Shown here: one piece after another, positions 1 through 37,965 of the stretch
Position numbering within the stretch: the first letter of the stretch is position 1
How the letters are laid out: each line of letters starts with the position of its first letter
Assembly (NCBI GenBank): GCA_020342115.1
Contig: CP070841.1
Span: forward strand, 3,487,531-3,525,495
Reading direction: 5' to 3'
Length of the DNA: 37,965 nt
Source of the DNA: Spirochaetota bacterium
GTDB lineage: Bacteria; Spirochaetota; B62-G9; DRHN01
Program-made: the position numbers and the translations under genes
Notes under the pieces: model-generated
What the model was told of the DNA's origin: nothing
The model's input: the letters and a program-made list of their open reading frames with translations, nothing else
The model's database searches: none

Positions 1-1
1 G

Positions 2-349
2 CAGTATCTCTATTCAGACGGTGAAAGCTCGATTTTCATGGATCTGGAGAGTTTTGAGCAGGAGAGTATATCAAACTCTTTCATAGAAGAAGAGCGGAAA
101 TTTCTGAAGGAGGGACAGGAGGTTGATGTTAACTTCTACGAGTCGCAGATTATCTCTATAGAGCTTCCGCTTTTTGTTGAACTGAAAGTTACACATACAG
201 AACCGGGGCTCAGGGGAGATACACAGACGGCAACCTTCAAGCCCTCAACGCTTGAGACAGGTGCAAAGGTTCAGGTCCCCCTGTTTGTAAATGAGAACGA
301 TCTGGTCAAGATTGATACCAGGACAGGGGAATATATAGAGAGAGTATAG
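2..349 (+). CDS. efp: Elongation factor P, 5'-truncated by window edge
   Basis: Frame is open from position 2 (QYLYSDGESSIFMDLESFEQ). It has the EF-P motifs TEPGLRGDT, KPSTLETG and VPLFVNENDLVKIDTRTGEYIER. Confidence 0.97.
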   Translation, partial: QYLYSDGESSIFMDLESFEQESISNSFIEEERKFLKEGQEVDVNFYESQIISIELPLFVELKVTHTEPGLRGDTQTATFKPSTLETGAKVQVPLFVNENDLVKIDTRTGEYIERV

Positions 350-382
350 TTTTTCTGACATTGCTCATTCTGGGATGAGGTT

Positions 383-1477
383 TTGGGAAAGGAAAAAGAT
401 TATAATAAGAAACAGGGCCTTCGGTACTTCAGAAAGAAGCAGTGGGTGAAGGCAATATCATTTTTAGAAAAGGCTCTTAAGGAAAATAAAAATCCGCAAG
501 TATTTCTCTTTTTGGGTTATGCATCACTGTACACCGGGGATGTCGATGGAGCAAGGCGCTATTTTAAAGGAGGTTTACTTGAAAAAGAGGACGACCCGGA
601 CCTGCTAAAAGGCCTTGCGTATATCTATCTTAAGGATGAAAGACTGGAGGACGCAATAGGTCTATGGGGTGAAGTCCTCGATAAGCGGCCTAGCGAGAAG
701 ATTGTCAAAAGGGCGCTGGAAAAGTTGAGAGAAACCGAAGATGTTAAAGAATTTGCCCAAAAAGCAAAACTAACGGAATTTCTCTCTCCCAGACTTCCTA
801 TCCTGGTAAAGTTAAAACCTTACCTGCTTGGTATTTATATAACTGTTGGAATCATCATTATAGGAGTTGTGTTTTATACAACCCCGTTATACAAAAAAGC
901 TCTCCAGAGATTCTATCCAGAAATCATCGAGCTTGATACTATAGAACTTCCCGAAGGGCCAAAAACCGAAGAGGATCAGACACAGGCTCTCTACTCACTG
1001 TCTGAAGAGGAAATAGAAAAAAACTTCGTTCAGGTAAAAAGATATGTCTATAAAGAAAAAATAAATTCAGCAATTATCCTTCTAAACAAGGTTATGCTTT
1101 CCAATGCCTCACCTATAGTAAAGGAGAGATTCGATATATTATACACCTACATTGATCCGCCAGATCCTCTCTCCATTGACTACAACCCGCAATTCCATGA
1201 GATCATCAAAGAGCCGGGTATATATATGGGGGCTTATGTGTTATGGACAGGAAGGATAGCAAATCTGAAGAAGGAGAAGGAGAGTGCTCACTTTGACCTT
1301 CTTGTAAACTATGAGGATCAGGATACAATTGAAGGAATTGCACATGTAGACATAGACGGCGTGTACTATATCGAGAATCGTCAATCAGTAGAAGTATTCG
1401 GTTCCTATGAGAAGTATGATACTGAAACGGGCAAGCTTCTTATCCGCGGTATATTGATCAGGGACCTAAGATTATAA
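383..1477 (+). CDS. Tetratricopeptide-repeat membrane protein
   Basis: N-terminal TPR-like helices (AISFLEKAL, LGYASLYTGDVDGARRYF), one hydrophobic segment (LLGIYITVGIIIIGVVFY) and a beta-rich C-terminus. TTG start. Confidence 0.75.
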   Translation: MGKEKDYNKKQGLRYFRKKQWVKAISFLEKALKENKNPQVFLFLGYASLYTGDVDGARRYFKGGLLEKEDDPDLLKGLAYIYLKDERLEDAIGLWGEVLDKRPSEKIVKRALEKLRETEDVKEFAQKAKLTEFLSPRLPILVKLKPYLLGIYITVGIIIIGVVFYTTPLYKKALQRFYPEIIELDTIELPEGPKTEEDQTQALYSLSEEEIEKNFVQVKRYVYKEKINSAIILLNKVMLSNASPIVKERFDILYTYIDPPDPLSIDYNPQFHEIIKEPGIYMGAYVLWTGRIANLKKEKESAHFDLLVNYEDQDTIEGIAHVDIDGVYYIENRQSVEVFGSYEKYDTETGKLLIRGILIRDLRL

Positions 1478-1555
1478 TTGTATTTTCAAATCCATTATAC
1501 ATGTATAGGTAAAATATAAAAAGGTATGTAATTCAGCCTTAAACTCGTAATTAAG

Positions 1556-2551
1556 TCAGCCTGGAACGATCCTTCCGTCGGACTCGACACGAGCTATGGA
1601 AGACAGACCTGAATACGCTGTTGCGATCACCTGAGCTTCAATGGTTTTTCCTTCATCGAGGTGGCCGCAAGTACCTTTGCTCTTTGCAGCTTCTAGGTCG
1701 TAAGGAAAGCCAGTGGATGGCTCCAGGATGGCTGTGTATAGACCGCGCCATCCTCCAAGAGCTCTGAATAGCCAAACATGTGGGAACACACTTTTCTGAA
1801 ATGTGAGTGCGAAACCTGTCATTGAGCTTCTATCAGTAGCCGCATACCAGCCCTCTTCAATATCGATCAAATAATGCATGTCTGCTGAAGCACTCTCTTT
1901 TGGAACGATCTGCCTGAGATCTGCCTTCTCTCCATTGTGGGAGATAACATAGGGCCACCTGAAACTGCGATTAGCCTGGAATCGGTCCTCACGCCATGGA
2001 TCAGTCATTCCAGTGATTGCTGGAACATCGAGCCATGTGTGGGGGGTCACTTCAAGGGCAGGATGAATATTCCAAAGAAAATCAATGGGAGTGGTACCAA
2101 GGTTCGTAAAAGAGTACATAATGCGAATGAAGGGATCTCTATTTTCTAAGCAGATCGTCTTCTCGAACCTGGTAGGCAATACCCTTCCGTGGACGATAAA
2201 ACGAACTTCACATCGATTGGCGCTTGATGTAAGGATTTCCCAGTATGTGGGCTGAGACCAGATCTCTCCATGATCGGGTAAAAGGGCACCATCAGGAGCT
2301 TTTGCAGGCAGATCGTTCGGGATAAGCTCATCCCATCCACCAGACCAGTTGTCATCAAACGATGCACCAAAGGGTTGTCGTGCAGGAAGGATATGGGGAT
2401 GATGCCATAAAAGATTACGATCTGACGGCTTATATATGAAACTGTAGATCTTTGCGCCTAACTCTGGAAGGACATCAATACACAACACTTCATTCTCTAT
2501 TCGTACTAAGCGAAGACCGTGATACTGCCAGTTAGTGTCAATTCTTGTCAT
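1556..2551 (-). CDS. Galactose mutarotase/aldose 1-epimerase-like protein
   Basis: Motifs VLPELGAKIYS, GGWDELIP, DHGEIW and WNIHPAL are typical of mutarotase-fold proteins. Confidence 0.7.
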   Translation of the reverse strand: MTRIDTNWQYHGLRLVRIENEVLCIDVLPELGAKIYSFIYKPSDRNLLWHHPHILPARQPFGASFDDNWSGGWDELIPNDLPAKAPDGALLPDHGEIWSQPTYWEILTSSANRCEVRFIVHGRVLPTRFEKTICLENRDPFIRIMYSFTNLGTTPIDFLWNIHPALEVTPHTWLDVPAITGMTDPWREDRFQANRSFRWPYVISHNGEKADLRQIVPKESASADMHYLIDIEEGWYAATDRSSMTGFALTFQKSVFPHVWLFRALGGWRGLYTAILEPSTGFPYDLEAAKSKGTCGHLDEGKTIEAQVIATAYSGLSSIARVESDGRIVPG

Positions 2552-2611
2552 CTGATAGTTTCCTATCCATTATTCATGTATCGTTGATATTCTTATAGAG
2601 GTCTCTGTGAC

Positions 2612-3421
2612 TCATTTGAATAATGTCATTGTTTTTTTAAGTGATTCTTTATGATCCATGGTAGGCCAATATTCCAGCCCAATAAGTCCTTTGTATCCTG
2701 TTTTATCGATTTCTCTGACAATATATTGATAGTTTAACTCGCAGTTAACAGGCTCATTTCTTCCGGGAACACCTGCTATATGGAAATGTCCGATATATTG
2801 AATATTTTCTTGTATAAATGAAGTAACGTTTCCCTTCATGATTTGCATATGGTAGATGTCATACAGCATTTTCGCGTTTTTATGATTTACTTCTTTTAAA
2901 ACCTTTAGAGCAATCTCGGGGTCATCCAGAAAACAATCAGGATGATCTACTTTGGTATTCCATGGTTCTAAAAGTAATGTAATGTCTTCCCTTTCGCATA
3001 TTTTCATAGTAAGCAGGAGAGTTTCGATCATGTTTTCTATTGCTTCTTCTTTACCAATATCTTTCTTTTTATTCCCACTTGCGCTTATGAGCTGTTTACA
3101 ATCCAGCTTCTTTGCAAAAGATATCATTTCTTCAAGGTTATCGAGAATTTTATTCCTGTCATGTTTATCAATCAGGGATGCCATGATGCCTCCATCCGGG
3201 TGGTTGAAGACAAAATCGGAGACTTTTAGATTAAATTTTTCATTGAGTTCTGCTATCATATCAAAGTCTTTTGGCTCATCGATCAATTTTTTGCCATCGA
3301 AACGTGCATTGTGAAACCAGAATTCGTATGATTTAAAGCCTATTCTATAGATCCTCTCTATTCGTTTTTCATAGTCGAGATCAGAAAAAAATGTTTCAAT
3401 ACACACTCCTATTTCTGACAT
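2612..3421 (-). CDS. Hydroxypyruvate isomerase-like (Hyi) TIM-barrel sugar isomerase
   Basis: Motifs LLEPWN..DHP, LYDIYHMQI, HFHIAGVPGRNEP and GLEY. Start moved to ATG 3421 (MSEIGVCIE), which has GGAGG upstream; the ORF-track extension to 3523 looks non-coding. Confidence 0.85.
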   Translation of the reverse strand: MSEIGVCIETFFSDLDYEKRIERIYRIGFKSYEFWFHNARFDGKKLIDEPKDFDMIAELNEKFNLKVSDFVFNHPDGGIMASLIDKHDRNKILDNLEEMISFAKKLDCKQLISASGNKKKDIGKEEAIENMIETLLLTMKICEREDITLLLEPWNTKVDHPDCFLDDPEIALKVLKEVNHKNAKMLYDIYHMQIMKGNVTSFIQENIQYIGHFHIAGVPGRNEPVNCELNYQYIVREIDKTGYKGLIGLEYWPTMDHKESLKKTMTLFK

Positions 3422-3556
3422 ACAGGACCTCCAGTTGCTTTGTAGATTCATTGGTAAAGTCAAAATCGGGGGTAAAAACAGTATAGCAGTTCCAATGAAC
3501 CAGTCAATTATAAATCTATGCAATAAATTAAAAATATTCAGTAAACATATTAATGT

Positions 3557-3585
3557 TTGACAAAATAATTATATTAATTAATAAT
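3557..3585 (+). promoter_or_regulatory. Putative sigma70 promoter for ABC operon 1
   Basis: TTGACA at 3557-3562, 17-bp spacer, AATAAT at 3580-3585. AAGGAGG RBS precedes ATG 3626. Confidence 0.5.
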
Positions 3586-3625
3586 ACAAATATGAAGAGT
3601 AAAAAAATTTAAGGAGGTTATTACT

Positions 3626-4990
3626 ATGAGAAAAACAAGAATGTTTATGATTTTCTTTTTTGCCCTTGTGCTGCTCTTCTCGATTACCATTGTATTTGCT
3701 GGCAATGGAGAAGAGGAGGAAGGGACATCAGAGTCAGTGGAAAAGGGGCCTGAACCTGTAGAGCTTGTTTTCTGGTGGTGGGGCCAGCAGGAAGCACCTG
3801 GGCTCGAAGATTGGGTGAATGAAACTGTTGAGCTTTTTGAAAAGGAGTATCCCCATATCACTGTTGAGACTGTTCTCCAGGCAACTGAGAACGTGATCGA
3901 TGACTTTATTACTGCATCTGCTGCTGGAACTCCTCCTGACCTCCAGTACTTCTGGAACGGTATCTATCATCAGGAGCAGGTATGGATGGGCTACATCGAA
4001 CCTCTCAATGACTGGATCCCGGCAGAAGAGTTGAAACATATGTATGCTTCCGAGCTTTCAAACTTTCAGGGCAAACAGTACAGGGCAGGTTGGTATCTCC
4101 TTCCCATGACCTGGATTTACAACAAAAAGCTATTTAAAGAAGCGGGGGTGCCTGCGAACATGACACCTCCGAAGACCTGGGATGAGTTCATTAAGGTGTG
4201 TGAAATGCTTAAAAAAGCTGGTATCATCCCTATTGGCGCTGGTTTCAAAGATGGATGGTGGGGTGAGCACAACACAGGACATGGTCTGGTTCAACAAGAA
4301 GACCACGTTGCGGATACTACTAAACTCCTTGTCGGTGAGTATAAGTGGTCCAATCCTCGATGGCATGAGCACTGGAAGCGGCTTGAGCAACTCATAAATG
4401 CTGATTACATCAATGATGATGCGAATTCTCTTGAGCTCTATCCAGGCATGGAGCTTCTTTTAACAGGGAAATGTGCCATGACCCAGAGCATCGGGAGCTA
4501 TGTGCCTGAAGCCGAGAAACAACTTGGTGTTGAGAACGTTGGAGTAATGAAATACCCCACATTTGGCATAGGAAAGCTGGCAGAGATGCCAATAATGGAT
4601 GTTCAGGGAGTTGGTATATCTTCTCAGTCGAAGCATAAAAAGGAAGCGGCCGAGTTTATTAGATTCATGCACAGACCTGACCGTCTTACCGCAATGTGGG
4701 AGATGGTTAAAATATTTCCAGCGAATGATACCTGGGATGGGGAGAAGTATATCGAAGGACCGAATCTGCGCACAATGTGGACATGGTTTCAAGGGGAAAA
4801 CACAGCCTGGATCCCAAACATGATAGCGTGGGCCTTTGATTCAGAGGTCATGCATGTGGCTCCACAGATGATGATGACAGGAGCAACCACGGATGATATT
4901 GTAAAGCTGGCAGAGGAGGTTATTGCCCGCTGGAAAGAGGAAAATCCAGACCTTCTTGAAAGCCATAAGAAGTGGGCAGGCGTCAAGTAA
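3626..4990 (+). CDS. CUT1 (carbohydrate) ABC transporter substrate-binding protein 1
   Basis: Signal peptide ending VFAGNGEEE. SBP_bac_1-type motifs AAGTPPDL, YNKKLFKEAGV and PPKTWDEF. Confidence 0.9.
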   Translation: MRKTRMFMIFFFALVLLFSITIVFAGNGEEEEGTSESVEKGPEPVELVFWWWGQQEAPGLEDWVNETVELFEKEYPHITVETVLQATENVIDDFITASAAGTPPDLQYFWNGIYHQEQVWMGYIEPLNDWIPAEELKHMYASELSNFQGKQYRAGWYLLPMTWIYNKKLFKEAGVPANMTPPKTWDEFIKVCEMLKKAGIIPIGAGFKDGWWGEHNTGHGLVQQEDHVADTTKLLVGEYKWSNPRWHEHWKRLEQLINADYINDDANSLELYPGMELLLTGKCAMTQSIGSYVPEAEKQLGVENVGVMKYPTFGIGKLAEMPIMDVQGVGISSQSKHKKEAAEFIRFMHRPDRLTAMWEMVKIFPANDTWDGEKYIEGPNLRTMWTWFQGENTAWIPNMIAWAFDSEVMHVAPQMMMTGATTDDIVKLAEEVIARWKEENPDLLESHKKWAGVK

Positions 4991-5027
4991 GTATTATACA
5001 CTAAATAGTATTAAACTGGAGAAGAAG

Positions 5028-5048
5028 GGGGCTCTGTTTTAGAGCCCC
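5028..5048 (+). terminator. Intergenic stem-loop after SBP1 (attenuator or mRNA stabiliser)
   Basis: GGGGCTCT-GTTTT-AGAGCCCC is a perfect 8-bp stem followed by an AT-rich tail. Confidence 0.6.
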
Positions 5049-5059
5049 TTATAATTATT

Positions 5060-5932
5060 ATGATCAGATACAAATGGTGGCAGCCTCTATTGTATCTTAC
5101 GCCGATGGGACTCGCAATTCTTTTTGTGTACGGTTATCCTATTATTAGACTTTTTGATTTCTCTATGAGGAGAATCAGAGGGGCGAGTGGCCCATTTATA
5201 GGTTTTGACAACTACAGATTTGTTCTGCGAAACCCTATTTTTCAGGAAGCAGTCAGGCATAACCTGTTTCTCCTTGTCGGTGTCCCGATTCTTATTATTA
5301 TTGCCCTGATCTTTGCTTCACTGCTGTTTGAGCAGCTTAAAGGATGGAAGTTTTATCGTTTCGCATTTTTTTTACCATACATTCTTGCAGTTCCTGTGAT
5401 AGGGATTGTTTTCAGTTATCTGCTGATGCTTCATGGAGCGTTAAACGAAACTCTGAGGTTTCTTCGCCTTGATTTTCTGGCTCTTGACTGGATAGGGAGT
5501 CCAAACATTGCCTTAAAAACTCTCCTTGCTATTATAGTCTGGAAGGAGATGGGGTTTGGCATAGTGCTTTTTTTTGCTCGGCTTATGAGTGTTTCTGAAG
5601 AAATATACGATGCTGCAAAGATCGACGGTGCAAACTGGTGGCAGACGCTCTGGTATATAACAATACCACAGCTTCAAATAGTAATAGAATTCTTTGCAAT
5701 TGTAACAATAATCAACCTGCTTTCATGGATTTTCGCCTATGTCTATACGATAACAAGAGGAGGTCCAGGCACATCGACACAGGTAATGGAACTATGGATT
5801 TTTAATAAAGTGGCTCGTGGTGCACCAAATCCCGGCATGGGTGCGGCCGCTTCGGTCATACTGTTTCTTGGAACAATTGTTCTCATATTTACCCTCCTGC
5901 GACTCAGAATGAGGGTGGGAGAAGAAGAATGA
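5060..5932 (+). CDS. Carbohydrate ABC permease (MalF/UgpA-like)
   Basis: Multiple hydrophobic segments and EAA loop YDAAKIDGANWWQ. Confidence 0.92.
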   Translation: MIRYKWWQPLLYLTPMGLAILFVYGYPIIRLFDFSMRRIRGASGPFIGFDNYRFVLRNPIFQEAVRHNLFLLVGVPILIIIALIFASLLFEQLKGWKFYRFAFFLPYILAVPVIGIVFSYLLMLHGALNETLRFLRLDFLALDWIGSPNIALKTLLAIIVWKEMGFGIVLFFARLMSVSEEIYDAAKIDGANWWQTLWYITIPQLQIVIEFFAIVTIINLLSWIFAYVYTITRGGPGTSTQVMELWIFNKVARGAPNPGMGAAASVILFLGTIVLIFTLLRLRMRVGEEE

Positions 5933-6786
5933 AAGAAATGAGCAAGAGAACTGGAGTTAGTTTCGAAAGAGCTACTCAAAAGGCAATAAAGCAATTGCTG
6001 CTCATCATAGTGGCATTTATTGCCCTTTATCCACTCTACTGGTTGATCATCACTGCATTTAAGACTCAGGCAGATTACCTGGTTAACAAATTTGGCCTCC
6101 CGTGGCCAATAATGATAGGTAACATAGTAACCGCTTTAAGGGGAGGACGTTTTGCAAGATGGTTTTTAAACTCAACGATAATTACAGCAGGTTCAACACT
6201 TGCGGGAACAACAATCGCCTGCCTTGCTGCATTCGCTTTTGCAAAAATGCCCTTCAGAGGAAGCAATGCAATACTCAATTTTGTCATCTCTCTGATGGTG
6301 GTGCCTCCTGTTGTGATGATTGTACCACTCTTCATTCTTTACGCCCAGATCGGGTTTACGTCCACCTATCAGGGCATTATTGTTCTCTACGTTGGGCTTA
6401 CGATGCCTTTTTCTGTATATCTGCTCACGAACTTTTTCAAAACGATTCCTCATGATATAGTCGACTCTGCAATGATGGATGGATGCAGCCATTTTGGAAT
6501 ATTGTGGCGTATATACGTTCCCCTTTCAGCACCAGCTTTGGTAACCCTTATTATTGTCAATGCTCTCTGGATATGGAACGAACTGCTCCTCGCATTGGTA
6601 TTTCTACCAAAAGATAAGATGAGAACCCTTATGGTAGGAATAACCGCATTTAGATCGAGGCTTAACCTCGATATTCCTGTAACAATGGCTGGATTGTTGT
6701 TGAGCACATTGCCGATGATAATACTCTATGTTGTTTTTCAGCGATTCTTTATCCGTGGACTCACCGCTGGTGCAACAAAAGGCTGA
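5929..6786 (+). CDS. Carbohydrate ABC permease (MalG/UgpE-like)
   Basis: EAA loop DSAMMDGCS and C-terminal QRFFIRGLTAGATKG. ATGA overlap with the upstream permease. Confidence 0.92.
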   Translation: MKEMSKRTGVSFERATQKAIKQLLLIIVAFIALYPLYWLIITAFKTQADYLVNKFGLPWPIMIGNIVTALRGGRFARWFLNSTIITAGSTLAGTTIACLAAFAFAKMPFRGSNAILNFVISLMVVPPVVMIVPLFILYAQIGFTSTYQGIIVLYVGLTMPFSVYLLTNFFKTIPHDIVDSAMMDGCSHFGILWRIYVPLSAPALVTLIIVNALWIWNELLLALVFLPKDKMRTLMVGITAFRSRLNLDIPVTMAGLLLSTLPMIILYVVFQRFFIRGLTAGATKG

Positions 6787-6880
6787 TTGGCTAACCTTCT
6801 AATAGTTCTTGAGAGATCTCGTCTTCATTTCGATAGTATGAAGAATTGTATTAAGAAGTATAGAAAGAGGAAATAGTAAC

Positions 6881-7993
6881 GTGAAGTTTAAAGCTTCTAC
6901 CTTTGAAGAGAGAATTTTAAGTGTACAGTATCAATTGAGAACACAGGAGCTGAAAGGTGCGGTAATTTCAAATGCTGAAAATATTTTTTATTTATCAGGT
7001 CATCTTATCGGTGAAGGGTCTGGGCCTTCAATACTTTATATACCGGCAGAAGGTAAAGCAATTTTAACGGTTTCAGAATCGGAAGCTTCTCTACCAGGGA
7101 TAGAACATTTTCCTGGAATCATTTTTCCATATAAAGCAAAAGATTCTGAAGATAACAGCTCAGCGCTAGCACTATCATGCTTTAAAAATGAATATGCTGA
7201 GTTTGTGTCGCTCCCACTTGGAATTGAAGCCGGTACAATATCGTTTAGAAGTGCTGAAATTCTGGGCATCACTACAGATAGAGATTGGTTTGAAATTGAT
7301 CCAACGGTTTCACATATGCGCATGATAAAGGATGCAGATGAAATAGAACATATGAGGTCCGTAGTAAAAATATCCGATCTTGGACAGCAAAAAGCTAGAG
7401 AAGTTTTAGAGGAGGGTATAAGCGAGATCGAACTTCAGGCCGCATGCCGACATGTGATGGAAATTGAAGCAGGAATTCCTATAGAAATGAAGGCTGATGT
7501 TCTTTTCGGTTCGAGGACAGTGCTTATCGGAGGGCCTGCCGGTGTGGCCGGAAGATATAGAGCTGTAGAGGGGAATCTAGCTATAGTCGACCTCCTCCCT
7601 CGAGTTGAAGGATATTACGCTGATACCACGCGCACTCTCTGGTGTGGACCAAAGCCTCTCAAAAAAGAAAAGATTATGAATGATCTTTTTTCAGTTAAGG
7701 CTGAACTTGAAAAAATGCTTAAACCAGGTGTGGAAGCCGCGGTCCTTGATGGGATCGCGAGGAGCAAGCTCTCAAAAGTCGGTTCTTTTCCTCACCATAC
7801 AGGACACGGTATTGGAATCTCCTCATTTGAGGCTCCATTTATAACTCCAGATTCTCACTATGTACTTGAAGAAGGAATGACCATTACACTCGAGCCCGGA
7901 GTCTATTTTGAAGAATGGGGTGCGAGGATAGAAGATGATTACCTGATAACGAAACATGGCTTTGAAAGGCTTTCAGAATCATCGGAGGTTTGA
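6881..7993 (+). CDS. M24 family metallohydrolase (Xaa-Pro peptidase/creatinase-like)
   Basis: Creatinase_N-like N-domain (NIFYLSG). Metal ligands present: D..GYYADTTRT, HHTGHGIG, LEPGVY, RIEDD. Confidence 0.88.
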   Translation: MKFKASTFEERILSVQYQLRTQELKGAVISNAENIFYLSGHLIGEGSGPSILYIPAEGKAILTVSESEASLPGIEHFPGIIFPYKAKDSEDNSSALALSCFKNEYAEFVSLPLGIEAGTISFRSAEILGITTDRDWFEIDPTVSHMRMIKDADEIEHMRSVVKISDLGQQKAREVLEEGISEIELQAACRHVMEIEAGIPIEMKADVLFGSRTVLIGGPAGVAGRYRAVEGNLAIVDLLPRVEGYYADTTRTLWCGPKPLKKEKIMNDLFSVKAELEKMLKPGVEAAVLDGIARSKLSKVGSFPHHTGHGIGISSFEAPFITPDSHYVLEEGMTITLEPGVYFEEWGARIEDDYLITKHGFERLSESSEV

Positions 7994-7995
7994 AG

Positions 7996-9027
7996 ATGAG
8001 TTCTACCTGTAGAGCTGTAGTGTGGAAAGGCAAAGGTCATCTCGAAGTAGTAGAGAGACAAATCCCCAAACCCGATCCAAAAATGGTACTTTTAAAAGTC
8101 AGGGCTGCGGGTATATGCGGGACTGATCTTCACATACTTTCCGGTACACATCCACACGCGCACCCCCCTCTGGTTCCTGGTCATGAGTTTGCAGGTGAAG
8201 TTTATAAGATAGGCAAAGGGGTTGATAAAAAATTAATTGGAGCACGGGTTGGATCAGATTCTTATGTAGGGTGCGGTGAATGTATGTACTGCCGCTCTAA
8301 GAAGACACAGCTCTGTGAGAAGGGAACGCGTGAGCTTGGGGTTAATATTGACGGGGGTTGGACAGAGTATCTAACAGTGCCAGTTGAAAACCTCTATTTA
8401 ATTCCTGAAAACGTTGATTTTACAGACGTAGGGGCTGGCTGTATATTGAACTGTCCCATGGCTGCTGTAGAAAGTGTGAAGATCAATCCATCTGATATGG
8501 TTGTTATAATTGGTGACGGGCCTTCAAGTCTGGTCATGATTCAGCTTGCTAGGTTAAAGGGAGCATCAAAAGTGATTATTGCCGGTCATAGAGAGAGAAG
8601 GCTTTCGCTTGCACTTGAGTTTGGAGCTGACCATGTGATTAATACATATGAAAATGATTTGATCGAATTCATCAGTGAACTTGGCAGTGCCCCTCAGGTA
8701 GTTATCGATGCTGTTGGAAAAGCAGAAACAGTTGGGATGGCACTTACTATTGCCGAACGTGAGGGGAGGGTTCATCTTTTTGGCTTACCAGAAGGCCCCT
8801 TAAACAATATCTCAATGGATATACTATTGTGGAAGGAGATCACTTTAACAGGATCTACCGGGGCTCCAGGTCTCTGGCCTCCTGTGATGGAGTTGCTATC
8901 TAGGGGATACCTTAAGGTTGCACCAATAATAAGCCACCGATTCAGAATCGAGGAGGCTCCCAAAGCAATAGAGTTTATAAATGATAATCCGAAGCAAGTA
9001 ATCAAGGCAATATTTGAAATGCAATAG
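7996..9027 (+). CDS. Zn-dependent medium-chain (sorbitol/threonine-like) dehydrogenase
   Basis: Motifs GICGTD, GHEFAG and structural Zn CGECMYC..C. ATG 7996 lies 7 nt after GGAGG. Confidence 0.9.
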   Translation: MSSTCRAVVWKGKGHLEVVERQIPKPDPKMVLLKVRAAGICGTDLHILSGTHPHAHPPLVPGHEFAGEVYKIGKGVDKKLIGARVGSDSYVGCGECMYCRSKKTQLCEKGTRELGVNIDGGWTEYLTVPVENLYLIPENVDFTDVGAGCILNCPMAAVESVKINPSDMVVIIGDGPSSLVMIQLARLKGASKVIIAGHRERRLSLALEFGADHVINTYENDLIEFISELGSAPQVVIDAVGKAETVGMALTIAEREGRVHLFGLPEGPLNNISMDILLWKEITLTGSTGAPGLWPPVMELLSRGYLKVAPIISHRFRIEEAPKAIEFINDNPKQVIKAIFEMQ

Positions 9028-9064
9028 TAATTATTTTTATTGAGTATAGAGTAGGTGGAAGAGT

Positions 9065-9901
9065 GTGAGACTTAGCTGTCTGCCAGTATCATATTTTGGA
9101 AAGATTATTACGGGAGAGATGTCTGTTAAACAGTGGGCCATACAGGCAGCAGAAGTAGGTCTTGATGCAATAGATTTGAGTATCCTTTTTTTTAAGGATA
9201 AGGATCCGTCATATTTTTTTAAAATAGGAAGCGAAATTAGGACTTTAGGGATAGAGCTGGCTATTTTAAACACATATCCTGACCTAACTCATCCAAATGC
9301 ATCCGAAAGAAGGAAGCAACTATCTCAACTTGAAAAGGACATTGCCATTGCAAAAACACTGGGTGCCAAAATGGTCAGAGTAACAGCCGGGCAGGCACAT
9401 CCAGAAACATCCAGGAAATATGGCATCAGGTGGGCAATTGACGGTCTCATGCAGTCTCTTGATATAGCAAATGATTATGGAATAAAACTTGTATATGAAA
9501 ATCATTCAAAACCAGGCTGCTGGGATTATCCGGACTTTTCACATCCTTCAGATATATTTTTAGAAATAGTAAAAGGTATAACAGGAACAAACATAGGTGT
9601 ACTTTTTGATACTGCAAATCCTATTGCATATGGGGATGATCCCTTGCCTCTCCTTGAAGAAGTAATTGATATTGTAACCTGTATTCATGCAGCCGATACG
9701 AAAAGATTGGGGGCTCTGGAACCAGTTCCATTAGGTACAGGGCTGGTTCCTTTTCTTGATATTTTCAACACATTAAAACTCTCTGGTTTTAACGGGTTGA
9801 TAAGCATTGAAGAAGCAAGCGGTCTCGGAAAACATGGAGTTGTGAATGCCGTAGAGTACATAAGGAAGGTATGGGAGAATGCGAAGGAAGACAATGAATA
9901 A
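9065..9901 (+). CDS. Sugar phosphate isomerase/epimerase (xylose-isomerase-like TIM barrel)
   Basis: Metal-binding pattern YENH, FDTAN, IHAAD, LGTGLV and SIEE. Confidence 0.85.
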   Translation: MRLSCLPVSYFGKIITGEMSVKQWAIQAAEVGLDAIDLSILFFKDKDPSYFFKIGSEIRTLGIELAILNTYPDLTHPNASERRKQLSQLEKDIAIAKTLGAKMVRVTAGQAHPETSRKYGIRWAIDGLMQSLDIANDYGIKLVYENHSKPGCWDYPDFSHPSDIFLEIVKGITGTNIGVLFDTANPIAYGDDPLPLLEEVIDIVTCIHAADTKRLGALEPVPLGTGLVPFLDIFNTLKLSGFNGLISIEEASGLGKHGVVNAVEYIRKVWENAKEDNE

Positions 9902-9922
9902 AATTCAGAAGGGAATAGTCAA

Positions 9923-11272
9923 ATGAGACTTGAAGATCATTATCTTTTTCAAAGAGATATTGAGCATGATTATCCAGTCGCAGTAAGGGGTGAAGGGGTG
10001 TGGGTATGGGATAAAGATGGAAAAAAGTACCTTGATGCATGTGCAGGGGCTAATGTGACTGGAATCGGGCACGGGGTTAAAGAAATAGGCACTGCAATGG
10101 CATCTCAGGCCAATGATATTGCTTATGTACCTCCTCAACATTTCCTTGTGGAACCTTCTCTGAAACTTGCAGAAAAACTCATATCCATGGCTCCTGATGG
10201 GTTTTCTCGGGTGATGCTACTATCTGGTGGTTCAGAGGCTGTGGAAAATGCTTTTAAAATAGCTCGTCAGTATCATGTGCTTTCGGGTAACAGTTCCAAA
10301 TATAGAGTAGTCTCAAGATGGCAGGGATTTCATGGTAACACATTGACTGCAGATGCTGTTGGTGGACATACCATGAGGAGATCGATTTATACGCCAATGC
10401 TCATGAGTGTTCCCCACATTGTTCCTGCCTGCTGTTATAGATGTGCATTTGGCTTCAGATATCCAGGTTGTAATATTGAATGTGCGAAAGAGCTTGAGCG
10501 TGTAGTTATTCAGGAGGGACCAGAATATATTGCAGCTTTTATCGCTGAAACAATTGTTGGGGCTGCGGCAGCAGCTGTGAATCCAGTTCCTGAGTATTAT
10601 CCTATAATAAGGGAGATATGTGATAAATATAGCATACTCTGGATTGCAGACGAGGTCATGACAGGAGTAGGGAGAACAGGAAAATTTCTAGCAATTGAGC
10701 ACTGGGGTGTTACACCCGATCTTGTTGTACTGGCAAAGGGTTTATCAAGCGGATATGCTCCGCTTGCAGCTATTCTTATTCATGACAGGGTATTTCGAGC
10801 ATTCAGGGAAACTAAATCACCTTTTATTGGCGGGCACACATACAATGCACATCCAGTGACTGCAAGTGCTGGACTCGCTGTTTTAAATTACTTAGAGAAA
10901 CATAGGCTTATTGAGGGGGTGAAAGAAAAAGGCCCTTTGCTTCGCAGGGGCCTTGAATCCGTAGATAGTAAGGAGCCAATGATCGGTGATGTACGTGGGA
11001 GAGGCCTCATGTGGGGATTGGAGTTTGTAAAAGACAAAAAGACAAAGGAACCTTTTAATCAAGAGCTGAAGCTATCGTTCCATGTAATGCACAAAGCTAT
11101 GGAAAAGGGGCTTATCATCTACCCTGTTTCAGGGTGTGCAGATGGAAGAAGTGGAGACGGCGCTCTGATATGTCCTCCTCTCATAATAAATAAAGAGGAA
11201 ATCGATGTAATAGTTCAGAAACTTGAAGAAACAATTTCTGAGACAAGGCGAGAAATTGGAGGATTATTATGA
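9923..11272 (+). CDS. Class III PLP aminotransferase (omega-amine/BioA-like)
   Basis: Motifs SGGSEAVENA, GFHGNT, IADEVMTGVGRTG, PLP Lys in LAKGLSSGY, and GHTY. Confidence 0.93.
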   Translation: MRLEDHYLFQRDIEHDYPVAVRGEGVWVWDKDGKKYLDACAGANVTGIGHGVKEIGTAMASQANDIAYVPPQHFLVEPSLKLAEKLISMAPDGFSRVMLLSGGSEAVENAFKIARQYHVLSGNSSKYRVVSRWQGFHGNTLTADAVGGHTMRRSIYTPMLMSVPHIVPACCYRCAFGFRYPGCNIECAKELERVVIQEGPEYIAAFIAETIVGAAAAAVNPVPEYYPIIREICDKYSILWIADEVMTGVGRTGKFLAIEHWGVTPDLVVLAKGLSSGYAPLAAILIHDRVFRAFRETKSPFIGGHTYNAHPVTASAGLAVLNYLEKHRLIEGVKEKGPLLRRGLESVDSKEPMIGDVRGRGLMWGLEFVKDKKTKEPFNQELKLSFHVMHKAMEKGLIIYPVSGCADGRSGDGALICPPLIINKEEIDVIVQKLEETISETRREIGGLL

Positions 11273-11646
11273 TCATTGTCCATGAAGAGAGCGCTCCCGG
11301 ATTGGATATAAAAGAACCGTTTAAGAGGACACTTAAAGTTCTGCTTTCTCCTCTTATCAATAAAGAACTTAAATCGATTGCTGCCGGTTTAACAATTATC
11401 CCCTCAGGTGGTAAGTCAGATAACCATGAGCACCCGGAAGGTGAGATGTTCTATGTGGTCTCTGGTAAGGGAAGCATTCAGGTGGGTGAGGAAGTAGAGG
11501 TGTTGATCCCGGGTACAGCGGTCTGGGTACAACCAGGAACCAGCCATCAACTATGTAATGATAGTGATGCAACATTGAAGATTCTCTGGGTCTTAAGCCC
11601 CCCGGGAAGAGAAAAAGCTATAATCGACAAGATGCACAAAACGTAA
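11269..11646 (+). CDS. Cupin_2 domain protein
   Basis: Metal-binding cupin motifs HEHPEGEMFYVVSGKG and PGTSHQL. ATGA overlap with the aminotransferase. Confidence 0.85.
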   Translation: MIIVHEESAPGLDIKEPFKRTLKVLLSPLINKELKSIAAGLTIIPSGGKSDNHEHPEGEMFYVVSGKGSIQVGEEVEVLIPGTAVWVQPGTSHQLCNDSDATLKILWVLSPPGREKAIIDKMHKT

Positions 11647-11703
11647 TGAGAATCGATTTTAATGTTTAGAGGTTTTTAAAACCTGCATAAGGAGTATAAT
11701 TAT

Positions 11704-13140
11704 ATGAAACCTCCCTTTTTTGATATACTATCGAATCAAGAGATCATTCAAATAGATAGTGAATCAAAGCGTATCTTAGAAGAATCTGGTGTAAAAGTAC
11801 TACACGATGAATGCCTTAACCTACTAGAAGAGATAGGATGTAAAGTTGATAGAACATCTCAGATAGTACGCATTCCATCAAATGTAGTACAAAAAGTTGT
11901 TGAAGCAATACCTTCGAGTTTTTCATTATTTGGAAGAGACCCTGCAAAGAGAATTGAGCTCGGTGGTGAGAATGTTTATTTCGGTCCCGGGGGTTTTGCA
12001 GTTTTCGTAGAAGATTTGAATACAGGGAAAAGACGTCGCGCATTTAGACAGGACCTCATAGACCATCTCAAAGTCTCAGATGCATTGTCCGGATGTGAAT
12101 TTAACCATGTAAATGTCTTTCCGTCAGACATTCCGGAGAAAAATGCAGATCTCTATATATGGGCGGATGCTTTGATCTATCAGACAAAGCCAATAATGAG
12201 TGAGAACTATAATACAAGATCTGTAGAAGCTCTTGTTGAGATAGGCACAATTTTGAGAGGTGCACGAAAGGCTTTGATTGAAAAGCCTTTCCTCTGCCTC
12301 GATGTATGTGTGCTTTCGCCCTTAACCCACGACACACGTCAGGTTGATCTACTGCTTGCAGGAGCAAAATACGGGCTGCCTATAAGTATCAACTCAGGTC
12401 CAATAGCTGGAGCAACGAGCCCAGTTACTCTTGCTTCTGTTGTGTCCCAGGCCAATGCAGAGATTCTCAGTGCCATTGTCATTACCTTTGCCGCCACACC
12501 AGGAACACCGGTTCTCTACAGTAGCTGGGGCAGACACATGGATATGCGTTACTGCAATGTTACTATGGGGGGGCCGGAGTTTGCTTTATTAAAGGTATGT
12601 ATTTCACAGATGGGGAGGTATTATGGAATACCAACACGTGGTGGAGGTGCACTATCAGACAGCCTCTTGGTGGATACCCAGGCTGGATACGAAAAGATGC
12701 TTACCACCCTGATCCCGGCAATAGGTGGGCTTAACTATATCTCGGGAATGGGACTAAATGAAACTGAAAATCTTCAAAGCCTTGCCCAGCTTGTAATCGA
12801 TAATGAAATTGTTTCAATGGTAAAAAGGATTTTGAAAGGAGTAGAGGTGGACCGAGATCGCTTAGCAACCGAGCTTATCATCCAGAGAGGTCCAGGAAGT
12901 CATTTCCTTGATACCGATCACACCCTTCGTTTTTTTAGACAGGAGTTCTTTTATCCCGAGATTTCCAATCGAATGAAGTATGAGCCCTGGTCTGAAGGCG
13001 GAGCCCTTTCAGCAAGAGATCGTGCTCAAGAGAAAGCGAGAAAACTGCTTCAGAATAACCCTGAATCAGAGCTTGATTCACGAGTTATCAAAGAGATTTA
13101 TGAGATAGTAAAAAGAGAAGAAAGAACTAATAAAAATTAA
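11704..13140 (+). CDS. mttB: Non-pyrrolysine MttB-family corrinoid methyltransferase #1
   Basis: Motifs AGATSPVTLA, NAEILSA, DTQAGYEK, QLVIDNEI and GPGSHFL. Leu at the Pyl-equivalent site (GGGALSDS). Confidence 0.92.
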   Translation: MKPPFFDILSNQEIIQIDSESKRILEESGVKVLHDECLNLLEEIGCKVDRTSQIVRIPSNVVQKVVEAIPSSFSLFGRDPAKRIELGGENVYFGPGGFAVFVEDLNTGKRRRAFRQDLIDHLKVSDALSGCEFNHVNVFPSDIPEKNADLYIWADALIYQTKPIMSENYNTRSVEALVEIGTILRGARKALIEKPFLCLDVCVLSPLTHDTRQVDLLLAGAKYGLPISINSGPIAGATSPVTLASVVSQANAEILSAIVITFAATPGTPVLYSSWGRHMDMRYCNVTMGGPEFALLKVCISQMGRYYGIPTRGGGALSDSLLVDTQAGYEKMLTTLIPAIGGLNYISGMGLNETENLQSLAQLVIDNEIVSMVKRILKGVEVDRDRLATELIIQRGPGSHFLDTDHTLRFFRQEFFYPEISNRMKYEPWSEGGALSARDRAQEKARKLLQNNPESELDSRVIKEIYEIVKREERTNKN

Positions 13141-13154
13141 GAAGGGGTATAAAA

Positions 13155-14591
13155 ATGGGAAGTTGCTCACTGTCATTCGAACCTATGAATATTCTAACAG
13201 AAAAGGATTGTAATCTTATCCATGAAACAGCAATGGATATTTTAAATAAGGTAGGTGTGCACATTCCGCACCAGAAAACCCGTTCTATACTGATTGACGC
13301 AGGTGCCCATGGAGGTACTGGAGAAAGGGTTTATATTCCGGAAAGCGTTGTTCTCAATGCGATCAAGAGTGCTCCATCAGTCGTGTCTCTCACCGGTCTT
13401 GATCCGACCCATAAAGTAGATATCGGAGGATCCAATGTGTATTTCATGTCAGGGGCCGGACTTCTTGATGTACTGGATCTTGAGGGCAATATTCGGCCAT
13501 CGACTCTTGAGGATGTAGCTGATTTCACCCGTCTTTGTGATGCGCTTGAATATCTTGACGTTAACCATGGCGTTATAGATCCAGCCGATGTCCTTGGACC
13601 GGGTTTGTATCCTCTTGCAGCATCGAGGATAATTCCAAACACATCTAAGCCAACAGCCCTTGTGATTGATACAGGCAAGGATGTAGAGGCTATTGCAGAG
13701 ATGGCATCCGTTGCGCTTGGATCAGCTAAGGCTGTCAGAGATCGTCCCTTTTTCACCATACATGATTCAAATGCCAGACCTCCACTCCATCATGATCCTA
13801 AGAACTCTGAGGTTATTATTGAAGCATGTAGTAGAGGATTTCCAACAGGGCTATCCGTATGGCCAATGATTGGTCTCAGTTCTCCGATTACAATAGCAGG
13901 TACCATGGCACAGAAGTATGCGAATTTTTTTGCCGGCCTCGTACTTGCACAGAGTATTAATCCGGGCAATCCATTTCTCTTTCCTGTGGTATGTGGTGGG
14001 GTGGAAATGCGCACAGGGAATGTAGTGAGTGCGTCGCCAGATATAGCACTCGTAGGAATGGCAGGTGCCCAGATGGCCCGTTTTTATAACCTTCCTTCAG
14101 TCACTGTTATTGCTACTGACGCCAAGGTACCTGATGCTCAATCCGGTGCAGAGAAGGCATTTCTCTTGACCACTCAAGCACTGGCAGGAATCAATCTTAT
14201 TCATGGCTGTACAAGTGAGATGGATGGAATGATGATTGCCTCATTGGAGCAGTGCGTAATTGACAATGAGATAATGATGATGGTACGGCATCTCATTTCC
14301 GGTTTTATTGTGGATAGAGAAAACCTTGCATTTGAAGTTATCAAAGAGGTCTCTATTGGAGATGGCAACTACCTCGCTCATCAGCACACACTTGAGCGTT
14401 TCAGGAAATTGCTGTTTGAACCAAAAGTATTTACAAAGGACAGGAGAGCAGATTGGATTTCAAAGGGATCATTGTCTGCAAGGCAGCAGGCTCGAATGAG
14501 GGCTGAAAAGATTTTAGTCGAGCACTTTCCTTCACACATGTCAAAGGAGCAGGTAGCGGAAATTGAAAAGATTGCTGAGTCATACAGATGA
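13155..14591 (+). CDS. mttB: Non-pyrrolysine MttB-family methyltransferase #2
   Basis: Motifs GLSSPITIAG, TDAKVPDAQSGAEK, EQCVIDNEI and GNYLAHQHT. Confidence 0.9.
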   Translation: MGSCSLSFEPMNILTEKDCNLIHETAMDILNKVGVHIPHQKTRSILIDAGAHGGTGERVYIPESVVLNAIKSAPSVVSLTGLDPTHKVDIGGSNVYFMSGAGLLDVLDLEGNIRPSTLEDVADFTRLCDALEYLDVNHGVIDPADVLGPGLYPLAASRIIPNTSKPTALVIDTGKDVEAIAEMASVALGSAKAVRDRPFFTIHDSNARPPLHHDPKNSEVIIEACSRGFPTGLSVWPMIGLSSPITIAGTMAQKYANFFAGLVLAQSINPGNPFLFPVVCGGVEMRTGNVVSASPDIALVGMAGAQMARFYNLPSVTVIATDAKVPDAQSGAEKAFLLTTQALAGINLIHGCTSEMDGMMIASLEQCVIDNEIMMMVRHLISGFIVDRENLAFEVIKEVSIGDGNYLAHQHTLERFRKLLFEPKVFTKDRRADWISKGSLSARQQARMRAEKILVEHFPSHMSKEQVAEIEKIAESYR

Positions 14592-14601
14592 AGGGGGATT
14601 G

Positions 14602-15663
14602 TTACTTCCCGACATCATGTAACTTCATCCAAGCTTGGCAGATTGCATCGATATTATCGAGGGGAACATCCCTGCTAGGTATCGCATAGAGCATCAGCCC
14701 TCCCTTGGAAGTTCCCACTGATTCGACAATCTCCCGAACCTGGTTTTCGATTTCTTCCGGTGTAGCATATGGTAGCATCTGCTCGTCTATATCCACAAGG
14801 GCACACAATTTTCCCCTGTATTCCTTTGCAATGCCTTGAATCGTATTGGCTCGCACCTGAGGATCGTGCAGTGACACGCCGCATTCAAAGAGATCGTTAA
14901 CAATATCTAGAACATTGCCGTCAGAGGAGTACCAGACATGGACTCCCTCCTTTCGGCAGTACTGAAACATTTTCATATAGAAAGGTTTGAGCCACTTACG
15001 AAAAGTTTTGGGACTAATAAGGAGGCCATTTTGAGTACCAATATCACCATGAAACCAGATCACGTCGATATCTATCTCCAGCCAGAGGTCTATATACCTC
15101 ATGTTATATGAAAATACCATATCGATAAGCTCGTGTAATTCAGGGGGCTCTGTGACAAAGTCAACAAGCAGGTTTTCAAGGCCTCGTAAAAACTGAAGCC
15201 GGTCAAAAAAACCGCCATGGGCGAATGATTCTGGAAATCCAATGACCGGAAGACCTGCATCCCGTTCAATCTTCTTTTCCTTTTTGAGTCTCTTCCAGTC
15301 GGCCTGTTCGGCAGGGTCGGGAACCTTAAGAGACCGCAATCCATTCCAGTTTTCGAGGGGATGACCGATGACCTGCCCAAGTATTCCATCCTGAGCGTTG
15401 TACCAAGTACATCCCCAGTCGTCTATTACTGTTTGCCCTTCGATATACAGAGGATTGGTCGCTACGGGAGATATCTGGCCTTTTTCGTACCCCTCAAAAA
15501 TGTCGGGATACCGTAATATAAGCTCCTCCAGATTGACCCCATGTTGCTTCCATACTGCAGGCAGGAGCTCGAAGATAATGGGAATCCACTGTGGTCGGTT
15601 AAACTCAATAGCACGCAGGAAGTTATCCCGTGATGATATGTTTCGGTTTAAGCAGGGTGTCAT
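14602..15663 (-). CDS. UroD/MtaA-CmuA-fold protein (uroporphyrinogen decarboxylase superfamily)
   Basis: Motifs DDWGCTW, FLRGLENLLVD, GDIGTQNGLLISP, SSDG and DVPLDNI. No HemE RQAGR motif. Start is ATG 15663 or TTG 15672. Confidence 0.85.
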   Translation of the reverse strand: MTPCLNRNISSRDNFLRAIEFNRPQWIPIIFELLPAVWKQHGVNLEELILRYPDIFEGYEKGQISPVATNPLYIEGQTVIDDWGCTWYNAQDGILGQVIGHPLENWNGLRSLKVPDPAEQADWKRLKKEKKIERDAGLPVIGFPESFAHGGFFDRLQFLRGLENLLVDFVTEPPELHELIDMVFSYNMRYIDLWLEIDIDVIWFHGDIGTQNGLLISPKTFRKWLKPFYMKMFQYCRKEGVHVWYSSDGNVLDIVNDLFECGVSLHDPQVRANTIQGIAKEYRGKLCALVDIDEQMLPYATPEEIENQVREIVESVGTSKGGLMLYAIPSRDVPLDNIDAICQAWMKLHDVGK

Positions 15664-15679
15664 GTCATGCAATTACCTC

Positions 15680-15997
15680 CACTTGTATCGCTGCAATTAT
15701 TGGAATGGAAAAGTCTTAACAATCCAGTGTGTCAGCCGGTGAAATGATAGATACATATTCTGATACAGTCAAAGAAATATTATTAAGTACGGCAATAACC
15801 TTTGCAGTAGGATAATCATCCATAGTAAGAATGACGGATATATTATTCATATATTGTAAAGATAAAGCACAATAATTAATTTGCCTGGAATTTGAATGGT
15901 CATATGCACACATTACTCTTTTAAAACCAGTAAAACTTCCTCCAGCGATGTTGTTATCTCGGGTTAAATATTTTTTTGTAAGCAATATGACCCTGCC
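15680..15997 (-). pseudogene. Probable decayed LacI-family regulator (C-terminal ligand-binding part)
   Basis: GRVILL..GFKRVM..ISVILTMDDYPTAKVIAVLNNISLTVSEYVSIISPADTLDC*DFSIPIIAAIQ resembles the LacI C-terminus (TAIF..ND..A..V..L...GLxVPEDVSIIGFDD....PPLTTI.Q). In-frame stop, no HTH. Confidence 0.45.
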
Positions 15998-16050
15998 TTG
16001 ATTTTTCCAATTTAAAATATAGTATCGCAATAATAAGAGATAAAAAAGAA

Positions 16051-16078
16051 TTGACAACAATCAATAATCATATACACT
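16051..16078 (+). promoter_or_regulatory. Putative sigma70 promoter for ABC operon 2
   Basis: TTGACA at 16051-16056, 16-bp spacer, TACACT at 16073-16078. Confidence 0.5.
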
Positions 16079-16196
16079 ATATTTAATTTTTACTTTGAGT
16101 ATTTAATTGATCGGTATTATCACTATTATCATGAAATAATTCAACGTACACCATACACAAGGTGTCATTAGTTTAAATTAAATAAGGAGGTTCGGT

Positions 16197-17525
16197 ATGA
16201 GAAGCATTAAGCTTTTAAGGGTATTCATTTGTCTTGCTATTTTGTTCAGTGTTTGTGGGCTGATTTATGCAAGCGATAAAGAAGAGGAAGTCACCCTGGT
16301 ATTCTGGTGGTGGGGCGAAACAGAACTCCAGGGATTGACGGGCTGGCTTGATGATACGATAGCCATATTCGAGGAGGAGCATCCGAACGTTACGGTCGAG
16401 GCTACTTTACTGGATACGTTAAGTGTGTTTAGTGATTTCCCCACAGCTTCCGCAGCTGGAGAACCACCTGATCTACAGTTCGCGTGGAATGGAATATATG
16501 TTATGGAGTGGGCATGGTTGGGTTATGTCGAGCCGTTGGATGAGTGGATACCGAAGAACGAGCTCAAACACATGATTGCAACACCGCTTTCGAACTTTAA
16601 AGGAAAACAGTACCGTGCAGGATGGTATCTGTTTGGTCATGGCTGGCTTTATAACAAGTCATTGTATCAGAAAGCCGGTGTACCAGAAAGTTTGACTCCA
16701 CCCAAAACCTGGGACGAGTGGTTGGAGGTGTGCCAGATACTAAAAGATGCAGGAATTACTCCTATTTCATTGGGAACCCAGGATCAACTGGTTGGAGACT
16801 GGTTGATTTCCCTGTTTTTGATTCAACAGCTGGATTCTATCAGAGATCCCATTAAACTCTGTGTTGGAGAGCTGAGATGGGATGATCCTCGCTACTATGA
16901 GTACTGGGTTCGAATTAAAGAGCTATGGGACAAAGGCTACATAAATGACGATGTAAGCTCTCTGGAGCTCTATCAGGCTCAGGATCTATTTACCAAGGGC
17001 GATGCAGCGATGACCATAGCAGTGGGTACTATTATTCCGGCTATGGAGAAAGCACTCGGTAGAGAAAATATTGGTGTTATGAAGACACCGACCTTCGGGG
17101 TAGGAAAGTTAGCCGAGAAGGATATAAGCTATACCCAGGGAGTGATTATTTCTCCTGGTTCCAAACATAAGGATCTTGCAGCAGAGTTTATAAGACTCAT
17201 GCACAGGGAGGACAGATATAATGCCCTGTGGGATGACTTAGGAGCTATTCCAGCAGATGACAGGTTTAATCCTAACAAGATAGACGACCCGTTGATAAGA
17301 GAGACTTGGAACTGGGTTGAGAATTCGACCATATATGTAGGAGATACCATTCCGTGGGCTATACTGGGAGAAGCAGCGTATGTTGGCTGTCAGGAGCTGT
17401 TTGCCGGGATGAAATCTCCCAGGGAATTAGGCGAAAAAGCACAGAGACTTGCTGAACAGTGGAGAGAACAGAATCCAGACATGCTCCAGAACTACTTTGA
17501 CTGGTTAGAAGGGCTGTCTGATTAA
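16197..17525 (+). CDS. CUT1 ABC substrate-binding protein 2 (paralog of 3626..4990)
   Basis: Shares LVFWWWG, ASAAGxPPDLQ, GKQYRAGWYL, TPPKTWDE and EFIRxMHR with SBP1. AAGGAGG RBS. Confidence 0.9.
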   Translation: MRSIKLLRVFICLAILFSVCGLIYASDKEEEVTLVFWWWGETELQGLTGWLDDTIAIFEEEHPNVTVEATLLDTLSVFSDFPTASAAGEPPDLQFAWNGIYVMEWAWLGYVEPLDEWIPKNELKHMIATPLSNFKGKQYRAGWYLFGHGWLYNKSLYQKAGVPESLTPPKTWDEWLEVCQILKDAGITPISLGTQDQLVGDWLISLFLIQQLDSIRDPIKLCVGELRWDDPRYYEYWVRIKELWDKGYINDDVSSLELYQAQDLFTKGDAAMTIAVGTIIPAMEKALGRENIGVMKTPTFGVGKLAEKDISYTQGVIISPGSKHKDLAAEFIRLMHREDRYNALWDDLGAIPADDRFNPNKIDDPLIRETWNWVENSTIYVGDTIPWAILGEAAYVGCQELFAGMKSPRELGEKAQRLAEQWREQNPDMLQNYFDWLEGLSD

Positions 17526-17540
17526 ATTGTTGTGACATTA

Positions 17541-17574
17541 TGGGGGCTGTTATTTTAATAATGACAAGCCCCCA
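17541..17574 (+). terminator. Intergenic stem-loop after SBP2
   Basis: TGGGGGCT...AGCCCCCA stem, extended by GTTAT/ATGAC. Same relative position as the hairpin after SBP1. Confidence 0.6.
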
Positions 17575-17638
17575 CTACTTAATTACATTTATAGCTAGAT
17601 ATTGTTACCATTAACAAATTACACCTACAATTAATCAA

Positions 17639-18520
17639 TTGATACTAAGAACGAAAAAATTCACCCCTTATATCTACTTGTTTCCTGCCATTCTAATTCT
17701 GGGACTGATTTACGGTTACTCATTGGTGAGGGTATTCGATTTTTCCACAAGAAGGATCAGAGGCATAACCGGTGTATTCATAGGTCTTGATAATTATAAA
17801 TTTGTAATTAGTGACCCCGTATTCAGGAAGGCAGTTCTAAATAACATAAATCTTTTTGTGTTGATTCCGATATTGGTGTTTTTGGCAATTATTATTTCAT
17901 ATTTATTATTTGAGCAGCTCAGAGGCTGGAAAGTTTATAGAGGTGTAATTTTTATGCCTTATATTTTACCAATACCAGTGGTAGGGGTCATTTTCGGGTA
18001 TATGTTCACTTTACATGGGGTTGTTAATAGTTTTTTAAAACTTGTTAAGTTAGATTTTTTAGCCATCGATTGGCTGGGAAGCCCCAAATTTGCGTTGTGG
18101 ACTTTAATGATCATCATTTTATGGAAAGAATTGGGTTTTGGGATAATTCTTTTTTTGGCACGGCTTATGAGCTTGGAAAAAGAGATTTTTGAAAGCGCCG
18201 AGATTGACGGTGCAGGCTGGTGGGGTAAATTATTTTATGTAACCATTCCTCAGATGAGAACAATAATTGAGTTTTTTGCTATTATTACTGTGATAAACAT
18301 GCTCAGCTGGGTTTTTGCCTACTCCTATACGGTTACGCTTGGTGGTCCCGGGGATGCTACTATGGTAATGGAGCTGTTCATATTTAATAAGCTTGGAAGA
18401 AGTCAATTACCGATGCCTGGGATAGCGTCTGCTGCGTCAGTGTTTCTGTTTTCTGGGACAGCCGTTTTGATATTCTTTTTGTTCAGAATTCGAAAAGAGA
18501 TCGGGCAGGAAGAAACCTAA
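17639..18520 (+). CDS. Carbohydrate ABC permease (MalF-like), paralog of 5060..5932
   Basis: Motifs FDFSTRRIRG, WKELGFGIILFLARLMS and EAA loop ESAEIDGAG. Confidence 0.92.
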   Translation: MILRTKKFTPYIYLFPAILILGLIYGYSLVRVFDFSTRRIRGITGVFIGLDNYKFVISDPVFRKAVLNNINLFVLIPILVFLAIIISYLLFEQLRGWKVYRGVIFMPYILPIPVVGVIFGYMFTLHGVVNSFLKLVKLDFLAIDWLGSPKFALWTLMIIILWKELGFGIILFLARLMSLEKEIFESAEIDGAGWWGKLFYVTIPQMRTIIEFFAIITVINMLSWVFAYSYTVTLGGPGDATMVMELFIFNKLGRSQLPMPGIASAASVFLFSGTAVLIFFLFRIRKEIGQEET

Positions 18521-18667
18521 TGTGGACAAGCCACATGCTTGATTCAAATACTTTATTGCCAGACTGGCAAGAAAATCAAGGTTAAGGTACTAATGAGGGT
18601 TACTCTCATTTTTGATTAAAATTATTTTTTTGCTAGAATAGCAAAAAATGAGGATTAAGGTATTAAT
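18518..18667 (+). repeat. Two tandem 73-bp two-hairpin mosaic repeat units
   Basis: TAAT recurs at 18518, 18591 and 18664. Each unit is hairpin A, then TTGATT, then hairpin B (TTGC..GCAA), then TTAAGGTA. Confidence 0.85.
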
Positions 18668-18684
18668 AAGCTAAGAAGGAAAGG

Positions 18685-19527
18685 ATGCAGAACACAAAGC
18701 TATTAAATTACAATTATGGTAACTTTTTTAAATACCTTTTAATAATTTTAGCCTCTCTAGTTTGTATTTATCCTCTCTTTTGGCTGATTACCGTATCCCT
18801 CAAGACCCAGGCTCAGTATTTAGCCAGTAAGTTCAGTCTGCCCTGGCCTTTATATTTTCAAAATTTTATATCAGCCGTAGATAATGAAAAATTTTTTCTA
18901 TGGTTTATGAACTCTGGCATTCTCACTGTAGGCTCGGTTGCTCTCTGTACCATAATATCTCTTTTAGCTGCGTATGCTATTGTATTCATGAGTTTTAGGG
19001 GAAAGCAGATTATCATGAATAGCATAATCTCATTGATGGCGGTCCCAATTGTGGTAATGATAGTGCCTCTATATATTTTGTTTGTTCGTATCCATCTTAT
19101 GAGTACCTATCCAGGAGTGATACTGATATATTCTGCAGTATGCATCCCTTTCTCTATATATCTTTTAACCAGCTTTTTCAAGAGTCTTCCCGGAGAATTA
19201 TTGGAAGCTGCTATTATCGATGGTTGTAGTAACTTAAAAGTTTTGTCAAAGGTAATCATTCCTTTATCGGGCCCACCGGTACTTACTCTCATTATAGTAA
19301 ATGCATTATGGGTATGGAACGATCTATTAATTGCATTAGTGTTCCTGCCCAGAACGGACATGAGAACTCTAATGGTGGGGTTGACAGTGTTCAAATCAAA
19401 ATTTAATTTAGATGTTCCGCTCACTATGGCAGGTTTACTTATAGTATCTTTGCCTATGATTATTATTTATATAATCTTTCAAAGATACTTCATCCGGGGT
19501 TTAATCTCGGGAGCATTGAAAGGATAA
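18685..19527 (+). CDS. Carbohydrate ABC permease (MalG-like), paralog of 5929..6786
   Basis: Motifs EAAIIDGCS, WNDLLIALVFLP and QRYFIRGLISGALKG. Confidence 0.92.
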   Translation: MQNTKLLNYNYGNFFKYLLIILASLVCIYPLFWLITVSLKTQAQYLASKFSLPWPLYFQNFISAVDNEKFFLWFMNSGILTVGSVALCTIISLLAAYAIVFMSFRGKQIIMNSIISLMAVPIVVMIVPLYILFVRIHLMSTYPGVILIYSAVCIPFSIYLLTSFFKSLPGELLEAAIIDGCSNLKVLSKVIIPLSGPPVLTLIIVNALWVWNDLLIALVFLPRTDMRTLMVGLTVFKSKFNLDVPLTMAGLLIVSLPMIIIYIIFQRYFIRGLISGALKG

Positions 19528-19539
19528 GAAAGGCGAGCT

Positions 19540-20268
19540 TTATTTTTCTATCTTAAATTTTTTCATATGATCTAGAATCCAATCTGAATCTCTCACCTGA
19601 CAGTACATTTCTCCGAGCACCCGTGTGGAGGCGCGGTGGAACTCCTCATCGGGAGATGCTGTTCCATCTTCAACATATGTCACAAGATAGCCTAGATCGC
19701 ACCCATTACGAACTGTATCCTCGACGCATGAGTTACCCCAGACACCGCAGGCGATGAAAGATTTTATGCCCTGATATCGGAAGATATTATGAAGATTTGT
19801 TGAGAGAAAAGTGCTTCCTGTTACTTTGGAGAGAACAGTTTCACCTGGAAGTGGTTTTAATTCTTCAATTATTTCTATCTCAGGGCTCCCTATATTAGGT
19901 TGAAGAAGCCTTCCCATATCTTCAGCATGTTGATCAAAACGGAGCCTCCAGATTGGAGGCATATCTGAAGCATTTTCAAGCCGGCTTGCAAAGAACACAT
20001 GAACGACGGTAAGATCATGTTTGCGAAAAAATGCGAGCAGTTTCTGTATAGCTGGAATGACGGTGTTGTACACGCGCCTGTAGTAATAGACCTGGGAATC
20101 ATTAGTTGTGCCAGTGCCTCTTGCACCAATAAGAAGCCACTCCCTGTTTGCATCGAAATTCTGCATATCGATAATGACAAGAGCTGTTGTTATGGGATTA
20201 ATCCACTCCTCATCGGAAATTCCGAACCAGCCATTCGGATTGAGTTTTAACCCGTATTTAACGATCAT
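19540..20268 (-). CDS. Isochorismatase/cysteine hydrolase family amidase
   Basis: Catalytic triad D (IIDMQN), K (LSKVTGS) and C (NSCVEDTVR), plus DLGY. Confidence 0.88.
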   Translation of the reverse strand: MIVKYGLKLNPNGWFGISDEEWINPITTALVIIDMQNFDANREWLLIGARGTGTTNDSQVYYYRRVYNTVIPAIQKLLAFFRKHDLTVVHVFFASRLENASDMPPIWRLRFDQHAEDMGRLLQPNIGSPEIEIIEELKPLPGETVLSKVTGSTFLSTNLHNIFRYQGIKSFIACGVWGNSCVEDTVRNGCDLGYLVTYVEDGTASPDEEFHRASTRVLGEMYCQVRDSDWILDHMKKFKIEK

Positions 20269-20325
20269 TAGCGTAACCCCTTATTTCTTTTTAAGTGAGT
20301 TATTCGCAATTCTCATCCCTCAAGT

Positions 20326-21735
20326 CTAAGCAATAATCTCTTCCAACTTTTCAACTGTCCCTGGATCAATGTACTGAGCACGGGGCTCAGAAAGGATTTT
20401 CTGTGCCTTTTCATGGGCTTCCATATAGACATCCTTCGACCCATCCTTAATCCAGCGCTCATAGAGTGTCCTGCATGAAATCTCGGGATACCAATTTTCA
20501 TTTTTGAAATGTTTGATCGTATGTTCCTCCTCGAGAAATGACCCCCATGTACCGATCTTATTGATTACATCAACTGCTAGGTGGTCATCTGTGACCTCGA
20601 TTCCCCTTTGAAAACGGCGGAGCATACTGAAAACCTCATGGTCAAGAACAAGGGATTCATAAGACACGGTAAGTCCGGTAGAGAACATCCCAAGGTTTAC
20701 AATTACATCAATTCCGGCGCTGATACAGGCCATAGCTGATAAAGCCTTTTCCCAGCTACACTGCTGGTCTACGATATGAGCATCTGTATCAAACCCAATT
20801 GAATGGCTTGGGATCCCATAGAAACGGGCCATCTGTGCTCCTGCAAGGCGAAGCAACATGGTCTCAGGAGTAGCAATGATTGGGTTTCCCTCTCTCATGT
20901 TAAAGAGGGTGTGTGCATTGCAGTACACCACAGGGAATCCCTCCTTCAGTATTTGTGAAATGGCAATGCCAGAAAGAACCTGTGCATTATGCTGTACTAA
21001 GTGGCCTGCAAGAGTGACGGGTGACGTTGCCCCGGCCATTGGAGCAGGGAGTATGTAAAAGGGTACACCGTTTGCGACAGTGTTCATAACGATTTCGCTT
21101 GCAGAAGGTGTCCATTCTTGAGGCGCTGATGGAGAGATATGACATGAAACAACCGGCTTTGATCCAATATCATCACTACCGATGGCGATTTTTATCATCT
21201 GATATACTGCATCTGCAATGACACCCGTATCAGGAGCAATAATGATATGTTTACATGTATTTTGAAGTAGCATTGAAACTGCATGGGCTTCTGCCTTTTG
21301 TTGCTGTACATCCTGGGGCAATCCCTGGACTCCAACTATACTGATGTCACTCAACTGATCGGCAATCCACGCGAAATCTCCGACCTCCTTTTTTGTAATT
21401 GGTTTTCTTTTTCCTGTATTATAGTCCAGTGTAAATGTCCCATCGAAACCATTCACTGCATGAGTGATTCCCTTTCCTATCTCAATTGGGCTTTCTCCAT
21501 CCCGTGCGTATAGTTTGATCGTGTTAGGTGCTTTCTTAATAAGGTCTTCTACAATCTGACCTGGGAATTTTGCAACTTTATGCTCCCAATCAATTTTCAC
21601 ACCTGCGCTTCCTAATTGTTTTAATAGCTCATCATTGAGTATTCTGGATCCAGTGTGCTCCAGTACTTCAAGTGATGCTGTATGAACCGCCTCTACTTCC
21701 TTCTTGGTTAATGCCTTGTAGAATTCAATTTTAAT
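20326..21735 (-). CDS. mttB: Non-pyrrolysine MttB-family methyltransferase #3 (apparent ATT start)
   Basis: Motifs MAGATSPVTLAG and DTDAHIVDQQCSWEK. Frame extends upstream of GTG 21600 as IKIEFYKALTKKEVEAVHTASLEVLEHTG, matching paralog N-termini. AAGGAG lies 9 nt before ATT 21735. Confidence 0.88.
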   Translation of the reverse strand: MKIEFYKALTKKEVEAVHTASLEVLEHTGSRILNDELLKQLGSAGVKIDWEHKVAKFPGQIVEDLIKKAPNTIKLYARDGESPIEIGKGITHAVNGFDGTFTLDYNTGKRKPITKKEVGDFAWIADQLSDISIVGVQGLPQDVQQQKAEAHAVSMLLQNTCKHIIIAPDTGVIADAVYQMIKIAIGSDDIGSKPVVSCHISPSAPQEWTPSASEIVMNTVANGVPFYILPAPMAGATSPVTLAGHLVQHNAQVLSGIAISQILKEGFPVVYCNAHTLFNMREGNPIIATPETMLLRLAGAQMARFYGIPSHSIGFDTDAHIVDQQCSWEKALSAMACISAGIDVIVNLGMFSTGLTVSYESLVLDHEVFSMLRRFQRGIEVTDDHLAVDVINKIGTWGSFLEEEHTIKHFKNENWYPEISCRTLYERWIKDGSKDVYMEAHEKAQKILSEPRAQYIDPGTVEKLEEIIA

Positions 21736-21833
21736 TGTATGCCACTCCTTTCAGATTTATTATATATAAGCGCAGGGTCAAAATCTACAATATATTAAAT
21801 GCAAGACCATATTCTTTTTTTAATTAAAAAAGG

Positions 21834-21861
21834 TTGACCAAGCCTCACGAACACATAAAAT
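21834..21861 (+). promoter_or_regulatory. Putative upstream sigma70 promoter
   Basis: TTGACC-16 bp-TAAAAT. Confidence 0.4.
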
Positions 21862-21913
21862 ATGAATTATAAGTAAAGGATTGAGAATGATATTGGTGCC
21901 TGGCATTACACGT

Positions 21914-21941
21914 TTGACAACAGTAAAGATATAGTTATAAT
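21914..21941 (+). promoter_or_regulatory. Consensus sigma70 promoter
   Basis: Perfect TTGACA (21914-21919), 16 bp, TATAAT (21936-21941). Confidence 0.7.
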
Positions 21942-22266
21942 GAATAAACTCGAATGTATGTAACTTTATAAAGCAATGAAGTAATCATTATAGTGAACTT
22001 GTCCCGGTAGATTTAACAATTCACATCAGAAGTGGATCGAAGCTTTCTCATATGAGATCATCTCAGATTAAACCATTTTTCATCTCATCAACAGCTTAGC
22101 AAAGCAAGATGGCAAGTTCCAAGTAGTTGTTATGAAACGCAGAAAGGTAAAAAGGCTGAAAGGATACCCTATGTACCTCAACTGCAGATAGTAACACTAT
22201 AACTCCAAATATACTTCCTGATAATTTGAAACGATTAATTCCATTAGTGAAGGAGGAGTTACTAGT

Positions 22267-23370
22267 ATGAACTCAAAGGAGAGAATGCAGACAGCAATGG
22301 AGCATGAGGAACCAGACAGGGTACCATTCATGGCGACCTTTGTACCGGAAGTAGAGCTTCTGTTAAAAAAGAAATATTGTAGAGAGCTCGAAAAGATCGA
22401 TATCCATACTGAAATGAAGTATCAGGGTATGAACGAGCTCGATATACTTTTCGGGCACGATATGCTTCTTTTAACATTCGGAATATCAACAGGGTACTAC
22501 CGAAATACTCCATCCGATACCTACATTGATGAATGGGGAATCAAATGGAAAAAGTCACCATATGAAACGATCAATGGGATTGGACACTATACTGAGATCG
22601 TCGGGTTTCCACTTGAGGATAGTAGCAAGGTCGATTCATATAAACCTCCCAATCCGGATGACGAAGATATGGGTTATGCTGAAAGGATCATCGAGCAGTT
22701 CGGGACGGAGAAGTATATCTGTGGTATAATCGACTGCTCAATATTCGAAGCGCTGAAGTATCTCAGGGGAATCACCCAGAGCCTCATTGATCTTGTGGCA
22801 GAAAAGGATATTGCTCATAAGATAATGGACATATCAGTGGAATACCATCTGCAGCTGGGCTATAAGCTCATCGACCGGGGAGTAGATATACTCTGGCTTG
22901 CAGATGATATAGGCGGCGAACATGCATTGTTGATGTCTCCTGAGACATTTCGTGAAATGATCAAACCAAAAATGGGATATATGATCGGAGAGCTGAAGCG
23001 CCATAACTCAAATGTGAAGGTTGCCTTTCATAGCGATGGGTATATCGAGCCTGTGATCGATGATCTCATAGAGATAGGGGTTGATCTTCTTAACCCTATT
23101 CAACCTGAGTCGATGAACCCGTCCTTTATTAAAAGACGATACGGAGATCGCATCAGTCTCTGGGGAACAGTAAGTACACAGGTGACCTTTCCATTTAAGA
23201 GTCCTGAGGATATTGCCAACGAGGTGAAGGAAAGGATCAAAACCTGTGGTCCAGGTGGAGGATTTCTGATCGCACCTACACATAATCTCCAGCTTGATGT
23301 ACCTCTTGAAAATATTGATGCATTCTATAAAGCTGTAAGTGAGTACGGGAGCTATCCGATCAGATTATAG
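22267..23370 (+). CDS. UroD/MtaA-CmuA-fold protein
   Basis: Motifs MNSKERM..EPDRVP, DEWGIKW, LRG, ADDIG..LLMSP, FHSDG, LNPIQPE and GGGFLIAPTHNLQLDVPLENI. Confidence 0.9.
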   Translation: MNSKERMQTAMEHEEPDRVPFMATFVPEVELLLKKKYCRELEKIDIHTEMKYQGMNELDILFGHDMLLLTFGISTGYYRNTPSDTYIDEWGIKWKKSPYETINGIGHYTEIVGFPLEDSSKVDSYKPPNPDDEDMGYAERIIEQFGTEKYICGIIDCSIFEALKYLRGITQSLIDLVAEKDIAHKIMDISVEYHLQLGYKLIDRGVDILWLADDIGGEHALLMSPETFREMIKPKMGYMIGELKRHNSNVKVAFHSDGYIEPVIDDLIEIGVDLLNPIQPESMNPSFIKRRYGDRISLWGTVSTQVTFPFKSPEDIANEVKERIKTCGPGGGFLIAPTHNLQLDVPLENIDAFYKAVSEYGSYPIRL

Positions 23371-23572
23371 GATATGTCTGTTTGATTTTTATGAATTAAG
23401 AGGTCAAAATTAGAGTACCATTTAATATGATGTGAAAGAAGGTATTGGTAGAGGGTAATGTGACTACCAAATAGGGGTGAAACCTAACATGTTCCATCTG
23501 GGTACCATCTTTTATTCAGAAAGATATACTATAGAAAGCTACAATGTATAATTCATTATATGGGAGTTTAAT

Positions 23573-25000
23573 ATGAAACTTCAAATATTAGAGGTACTGT
23601 CAGATGAAGAGATAAAAAAGATTCATGAAGCATCGATCGATATTCTTGAGCAGTGCGGAGTAAAAATTTACAACAAACGTATGCTCGATTATCTAGCTGA
23701 AAAGGGTATCGTTGTAGATTCAGAAAATCAGATTGCCCACTTTACACGTACAGCTATCGAGGATTCGCTTAATTCGATTCCCAGAACTTTTGAAGTATTT
23801 AACAGGGAAGGTAAGTTTGCATTTGTTTTGGGCGATGGCATTTCAAAAATTGCTGCAGGGCATAATGCTATATTCTGGGTTGATACCGATACTGGTAAAA
23901 CCCGTTATGCAACAGTTAATGACGTTGAACTATGTGCACGTATCTGTGATGATTTAGAGTATATTGATATGGTTGGGACTCCTGTTATGCCACAGGATGT
24001 AAAAGACCCAAAATCAACCTTGCTCTATGGTGTAAAAGCGGTAATAGAAAACAGTAAAAAACCTGTGTTTTTTTCTACTGACAATGAAAAGGTTAATAAC
24101 TCGGTTATCGGTCTATTAAAAGCTGCTTTTGTGGGAGATATTAAGAATGAAGTTTACGGTATATCACAGCTTTCACCAACATCGCCACTCTACTGGGAAG
24201 AGAACGTAATAAATGCCATCATGGATACAGTTGAAACTGGAGTACCGTTGGCTATTCTTCCCGAGCCAAATGCGGGTGTGTCGGCACCCTATACACTAGC
24301 TGGCCTGCTCACAATGAACAACGCAGAATGTCTATCAGGGCTTGCTATGATTCAGATGCTGAGGCCCGGCACAAAAGTTCTGTATGCCAATTCTTGGACC
24401 ACAACTGACATGAGTAATGCTGCAGCTCTCGTGGGATCAACGGAAACATCTATATGTCGAATAGCTGGAGCACAGCTTGCAAGATTCTATAATGTGCCTT
24501 CTCACACTACAGCGCCGAACTCTGATAACCATGCACATGACGAGCAAAATGCCTGGGAGAAAACATTTAGTATGTTCTGTTCAGTTGGTGCTGGTAACGA
24601 CCTCGTAGTCAACTGTGGCATGTTTGCAACCGGAATGACATTCAGCCATGAGCAGTTGATTATGGATGAAGAGATATCGGCTATGTCTAAAAGGATTGCC
24701 GAAGGTATACAGGTATCTGATGATACAATAGCGGCTGATATGATTACAAAGATTGGTCCCGGGCCTGCTGGTGATAAATATTTAACTGCGGAACATACAC
24801 TTGAGTGGCTACGATCTGATGAATATTTATTTCCCCGAGTTTCAGTAAGGGGTGCATTTGCTCTCTGGGAATCGACCGGTAGCAAGGATACATATCAACT
24901 GGCACGTGATAAGGTTAAAGAGTATAAAAAAATGAAACCTGCTCGGATAGATACAGTAAGAATGGAAAAACTTAGTGAAATAGTAAAAAGTTTCATTTGA
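23573..25000 (+). CDS. mttB: Non-pyrrolysine MttB-family methyltransferase #4
   Basis: Motifs IHEASIDILEQCG, SPTSPL, APYTLAG, NNAECLSG, DEQNAWEK and EQLIMDEE. Confidence 0.92.
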   Translation: MKLQILEVLSDEEIKKIHEASIDILEQCGVKIYNKRMLDYLAEKGIVVDSENQIAHFTRTAIEDSLNSIPRTFEVFNREGKFAFVLGDGISKIAAGHNAIFWVDTDTGKTRYATVNDVELCARICDDLEYIDMVGTPVMPQDVKDPKSTLLYGVKAVIENSKKPVFFSTDNEKVNNSVIGLLKAAFVGDIKNEVYGISQLSPTSPLYWEENVINAIMDTVETGVPLAILPEPNAGVSAPYTLAGLLTMNNAECLSGLAMIQMLRPGTKVLYANSWTTTDMSNAAALVGSTETSICRIAGAQLARFYNVPSHTTAPNSDNHAHDEQNAWEKTFSMFCSVGAGNDLVVNCGMFATGMTFSHEQLIMDEEISAMSKRIAEGIQVSDDTIAADMITKIGPGPAGDKYLTAEHTLEWLRSDEYLFPRVSVRGAFALWESTGSKDTYQLARDKVKEYKKMKPARIDTVRMEKLSEIVKSFI

Positions 25001-25063
25001 ACACATAGTTTTATGGGAGAAACTGTGTTTATTAGTGTGAATGATGCATAAGGAGGATTGATA

Positions 25064-26356
25064 ATGGATTACAAAAAGAGTGATCTGGCAATTAATGGAG
25101 GTCCGAAGGCAAAGACCACACCGAATATTCCGATGTTTCCAGGGGGTTTAGAGATAGGGGAAGAAGAGAAGAGAGAAGTCATGGAAGTTTTGGATGCAAA
25201 ATGGCTTTTCAGGTACTACGGGCCAAAAGAGTTTCCATCGAAGGTAAAGAAACTGGAAGAGGCATATGCTGAGTATCTCGGGGTAAAACATTGTCTGGCA
25301 GTTAACTCCTGTACTTCCGCTTTGATTACAGGGCTTAATGCAGTGGGGATTGAACCTGGAGATGAGGTGATAGTGTCGTCGTACACATTTTTTGCATCAG
25401 TTGCTTCAGTCGTTGCTGCAAAAGCAGTACCTGTAATTGCTGAAGTGGATAAATCACTAACAATGGACATAGAAGATGTAGAGAAAAAGATTACATCAAG
25501 AACTAAAGTTATATTACCGGTACATATGAGAGGGATGCCTGTGAGAATGGACAAGATTATGGAGCTGGCAAAGAATCATGATCTTAAAGTAGTTGAGGAT
25601 GTAGCACAGTCGAATGGAGGAAGCTATAGAGGGAAAAAACTTGGTAGCTTTGGGGATGTCGGCTGTTTCTCGTTACAGTTTCATAAAGTTGTTACTTCAG
25701 GAGAGGGAGGAATTATCTCAACAGATAATGATTTGCTCTATACAAGAGCCCAGGCCTACCATGATGTAGCGGCGTGCTGGAGAAAGGACAGGTTTGCGCC
25801 TCCAGAGTTTGAAGGTGAAATATTCTTTGGTGTGAACTTCAGGATGAGCGAACTCTGTGGTGCAGTCGCATTGGCGCAGTTCGGAAAACTCGATAACATA
25901 GTGAAGGCTATGCAGAGGAACAAGAGACTGATAAAAGAGAAAATAAAAGGAATAAGGGGATTAGATTTTAGAGAGGTTACAGATGAGGAAGGAGATGTTG
26001 CTGTGTGTTTGATCATGTATCTCCCTGAGTCTGCAATAGTAGAGGGGTTTACCAAAGCGTTGAATGCTGAAGGTGTTGAAGCAGGCGGAATATACAATAA
26101 GGGTGTTCCTGATTGGCATATCTATGCCCACTGGAAGATGCTGATGGAGAAGCTGATGCCCTCAAAGAGAGGGTGCCCATTTAATTGTCCTCTGTCTCCA
26201 AACGGATCTGAGATACAATATACAGAGGACATGTGTCCAAATACGCTTGATTGGCTGGAGCGCTCTGTGCATATAGACATACCTCCTCAAATGACAGAGA
26301 ATGAGTGCGAACAGATAGCAACTGCAATTGAGAAAGTTTCAGGTGTTCTTTTGTAA
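25064..26356 (+). CDS. DegT/DnrJ/EryC1/StrS family PLP aminotransferase
   Basis: Motifs LAINGG, NSCTSAL, PGDEVIV, EDVAQ and PLP Lys in FSLQFHKVVTSGEGG. ATG 25064 lies 7 nt after AGGAGG. Confidence 0.92.
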   Translation: MDYKKSDLAINGGPKAKTTPNIPMFPGGLEIGEEEKREVMEVLDAKWLFRYYGPKEFPSKVKKLEEAYAEYLGVKHCLAVNSCTSALITGLNAVGIEPGDEVIVSSYTFFASVASVVAAKAVPVIAEVDKSLTMDIEDVEKKITSRTKVILPVHMRGMPVRMDKIMELAKNHDLKVVEDVAQSNGGSYRGKKLGSFGDVGCFSLQFHKVVTSGEGGIISTDNDLLYTRAQAYHDVAACWRKDRFAPPEFEGEIFFGVNFRMSELCGAVALAQFGKLDNIVKAMQRNKRLIKEKIKGIRGLDFREVTDEEGDVAVCLIMYLPESAIVEGFTKALNAEGVEAGGIYNKGVPDWHIYAHWKMLMEKLMPSKRGCPFNCPLSPNGSEIQYTEDMCPNTLDWLERSVHIDIPPQMTENECEQIATAIEKVSGVLL

Positions 26357-26442
26357 TGTGTAACTGAATGATAATTGTATTATATTCATTCAGGTATTCA
26401 TATTAAATCACAAAGCGAATTTTCATATTCAATAAACTTAAA

Positions 26443-27582
26443 ATGTTGATGGAGTCAATAGCTGAAGTAGATCATAATGAAATTGAGAAGAGAAAGGAAA
26501 CGATTTCCAGAATGTGGGAATATAAGAAAATCGATCATATTCCAATTGGAGTATGGATCGATGATTTCAGTCAATATACACTAAGAGAGCAGTGTGAAGA
26601 TGGTCTGAAGCAGTTTGAGACAATGGTTAATTGTGCTAATAGATGCCTGAGGAATCTACCCGATGATTATATACCATATGTAAGAATCTGGCCTGGATAC
26701 ATGACAATTGCGACTATGTTCGGAATGGAAATCTACTGGAGTGATGATCCCAATCAGGCGCCGGGAACAAAGGGGCATATAATAGAAGTTATGGATGATG
26801 TCTATAACCTCAAAATGCCTGATGCAAAGAAGGATGGACTCATGCCGCACAATTTAAAGTGGTTGAGTTATGCAGACAAAAACTTGCCAAAAGACGTATA
26901 CATTGCGGGCATTGACCTGGGCGGTCCACTCAATACAGCGAAGGATCTGCTGGAAACAAACCTTCTCTATACTTCATTCTTAGATTCCCCAGATGCCATG
27001 CATTACCTGCTTAAGCTTGTTGCTGAACTGCAAAGAAAATGCAATGAAGAGATTATTAGAGCGGTGGATGGGCTTCAGCGACTGACATGTACAGATTTTG
27101 ATCCTATCTGGGCTCCTCTTCCGTATAAGGGCTTTGTATCTGATGACGTATGCTCTGCTCTTAGTCCAGATATTTTTAAGATTTTCAGTATTCCATATAA
27201 TAATATGATATTCGATGGATTTGATGGAGGGCGTTTGCACAACTGCGGGCCAAACCCTTCTGCAAATCTGTACCATCGACATGATATTAAAAGATTCGGC
27301 TTGAACTGCTCATATAAATATTCGAAAGATGATATTCAAGTATTGAAAAGCGTATTTAGCGGAAAGGGTATAATAGAGTTTAATTTTGATAACGGAGAAA
27401 GTGCTGATGAAATTTTAAAGGGATTTGAAGAGATTGCAAATGTACTCTCTCCTGATGTCATAGGAATGCCTGTACTCTTTTTAAACGAGTCCTGGAGGGA
27501 TGAGGATCTGCGTAGCATTTATGCTGATCTCCGAAAGATTTCTGATGATTACGCAGGCGCAATAGAATGGACTTGTGAATAG
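26443..27582 (+). CDS. Divergent UroD/MtaA-fold protein
   Basis: Motifs DLGGPLNTA, DSPDAMHYLL, VSDDVCSALSPDIF..FSIPY and LHNCG (HxC). Confidence 0.7.
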   Translation: MLMESIAEVDHNEIEKRKETISRMWEYKKIDHIPIGVWIDDFSQYTLREQCEDGLKQFETMVNCANRCLRNLPDDYIPYVRIWPGYMTIATMFGMEIYWSDDPNQAPGTKGHIIEVMDDVYNLKMPDAKKDGLMPHNLKWLSYADKNLPKDVYIAGIDLGGPLNTAKDLLETNLLYTSFLDSPDAMHYLLKLVAELQRKCNEEIIRAVDGLQRLTCTDFDPIWAPLPYKGFVSDDVCSALSPDIFKIFSIPYNNMIFDGFDGGRLHNCGPNPSANLYHRHDIKRFGLNCSYKYSKDDIQVLKSVFSGKGIIEFNFDNGESADEILKGFEEIANVLSPDVIGMPVLFLNESWRDEDLRSIYADLRKISDDYAGAIEWTCE

Positions 27583-27704
27583 AAAGAGAGATGTATACGA
27601 GATAACTGGTTAAGAGAATATAAGAATTATTACTATTAGTTATACTTGATATTTTAACATCTATTTTTTACAATCTATACTTTGAGATTTTTACTGGAGG
27701 TCTC

Positions 27705-29117
27705 ATGCAAGGTAAGCCTAAAATTGGAATAATTTTTATAACATCTGGATGGTTTCGGGATGTTGGGCTTCAGAGCCCATCTTCTAGCCTTACAAATGAA
27801 GTGGATAATATTGCAAAAGAAATTGTTAAAAGGCTTTCTAAGTTTTTAGTTCCTGTTTACAGGGGGGTCCTCTATTCCGAAGACGAAGCCAGGCATGCAG
27901 CAGAAGAGATAAAAAACGAAAATGTTGACGGCATCATTATAGCGCCACTGATGTGGTGCGAGGATCAAATTCTCCGAGCAGCCTTAAAGCAACTACCGAG
28001 GCTTCCATCCCTTCTGTGCCTTTTTCTACCCTCAAAATATCTACCCGATTTTGTCGAATATCAGCAAATGTTGAAGGGATCGGGTTTAGTAGCAATACTG
28101 CAGCTGAGCGGATTTCTAAAAAGAGAGGGTTATCTTTATAAGACTGTAACAGGTTATTATGAAGATACTGATATTTATGATGAAATAAGGGAGCATTGTC
28201 TTGCTTTCAAAATTCTTTCGAGCATGAAAAATGTAAAATGCGGGGTTTTGCCTTTTCGATGCAACCAGATGTCTACTACATATATCGATGAGTTTACTGT
28301 ACGAAAACTCTACGGTATTGAACTGCACTACCTTGAATTGCAGCGATTTCAAAAAGAAGCTCAGAAAGTCTCTAAAGATGATATTGATAAATTCAAGAAA
28401 ATCCTAAAAAGTGAAGGTCATGTAGTTGAGGTTGACCAAAGAAATCTTACTGAAGGAATAAGGTACGCTATTGCCATGGAAAAAATTCTTACTGATGAGG
28501 GAATTAGTATCCTTGCTATGAACGATATAATTGAGGAGATGCATGACTGCTTTGGTTTGCGACCATGTCTCACCAGTCCCGGACTTTCATCAGCAGGTAT
28601 TGTTGTTACCATGGAAGCAGACATTGCAGCAGGTATTGCAATGTATGTGCTCAGTAAATTTACTGCCAAATCACCATTTTATGCCGAGCTTTACACTGCT
28701 GACCTTGAAAACAATGCATTTCTCATGGGGCATCCCGGTTATCACGATAATATTCATCACGATGAGGATTATCCTGTAAAAATTGTTCCGGATGTTGAAT
28801 ATAAGAACTCGGATCCATTTACCGGTGCATGCTCCTTTTTCAAATATATGCCCGGACCCGTGACTGTGGTTAATTCAGTGTACAATGGTGAGAGGCTCAG
28901 GTGGACAGTTTTTGAGGGTCATTCTCTTCCGGGCCCTCCAAAGTTGGAGGGCTCCAGTCATATCTTCTGTAAGATCGAAAAACCGATAAAAGAGTTTTGC
29001 ACCAGCGTAGTTCAGGTTGGTGTAAGCCAGCACTGGATTGTTGTTCCCGGTCACATTATGAAAAATCTTGAAAATCTCTGTACATGGTTGAATATAGAAT
29101 ACATTGCTGTTGAGTAA
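27705..29117 (+). CDS. L-fucose/L-arabinose isomerase superfamily protein
   Basis: Motifs PCL..MEADIAAG, MGHPG, PGPVT and C-terminal SQHWIVVPGH. Confidence 0.7.
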   Translation: MQGKPKIGIIFITSGWFRDVGLQSPSSSLTNEVDNIAKEIVKRLSKFLVPVYRGVLYSEDEARHAAEEIKNENVDGIIIAPLMWCEDQILRAALKQLPRLPSLLCLFLPSKYLPDFVEYQQMLKGSGLVAILQLSGFLKREGYLYKTVTGYYEDTDIYDEIREHCLAFKILSSMKNVKCGVLPFRCNQMSTTYIDEFTVRKLYGIELHYLELQRFQKEAQKVSKDDIDKFKKILKSEGHVVEVDQRNLTEGIRYAIAMEKILTDEGISILAMNDIIEEMHDCFGLRPCLTSPGLSSAGIVVTMEADIAAGIAMYVLSKFTAKSPFYAELYTADLENNAFLMGHPGYHDNIHHDEDYPVKIVPDVEYKNSDPFTGACSFFKYMPGPVTVVNSVYNGERLRWTVFEGHSLPGPPKLEGSSHIFCKIEKPIKEFCTSVVQVGVSQHWIVVPGHIMKNLENLCTWLNIEYIAVE

Positions 29118-29140
29118 CAGACTAATTTTATCCGAAATTC

Positions 29141-29332
29141 TGATTTTCTTGCCACACCCCCTATTTTTAAAAGGGGGTAGGGCAAGAAAACATATAAATC
29201 ACAAATATGGCTTGCCGTATAATGTTGCTTGCTACATAATGTGGCTTGTCCACATTAGCACATTAAATTCAATTTTCTTGCTGTTTCTGCAAGAAAATAT
29301 AAAAATTAAGAATGTGGTTTGTCCACATTAGG
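29141..29332 (-). repeat. Second array of the 73-bp mosaic repeat family (reverse orientation)
   Basis: The reverse complement of 29258-29330 aligns without gaps to 18518-18590. Further copies of hairpin A and an expanded hairpin B lie at 29141-29257. Confidence 0.85.
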
Positions 29333-29346
29333 GAAGGAGATTTTAA

Positions 29347-30603
29347 ATGCCTGGACCAGGGTCGTATTTAATCGGTGAAGAAGAAAAACAAGCACTAATG
29401 GAAGTCATTGATGCTGGATCTCTTTTTCGTTATGGAGACCGGTCTGATCCAAAGTTCCTTGCAAAGGTTTGGCAGCTTGAGAAGGAGGTTTCGAAGCGTT
29501 TTAATATTAAATATGCAGTGGCGATGAATTCCGGCACATCTGCACTATGGATCGCACTCGGAGCACTCGGTATAGGCCCTGGAGATGAAGTAATAGTGCC
29601 TGGATACACGTTTATTGCATCCATCACATCTGTAATCTATGCGAGGGCTGTTCCTGTGCTTGCAGAAGTAGATGAGACCCTTGACCTGGATCCCGAAGAT
29701 GTTAAAAAGAAAATAACACCACGAACAAAGGCAATTATACTTGTACACATGCTCGGTAATCCGGGCCGCATAGATGAGATTAAGAAGATTGCTCGAGAAA
29801 ATAATCTGAATCTAATAGAGGATTGTGCGCAGGCTTTCGGGGCGCAGTACAAGAGGAAATATGCTGGTAACTACGGGGATATTGGAACATACAGTTTTAA
29901 CATATTTAAAACGATCACATGCGGCGATGGAGGAATGATCGCGACAAATAACGAAGAACTGTATAAGCGTTCATTCGCCATACATGATCAGGGGCATCTT
30001 CCACTGAGGCAGGGAGTTGAGCAGGGATCGAGAACAGTGATTGGTCTCGACTTCAGAATGACAGAGCTCTCGGCTGCTGTTCTTCTTGTGCAATTGAAAC
30101 GGATTGATGATATCAAAAGAAGATTAAAGCAAATGAAGCAGAGGTTCAAGGATGGAATCAAAGATATGAACGGGCTTGCTTTTCGAGCATTGCCAGATCC
30201 TGAAGGTGAGCTTGGAACTATCCTTACTGTTTTTATGCCGGATGAAGGTATAGCGAGGAAGGTGGGGAATGAACTTGGAGGTGGAGTAGTTGCGGACTCT
30301 GGATGGCATGTTTACAATAATATGGAGCATATCCTCGGGAAGAAGGTCGTAGATAGCGTGGGCTGTCCCTTTACATGCCCGTATTATACTAAAAGTGGAG
30401 GAAATGTTGAATATTTCAAAGGAATGCTTCCAAAGACAGATTCCCTGATAAACAGGGCGATAAATATCAGCATCGGTGTTTTTGATAAGGGTTTAGGCTC
30501 TGGATTTGGAGTTACCATTGAAAGTACTGACGATGAAATTGATCAAGCGATCGACAGGTTCAGGAAAGTTGTGGGTAAATATCTTGGGGGTGTTAACTCA
30601 TGA
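29347..30603 (+). CDS. DegT/DnrJ/EryC1/StrS family PLP aminotransferase #2
   Basis: Motifs NSGTSAL, PGDEVIVPGYTFIAS, EDCAQA and PLP Lys in SFNIFKTITCGDGG. Confidence 0.92.
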   Translation: MPGPGSYLIGEEEKQALMEVIDAGSLFRYGDRSDPKFLAKVWQLEKEVSKRFNIKYAVAMNSGTSALWIALGALGIGPGDEVIVPGYTFIASITSVIYARAVPVLAEVDETLDLDPEDVKKKITPRTKAIILVHMLGNPGRIDEIKKIARENNLNLIEDCAQAFGAQYKRKYAGNYGDIGTYSFNIFKTITCGDGGMIATNNEELYKRSFAIHDQGHLPLRQGVEQGSRTVIGLDFRMTELSAAVLLVQLKRIDDIKRRLKQMKQRFKDGIKDMNGLAFRALPDPEGELGTILTVFMPDEGIARKVGNELGGGVVADSGWHVYNNMEHILGKKVVDSVGCPFTCPYYTKSGGNVEYFKGMLPKTDSLINRAINISIGVFDKGLGSGFGVTIESTDDEIDQAIDRFRKVVGKYLGGVNS

Positions 30604-31742
30604 TCATGGTAGGAGTTATAGGAACCGGTTATATGGGCACGATTCACCTGGAAGCTTTATCGAGGGTCGGGGGTGTTAAGGTAAAGTCTGTGTGTGATGT
30701 CAACCTTGAGCTGGCAAAAGCTTCTTCTCAAAGGTACAATATTGAGAATGCATACGATGATCTTAAGAAGATTATAGATGATAATGAGATTGAAGTTATT
30801 CATAACTGTGCGCCAAATAAATACCATTACTCCATAACAAAAGCGGCTCTTGAGAGAGGAAAGCACATATTATCTGAAAAGCCTCTAGCTATGACATTAG
30901 AGGATGGCGATGACCTTGTAGAGCTGGCACAAAAAAAGGGTGTAATAACAGGAGTCGATTTTTGTTATCGGTATTACCCGTTGGTGCAGGAAATGGCTGT
31001 CAGAGTGAGGAGAGGGGATCTTGGAGATGTGAGACTGGTAATGGGATCCTATTTGCAGGACTGGCTATCCAGGCCTACTGATTATTCATGGAGATTAGAG
31101 AAATCGGAGTGTGGTGACTCAAATATTACAGCTGACGTAGGCAGTCATTGGTTTGATCTGATTCAGTTTGTTACAGGATTAAAGGTAACCGAGGTTATAG
31201 GTGATTTAGCGACCATTATCCCAATAAGGAAGCGCCCAAAACGCCAGGTGCTTGCTTTTGAAGAGGTGAAGGATGTAGAAACTGAGGATTTCAAGGTAGA
31301 ACTTGAGGAATATTCATCTGTACTGTACAGACTTTCGAATGGGGCTCCTGGTTCATTTACCACTTCACAAGTTTGTGCAGGGAGAAAATCGGATACTGAG
31401 TTTCAGATTTACGGAAGCAAATGTTCTTATGCGTGGAACCATAAAAGGTCAAATGAGATGTGGATAGGATACAGGGAAAAGGCAAATGAGATTTTAATAG
31501 AAAACCCGATACTTCAACAAGACAATACGTCTAAATATGCAACACTCCCGGCAGGACATCCGTTAGGCTACCATGATGCGGTGCTTAATCTATTCAATGA
31601 TTTCTATGATATTGTGAAGCATAATAAAGAGACATCAGCGATATCAAGACCGACATTTGAGACCGGATACGATGAAATTAAAATAACAGATGCTATTCTG
31701 ATGAGTAATAGAAAAAGGCAATGGGAAAAAATACAATGGTAA
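30600..31742 (+). CDS. Gfo/Idh/MocA family NAD(P) oxidoreductase
   Basis: Rossmann motif GTGYMG, plus SEKPLA and DVGSHWFD. ATGA overlap with DegT #2. Confidence 0.92.
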   Translation: MIMVGVIGTGYMGTIHLEALSRVGGVKVKSVCDVNLELAKASSQRYNIENAYDDLKKIIDDNEIEVIHNCAPNKYHYSITKAALERGKHILSEKPLAMTLEDGDDLVELAQKKGVITGVDFCYRYYPLVQEMAVRVRRGDLGDVRLVMGSYLQDWLSRPTDYSWRLEKSECGDSNITADVGSHWFDLIQFVTGLKVTEVIGDLATIIPIRKRPKRQVLAFEEVKDVETEDFKVELEEYSSVLYRLSNGAPGSFTTSQVCAGRKSDTEFQIYGSKCSYAWNHKRSNEMWIGYREKANEILIENPILQQDNTSKYATLPAGHPLGYHDAVLNLFNDFYDIVKHNKETSAISRPTFETGYDEIKITDAILMSNRKRQWEKIQW

Positions 31743-31796
31743 ATGGTATGGATGCTACTAAATTTTTAGGATTGATTTTATATCTCCAGTGTTAAC

Positions 31797-33242
31797 ATGG
31801 TATTTTTTATTGAAAAATTAACAAGACCAACGGTGTTGAATAATGAAGAAATTTTAAAAATCCATGAGAATTCACTGAAAGTGTTGGAAGATACCGGGAT
31901 GTATATAGATAACGACGAGGTATTGAAGACGTGCCTTGACATGGGATTGAATGCAGAACTCAACAAGAAGATTGTAAAATTTCCTCGTGATGTTGTTGAA
32001 AAAAGTTTACAGAGTATTCCCAAGGAAATAAAACTGTATAATCGTTCAGGTGATCTGGCTACGGAGTTGGGAAGAGTCAAAGGTAACTTTACAAGCGGCC
32101 ATAATGCAATTTATGTATATGATTATGATACCAATGAGAGAAGAAATGCCACAAAAGATGATGTAGGTAAATTCGCAGTATTATCAGACTATCATCCAGA
32201 TATCGATATCGTAGGAATTCAGGCTATGCCTCAGGATGTCAAAGCAGAATCTTCTCTTGTACATGCTGTGGATGCAGTGTTTAATAACACTGAAAAACAT
32301 ATCTTTTTTTCTCCTGAGAGAGCAGAAGTTGCTGATGCAATTTTTAATATTGCAGAAGTAGCGACAGACAGCAGCGACCTGGGTGGCAGGTCTCCTCTGA
32401 CCTGCCAGTTATCACCGACATCACCCCTGACATGGGAAAAAGGTGCAATCGAAGCACTGAGTTCAACAGTAAAAAAGGGAGTGCCTCTGTGCCTTCTTCC
32501 ACAGCCATTTACCGGGGTTACTTCTCCATATACTTTAGCCGGGCACATCACAATACATAATGCAGAAACCCTTTCAGGTATTGTTTTCAGTCAGCTGATT
32601 AATCCAGGGTCTGCTGTCATTTATGGAAGCGCCTGGTCCACTTTTGATATGAGAACGGCCAATGTATTGATCGGTTCACCCGAAACAGTGCTATTGAGAA
32701 TAGCGGGATCACAGATGGCTGAGTTTTATCACATACCTTATCATACTATTGCTCCTGACACTGACGCACACATAATGGATGAACAGCTGGCCTGGGAAAA
32801 ATTTGCAACTACGTGGGGTGCATATCTTGCAGATTCGGACCTCATAGTGAATGGGGGTTTATATAGTACCGGGCTCACTGTGAGCTTTGAACAATTGATA
32901 TTGGATAGTGAAATGGTTTCGTATATAAAAAGACTGTTCCGCGGTATTAAAGTAGATGATGATACACTCGCACAGGATGTAATTGAAAAACTCGGACCGA
33001 GGGGTAACTACCTGGCAGATGAACATACACTGATGCATCTCGGTCAAGGAGAACACTGGGAGCCAATGGTATCGACGAGGGAAATATATGAAAATTGGAA
33101 GACAAAGGGAATGAAAGACATTGTGCATAAGGCTCATGAGAAGGCAACCTCAATAATGGAGAATCACAGAGTGAGTGAGCTTTCGGATAACAAGAGAAAA
33201 GAGATCGTAAAAATAATTGATAATTTTGAGAGCAGTATATGA
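31797..33242 (+). CDS. mttB: Non-pyrrolysine MttB-family methyltransferase #5
   Basis: Motifs SPTSPLTW, TSPYTLAG, HNAETLSG, DTDAHIMDEQLAWEK and GPRGNYL. Confidence 0.92.
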   Translation: MVFFIEKLTRPTVLNNEEILKIHENSLKVLEDTGMYIDNDEVLKTCLDMGLNAELNKKIVKFPRDVVEKSLQSIPKEIKLYNRSGDLATELGRVKGNFTSGHNAIYVYDYDTNERRNATKDDVGKFAVLSDYHPDIDIVGIQAMPQDVKAESSLVHAVDAVFNNTEKHIFFSPERAEVADAIFNIAEVATDSSDLGGRSPLTCQLSPTSPLTWEKGAIEALSSTVKKGVPLCLLPQPFTGVTSPYTLAGHITIHNAETLSGIVFSQLINPGSAVIYGSAWSTFDMRTANVLIGSPETVLLRIAGSQMAEFYHIPYHTIAPDTDAHIMDEQLAWEKFATTWGAYLADSDLIVNGGLYSTGLTVSFEQLILDSEMVSYIKRLFRGIKVDDDTLAQDVIEKLGPRGNYLADEHTLMHLGQGEHWEPMVSTREIYENWKTKGMKDIVHKAHEKATSIMENHRVSELSDNKRKEIVKIIDNFESSI

Positions 33243-33283
33243 TTTAACAATCCAGCTGATAGGAGGAGAAGATAAAAAATTCA

Positions 33284-33925
33284 ATGCAACCAACAATAGA
33301 AACTCTACGAAAGGCGATCCAAGAATATAACAGTGGGCTGGCCTTGAAAACAGCACAAGAGATTGTAGATCAAAAGATTGATCCACTTGTTGCCATTAAT
33401 GCAATGACTGAGACTATCAGAGAAATAGGTGAAGCTTTTGGGCAGGGAAAATTATGGTTGCCTGACCTTGTTGGAGCTTCAGATGCGATGCAGGCTGCGT
33501 TACCGGTATTGGATGAAGAGATACAAAGAAGGGGTGAGCATAGAGATACGAGAGGTGTGGTCATTGTTGGCGCTGTATTCGGTGATATACACAGTATTGG
33601 CAAGACGATGGTTGCAGCACTGCTGACAGCATCCGGATTTCAAGTGGAAGATTTAGGTGTTAACATTCAATCAGAGCAATTTATTGAGGCAATAAAGAGC
33701 CACAATGCAGATATTCTGGCAATGTCCGCACTCATGACGACAACCATTGCGGAGCAAAAGAAGGTAATTGAAGTGCTTAAAGAAACAGGCCTGAGGGAAA
33801 AGGTAAAAGTTATGGTTGGAGGAGCAGCAGTAACCGAGGAGTTTGCAAAAGATATTGGGGCTGATGGATATGATCCTACTGCACCGGGTGCTGTAGAGCT
33901 TGCAATGAAACTGATCGGAAAATAA
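33284..33925 (+). CDS. Methyltransferase cognate corrinoid (B12-binding) protein, MttC/MtbC-like
   Basis: Cap domain (IGEAFGQG..LPDLV), DxHxxG motif (GDIHSIG), SALMTTT and VMVGGAAVT..IGADGY. Confidence 0.95.
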   Translation: MQPTIETLRKAIQEYNSGLALKTAQEIVDQKIDPLVAINAMTETIREIGEAFGQGKLWLPDLVGASDAMQAALPVLDEEIQRRGEHRDTRGVVIVGAVFGDIHSIGKTMVAALLTASGFQVEDLGVNIQSEQFIEAIKSHNADILAMSALMTTTIAEQKKVIEVLKETGLREKVKVMVGGAAVTEEFAKDIGADGYDPTAPGAVELAMKLIGK

Positions 33926-34001
33926 AAAGAGCTTATATTCTGATAGTGGTATTCGGGAAAATTAATAGATTCAATTCTCACTCGCACAGGAAATAAAACG
34001 T

Positions 34002-35450
34002 ATGTTGAGAGGCTTTGAACGTAAAATTAAACCTATGGATATAGTATCCGCACGCGAGGTTGAACAGATACACAAAGAAACCCTAAAGGTCCTTGAGCGA
34101 ACAGGTATAAACTTTCTGCATCAAAATAGCCTCGAGCTCATGAAGGATGGAGGCTGCAGCGTAGATTCTGATACAAAAAGGGTTAAAATCCCAGGCTGGC
34201 TGGTTGAAGAATGCATTAAGAAAACTCCAGGCAGCTTCGAGTTAAAGGCTAGGGATCGAAAGAATGATTTGAACGTTGGAGGGAATAGGCTATACTACCT
34301 TGCTGGTGCTGGAATGAGAATTGCAGACCTGGATACTTGGGAGGCTAGAGCAGCAACGCTGAAAGAATTGGATGAGGCTACAGTTGTCAATGATGCGCTT
34401 GACAGTGTGCATCTCGTTGCTGATACAGGACCCTATACGGATATCGTTGACGTGCCTCCTATTATGGCTTCACTGTTTGATATTGCAAGTCATCTCAGGA
34501 ATACGACAAAGATCACAATTGTTGATAACGGCAACAATTATGAGACCTTTCACATAAAAATGGCAGAGGTTGTGGGTTGCGACATGCTCCCCTTTATAGG
34601 TTCATCGGCACCTCTGACTTATGATGAAGCGACATGTGAAGCAGTTTTCAGATATTCAGAAGTCAGTTTTCCCTTCTTCCTGATAAGCAGTGATATGATG
34701 GGAGGTACTAGCCCTGCTACTATAGCTGGATCCTTGGTTACGACGAATGCCGAGATACTGGCAGGAGTAGTATTGATTCAGTTATTGAAACCTGGGACCG
34801 GGATAATAGCGGGAGATTATGCAATGCCACTGGATATGCGATCCGGACATCCATGTTTTTGCGATCTGGGCTCAGCGCTCCATACCGCGGCATTTACCCA
34901 GATAATGCGCAGGTATGATATACCAGCGTTTGCAAACTGTCCTGGCATGAGCAGTTCAAAAGAAATAGATGTTCAATCCGGTTATGAGAGGGCTATGTCA
35001 ACTCTTGCAGCTGCGTTATTCGGAGCACATATGATTGTTCTTCACGGTACGATCTATGGTGAGTATTCTTATCACCCTGTAGGGGCAGTACTGGATGATG
35101 ATATAGCTACCTGGGCAGGACGTATGATTGAGGGATTTTATGTGAATAAAGAAACTCTTGCCGGAGATCTCATTGATGAGGTTGGACCTATCCCCGGCTC
35201 GTTTCTTAACACTCCACACACGAGAAAATGGTGGAAGAGTCAACGATTCATGCCCAAAACAGCTGATAGGTTGTCATATCCTGAGTGGATGAAGGCTGAC
35301 AAAAAAACCGCCATAGAGTACGCAAAGGACAGAGTGGAAGAAATACTTTCCTCACACAGGGTGCCTCCTTTAGCGAAAGACCAGGATGAGGAAATAAATA
35401 ACATTTTAAAAGAGGCTCAGGAATATTACAAAAAGAAAGGCTTGCTGTAA
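34002..35450 (+). CDS. mttB: Non-pyrrolysine MttB-family methyltransferase #6
   Basis: Motifs MGGTSPATIAG, NAEILAG, LDMRSG, SSKEIDVQSGYER and VGPIPGSFL. Confidence 0.92.
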   Translation: MLRGFERKIKPMDIVSAREVEQIHKETLKVLERTGINFLHQNSLELMKDGGCSVDSDTKRVKIPGWLVEECIKKTPGSFELKARDRKNDLNVGGNRLYYLAGAGMRIADLDTWEARAATLKELDEATVVNDALDSVHLVADTGPYTDIVDVPPIMASLFDIASHLRNTTKITIVDNGNNYETFHIKMAEVVGCDMLPFIGSSAPLTYDEATCEAVFRYSEVSFPFFLISSDMMGGTSPATIAGSLVTTNAEILAGVVLIQLLKPGTGIIAGDYAMPLDMRSGHPCFCDLGSALHTAAFTQIMRRYDIPAFANCPGMSSSKEIDVQSGYERAMSTLAAALFGAHMIVLHGTIYGEYSYHPVGAVLDDDIATWAGRMIEGFYVNKETLAGDLIDEVGPIPGSFLNTPHTRKWWKSQRFMPKTADRLSYPEWMKADKKTAIEYAKDRVEEILSSHRVPPLAKDQDEEINNILKEAQEYYKKKGLL

Positions 35451-35572
35451 TTAGGAGAACATATATAATGTTGTTTTATAAATAAATGCAAGATTCAATT
35501 TTAGAGTAAGTATTTATATTTATAGCATAACAATTTAAATCAGAGTTATAAATTAGAAAGGCATTTCATAAC

Positions 35573-36679
35573 ATGGGAAAAGAGTTAGAAATAGAACTAA
35601 GAAATATTACAAAAGTGTTTGGCAGTGTTGTAGCCGTAAATGATGTTGATGTTAAGATTAAATTTGGTGAATTTTTTTCTTTATTAGGACCTTCAGGTTG
35701 TGGAAAAACCACAACGCTTCGAATGATCGCAGGACTGGAGAAACCAACCAGGGGAAGAATTTTTCTTTTTGGGAATGATGTCACAGACACTCCTGCGTAT
35801 CTTCGGGAAGTAAATACGGTTTTTCAGGATTATGCAATATTTCCTCATATGAATGTCTACGAAAATATCTATTTTCCTTTGAAAATGAGAAAAATATCCA
35901 AGGACCTCGCTCACCCAAAGATCGTAAATATCATGAAGCTCGTAAATATGGGAGGATTTGAGAAAAGATATTCAAGCCAGCTCTCTGGCGGACAGAGACA
36001 GAGAATAGCATTGGCGCGAGCTCTGGTGAATGAACCAAGGGCGCTACTGCTTGATGAACCCCTCGGGGCGCTGGATTTCAAGTTAAGGGTTGCCATGCAG
36101 AATGTCCTGAAAGATATTCAGAGGAGATTGAGTATCACCTTTGTATATGTGACGCATGATCAAACAGAGGCAATTACGATGAGTGACCGTATTGCGGTCA
36201 TGAAAGATGGTCTGATTCATCAAATAGGAACACCAGAGGAAATATATAATGATCCTAAAACTGCTTTTGTTGCTTCATTTATTGGTGAGATGAATTTCTT
36301 AAATGGGAAAGTGGAAAAAATATCTTCAGACACTATTGACGTTTTAGTAGCAAATCAAAAAATACAATGTAAAAGTCCCGATATTGAGATGGCTCAAGGT
36401 GATGATGTGCTTGTTTGTGTGCGTCCAGAAAAGATCCATATAAATCCTTCGAGTAAGATGCACAATGTGCTCAAAACAAAGATAAGCAGGGTTGTTTTCA
36501 GAGGAGACGACTATGAAATAACTTCGATTTTCAACGATTCTTCAATTCGTTCGGTTGTTGGCTATACAACCTGGGATAAATCGCATACAGTTGGGACCGA
36601 GATAAAAATTGGATGGGAAGCTTTTAATTCTATAGTGTATCCACTTAACATGCAGGATGATATTGTGAAATACGCATGA
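35573..36679 (+). CDS. potA: Polyamine/amine ABC ATPase, PotA-like
   Basis: Motifs GPSGCGKTT, VNTVFQDYAIFPH, LSGGQRQR and LLLDEPLGALD, with a TOBE-like C-terminus. Confidence 0.85.
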   Translation: MGKELEIELRNITKVFGSVVAVNDVDVKIKFGEFFSLLGPSGCGKTTTLRMIAGLEKPTRGRIFLFGNDVTDTPAYLREVNTVFQDYAIFPHMNVYENIYFPLKMRKISKDLAHPKIVNIMKLVNMGGFEKRYSSQLSGGQRQRIALARALVNEPRALLLDEPLGALDFKLRVAMQNVLKDIQRRLSITFVYVTHDQTEAITMSDRIAVMKDGLIHQIGTPEEIYNDPKTAFVASFIGEMNFLNGKVEKISSDTIDVLVANQKIQCKSPDIEMAQGDDVLVCVRPEKIHINPSSKMHNVLKTKISRVVFRGDDYEITSIFNDSSIRSVVGYTTWDKSHTVGTEIKIGWEAFNSIVYPLNMQDDIVKYA

Positions 36680-36721
36680 CAGAATTATTCTGATATGAAG
36701 TAGAGGGGTTTAAAATTTCGA

Positions 36722-37585
36722 ATGAAAAAATCGAAAAGATCTAAAATACCAAGCTCATATGTTCTTGGTATACCAATCTCTATATGGCTAATAATACTTG
36801 TAATAACTCCTGTAATACTGATGTTTATCATGGGTTTTAGATTAAAAGAGGGATACGATGTAACAGATACCTTTACACTGGCAAACTATATGCAGTTTGC
36901 CAAGAACCCTTCATACTGGAAAGTGTTACTGAAAACTTTCAGAATGTCTCTTACAGTTTCGTGCTGTGCAATTTTACTTTCATATCCTCTTGCCTATTTT
37001 GTCTCCAGAAAAATGAAAAAATTTAAAGAATTGCTGTTCATGTTAATAATCATACCCTTGTGGGTTAGTTATCTGGTCAGAATAATTGCCTGGAGGACCA
37101 TTCTGGGAAACAGGGGGTTAATTAACACTTTATTGATGACAGTTGGATTGACCAATGAACCTTTGAAATTCTTTTTATATAATGAAATTGCCGTTGTTAT
37201 CACTTTAACGTATATCGCGGTTCCCTTTGTATTTATCCCATTGTATACAGTATTGGAAAAGATACCTAAAAATTTGCTTGATGCATCGAATGATCTTGGA
37301 GCAAATGAATTCAGAACTTTTTTGAATGTTATACTTCCTATATCCAGTCCTGGACTGCTTACTGGATTTATGCTTTCATTTTTAATTGCATTGGGCGACT
37401 ATATTATACCTGCGCAACTGGGTGGATCTAGAGGAATGATGTTCGGGAATATTGTCTGGTCCCAATTTGGGTTTGCATCAAATTGGCCCATGGGATCGGT
37501 AATGGGTTTCGTTTTATTCTTTATTGCCGCTATTATTTTAGCAATCAGTCAAAAATTCGGCTATAGACAGGGAACAATAGAATGA
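36722..37585 (+). CDS. potB: Polyamine ABC permease, PotB-like
   Basis: Motifs PLWVSYLVRIIAW, DASNDLGA, LGDYIIPAQLGG and NWPMGS. Confidence 0.85.
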   Translation: MKKSKRSKIPSSYVLGIPISIWLIILVITPVILMFIMGFRLKEGYDVTDTFTLANYMQFAKNPSYWKVLLKTFRMSLTVSCCAILLSYPLAYFVSRKMKKFKELLFMLIIIPLWVSYLVRIIAWRTILGNRGLINTLLMTVGLTNEPLKFFLYNEIAVVITLTYIAVPFVFIPLYTVLEKIPKNLLDASNDLGANEFRTFLNVILPISSPGLLTGFMLSFLIALGDYIIPAQLGGSRGMMFGNIVWSQFGFASNWPMGSVMGFVLFFIAAIILAISQKFGYRQGTIE

Positions 37586-37610
37586 AGCTGTGTCTTTATA
37601 AGGATAAAAA

Positions 37611-37965
37611 TTGAAACAAATTAAAGAGAAAAGCAAAGAGTCGCGATCCCCATTTTTGAAAATTTATACAATACTAATTTATCTATTTCTCTATCTGCCA
37701 CTTTTTGTAGTATTAATTTTTTCTTTCAGCCCTTCAAAAACTATATATGGAATGTCTGGTTTGACACTCAACTGGTATGGTAAACTGTTTTCTGATCGTG
37801 GATTATTACTATCACTCTTGCACTCTCTTGAGGTTAGTATTATTGCCGTTAGTATTGCGATAGTTTTAGGGACATTTGGAGCGTTCTTCCTTGTAAGAGT
37901 TAAATTTCCGGCCAAAGGGCTCTTTACTACTATTTGTCGATTGCCTCTTGTATTGCCAGGAATCA
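37611..37965 (+). CDS. potC: Polyamine ABC permease, PotC-like, 3'-truncated (absent from ORF track)
   Basis: TTG 37611 after AAGGA. Reads MKQIKEK..YLFLYLPLFVVLIFSF..GLTLNWY..LPLVLPGI and stays open to the window end. Confidence 0.85.
   Translation, partial: MKQIKEKSKESRSPFLKIYTILIYLFLYLPLFVVLIFSFSPSKTIYGMSGLTLNWYGKLFSDRGLLLSLLHSLEVSIIAVSIAIVLGTFGAFFLVRVKFPAKGLFTTICRLPLVLPGI

Follow-up and report, generated by a model that had tools for sequence, protein, structure and literature searches.

An MttB, corrinoid and UroD gene cluster interwoven with sugar-type catabolic and aminotransferase genes in a sediment Spirochaetota bacterium

Introduction

The characterised non-pyrrolysine (non-Pyl) enzymes of the MttB family are all reported to act on quaternary amines with an acidic group (PMC12155760, PMC13080624). 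For MtgB a glycine-betaine tetrad, Y97/R312/H348/F356, has been described, the arginine of which is reported to be shared by every characterised member (PMC13080624). In E. limosum, MttB genes lie away from the gene of the corrinoid protein that they share (PMC8604678), and the UroD superfamily is reported to include O-demethylases (PMC10418091).

Here we describe a cluster of about 36 kb from a sediment Spirochaetota bacterium, in which MttB genes alternate with genes of sugar-type catabolism. It was studied on a stretch of 37,965 nucleotides, hereafter called the window; loci of other DNA are given as L numbers. A pathway of this composition was not found described in the literature searched.

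Results

Gene content of the window

Gene content was called by Pfam and NCBIfam searches of 34 ORFs (Table 1). The searches confirmed the six MttB proteins, the corrinoid protein, the three UroD/MtaA-fold proteins, the two CUT1 modules, the Pot-type module, the three aminotransferases and the two dehydrogenases named in a preliminary description of this DNA. Its count of four isomerase/epimerase-like enzymes had to be raised to five (the DUF4432-like protein, HypIsoTIM, TIM2, the cupin and the SftI/AraA-like protein). Two hydrolases, one M24/creatinase-like and one isochorismatase-like, were missing from that listing. The packing is operon-like: ten co-directional ORFs at 3626-14591 are separated by no more than 94 nt and include three stop/start overlaps of 4 nt. 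Two of these link the M24 hydrolase to Zn-ADH and the class III aminotransferase to the cupin. Outside this array, DegT2 and the Gfo dehydrogenase also overlap by 4 nt.

Table 1. Features identified in the window (positions in nucleotides)
Feature	Position	Strand	Basis
DUF4432-like (aldose-epimerase-like) protein	1556..2551	-	partial PF14486 match, 34 bits
HypIsoTIM, xylose-isomerase-like TIM barrel (hydroxypyruvate/oxo-tetronate isomerase-like)	2612..3523	-	PF01261 122 bits; TIGR03234 165 bits, below cut-off
CUT1 ABC module A: SBP_A 3626-4990, permeases 5060-5932, 5929-6786	3626..6786	+	SBP_bac_1 + BPD_transp_1
M24 / creatinase-N hydrolase	6881..7993	+	PF00557 135 bits + PF01321
Zn-ADH, Zn-dependent alcohol/polyol dehydrogenase	7990..9027	+	ADH_N + ADH_zinc_N
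TIM2, second xylose-isomerase-like TIM barrel	9065..9901	+	PF01261 127 bits
Class III (omega-type) aminotransferase	9923..11272	+	PF00202 299 bits; NF005685 486 bits (cut-off 485)
Small cupin, 125 aa	11269..11646	+	Cupin_2 60 bits
MttB1, non-Pyl MttB-family methyltransferase	11704..13140	+	PF06253 341 bits
MttB2	13155..14591	+	PF06253 300 bits
UroD1	14602..15672	-	URO-D 44 bits
114-aa ORF preceding UroD1	15716..16060	-	no Pfam or NCBIfam match
CUT1 ABC module B: SBP_B 16197-17525, PermB1 17639-18520, PermB2 18685-19527	16197..19527	+	SBP_bac_1 + BPD_transp_1
Isochorismatase-family hydrolase	19540..20268	-	PF00857 108 bits
MttB3	20326..21600, probably to ATT start at 21732	-	PF06253 286 bits
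UroD2, MtaA-like fold	22267..23370	+	URO-D 97 bits
MttB4	23573..25000	+	PF06253
DegT1 aminotransferase	25058..26356	+	Pfam
UroD3	26443..27582	+	URO-D family
SftI/AraA-like aldose-ketose isomerase-like protein, 470 aa	27705..29117	+	NF048012 sulfoquinovose isomerase 81 bits, below cut-off
DegT2 aminotransferase	29347..30603	+	Pfam
Gfo/Idh/MocA dehydrogenase	30600..31742	+	Pfam
MttB5	31797..33242	+	PF06253
Corrinoid protein	33284..33925	+	B12-binding + B12-binding_2 domains
MttB6	34002..35450	+	PF06253
PotA 35573-36679, PotB 36722-37585, PotC 37611 onward	35573..37965	+	PotC ORF end 156 nt past window

Active-site residues of the six MttB paralogs

The six MttB genes are of the non-pyrrolysine type, and all six frames are open without an in-frame stop. 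They matched nearly the whole PF06253 profile (258-341 bits). MttB3 probably starts at the ATT mentioned in Table 1: from the GTG at 21600 the profile match begins only at position 75, the frame stays open upstream up to this ATT, which lies 9 nt after AAGGAG, and the ortholog in genome G007 has a GTG start at the same place.

The paralogs are divergent (MttB1 and MttB2 share 30% identity). The characterised enzyme used for alignment was MtgB (9yce; 255 bits with MttB1). MttB1 has kept the equivalent of R312; at the three other tetrad positions it shows G97, no residue aligned with H348, and E355 in place of F356. Listed from MttB1 to MttB6, the residues aligned with R312 are R, V, H, H, H and F, and those aligned with Y97 are G, A, F, H, H and A. 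None of the six proteins retains the tetrad, and five are without the arginine that is reported for every characterised member (PMC13080624). Among 1.84 billion representatives of 50%-identity clusters, a single one exceeded 43% identity to MttB1 (66%), all others reaching 43% at most. For MttB2, no match at E<=1e-110 was obtained in the 19 other genomes of the order.

The preliminary description had proposed a different class of substrate. The missing arginines and the lack of clustering with characterised enzymes, as far as MtgB represents them, speak for it. Since MttB1 keeps the R312 equivalent, its substrate may be acidic, and a hydroxylated omega-amino acid or a sugar acid may suit it as well as a neutral sugar.

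Conservation of the MttB1 module

Orthologs of MttB1 (63-75% identity) were found at 22 loci, several of which are not independent, the L001 genome being from the same family and the members of the pairs L002/L011 and L006/L017 resembling each other. Where at least about 400 nt of upstream sequence was available, the cupin gene always lay directly upstream of the MttB1 ortholog (16/16), preceded by the class III aminotransferase gene wherever the sequence extended far enough (14/14). Orthologs of Zn-ADH (59-65%) and TIM2 (53-63%) were present at eight and ten loci, respectively, and together at eight. Two of the loci come from a MAG labelled Planctomycetes (L002) and from a contig that encodes DUF1559/N_methyl proteins of planctomycete type (L007); in this DNA the module additionally includes genes for a transaldolase/FSA, an aldehyde dehydrogenase and an SMP-30 lactonase. 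Module A permeases (83-87% and 71% identity) precede the array from the M24 hydrolase to MttB1 in L001 and L017.

The association with CUT1 and sugar genes is therefore conserved in other genomes, and the doubt attached to the preliminary description, that the linkage might be restricted to this genome, falls away. Since the synteny recurs in Spirochaetota and in Planctomycetes-labelled DNA, the linkage of MttB and sugar genes is no chance juxtaposition.

Conservation of the other modules

The other modules recur in sister Spirochaetota genomes. MttB4, DegT1 and UroD3 (73%, 77% and 70% identity) keep their order in L051/L061. L138 contains SBP_B (83%), PermB1 (83%), PermB2 (75%) and MttB3 (75%) followed by MttB6, while MttB5 and MttB6 are adjacent in L139 and L140. 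In L145 a paralogous cluster was found with the order CUT1, UroD, UroD, MttB6-like, Gfo, DegT, CUT1, UroD. DegT2 and MttB5 adjoin each other in sister Spirochaetota (L047, L048, L063). However, DegT2 orthologs are widespread; of 388 relatives 80 were kept, and only three of these loci harbored an MttB5 ortholog, indicating that this link is lineage-specific; a Gfo-like gene occurred in 16 of the 80.

Some DegT2 loci are free of MttB. In L049, L050 and L052, UroD-like genes accompany DegT2 and DUF4432 genes. Two loci of other Spirochaetales (L100, L122) comprise orthologs of DegT2 (58%), Gfo (65-69%), DegT1 (72-76%) and HypIsoTIM (59-68%, adjoining DegT1), together with a CUT1 system, a creatininase-family amidohydrolase and a PIG-L-family de-N-acetylase; MttB was not detected in them by tblastn. 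The same core thus occurs either with N-deacylases or with MttB/UroD proteins, and the N-deacylase clusters fit an amino-sugar or aminocyclitol skeleton bearing an N-substituent.

Adjacency at the genome level

The window is the largest MttB/UroD/corrinoid cluster of the genome. The 3.53-Mb genome contains 40 PF06253 matches, giving an expectation of about 0.4 per 38 kb compared with the six observed. Of the 14 genes for class III or DegT aminotransferases, six have an MttB-like gene no more than 3 kb away, a number reached in only 2 of 10,000 random placements; with the window excluded the count is 3 of 11. At other MttB loci of this genome, the accompanying genes are corrinoid and Pot-like genes only.

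These data bear on the proposal, which we regard as quite unlikely, that the MttBs are ordinary demethylases of quaternary amines (betaines, choline derivatives, carnitine-type compounds) merely adjoining sugar operons in an MttB-crowded genome. With 40 matches in 3.53 Mb some adjacency is expected, MttB6 lies between the corrinoid protein and a Pot-type amine transporter, and both the composition of such other MttB loci and the arginine of MttB1 are in line with the proposal. It does not account for the conserved aminotransferase, cupin, Zn-ADH and TIM synteny reaching into Planctomycetes-labelled DNA, the overlapping start and stop codons, the missing arginines, the drop in identity around MttB1 or the result of the random placements.

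Transporters and catabolic enzymes

Neither CUT1 module has its own ATPase gene. The best solved relatives of SBP_A all bind sugars or oligosaccharides, NagB2 ranking first (73 bits). As to the PotABC-like transporter claimed previously, PotA-, PotB- and PotC-like genes are present, but the PotC ORF encodes only 169 aa (277 aa in a relative) and is not followed by a PotD gene in the host genome; the module looks degenerate. L048 contains a complete version (PotD-like SBP, PotA, PotB and 277-aa PotC) between the MttB5 and Gfo orthologs.

The M24 hydrolase, which is kept in L001, L006 and L017, gave weak matches below cut-off to PepQ, ectoine hydrolase and DddP. A 71% ortholog of the isochorismatase-like hydrolase adjoins an MttB6 ortholog in L144. 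Solved relatives of the class III aminotransferase are omega-, putrescine-, GABA- and taurine-transaminases. The best solved relative of DegT2 is KdnA (5k8b; 283 bits versus 176 for the next match), which acts on a free sugar and not on a nucleotide-linked one. Below cut-off, Zn-ADH matched YdjJ-like, threonine dehydrogenase and IolM-like models, and Gfo matched levoglucosan dehydrogenase (192 bits) and IolG (112 bits). No solved relative was found for the SftI/AraA-like protein, the gene of which adjoins DegT2 orthologs in L049, L052, L064 (Latescibacter), L101 and L127. Full DUF4432 genes adjoin MttB1 or DegT2 orthologs in L006, L049 and L050.

Corrinoid protein and UroD-like proteins

The motif D101-x-H103-x-x-G106 of the corrinoid protein is invariant among nine paralogs. 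As some 11 small corrinoid proteins in the genome stand against 40 MttB matches, the suggestion that several MttBs use one shared corrinoid protein is plausible, but in sister-genome loci outside the window no corrinoid gene was detected beside MttB orthologs. The genome also encodes an acetyl-CoA synthase, two RACo-type activases, three pterin-binding proteins besides a probable FolP and 34 URO-D matches, some of which adjoin corrinoid or pterin-binding genes.

We consider it highly improbable that the TIM-barrel proteins of the MttB and UroD folds in these sugar clusters have been recruited to some activity that does not involve corrinoid-dependent methyl transfer. Loci of MttB1 orthologs without a detected corrinoid gene, DegT2 loci with UroD-like genes but neither corrinoid nor MttB genes and the residues of UroD2 described below would agree with such a recruitment. 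Against it stand the intact DxHxxG motif encoded between MttB5 and MttB6, the nearly full-length profile matches of all six MttBs, a B12-binding_2 protein in the Planctomycetes MAG carrying an MttB1 ortholog and the likewise separate location of MttB genes in E. limosum (PMC8604678).

Among solved methyltransferases UroD2 matched only MtaA (4ay7). Its His/Asp/His residues align with one His and two Cys of MtaA, which we take to be the zinc ligands of that enzyme, so that cysteines are lacking at both positions. Orthologs of UroD2 (77-82%) lie just downstream of MttB1 at six loci, and a 62% ortholog of UroD1 adjoins the MttB5 ortholog in L139. The preliminary description treated the UroD proteins as generic MtaA-like parts, a view made less certain by their pairing in relatives, each with one particular MttB, and by the missing MtaA cysteines of UroD2.

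Alternatively, the main function might be the demethylation of O-methyl sugars or cyclitols (methylated sugars or inositols of algal, plant or cell-wall origin), the UroD-like proteins being ether-cleaving methyltransferases, the aminotransferases a keto-sugar/amino-sugar shunt, and the MttBs N-demethylating a minority of compounds. We judge this unlikely. It is consistent with the abundance and neighbors of the URO-D matches, the MttB-free loci combining UroD-like, DegT2 and DUF4432 genes, the sub-threshold IolG, IolM and IolO matches of Gfo, Zn-ADH and the TIM barrels, and the site of UroD2, at which an oxygen ligand would be accommodated more readily than a thiolate. O-demethylases of the UroD superfamily also lend it support (PMC10418091). 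However, the tightest conserved triad (aminotransferase, cupin, MttB1) is without UroD, and the literature searched contained no case of a corrinoid system cleaving methyl ethers of sugars, which are of the alkyl and not the aryl type.

Discussion

With somewhat better than even confidence, we favor the explanation that corrinoid-dependent demethylation is built into the catabolism of amino-sugar-, aminocyclitol- or amino-polyol-like compounds, N-demethylation being followed by transamination. The host is an uncultured, Wood-Ljungdahl-positive Spirochaetota of anoxic sediment, and the chromosomal cluster is probably catabolic. We know of no precedent in the non-Pyl MttB branch for demethylating secondary or tertiary amines down to the primary amine, nor are N-methylated amino sugars known to us as abundant sediment compounds.

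From gene order and family membership we infer the following route. The compound would be taken up by the CUT1 importers, in relatives also by a complete Pot-type importer, and if conjugated, its amine may be freed by an amidohydrolase (M24 or isochorismatase-like). An MttB paralog would move the N-methyl group(s) to the Co(I) corrinoid protein. The aminotransferase whose gene adjoins that MttB gene would then act on the exposed primary amine and yield an aldehyde or ketone; the putative pairs are class III with MttB1, DegT1 with MttB4 and DegT2 with MttB5. The Zn-ADH and Gfo dehydrogenases and the TIM-barrel, cupin or AraA-like isomerases may lead the keto sugar to central metabolites. The corrinoid protein would hand the methyl group on to tetrahydrofolate and into the acetyl-CoA (Wood-Ljungdahl) pathway, with activases and pterin-type methyltransferases encoded elsewhere in the genome. 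A UroD-like protein paired with a particular MttB might remove a second, O- or N-linked methyl from the same compound or act as a dedicated second methyltransferase.

In another reading, conjugates of a known quaternary amine with sugar or glycerol (glycerophosphocholine-like head groups, betaine-lipid head groups, glycosylated or acylated betaines) would be imported by CUT1 systems and split by a hydrolase, the betaine being left to the MttBs and the rest to the sugar enzymes. The sugar-binding relatives of the CUT1 binding proteins and the two hydrolases within the arrays are compatible with this, as is the arginine of MttB1, which in MtgB pairs with the acidic group (PMC13080624). We nevertheless think it very unlikely: glycoside hydrolase, phosphodiesterase and lipase genes were not found in the window by Pfam and NCBIfam, and an aminotransferase beside three different MttBs stays unexplained. 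To our knowledge, the known products of betaine demethylation are not transaminase substrates.

Integrated N-demethylation and transamination remains the explanation that we prefer. The arrangement recurs in relatives as well as in unrelated bacteria and suggests that methylated amino sugars or similar compounds are broken down by an anaerobic pathway not described so far.

Gene content and chromosomal setting

The ORFs of the window were listed and 34 of them were scanned against Pfam and NCBIfam. The scan bore out the gene inventory of the preliminary description, comprising six MttB-family genes (MttB1 to MttB6), one corrinoid protein gene, three URO-D-family genes (UroD1 to UroD3), two CUT1-type modules each consisting of a binding protein and two permeases, PotA/PotB/PotC-like genes, one class III and two DegT-family aminotransferase genes as well as a Zn-dependent and a Gfo/Idh/MocA dehydrogenase gene. 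Isomerase/epimerase-like enzymes were also encoded, though five rather than the four counted previously. One of them, a 470-aa protein, gave a distant match to sulfoquinovose and arabinose isomerases and had no solved relative by sequence. Two hydrolases, one M24/creatinase-like and one isochorismatase-like, had been missed before. A 114-aa ORF upstream of UroD1 disclosed no Pfam or NCBIfam match.

The genes at positions 3626-14591 form an array of ten co-directional ORFs with a largest gap of 94 nt and three 4-nt stop/start overlaps; the DegT2 and Gfo ORFs overlap as well. An ectoine-like reading of the M24, class III aminotransferase and cupin genes is conceivable; the ectoine hydrolase models gave only 30-47 bits versus cut-offs of 575-613. 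In Pfam, the cupin matched only Cupin_2 and AraC_binding.

The stretch (positions 3,487,531-3,525,495) belongs to one contig of 3.53 Mb. Housekeeping genes flank the cluster on both sides; those upstream encode seryl-tRNA synthetase, EF-P and a TPR protein, those downstream a sigma factor, an amidohydrolase and a cNMP/TPR protein. A mobile island was rejected because of the even GC content (0.38-0.45), the housekeeping flanks and the MttB3 ortholog of a sister genome residing at the same EF-P/TPR site. In that sister genome (L143), the EF-P and TPR genes are directly followed by the MttB3 ortholog and an isomerase-like gene. Thus, the same chromosomal site carries a different, smaller set of these genes. 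MttB3 of the window probably starts with ATT located 9 nt after AAGGAG, 44 codons before the GTG of the listed ORF, and the ortholog of another sister genome (G007) has GTG at the position aligned with ATT. The ATT is a start codon of a rare type or else the sign of a weakened start.

CUT1 modules A and B both comprise an SBP_bac_1 binding protein and two BPD_transp_1 permeases, and their solved relatives are sugar binders. CUT1 importers have in addition a MalK/MsiK-type ATPase; neither module possesses an ATPase gene of its own, the sole ABC ATPase in the window being encoded by the PotA-like gene (386 bits, cut-off 482). Shared ATPases are common for the CUT1 family. The PotC-like ORF comprises 169 aa versus 277 aa at L048, a related locus whose orthologs of MttB5 and Gfo enclose a complete Pot-type importer of four parts, a PotD-like binding protein among them. 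In the window's genome, PotC is followed by convergent, unrelated genes and not by one for a binding protein of the PotD type. Judged by the short PotC and the lack of PotD behind it, this Pot module appears degenerate.

Coordinates of features in the window, in its genome (G000) and at related loci
Feature	Sequence	Positions	Strand	Remark
CUT1 module A (SBP_A, permeases)	window	3626-6786		
M24/creatinase-like hydrolase	window	6881-7993		
Zn-ADH	window	7990-9027		
Class III aminotransferase	window	9923-11272		
Small cupin	window	11269-11646		isomerase/epimerase-like
MttB1	window	11704-13140	+	
MttB2	window	13155-14591	+	
UroD1	window	14602-15672	-	
114-aa ORF	window	15716-16060	-	
CUT1 module B (SBP_B, PermB1, PermB2)	window	16197-19527		
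MttB3	window	20326-21600/21732	-	start region 21600-21732
UroD2	window	22267-23370	+	
MttB4	window	23573-25000	+	
DegT1	window	25058-26356		
UroD3	window	26443-27582	+	
DegT2	window	29347-30603		
Gfo	window	30600-31742		
MttB5	window	31797-33242	+	
Corrinoid protein	window	33284-33925		
MttB6	window	34002-35450	+	
PotC-like ORF	window	37611-37965		also L135:1142-1651
DUF4432-like protein	window			isomerase/epimerase-like
Xylose-isomerase-like TIM barrels (two)	window			isomerase/epimerase-like
470-aa protein	window			isomerase/epimerase-like
Smaller gene set of sister genome	L143 (G010:C122)	7269-12228		
Cluster with deacylases	L100	7398-20474		
Cluster with deacylases	L122	9458-20260		
UroD-like/pterin-binding cluster	G000:C1	1623731-1632714		
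MttB match with TAG	G000:C1	2369093-2370496		
MttB match with TAG	G000:C1	3009842-3011251		

The glycine betaine tetrad of MtgB is not preserved in the MttB proteins

All six MttBs matched PF06253 with 258-341 bits (cut-off 25) over profile positions of about 22-498 (MttB3 from 75 when read from GTG), and a profile made of the six hit MtgB (409 bits) and MttB (385 bits) in the PDB. None of the genes contains an in-frame TAG or other stop, which assigns them to the non-pyrrolysine branch of MttB. They are deep paralogs sharing 27-31% identity with MttB1. Compared with MtgB, the latter scored 255 bits, and compared with Methanosarcina MttB 213 bits; among 1.84 billion cluster representatives it had one relative at 66% identity, the next ones reaching at most 43%.

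According to PMC13080624, Y97 and F356 of MtgB are the cation-pi partners and R312 and H348 the carboxylate partners of the substrate, and R312 is conserved in every MttB enzyme with an established function, all of which act on acidic quaternary amines. The columns of this tetrad were read from pairwise, multiple and profile alignments, the R312 column being anchored by an invariant proline two residues before. From MttB1 to MttB6, it is occupied by R, V, H, H, H and F, and the Y97 column by G, A, F, H, H and A. MttB1 exhibits a gap at the position of H348, and F356 aligns with its E355, which lies in an N-E-T-E-N stretch invariant in three orthologs. In the profile alignment of the six, the H348 and F356 columns have a non-His and a non-aromatic consensus, respectively, the loop alignment (approximately 345-356) being less secure than the R312 column. 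Since the tetrad Y97/R312/H348/F356 is not preserved, we concluded that none of the six proteins is MtgB. An arginine equivalent to R312 was kept by MttB1 only, the other five being devoid of it; the comparison with MtcB, MtpB, MtyB and MthB was made through the reported conservation of this arginine. MttB1 may still bind an acidic group.

MttB genes are linked to aminotransferase and sugar genes in other genomes

The window proteins were mapped onto 22 loci harboring MttB1 orthologs (63-75% identity). Counts for this set include partly non-independent loci, as L001 stems from the same family as the window's genome, L002 resembles L011, and L006 resembles L017. The cupin gene was found directly upstream of the MttB1 ortholog at all 16 loci with enough upstream sequence, and the class III aminotransferase gene upstream of the cupin at 14 of 14. 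Hence, the association of MttB with sugar genes, whose conservation had been proposed as a check, does recur. Zn-ADH and the second TIM barrel were both present at eight loci, a UroD2 ortholog (77-82%) followed MttB1 at six, and at L001 and L017 the MttB1 array is preceded by CUT1 permease genes (83-87% and 71%) and the M24 gene. The module also occurs in a MAG labelled as Planctomycetes (L002) and on a contig with planctomycete-type proteins (L007), with inserted genes for a transaldolase/FSA, an aldehyde dehydrogenase and an SMP-30 lactonase. Further genes at other MttB1 loci encode DUF4432, tagaturonate epimerase, phosphoglycerate kinase and more UroD-like proteins. An ortholog of MttB2 was not found in the 19 other genomes of the order.

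For the second half of the window, the 16 other genomes belonging to the family were compared, and 13 of them had matches to DegT2 at E<=1e-60. DegT2 adjoins MttB5 at L047, L048 and L063, and the gene of the 470-aa isomerase-like protein at L049, L052, L064, L101 and L127. The order MttB4-DegT1-UroD3 is kept at L051, the set SBP_B-PermB1-PermB2-MttB3-MttB6 is present at L138, and UroD1 adjoins an MttB5 ortholog at L139. A paralog cluster of the same make-up (L145) contains CUT1, two UroD, an MttB6-like gene, Gfo, DegT, CUT1 and UroD. An MttB5 ortholog itself was present at only three of the 80 DegT2 loci selected. Searches of species-representative genomes with peptide patterns revealed no close relative of MttB5, only proteins of up to 35% identity; its orthologs were located instead via the DegT2 loci and the sister genomes. 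The whole genome has 14 genes for class III or DegT aminotransferases, and six of these have an MttB-like gene no more than 3 kb away, a number reached in only 2 of 10,000 random placements. Outside the window, the proportion is 3/11.

KdnA-like relatives of DegT2, sharing 54-66% identity with it, are common and were found on 388 of the 521 candidate stretches. Their loci (L055-L134) belong to Promethearchaeota (Asgard), Caldilineaceae, Anaerolineae, Latescibacterota, Terriglobia and others, and often adjoin genes for CUT1 permeases (PermB1-like, 23/80) and Gfo-like proteins (16/80).

A related cluster carries deacylases in place of MttB

Two other Spirochaetales MAGs (L100 and L122) contain orthologs of four window genes in one cluster, namely DegT2 (58%), Gfo (65-69%), DegT1 (72-76%) and a hydroxypyruvate-isomerase-like TIM barrel (59-68%). 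Besides a CUT1 system and a ROK protein, the cluster encodes two hydrolytic enzymes, an amidohydrolase of the creatininase family and a de-N-acetylase of the PIG-L family, and in L100 two xylose-isomerase-like TIM barrels are annotated. By tblastn, no MttB was detected in it. Its composition suggests that it serves the breakdown of N-acylated amino or diamino sugars. The same core exists in the window's family, but there MttB and UroD genes stand where L100 and L122 harbor deacylases. This comparison is the strongest indication that the MttBs may remove an N-substituent from an amino-sugar-like compound.

Corrinoid protein and UroD-like proteins

The corrinoid protein consists of a B12-binding_2 cap (PF02607, 43 bits) and a Rossmann domain (PF02310, 95 bits). 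Its score against TIGR02370 (187 bits) was below the cut-off of 215, while D101, H103 and G106 of its DxHxxG motif are invariant in nine paralogs. MtaA was the only solved methyltransferase relative of UroD2. In MtaA and MtbA, a His-x-Cys ... Cys zinc site activates the thiol. The profile alignment placed H-S-D of UroD2 and its orthologs against H-I-C of MtaA (4ay7), and P-T-H-N against P-G-C-G, residues which we take to hold the zinc ligands of MtaA. Thus, UroD2 lacks the MtaA/MtbA-type site, and the NCBIfam MtaA models yielded only 63-75 bits at cut-offs of 235-400. In related genomes UroD2 is paired with MttB1, UroD3 with MttB4-DegT1 and UroD1 with MttB5, and a generic enzyme transferring methyl groups from the methyl-corrinoid to an acceptor would need no such pairing. 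We therefore favour a substrate-specific role of the UroD-like proteins, which might be the removal of a second methyl group.

The host genome

The genome contains 40 MttB and 34 URO-D matches, about 11 small corrinoid proteins, three pterin-binding proteins besides the probable FolP, two RACo-type activases and acetyl-CoA synthase. This equipment indicates a methyl-group specialist with a Wood-Ljungdahl pathway, whose largest methyltransferase cluster is that of the window. The MttB6 subfamily is strongly expanded in the order (up to six matches per genome at E<=1e-110, 39-52% identity). Outside the window, two full-length matches to MttB, both near corrinoid protein genes, exhibit a single in-frame TAG each, as do pyrrolysine-type trimethylamine methyltransferases. 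At another site, three UroD-like genes reside with a pterin-binding gene, resembling acetogen O-demethylase clusters. DNA near-identical to the whole stretch or part of it was found in seven DNA runs of sediment metagenomes from three studies; no RNA run was listed among the sequencing runs with the stretch.

Discussion

Desulfitobacterium hafniense and Eubacterium limosum possess MttB systems without pyrrolysine (MtgB, MtpB, MtcB, MtyB and MthB with MtqC/MtqA/RamQ), whose first methyltransferases belong to the same superfamily. As described in PMC8604678, they share with the window a separate small corrinoid protein with cap domain and DxHxxG motif, many paralogs per genome served by few corrinoid proteins, an activase and a tetrahydrofolate methyltransferase encoded elsewhere, and a Wood-Ljungdahl host. 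Their substrates are acidic quaternary amines from which one methyl group is removed (PMC12155760, PMC13080624). By contrast, the MttB genes of the window share their operons with genes for aminotransferases and CUT1 importers and for dehydrogenases and isomerases of sugar type, and the MttBs do not preserve the set of residues binding glycine betaine and, in five of six cases, lack the conserved arginine.

The methanogen MttB-MttC-MtbA system is similar in that the gene for an MttB-family enzyme is accompanied by those for a corrinoid protein and a partner of the UroD family. Unlike there, the six window genes have no pyrrolysine codon, coenzyme M is unexpected in the bacterial host, UroD2 displays His/Asp/His instead of the His/Cys/Cys of MtaA, and each UroD is paired with one MttB instead of being common to all of them. 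Acetogen corrinoid O-demethylases, composed of a UroD-fold first methyltransferase, a corrinoid protein, a pterin-type second methyltransferase and an activase, likewise have a UroD-fold protein encoded with corrinoid machinery, and a UroD/pterin-binding cluster exists in the genome at 1.62-1.63 Mb. Their substrates are aryl methyl ethers, whereas the window has a sugar-type context and no pterin-binding gene.

The DegT and Gfo genes recall aminotransferase/dehydrogenase systems acting on free sugars or cyclitols, i.e. KdnA/KdnB (8-amino-Kdo), NtdA/NtdC (kanosamine), inosose aminotransferases and rhizopine (moc) catabolism. As in these systems, the DegT aminotransferase adjoins a Gfo/Idh/MocA dehydrogenase and xylose-isomerase-like TIM barrels. 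The best solved relative of DegT2 was the 8-amino-Kdo transaminase KdnA (283 bits), followed by scyllo-inosose and 2-deoxy-scyllo-inosose aminotransferases (148-153 bits) and NtdA (118 bits). The systems named are mostly biosynthetic and none includes corrinoid methyltransferases; the DegT and Gfo genes of the window lie together with importers, which suggests a catabolic direction. In rhizobia, rhizopine O-demethylation is performed by an oxygenase.

In the literature outside subscription journals, there was no paper that connects genes of the MttB family with the catabolism of sugars or amino sugars, nor a described pathway of this composition, in agreement with the preliminary description. 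In its available part, PMC12484752 brings up MttB of Spirochaetota solely in the context of mercury methylation, and PMC10989822 reports a bathyarchaeal 'MtgB' of approximately 300 aa without homology to known first methyltransferases. The machinery is of a known kind; its context and the substrate class implied are new.

The following scheme builds on what is directly supported, i.e. the gene families, their packing and synteny, the diverged active sites and the remaining machinery in the genome, while its substrate, step order and methyl route we infer. The compound would be imported, optionally subjected to amide hydrolysis and then N-demethylated by MttB, the methyl group passing onto the corrinoid protein. 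The freed primary amine would be transaminated, and redox and isomerase steps would lead to central metabolism. The methyl group would be transferred to tetrahydrofolate and enter the acetyl-CoA pathway. Candidate substrates are still N-methylated amino sugars and aminocyclitols, as suggested initially, or related amino-polyols and amino-sugar acids; sub-threshold matches to IolG, IolM and IolO keep cyclitols in play.

A more specific joint reading is tentative, and we regard it as rather doubtful. It holds that an MttB branch in fixed pairs with UroD-fold proteins demethylates protonated secondary and tertiary N-methyl amines on sugar or cyclitol skeletons to the primary amine, which the neighbouring aminotransferase then deaminates, and that the carboxylates of N-E-T-E-N in MttB1 replace the aromatic cage for the quaternary amine. 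If true, the catabolism of amino sugars would possess an oxygen-free equivalent of N-deacetylation, which would feed acetogenesis in Spirochaetota and Planctomycetes of sediments.

The MttB family contains thousands of proteins to which no substrate has been assigned, and all characterised ones act on a small acidic quaternary amine. The conserved context, with several MttB subfamilies beside aminotransferases and sugar enzymes, provides concrete, testable candidates for a new substrate class and also suggests complete N-demethylation without oxygen. If this holds true, a route for mineralising methylated amino sugars or aminocyclitols in anoxic sediments would be added, carbohydrate breakdown would be tied to acetogenesis driven by methyl groups, and many UroD-fold proteins of non-methanogens would be assigned a role.

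What the first reader, a model, noticed from the sequence alone, without database searches (positions are those of the whole stretch)
18518..18667. 73-bp two-hairpin tandem repeat with compensatory changes between two permease genes
Unit 1 (18518-18590) is TAATGTGGACAAGCCACATG-CTTGATT..TTGCCAGACTGGCAAGAAAATCAAGGTTAAGGTAC. Unit 2 (18591-18663) is TAATGAGGGTTACTCTCATT-TTTGATT..TTGCTAGAATAGCAAAAAATGAGGATTAAGGTAT, followed by TAAT again at 18664. The period is exactly 73 bp. Both stems change sequence but keep pairing (ATGTGG/CCACAT to ATGAGG/TCTCAT; TTGCCA/TGGCAA to TTGCTA/TAGCAA), which implies selection on structure. Unit 1 begins at the permease stop codon. In the paralogous operon the same two genes overlap (5929-5932), which suggests an insertion here. 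Inference: a REP/BIME-like mosaic element or a structured RNA motif that I cannot assign to a known family.
Basis: partly seen in the sequence, partly recalled or inferred. Interest (0 to 1): 0.7.

Follow-up and report, generated by a model that had tools for sequence, protein, structure and literature searches.

The report
Tandem pair of a dispersed hairpin repeat
The two 73-base units between the permease genes are two head-to-tail copies of a small, probably mobile, two-hairpin repeat that is scattered through this spirochaete genome and several of its relatives; it is an ordinary kind of element, but this family does not seem to have been described.

Summary
Units 18518-18590 and 18591-18663 share 53 of 73 positions, each has two hairpins, and unit 1 supplies the stop codon of permease 1.

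The pair is not a local oddity. It is a head-to-tail dimer of an ~80-nt repeat with sharp ends: (C)CCTA | ATGTGG-ACAAG-CCACAT | TCTTGATT, AT-rich | an 11-bp hairpin TTTTCTTGCC/GGCAAGAAAA | CAGTATTAAGGTACTA.
- The window's own genome holds about 25 mostly decayed copies.
- Four related genomes of the same family hold 38 to more than 50 each. One has copies 95-100% alike.
- Nine other genomes of the family have none.
- An exact-pattern scan of 185,579 species genomes found it only in six Spirochaetota MAGs.

The orthologous permease junctions in two other genera carry 17-22-nt spacers and no element. Both stems are kept through compensatory changes.

There is no Rfam, plasmid or phage match. No cognate transposase was found: the three Y1 genes of this genome carry unrelated inverted repeats of their own.

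Verdict: a REP/BIME-like, non-autonomous repeat, and a new member of a known kind. The mobilising enzyme and any local effect on the operon are unknown.

The parts
17639..18520 (+). ABC-transporter permease 1. Its last codon(s) and its TAA stop (18518-18520) lie in the left end of the repeat.
   Evidence: ORF list; Pfam BPD_transp_1. The orthologues in G007 and G014 end with different C-terminal codons and their own stop.
18516..18519 (+). CCTA, the conserved tetranucleotide directly 5' of hairpin 1. It is either the left tag of the element or its preferred target.
   Evidence: T, A and the second C are present in 90% or more of the 76 aligned copies. In arrays CCTA is replaced by ACTA, the right end of the preceding copy.
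18520..18592 (+). Unit 1, a full copy of the repeat and 85% identical to the family consensus. Hairpin 1 spans 18520-18536, hairpin 2 spans 18556-18570, and the right end AAGGTACTA spans 18584-18592.
   Evidence: Best nhmmer match in the genome, E=6e-19, though unit 1 was one of the five seeds of that profile. Independently, 87% identical to a G011 copy. Alignment A2, identity, fold -19.5 kcal/mol with z=-2.6.
18593..18665 (+). Unit 2, a diverged copy of the repeat: 71% identical to the consensus and 70% to unit 1. Hairpin 1' spans 18592-18610, hairpin 2' spans 18630-18644, and the right end AAGGTATTA spans 18657-18665.
   Evidence: nhmmer E=0.005, identity, fold. Two consensus-only matches on the + strand: a terminator-like site at 18592-18610 and a promoter-like site TTGATT-16-TAGAAT at 18612-18639.
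18685..19527 (+). ABC-transporter permease 2. Its own Shine-Dalgarno sequence (GAAGGAAAGG) lies just after the array.
   Evidence: ORF list, Pfam, sequence.
29137..29332 (-). Two further decayed copies of the same family, in the opposite orientation, upstream of the aminotransferase gene at 29347. They include three tandem hairpin-1 units (29200-29255) and a hairpin 1 at 29312-29328 that abuts the Shine-Dalgarno sequence.
   Evidence: TRF row 29200-29255, pattern matches, and nhmmer hits at genome 3516667-3516753 and 3516801-3516862.

Best explanation
The 146-nt array is a head-to-tail dimer of a small, non-autonomous, dispersed repeat of about 80 nt. The family is confined, as far as searched, to one family of Spirochaetota.

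Shown:
- It is a multi-copy family with sharp ends.
- It has two conserved hairpins.
- Head-to-tail arrays recur, and successive units share the letters CTAA at the junction.
- It is absent from the orthologous permease junction in two other genera, and from three sites in a congener of a genome that carries many copies.
- Its distribution among genera is patchy.
- In one genome the copies are nearly identical.

Inferred:
- The element spreads by transposition, and the dimer arose by two separate insertions. Unit 2 came first. Unit 1 later landed 3' of the CCTA next to unit 2. This fits unit 1 being 85% and unit 2 only 71% like the consensus.
- The insertion replaced the last codons of permease 1 and gave it a new stop codon.
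- The form that is recognised is folded single-stranded nucleic acid of the strand reading ATGTGGACAAGCCACAT. That would fit a HUH/Y1-type enzyme acting on hairpin DNA next to a conserved tetranucleotide, as with REPs. The enzyme has not been identified.
- At this locus the element widens the gap between the permease cistrons from about 20 nt to 164 nt and puts four stem-loops into the operon transcript. This probably loosens translational coupling and may change mRNA stability or read-through. No effect was measured.
For: Copy numbers at E<=1e-5:
- G000 10, G011 38, G006 56, G014 42, G001 51. In G006, G014 and G001 only 40 of 101, 84 and 266 first-look candidates were scored.
- G007, G015 and G016 have 1 each.
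- 0 in 9 other genomes of the family, and 0 of 3 genomes of two neighbouring families.
- nhmmer finds about 25 copies in G000 at E<0.01.

Wider distribution: an exact 27-nt pattern gave 73 loci in the species-genome collection. All lie in six MAGs labelled Spirochaetota, Spirochaetales or Spirochaetes.

Sharp ends: flanks are unrelated beyond CCCTA... and ...GGTACTA.

Empty sites:
- G007:C37 and G014:C508 carry the same permease pair at 72-77% DNA identity, with spacers of about 17 and 22 nt.
- 3 of the 6 G011 loci tried had both flanks in congeneric G002, and none of the three held the element there.

Identity:
- G011 copies are 95-100% alike.
- Copies in different genera are 87-95% alike. 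Flanking coding DNA is only 69-78% alike even within a genus.

Arrays: I count 11 head-to-tail pairs among the coordinates listed for the relatives, and the pairs whose sequence was printed share CTAA at the junction.

Structure:
- Hairpin 1 is paired in 98% of cells and hairpin 2 in 90%.
- 7 pairs show changes on both sides, in 48 cells, and 0 of 500 shuffles reached that.
- Hairpin 1 has 11 G.T and 0 A.C mismatches on the top strand.
Against: - No transposase with matching ends was found. The three Y1 genes of G000 have unrelated inverted repeats of their own, 25-36 nt long, and no copy of the element within about 1.4 kb. G001 and G014 carry many copies but no detected Y1 gene.
- TnpB and IS630-type genes do not follow the element's distribution.
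- The exact junction could not be read, so a target duplication cannot be told from insertion next to CTA. The empty sites are 70-78% diverged.
- The main compensatory changes mark subfamilies, so they may be few events copied many times. The 11:0 count has the same weakness.
- Hairpin 2 shows no strand asymmetry: 13 G.T against 12 A.C.
- The copies in G000 are old (47-78% alike), so the element may no longer be active here.
Confidence: 0.8

Rival explanations
1. A conserved cis-regulatory cassette rather than selfish DNA. On this reading the repeat is a portable promoter, terminator and ribosome-binding module, with a stem-loop that stabilises or gates the mRNA, and it is kept because it controls neighbouring genes.
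For: - In G000 several copies sit directly upstream of genes, with hairpin 1 abutting the Shine-Dalgarno sequence (...CCACATTAGGGGG..ATG).
- 12 of 45 copies have a start codon 8-22 nt beyond the hairpin-1 end.
- Seven copies lie between divergent genes and one between convergent genes.
- Consensus scans give weak promoter-like sites (9 of 12 matches) on both strands, and a terminator-like call for hairpin 2 on the bottom strand.
- Between genera the element is more conserved than coding DNA.
Against: - The shifted control for start codons gave 7 of 45, so the enrichment is weak.
- Copies lie in both orientations between co-directional genes: 8 one way and 13 the other.
- The copy in question is inside an operon. 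Read on the bottom strand, where the best by-eye promoter match lies (TTGCCA-17-TTGAAT, my reading and not called by the scan), it would fire antisense into permease 1.
- Orthologous and congeneric sites work without it.
- Copy number runs from 0 to more than 50 among genomes of one family.
- Tandem arrays are hard to explain as promoters.
Confidence: 0.1
2. A family of small structured RNAs or an RNA cis-element (riboregulator) transcribed from each copy.
For: - The hairpins covary.
- Hairpin 1 tolerates G.T but not A.C on one strand.
- A consensus-like copy folds at -24.5 kcal/mol with z=-5.4.
Against: - No Rfam match at E<=10, other than three chance-level hits far below the gathering scores.
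- Copies have no fixed orientation to their neighbours.
- There is no consistent promoter and terminator pair.
- The same features are expected of hairpin DNA recognised by a transposase.
- Sharp ends, arrays and empty sites point to insertion.
Confidence: 0.05
3. A purely local tandem duplication of an intergenic spacer, with no wider meaning.
For: Two adjacent units with an exact 73-nt period.
Against: - There are dozens of unlinked copies in this genome and in others.
- Unit 1 is much closer to the family consensus (85%) than to unit 2 (70%).
Confidence: 0.01

Closest known systems
REP sequences and BIME mosaics of enterobacteria and pseudomonads, including GTAG- and CGTC-tagged REPs (PMC3733652, passages read). 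The malE-malF example is recalled.
   Same: - A short imperfect palindrome with a conserved unpaired tetranucleotide at the foot of the stem.
- Extragenic, often inside operons.
- Tens to hundreds of copies.
- Modular mosaics and arrays.
- Patchy between relatives.
- Thought to act as hairpins in RNA or single-stranded DNA.
   Different: - The tag is CCTA, not GTAG or CGTC.
- The unit is a fixed ~80-nt composite of two different hairpins.
- Arrays are head-to-tail, not alternating inverted pairs.
- No RAYT gene is flanked by it.
- It lies more often near gene starts than at convergent gene ends.
REPIN/RAYT systems and TIRtrons (Y1 transposase genes flanked by REPs or by long inverted repeats; PMC3733652, passages read).
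   Same: The genome has three RAYT-like Y1 genes, and one of them passes the NCBIfam cut-off. The logic of a hairpin beside a tetranucleotide would suit such an enzyme.
   Different: These genes carry inverted repeats of their own, 25-36 nt long and starting with GGGG-rich motifs. Those repeats are unrelated to the element. Two genomes rich in the element show no Y1 gene.
MITEs, such as Correia elements of Neisseria or RUP of pneumococcus (recalled).
   Same: Small, non-autonomous, intergenic, with sharp ends. TA or CTA lies on both sides. Such elements can carry promoter-like and terminator-like sequences.
   Different: There are no terminal inverted repeats beyond CCT...AGG. No parent IS was found. 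IS630-type transposases do not co-occur with it.
MIRUs of mycobacteria and BOX elements of pneumococcus (recalled).
   Same: Direct tandem units of 40-100 nt between the genes of operons, built from modules.
   Different: No sequence relation was tested or is expected. MIRUs are not built around two conserved hairpins, as far as I recall.

Membership tests
REP (repetitive extragenic palindrome) | An imperfect palindrome of 20-40 nt whose stem is kept through compensatory changes | tested here: met
   Hairpin 1 has a 7-bp stem and a 5-nt loop and is paired in 98% of cells. UA changes to CG in 17 of 76 copies, and there are further variants.
REP (repetitive extragenic palindrome) | A conserved unpaired GTAG or CGTC tag at one end (PMC3733652) | tested here: not met
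   The conserved tag is CCTA on the 5' side (TAGG on the other strand).
REP (repetitive extragenic palindrome) | Many extragenic copies | tested here: met
   10 to more than 50 scored copies per carrier genome. All examined copies lie between genes or overlap only gene ends.
REPIN/RAYT system | A RAYT gene flanked by the same repeats | tested here: not met
   Six Y1 loci were examined in G000, G011 and G006. None has the element within about 1.4 kb. The three G000 genes have unrelated inverted repeats.
REPIN/RAYT system | Doublets in inverted orientation | tested here: not met
   Pairs are head-to-tail: I count 11 such pairs and one inverted pair among the listed coordinates.
BIME-like mosaic | Different modules combined in varying arrangements | tested here: met
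   - Hairpin-1-only copies and tandem hairpin-1 runs in G000.
- Matches to only the left or only the right part of the element in relatives.
- An extra hairpin inside hairpin 2's region in L015 and L036.
- A 36-nt tandem hairpin array between the two modules in L022.
MITE | Terminal inverted repeats | tested here: not met
   Only CCT...AGG at the ends can pair. This 4-pair helix is paired in 71% of cells.
MITE | Target-site duplication | tested here: inconclusive
   CTA(A) lies on both sides and is shared at array junctions. The empty sites are too diverged to tell a duplication from insertion next to CTA.
IS200/IS605-derived hairpin element | A parent element encoding TnpA (Y1) or TnpB with the same ends | tested here: not met
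   No TnpB was found in G000, G011 or G006. One element copy lies beside a broken TnpB fragment in G001 (L156), with no matching second end.
Rfam RNA families | A match to a curated covariance model | tested here: not met
   Best hit scores 18 bits against a gathering score of 100, E=0.6.

The most novel reading that the evidence does not exclude
A REP-like repeat system that works without a RAYT. The element is 87-95% alike between genera whose coding DNA is only about 70-78% alike. It has amplified recently in one lineage. It co-occurs with none of the Y1, TnpB or IS630 genes that were tested. It could therefore be moved by an unrecognised enzyme. Alternatively the host may keep it as a portable cassette whose two outward-facing ends (TTAGGG.. 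and ..TAAGGT) serve as ribosome-binding sites and whose hairpins set mRNA stability.
Probability: 0.15. Interest if true: 0.6.

Novelty: new member of a known kind. Interest (0 to 1): 0.35.

Why it matters
Small palindromic repeats shape operon expression and genome rearrangement, and they break metagenome assemblies. Most known families come from proteobacteria. This one is a clean, well-bounded family from a little-studied, largely uncultured spirochaete group. It has a carrier genome with near-identical copies and a congener with none, which makes a good natural system for finding the enzyme that moves such elements. For annotation, it explains an odd 164-nt gap inside a permease operon and the altered C-terminus of permease 1. 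Its profile can be used to mask or flag the repeat in related genomes.

Tried and rejected
- Tandem Repeats Finder at score 30 did not list the array.
- Rfam with permissive filters gave only chance-level hits.
- RNA evidence: no RNA holder was listed for the locus.
- Laying contigs of four sediment metagenomes gave one 270-nt contig identical across both units. No contig skipped them, and much of the stretch was uncovered. So there is no population-level empty site.
- GC skew gave very unequal arms and little gene-strand bias. I dropped the test of orientation against replication.
- Six G011 loci were compared with congeneric G002 to read the insertion junction. Three had both flanks. All three lacked the element, but the spacers are too diverged to define the junction to the base.
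- A simple operator reading (a dimeric DNA-binding protein on ATGTGG..CCACAT) was rejected, because stems change on both sides together.
- The third and fourth helices suggested by folding (CTTGAT/ATTAAG and CCT/AGG) have almost no covariation support.
- Candidate enzymes: the Y1 genes are not flanked by the element. TnpB and IS630-type DDE_3 do not follow its distribution.
- No plasmid or phage record matches.
- Earlier notes of this scan held nothing on this genome's repeats.
- Literature: two full-text searches found general REP and MITE surveys but nothing on this family. ISfinder could not be searched.

Full report
**Observation**

The sequence is as described. Permease 1 (17639-18520, BPD_transp_1) ends with TAA at 18518-18520. 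Permease 2 (BPD_transp_1) starts at 18685.

- The two 73-nt units, 18518-18590 and 18591-18663, align with 53 identical positions and one 1-nt gap in each.
- Hairpin 1 is ATGTGG-ACAAG-CCACAT at 18520-18536. In unit 2 it is AATGAG-GGTTACT-CTCATT at 18592-18610.
- Hairpin 2 is TTGCCA-GAC-TGGCAA at 18556-18570. In unit 2 it is TTGCTA-GAA-TAGCAA at 18630-18644.
- Each hairpin has one position changed on both sides with the pair kept.
- The paralogous permease pair (5060-5932 and 5929-6786) overlaps by 4 nt.
- Tandem Repeats Finder missed the array, because the units are only about 70% alike.

**A dispersed family in this genome**

The hairpin-1 palindrome occurs three times in the window, against 0.09 expected. 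The other two lie at 29239 and 29312.

In the whole genome (3.53 Mb, one contig, 41.5% G+C) a profile built from five copies finds about 25 matches at E<0.01. Unit 2 is among them, at E=0.005.

The copies share one architecture:
- CCTA
- hairpin 1
- TCTTGATT and an AT-rich stretch
- hairpin 2 (TTTTCTTGCC..GGCAAGAAAA)
- ..TTAAGGTACTA

**The family in relatives**

A search of 41 related genomes with the two permease genes returned many short hits to the 80 nt of unit 1. Dedicated searches then gave, at E<=1e-5:

| Genome | Matches | Note |
|---|---|---|
| G000 | 10 | the window's own genome |
| G011 | 38 | copies 95-100% alike |
| G006 | 56 | 40 of 101 first-look candidates scored |
| G014 | 42 | 40 of 84 candidates scored |
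| G001 | 51 | 40 of 266 candidates scored |
| G007, G015, G016 | 1 each | |
| 9 other genomes of the same family | 0 | |
| 3 genomes of two neighbouring families | 0 | |

An exact 27-nt degenerate pattern, scanned over one genome for each of 185,579 species, gave 73 loci. All lie in six MAGs labelled Spirochaetota, Spirochaetales or Spirochaetes. There was no match among plasmids or phages.

**Boundaries and arrays**

When copies are printed with their flanks, similarity stops abruptly outside (C)CCTA on the left and GGTACTA(A) on the right. An alignment of 76 distinct copies has 80% mean column identity.

Head-to-tail pairs recur in relatives. I count 11 among the listed coordinates, plus one inverted pair. 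At the printed junctions the right end of one unit supplies the CTAA that precedes hairpin 1 of the next (..AAGGTACTAATGTGG..).

The family is also modular:
- Hairpin-1-only copies and tandem hairpin-1 runs occur in G000.
- Matches to only the left or only the right part occur in relatives.
- Some copies have an extra hairpin (L015, L036).
- One G006 copy (L022) has a 36-nt tandem hairpin array between the two modules.

**Insertion at this site**

The closest homologues of the permease pair are G007:C37 (77% and 75% DNA identity) and G014:C508 (75% and 72%). Their spacers are about 17 and 22 nt and hold no element. Their permease 1 genes end with different last codons and their own stop. The window's 164-nt spacer minus the 146-nt array leaves 18 nt.

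Of six G011 loci compared with congeneric G002, three had both flanks in G002, and none of the three held the element there.
- In one, the upstream G011 gene runs into the element and takes its last eight codons and its stop from it.
- In another, the element sits between a conserved -10-like box and the ribosome-binding site.

The spacers are too diverged to read the junction to the base. A CTA or TA target duplication therefore cannot be told from insertion 3' of CTA.

**Age**

- G011 copies are 95-100% alike.
- G000 copies are 47-78% alike.
- Unit 1 is 85% like the consensus, unit 2 is 71%, and the two units are 70% alike.

This fits two separate insertions better than a local duplication.

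Copies in different genera are 87-95% alike. Flanking coding DNA is 69-78% alike even within a genus. This points to spread between lineages or to strong constraint.

**Structure**

On the 76-copy alignment hairpin 1 is paired in 98% of cells and hairpin 2 in 90%. Seven pairs show changes on both sides, in 48 cells. None of 500 shuffles reached that, and slid controls pair in 35-46% of cells.

The two large classes are UA to CG at one pair of each hairpin, in 17 and 22 copies. They mark subfamilies and may be few events. Scattered single variants exist as well.

In hairpin 1 there are 11 G.T and 0 A.C mismatches on the strand reading ATGTGGACAAG... This suggests that strand is the folded one. 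Hairpin 2 shows no such bias (13 against 12). At the locus in question the favoured strand is the mRNA strand.

A consensus-like copy folds at -24.5 kcal/mol with z=-5.4. Unit 1 folds at -19.5 with z=-2.6. Two further helices proposed by folding have no real covariation support.

**Context of copies**

Among 32 copies with 1.5-kb flanks, orientation to neighbouring genes is mixed:
- 8 and 13 in the two orientations between co-directional genes
- 7 between divergent genes
- 1 between convergent genes
- 3 with one side uncalled

In about a quarter of copies (12 of 45) a start codon follows the hairpin-1 end within 8-22 nt, so that ..TTAGGG(A)G serves as the ribosome-binding site. A shifted control gave 7 of 45. 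Consensus scans give only marginal promoter-like and terminator-like calls on both strands. I treat any regulatory use as possible exaptation and not as the reason the family exists.

**Search for the enzyme**

G000 has three Y1 (IS200-like) genes of 293-351 aa. One passes the NCBIfam cut-off for REP-associated tyrosine transposase and carries a DnaA-type helix-turn-helix.

None has the element within about 1.4 kb. Each is bracketed by inverted repeats of its own, 25-36 nt long and 96-100% complementary. These start with GGGG-rich motifs, as described for TIR-associated tyrosine transposases in the passages I read of PMC3733652.

G001 and G014, both rich in the element, show no Y1 gene, but they are 85% and 88% complete. 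TnpB is absent from G000, G011 and G006. IS630-type DDE_3 does not follow the element's distribution. One copy beside a broken TnpB fragment in G001 looks coincidental.

**Comparison with known families**

The element works like a REP/BIME. It is a palindrome with an adjacent conserved tetranucleotide. It is extragenic and sits inside operons. It forms modular mosaics and arrays and is patchy among relatives.

It fails the sequence tags of the two REP superfamilies (GTAG and CGTC; PMC3733652, passages). It also fails the RAYT-flank test and the inverted-doublet test of REPINs, and it lacks the terminal inverted repeats of MITEs.

I found no description of it. Two full-text searches returned general surveys. 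In PMC12306157 (passages read) the Spirochaetota genomes listed are Leptospira, Borrelia and Spirochaeta thermophila. ISfinder could not be consulted.

**Verdict**

It is a new member of a known kind of element, of moderate interest. What moves it, and what it does to the permease operon, remain open.

Noticed in passing
G000 genome 919955-921010, 74064-74945 and 1548643-1549545 (loci L043, L046, L048): Three Y1 (IS200-like, RAYT-like) genes of 293-351 aa. Each is bracketed by its own inverted repeats, 25-36 nt long and 96-100% complementary, starting with GGGG-rich motifs. One gene has a DnaA-type helix-turn-helix. They look like 'TIRtrons' and are unrelated to the repeat studied here.
   Followed up: partly
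window 11704-14591, 20326-21600, 23573-25000, 31797-33242, 34002-35450, with 14602-15672, 22267-23370, 26443-27582 and 33284-33925: The window holds seven MttB-family methyltransferase genes, three URO-D-like genes and one corrinoid (B12-binding) protein gene. Sugar-type ABC transporters and aminotransferases lie among them. This is a dense island for methyl transfer from unknown methylated amines. The gene at 20326-21600 lacks about 70 N-terminal profile positions and has no canonical start further upstream.
   Followed up: partly
L022 (G006:C14), about 1330-1480: A 36-nt unit that contains its own GC-rich hairpin (TTGAGGCCTGCGGCCTCAA) is repeated head to tail without spacers. It lies between a hairpin-1 module and a hairpin-2 module of the repeat. 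L035 shows the start of the same unit. It is a second repeat family that combines with the first.
   Followed up: no
L025 (G011:C157) 1665-1817: The spacer next to an element copy holds a stretch of about 150 nt that matches another contig of G002 (C89) at 82-85% on both strands. This may be yet another repeat.
   Followed up: no
window 18612-18639: The changes that distinguish hairpin 2 of unit 2 from the family consensus create a + strand TTGATT-16-TGCTAGAAT. This is the only promoter-like site in the region with a TG-extended -10, and it lies 46 nt upstream of the permease 2 start. It is a consensus match only.
   Followed up: no
whole G000 genome: Cumulative GC skew has its minimum at 3.17 Mb and its maximum at 0.56 Mb, which gives very unequal arms, and gene-strand bias is weak. 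The contig also holds 31,100 N.
   Followed up: no
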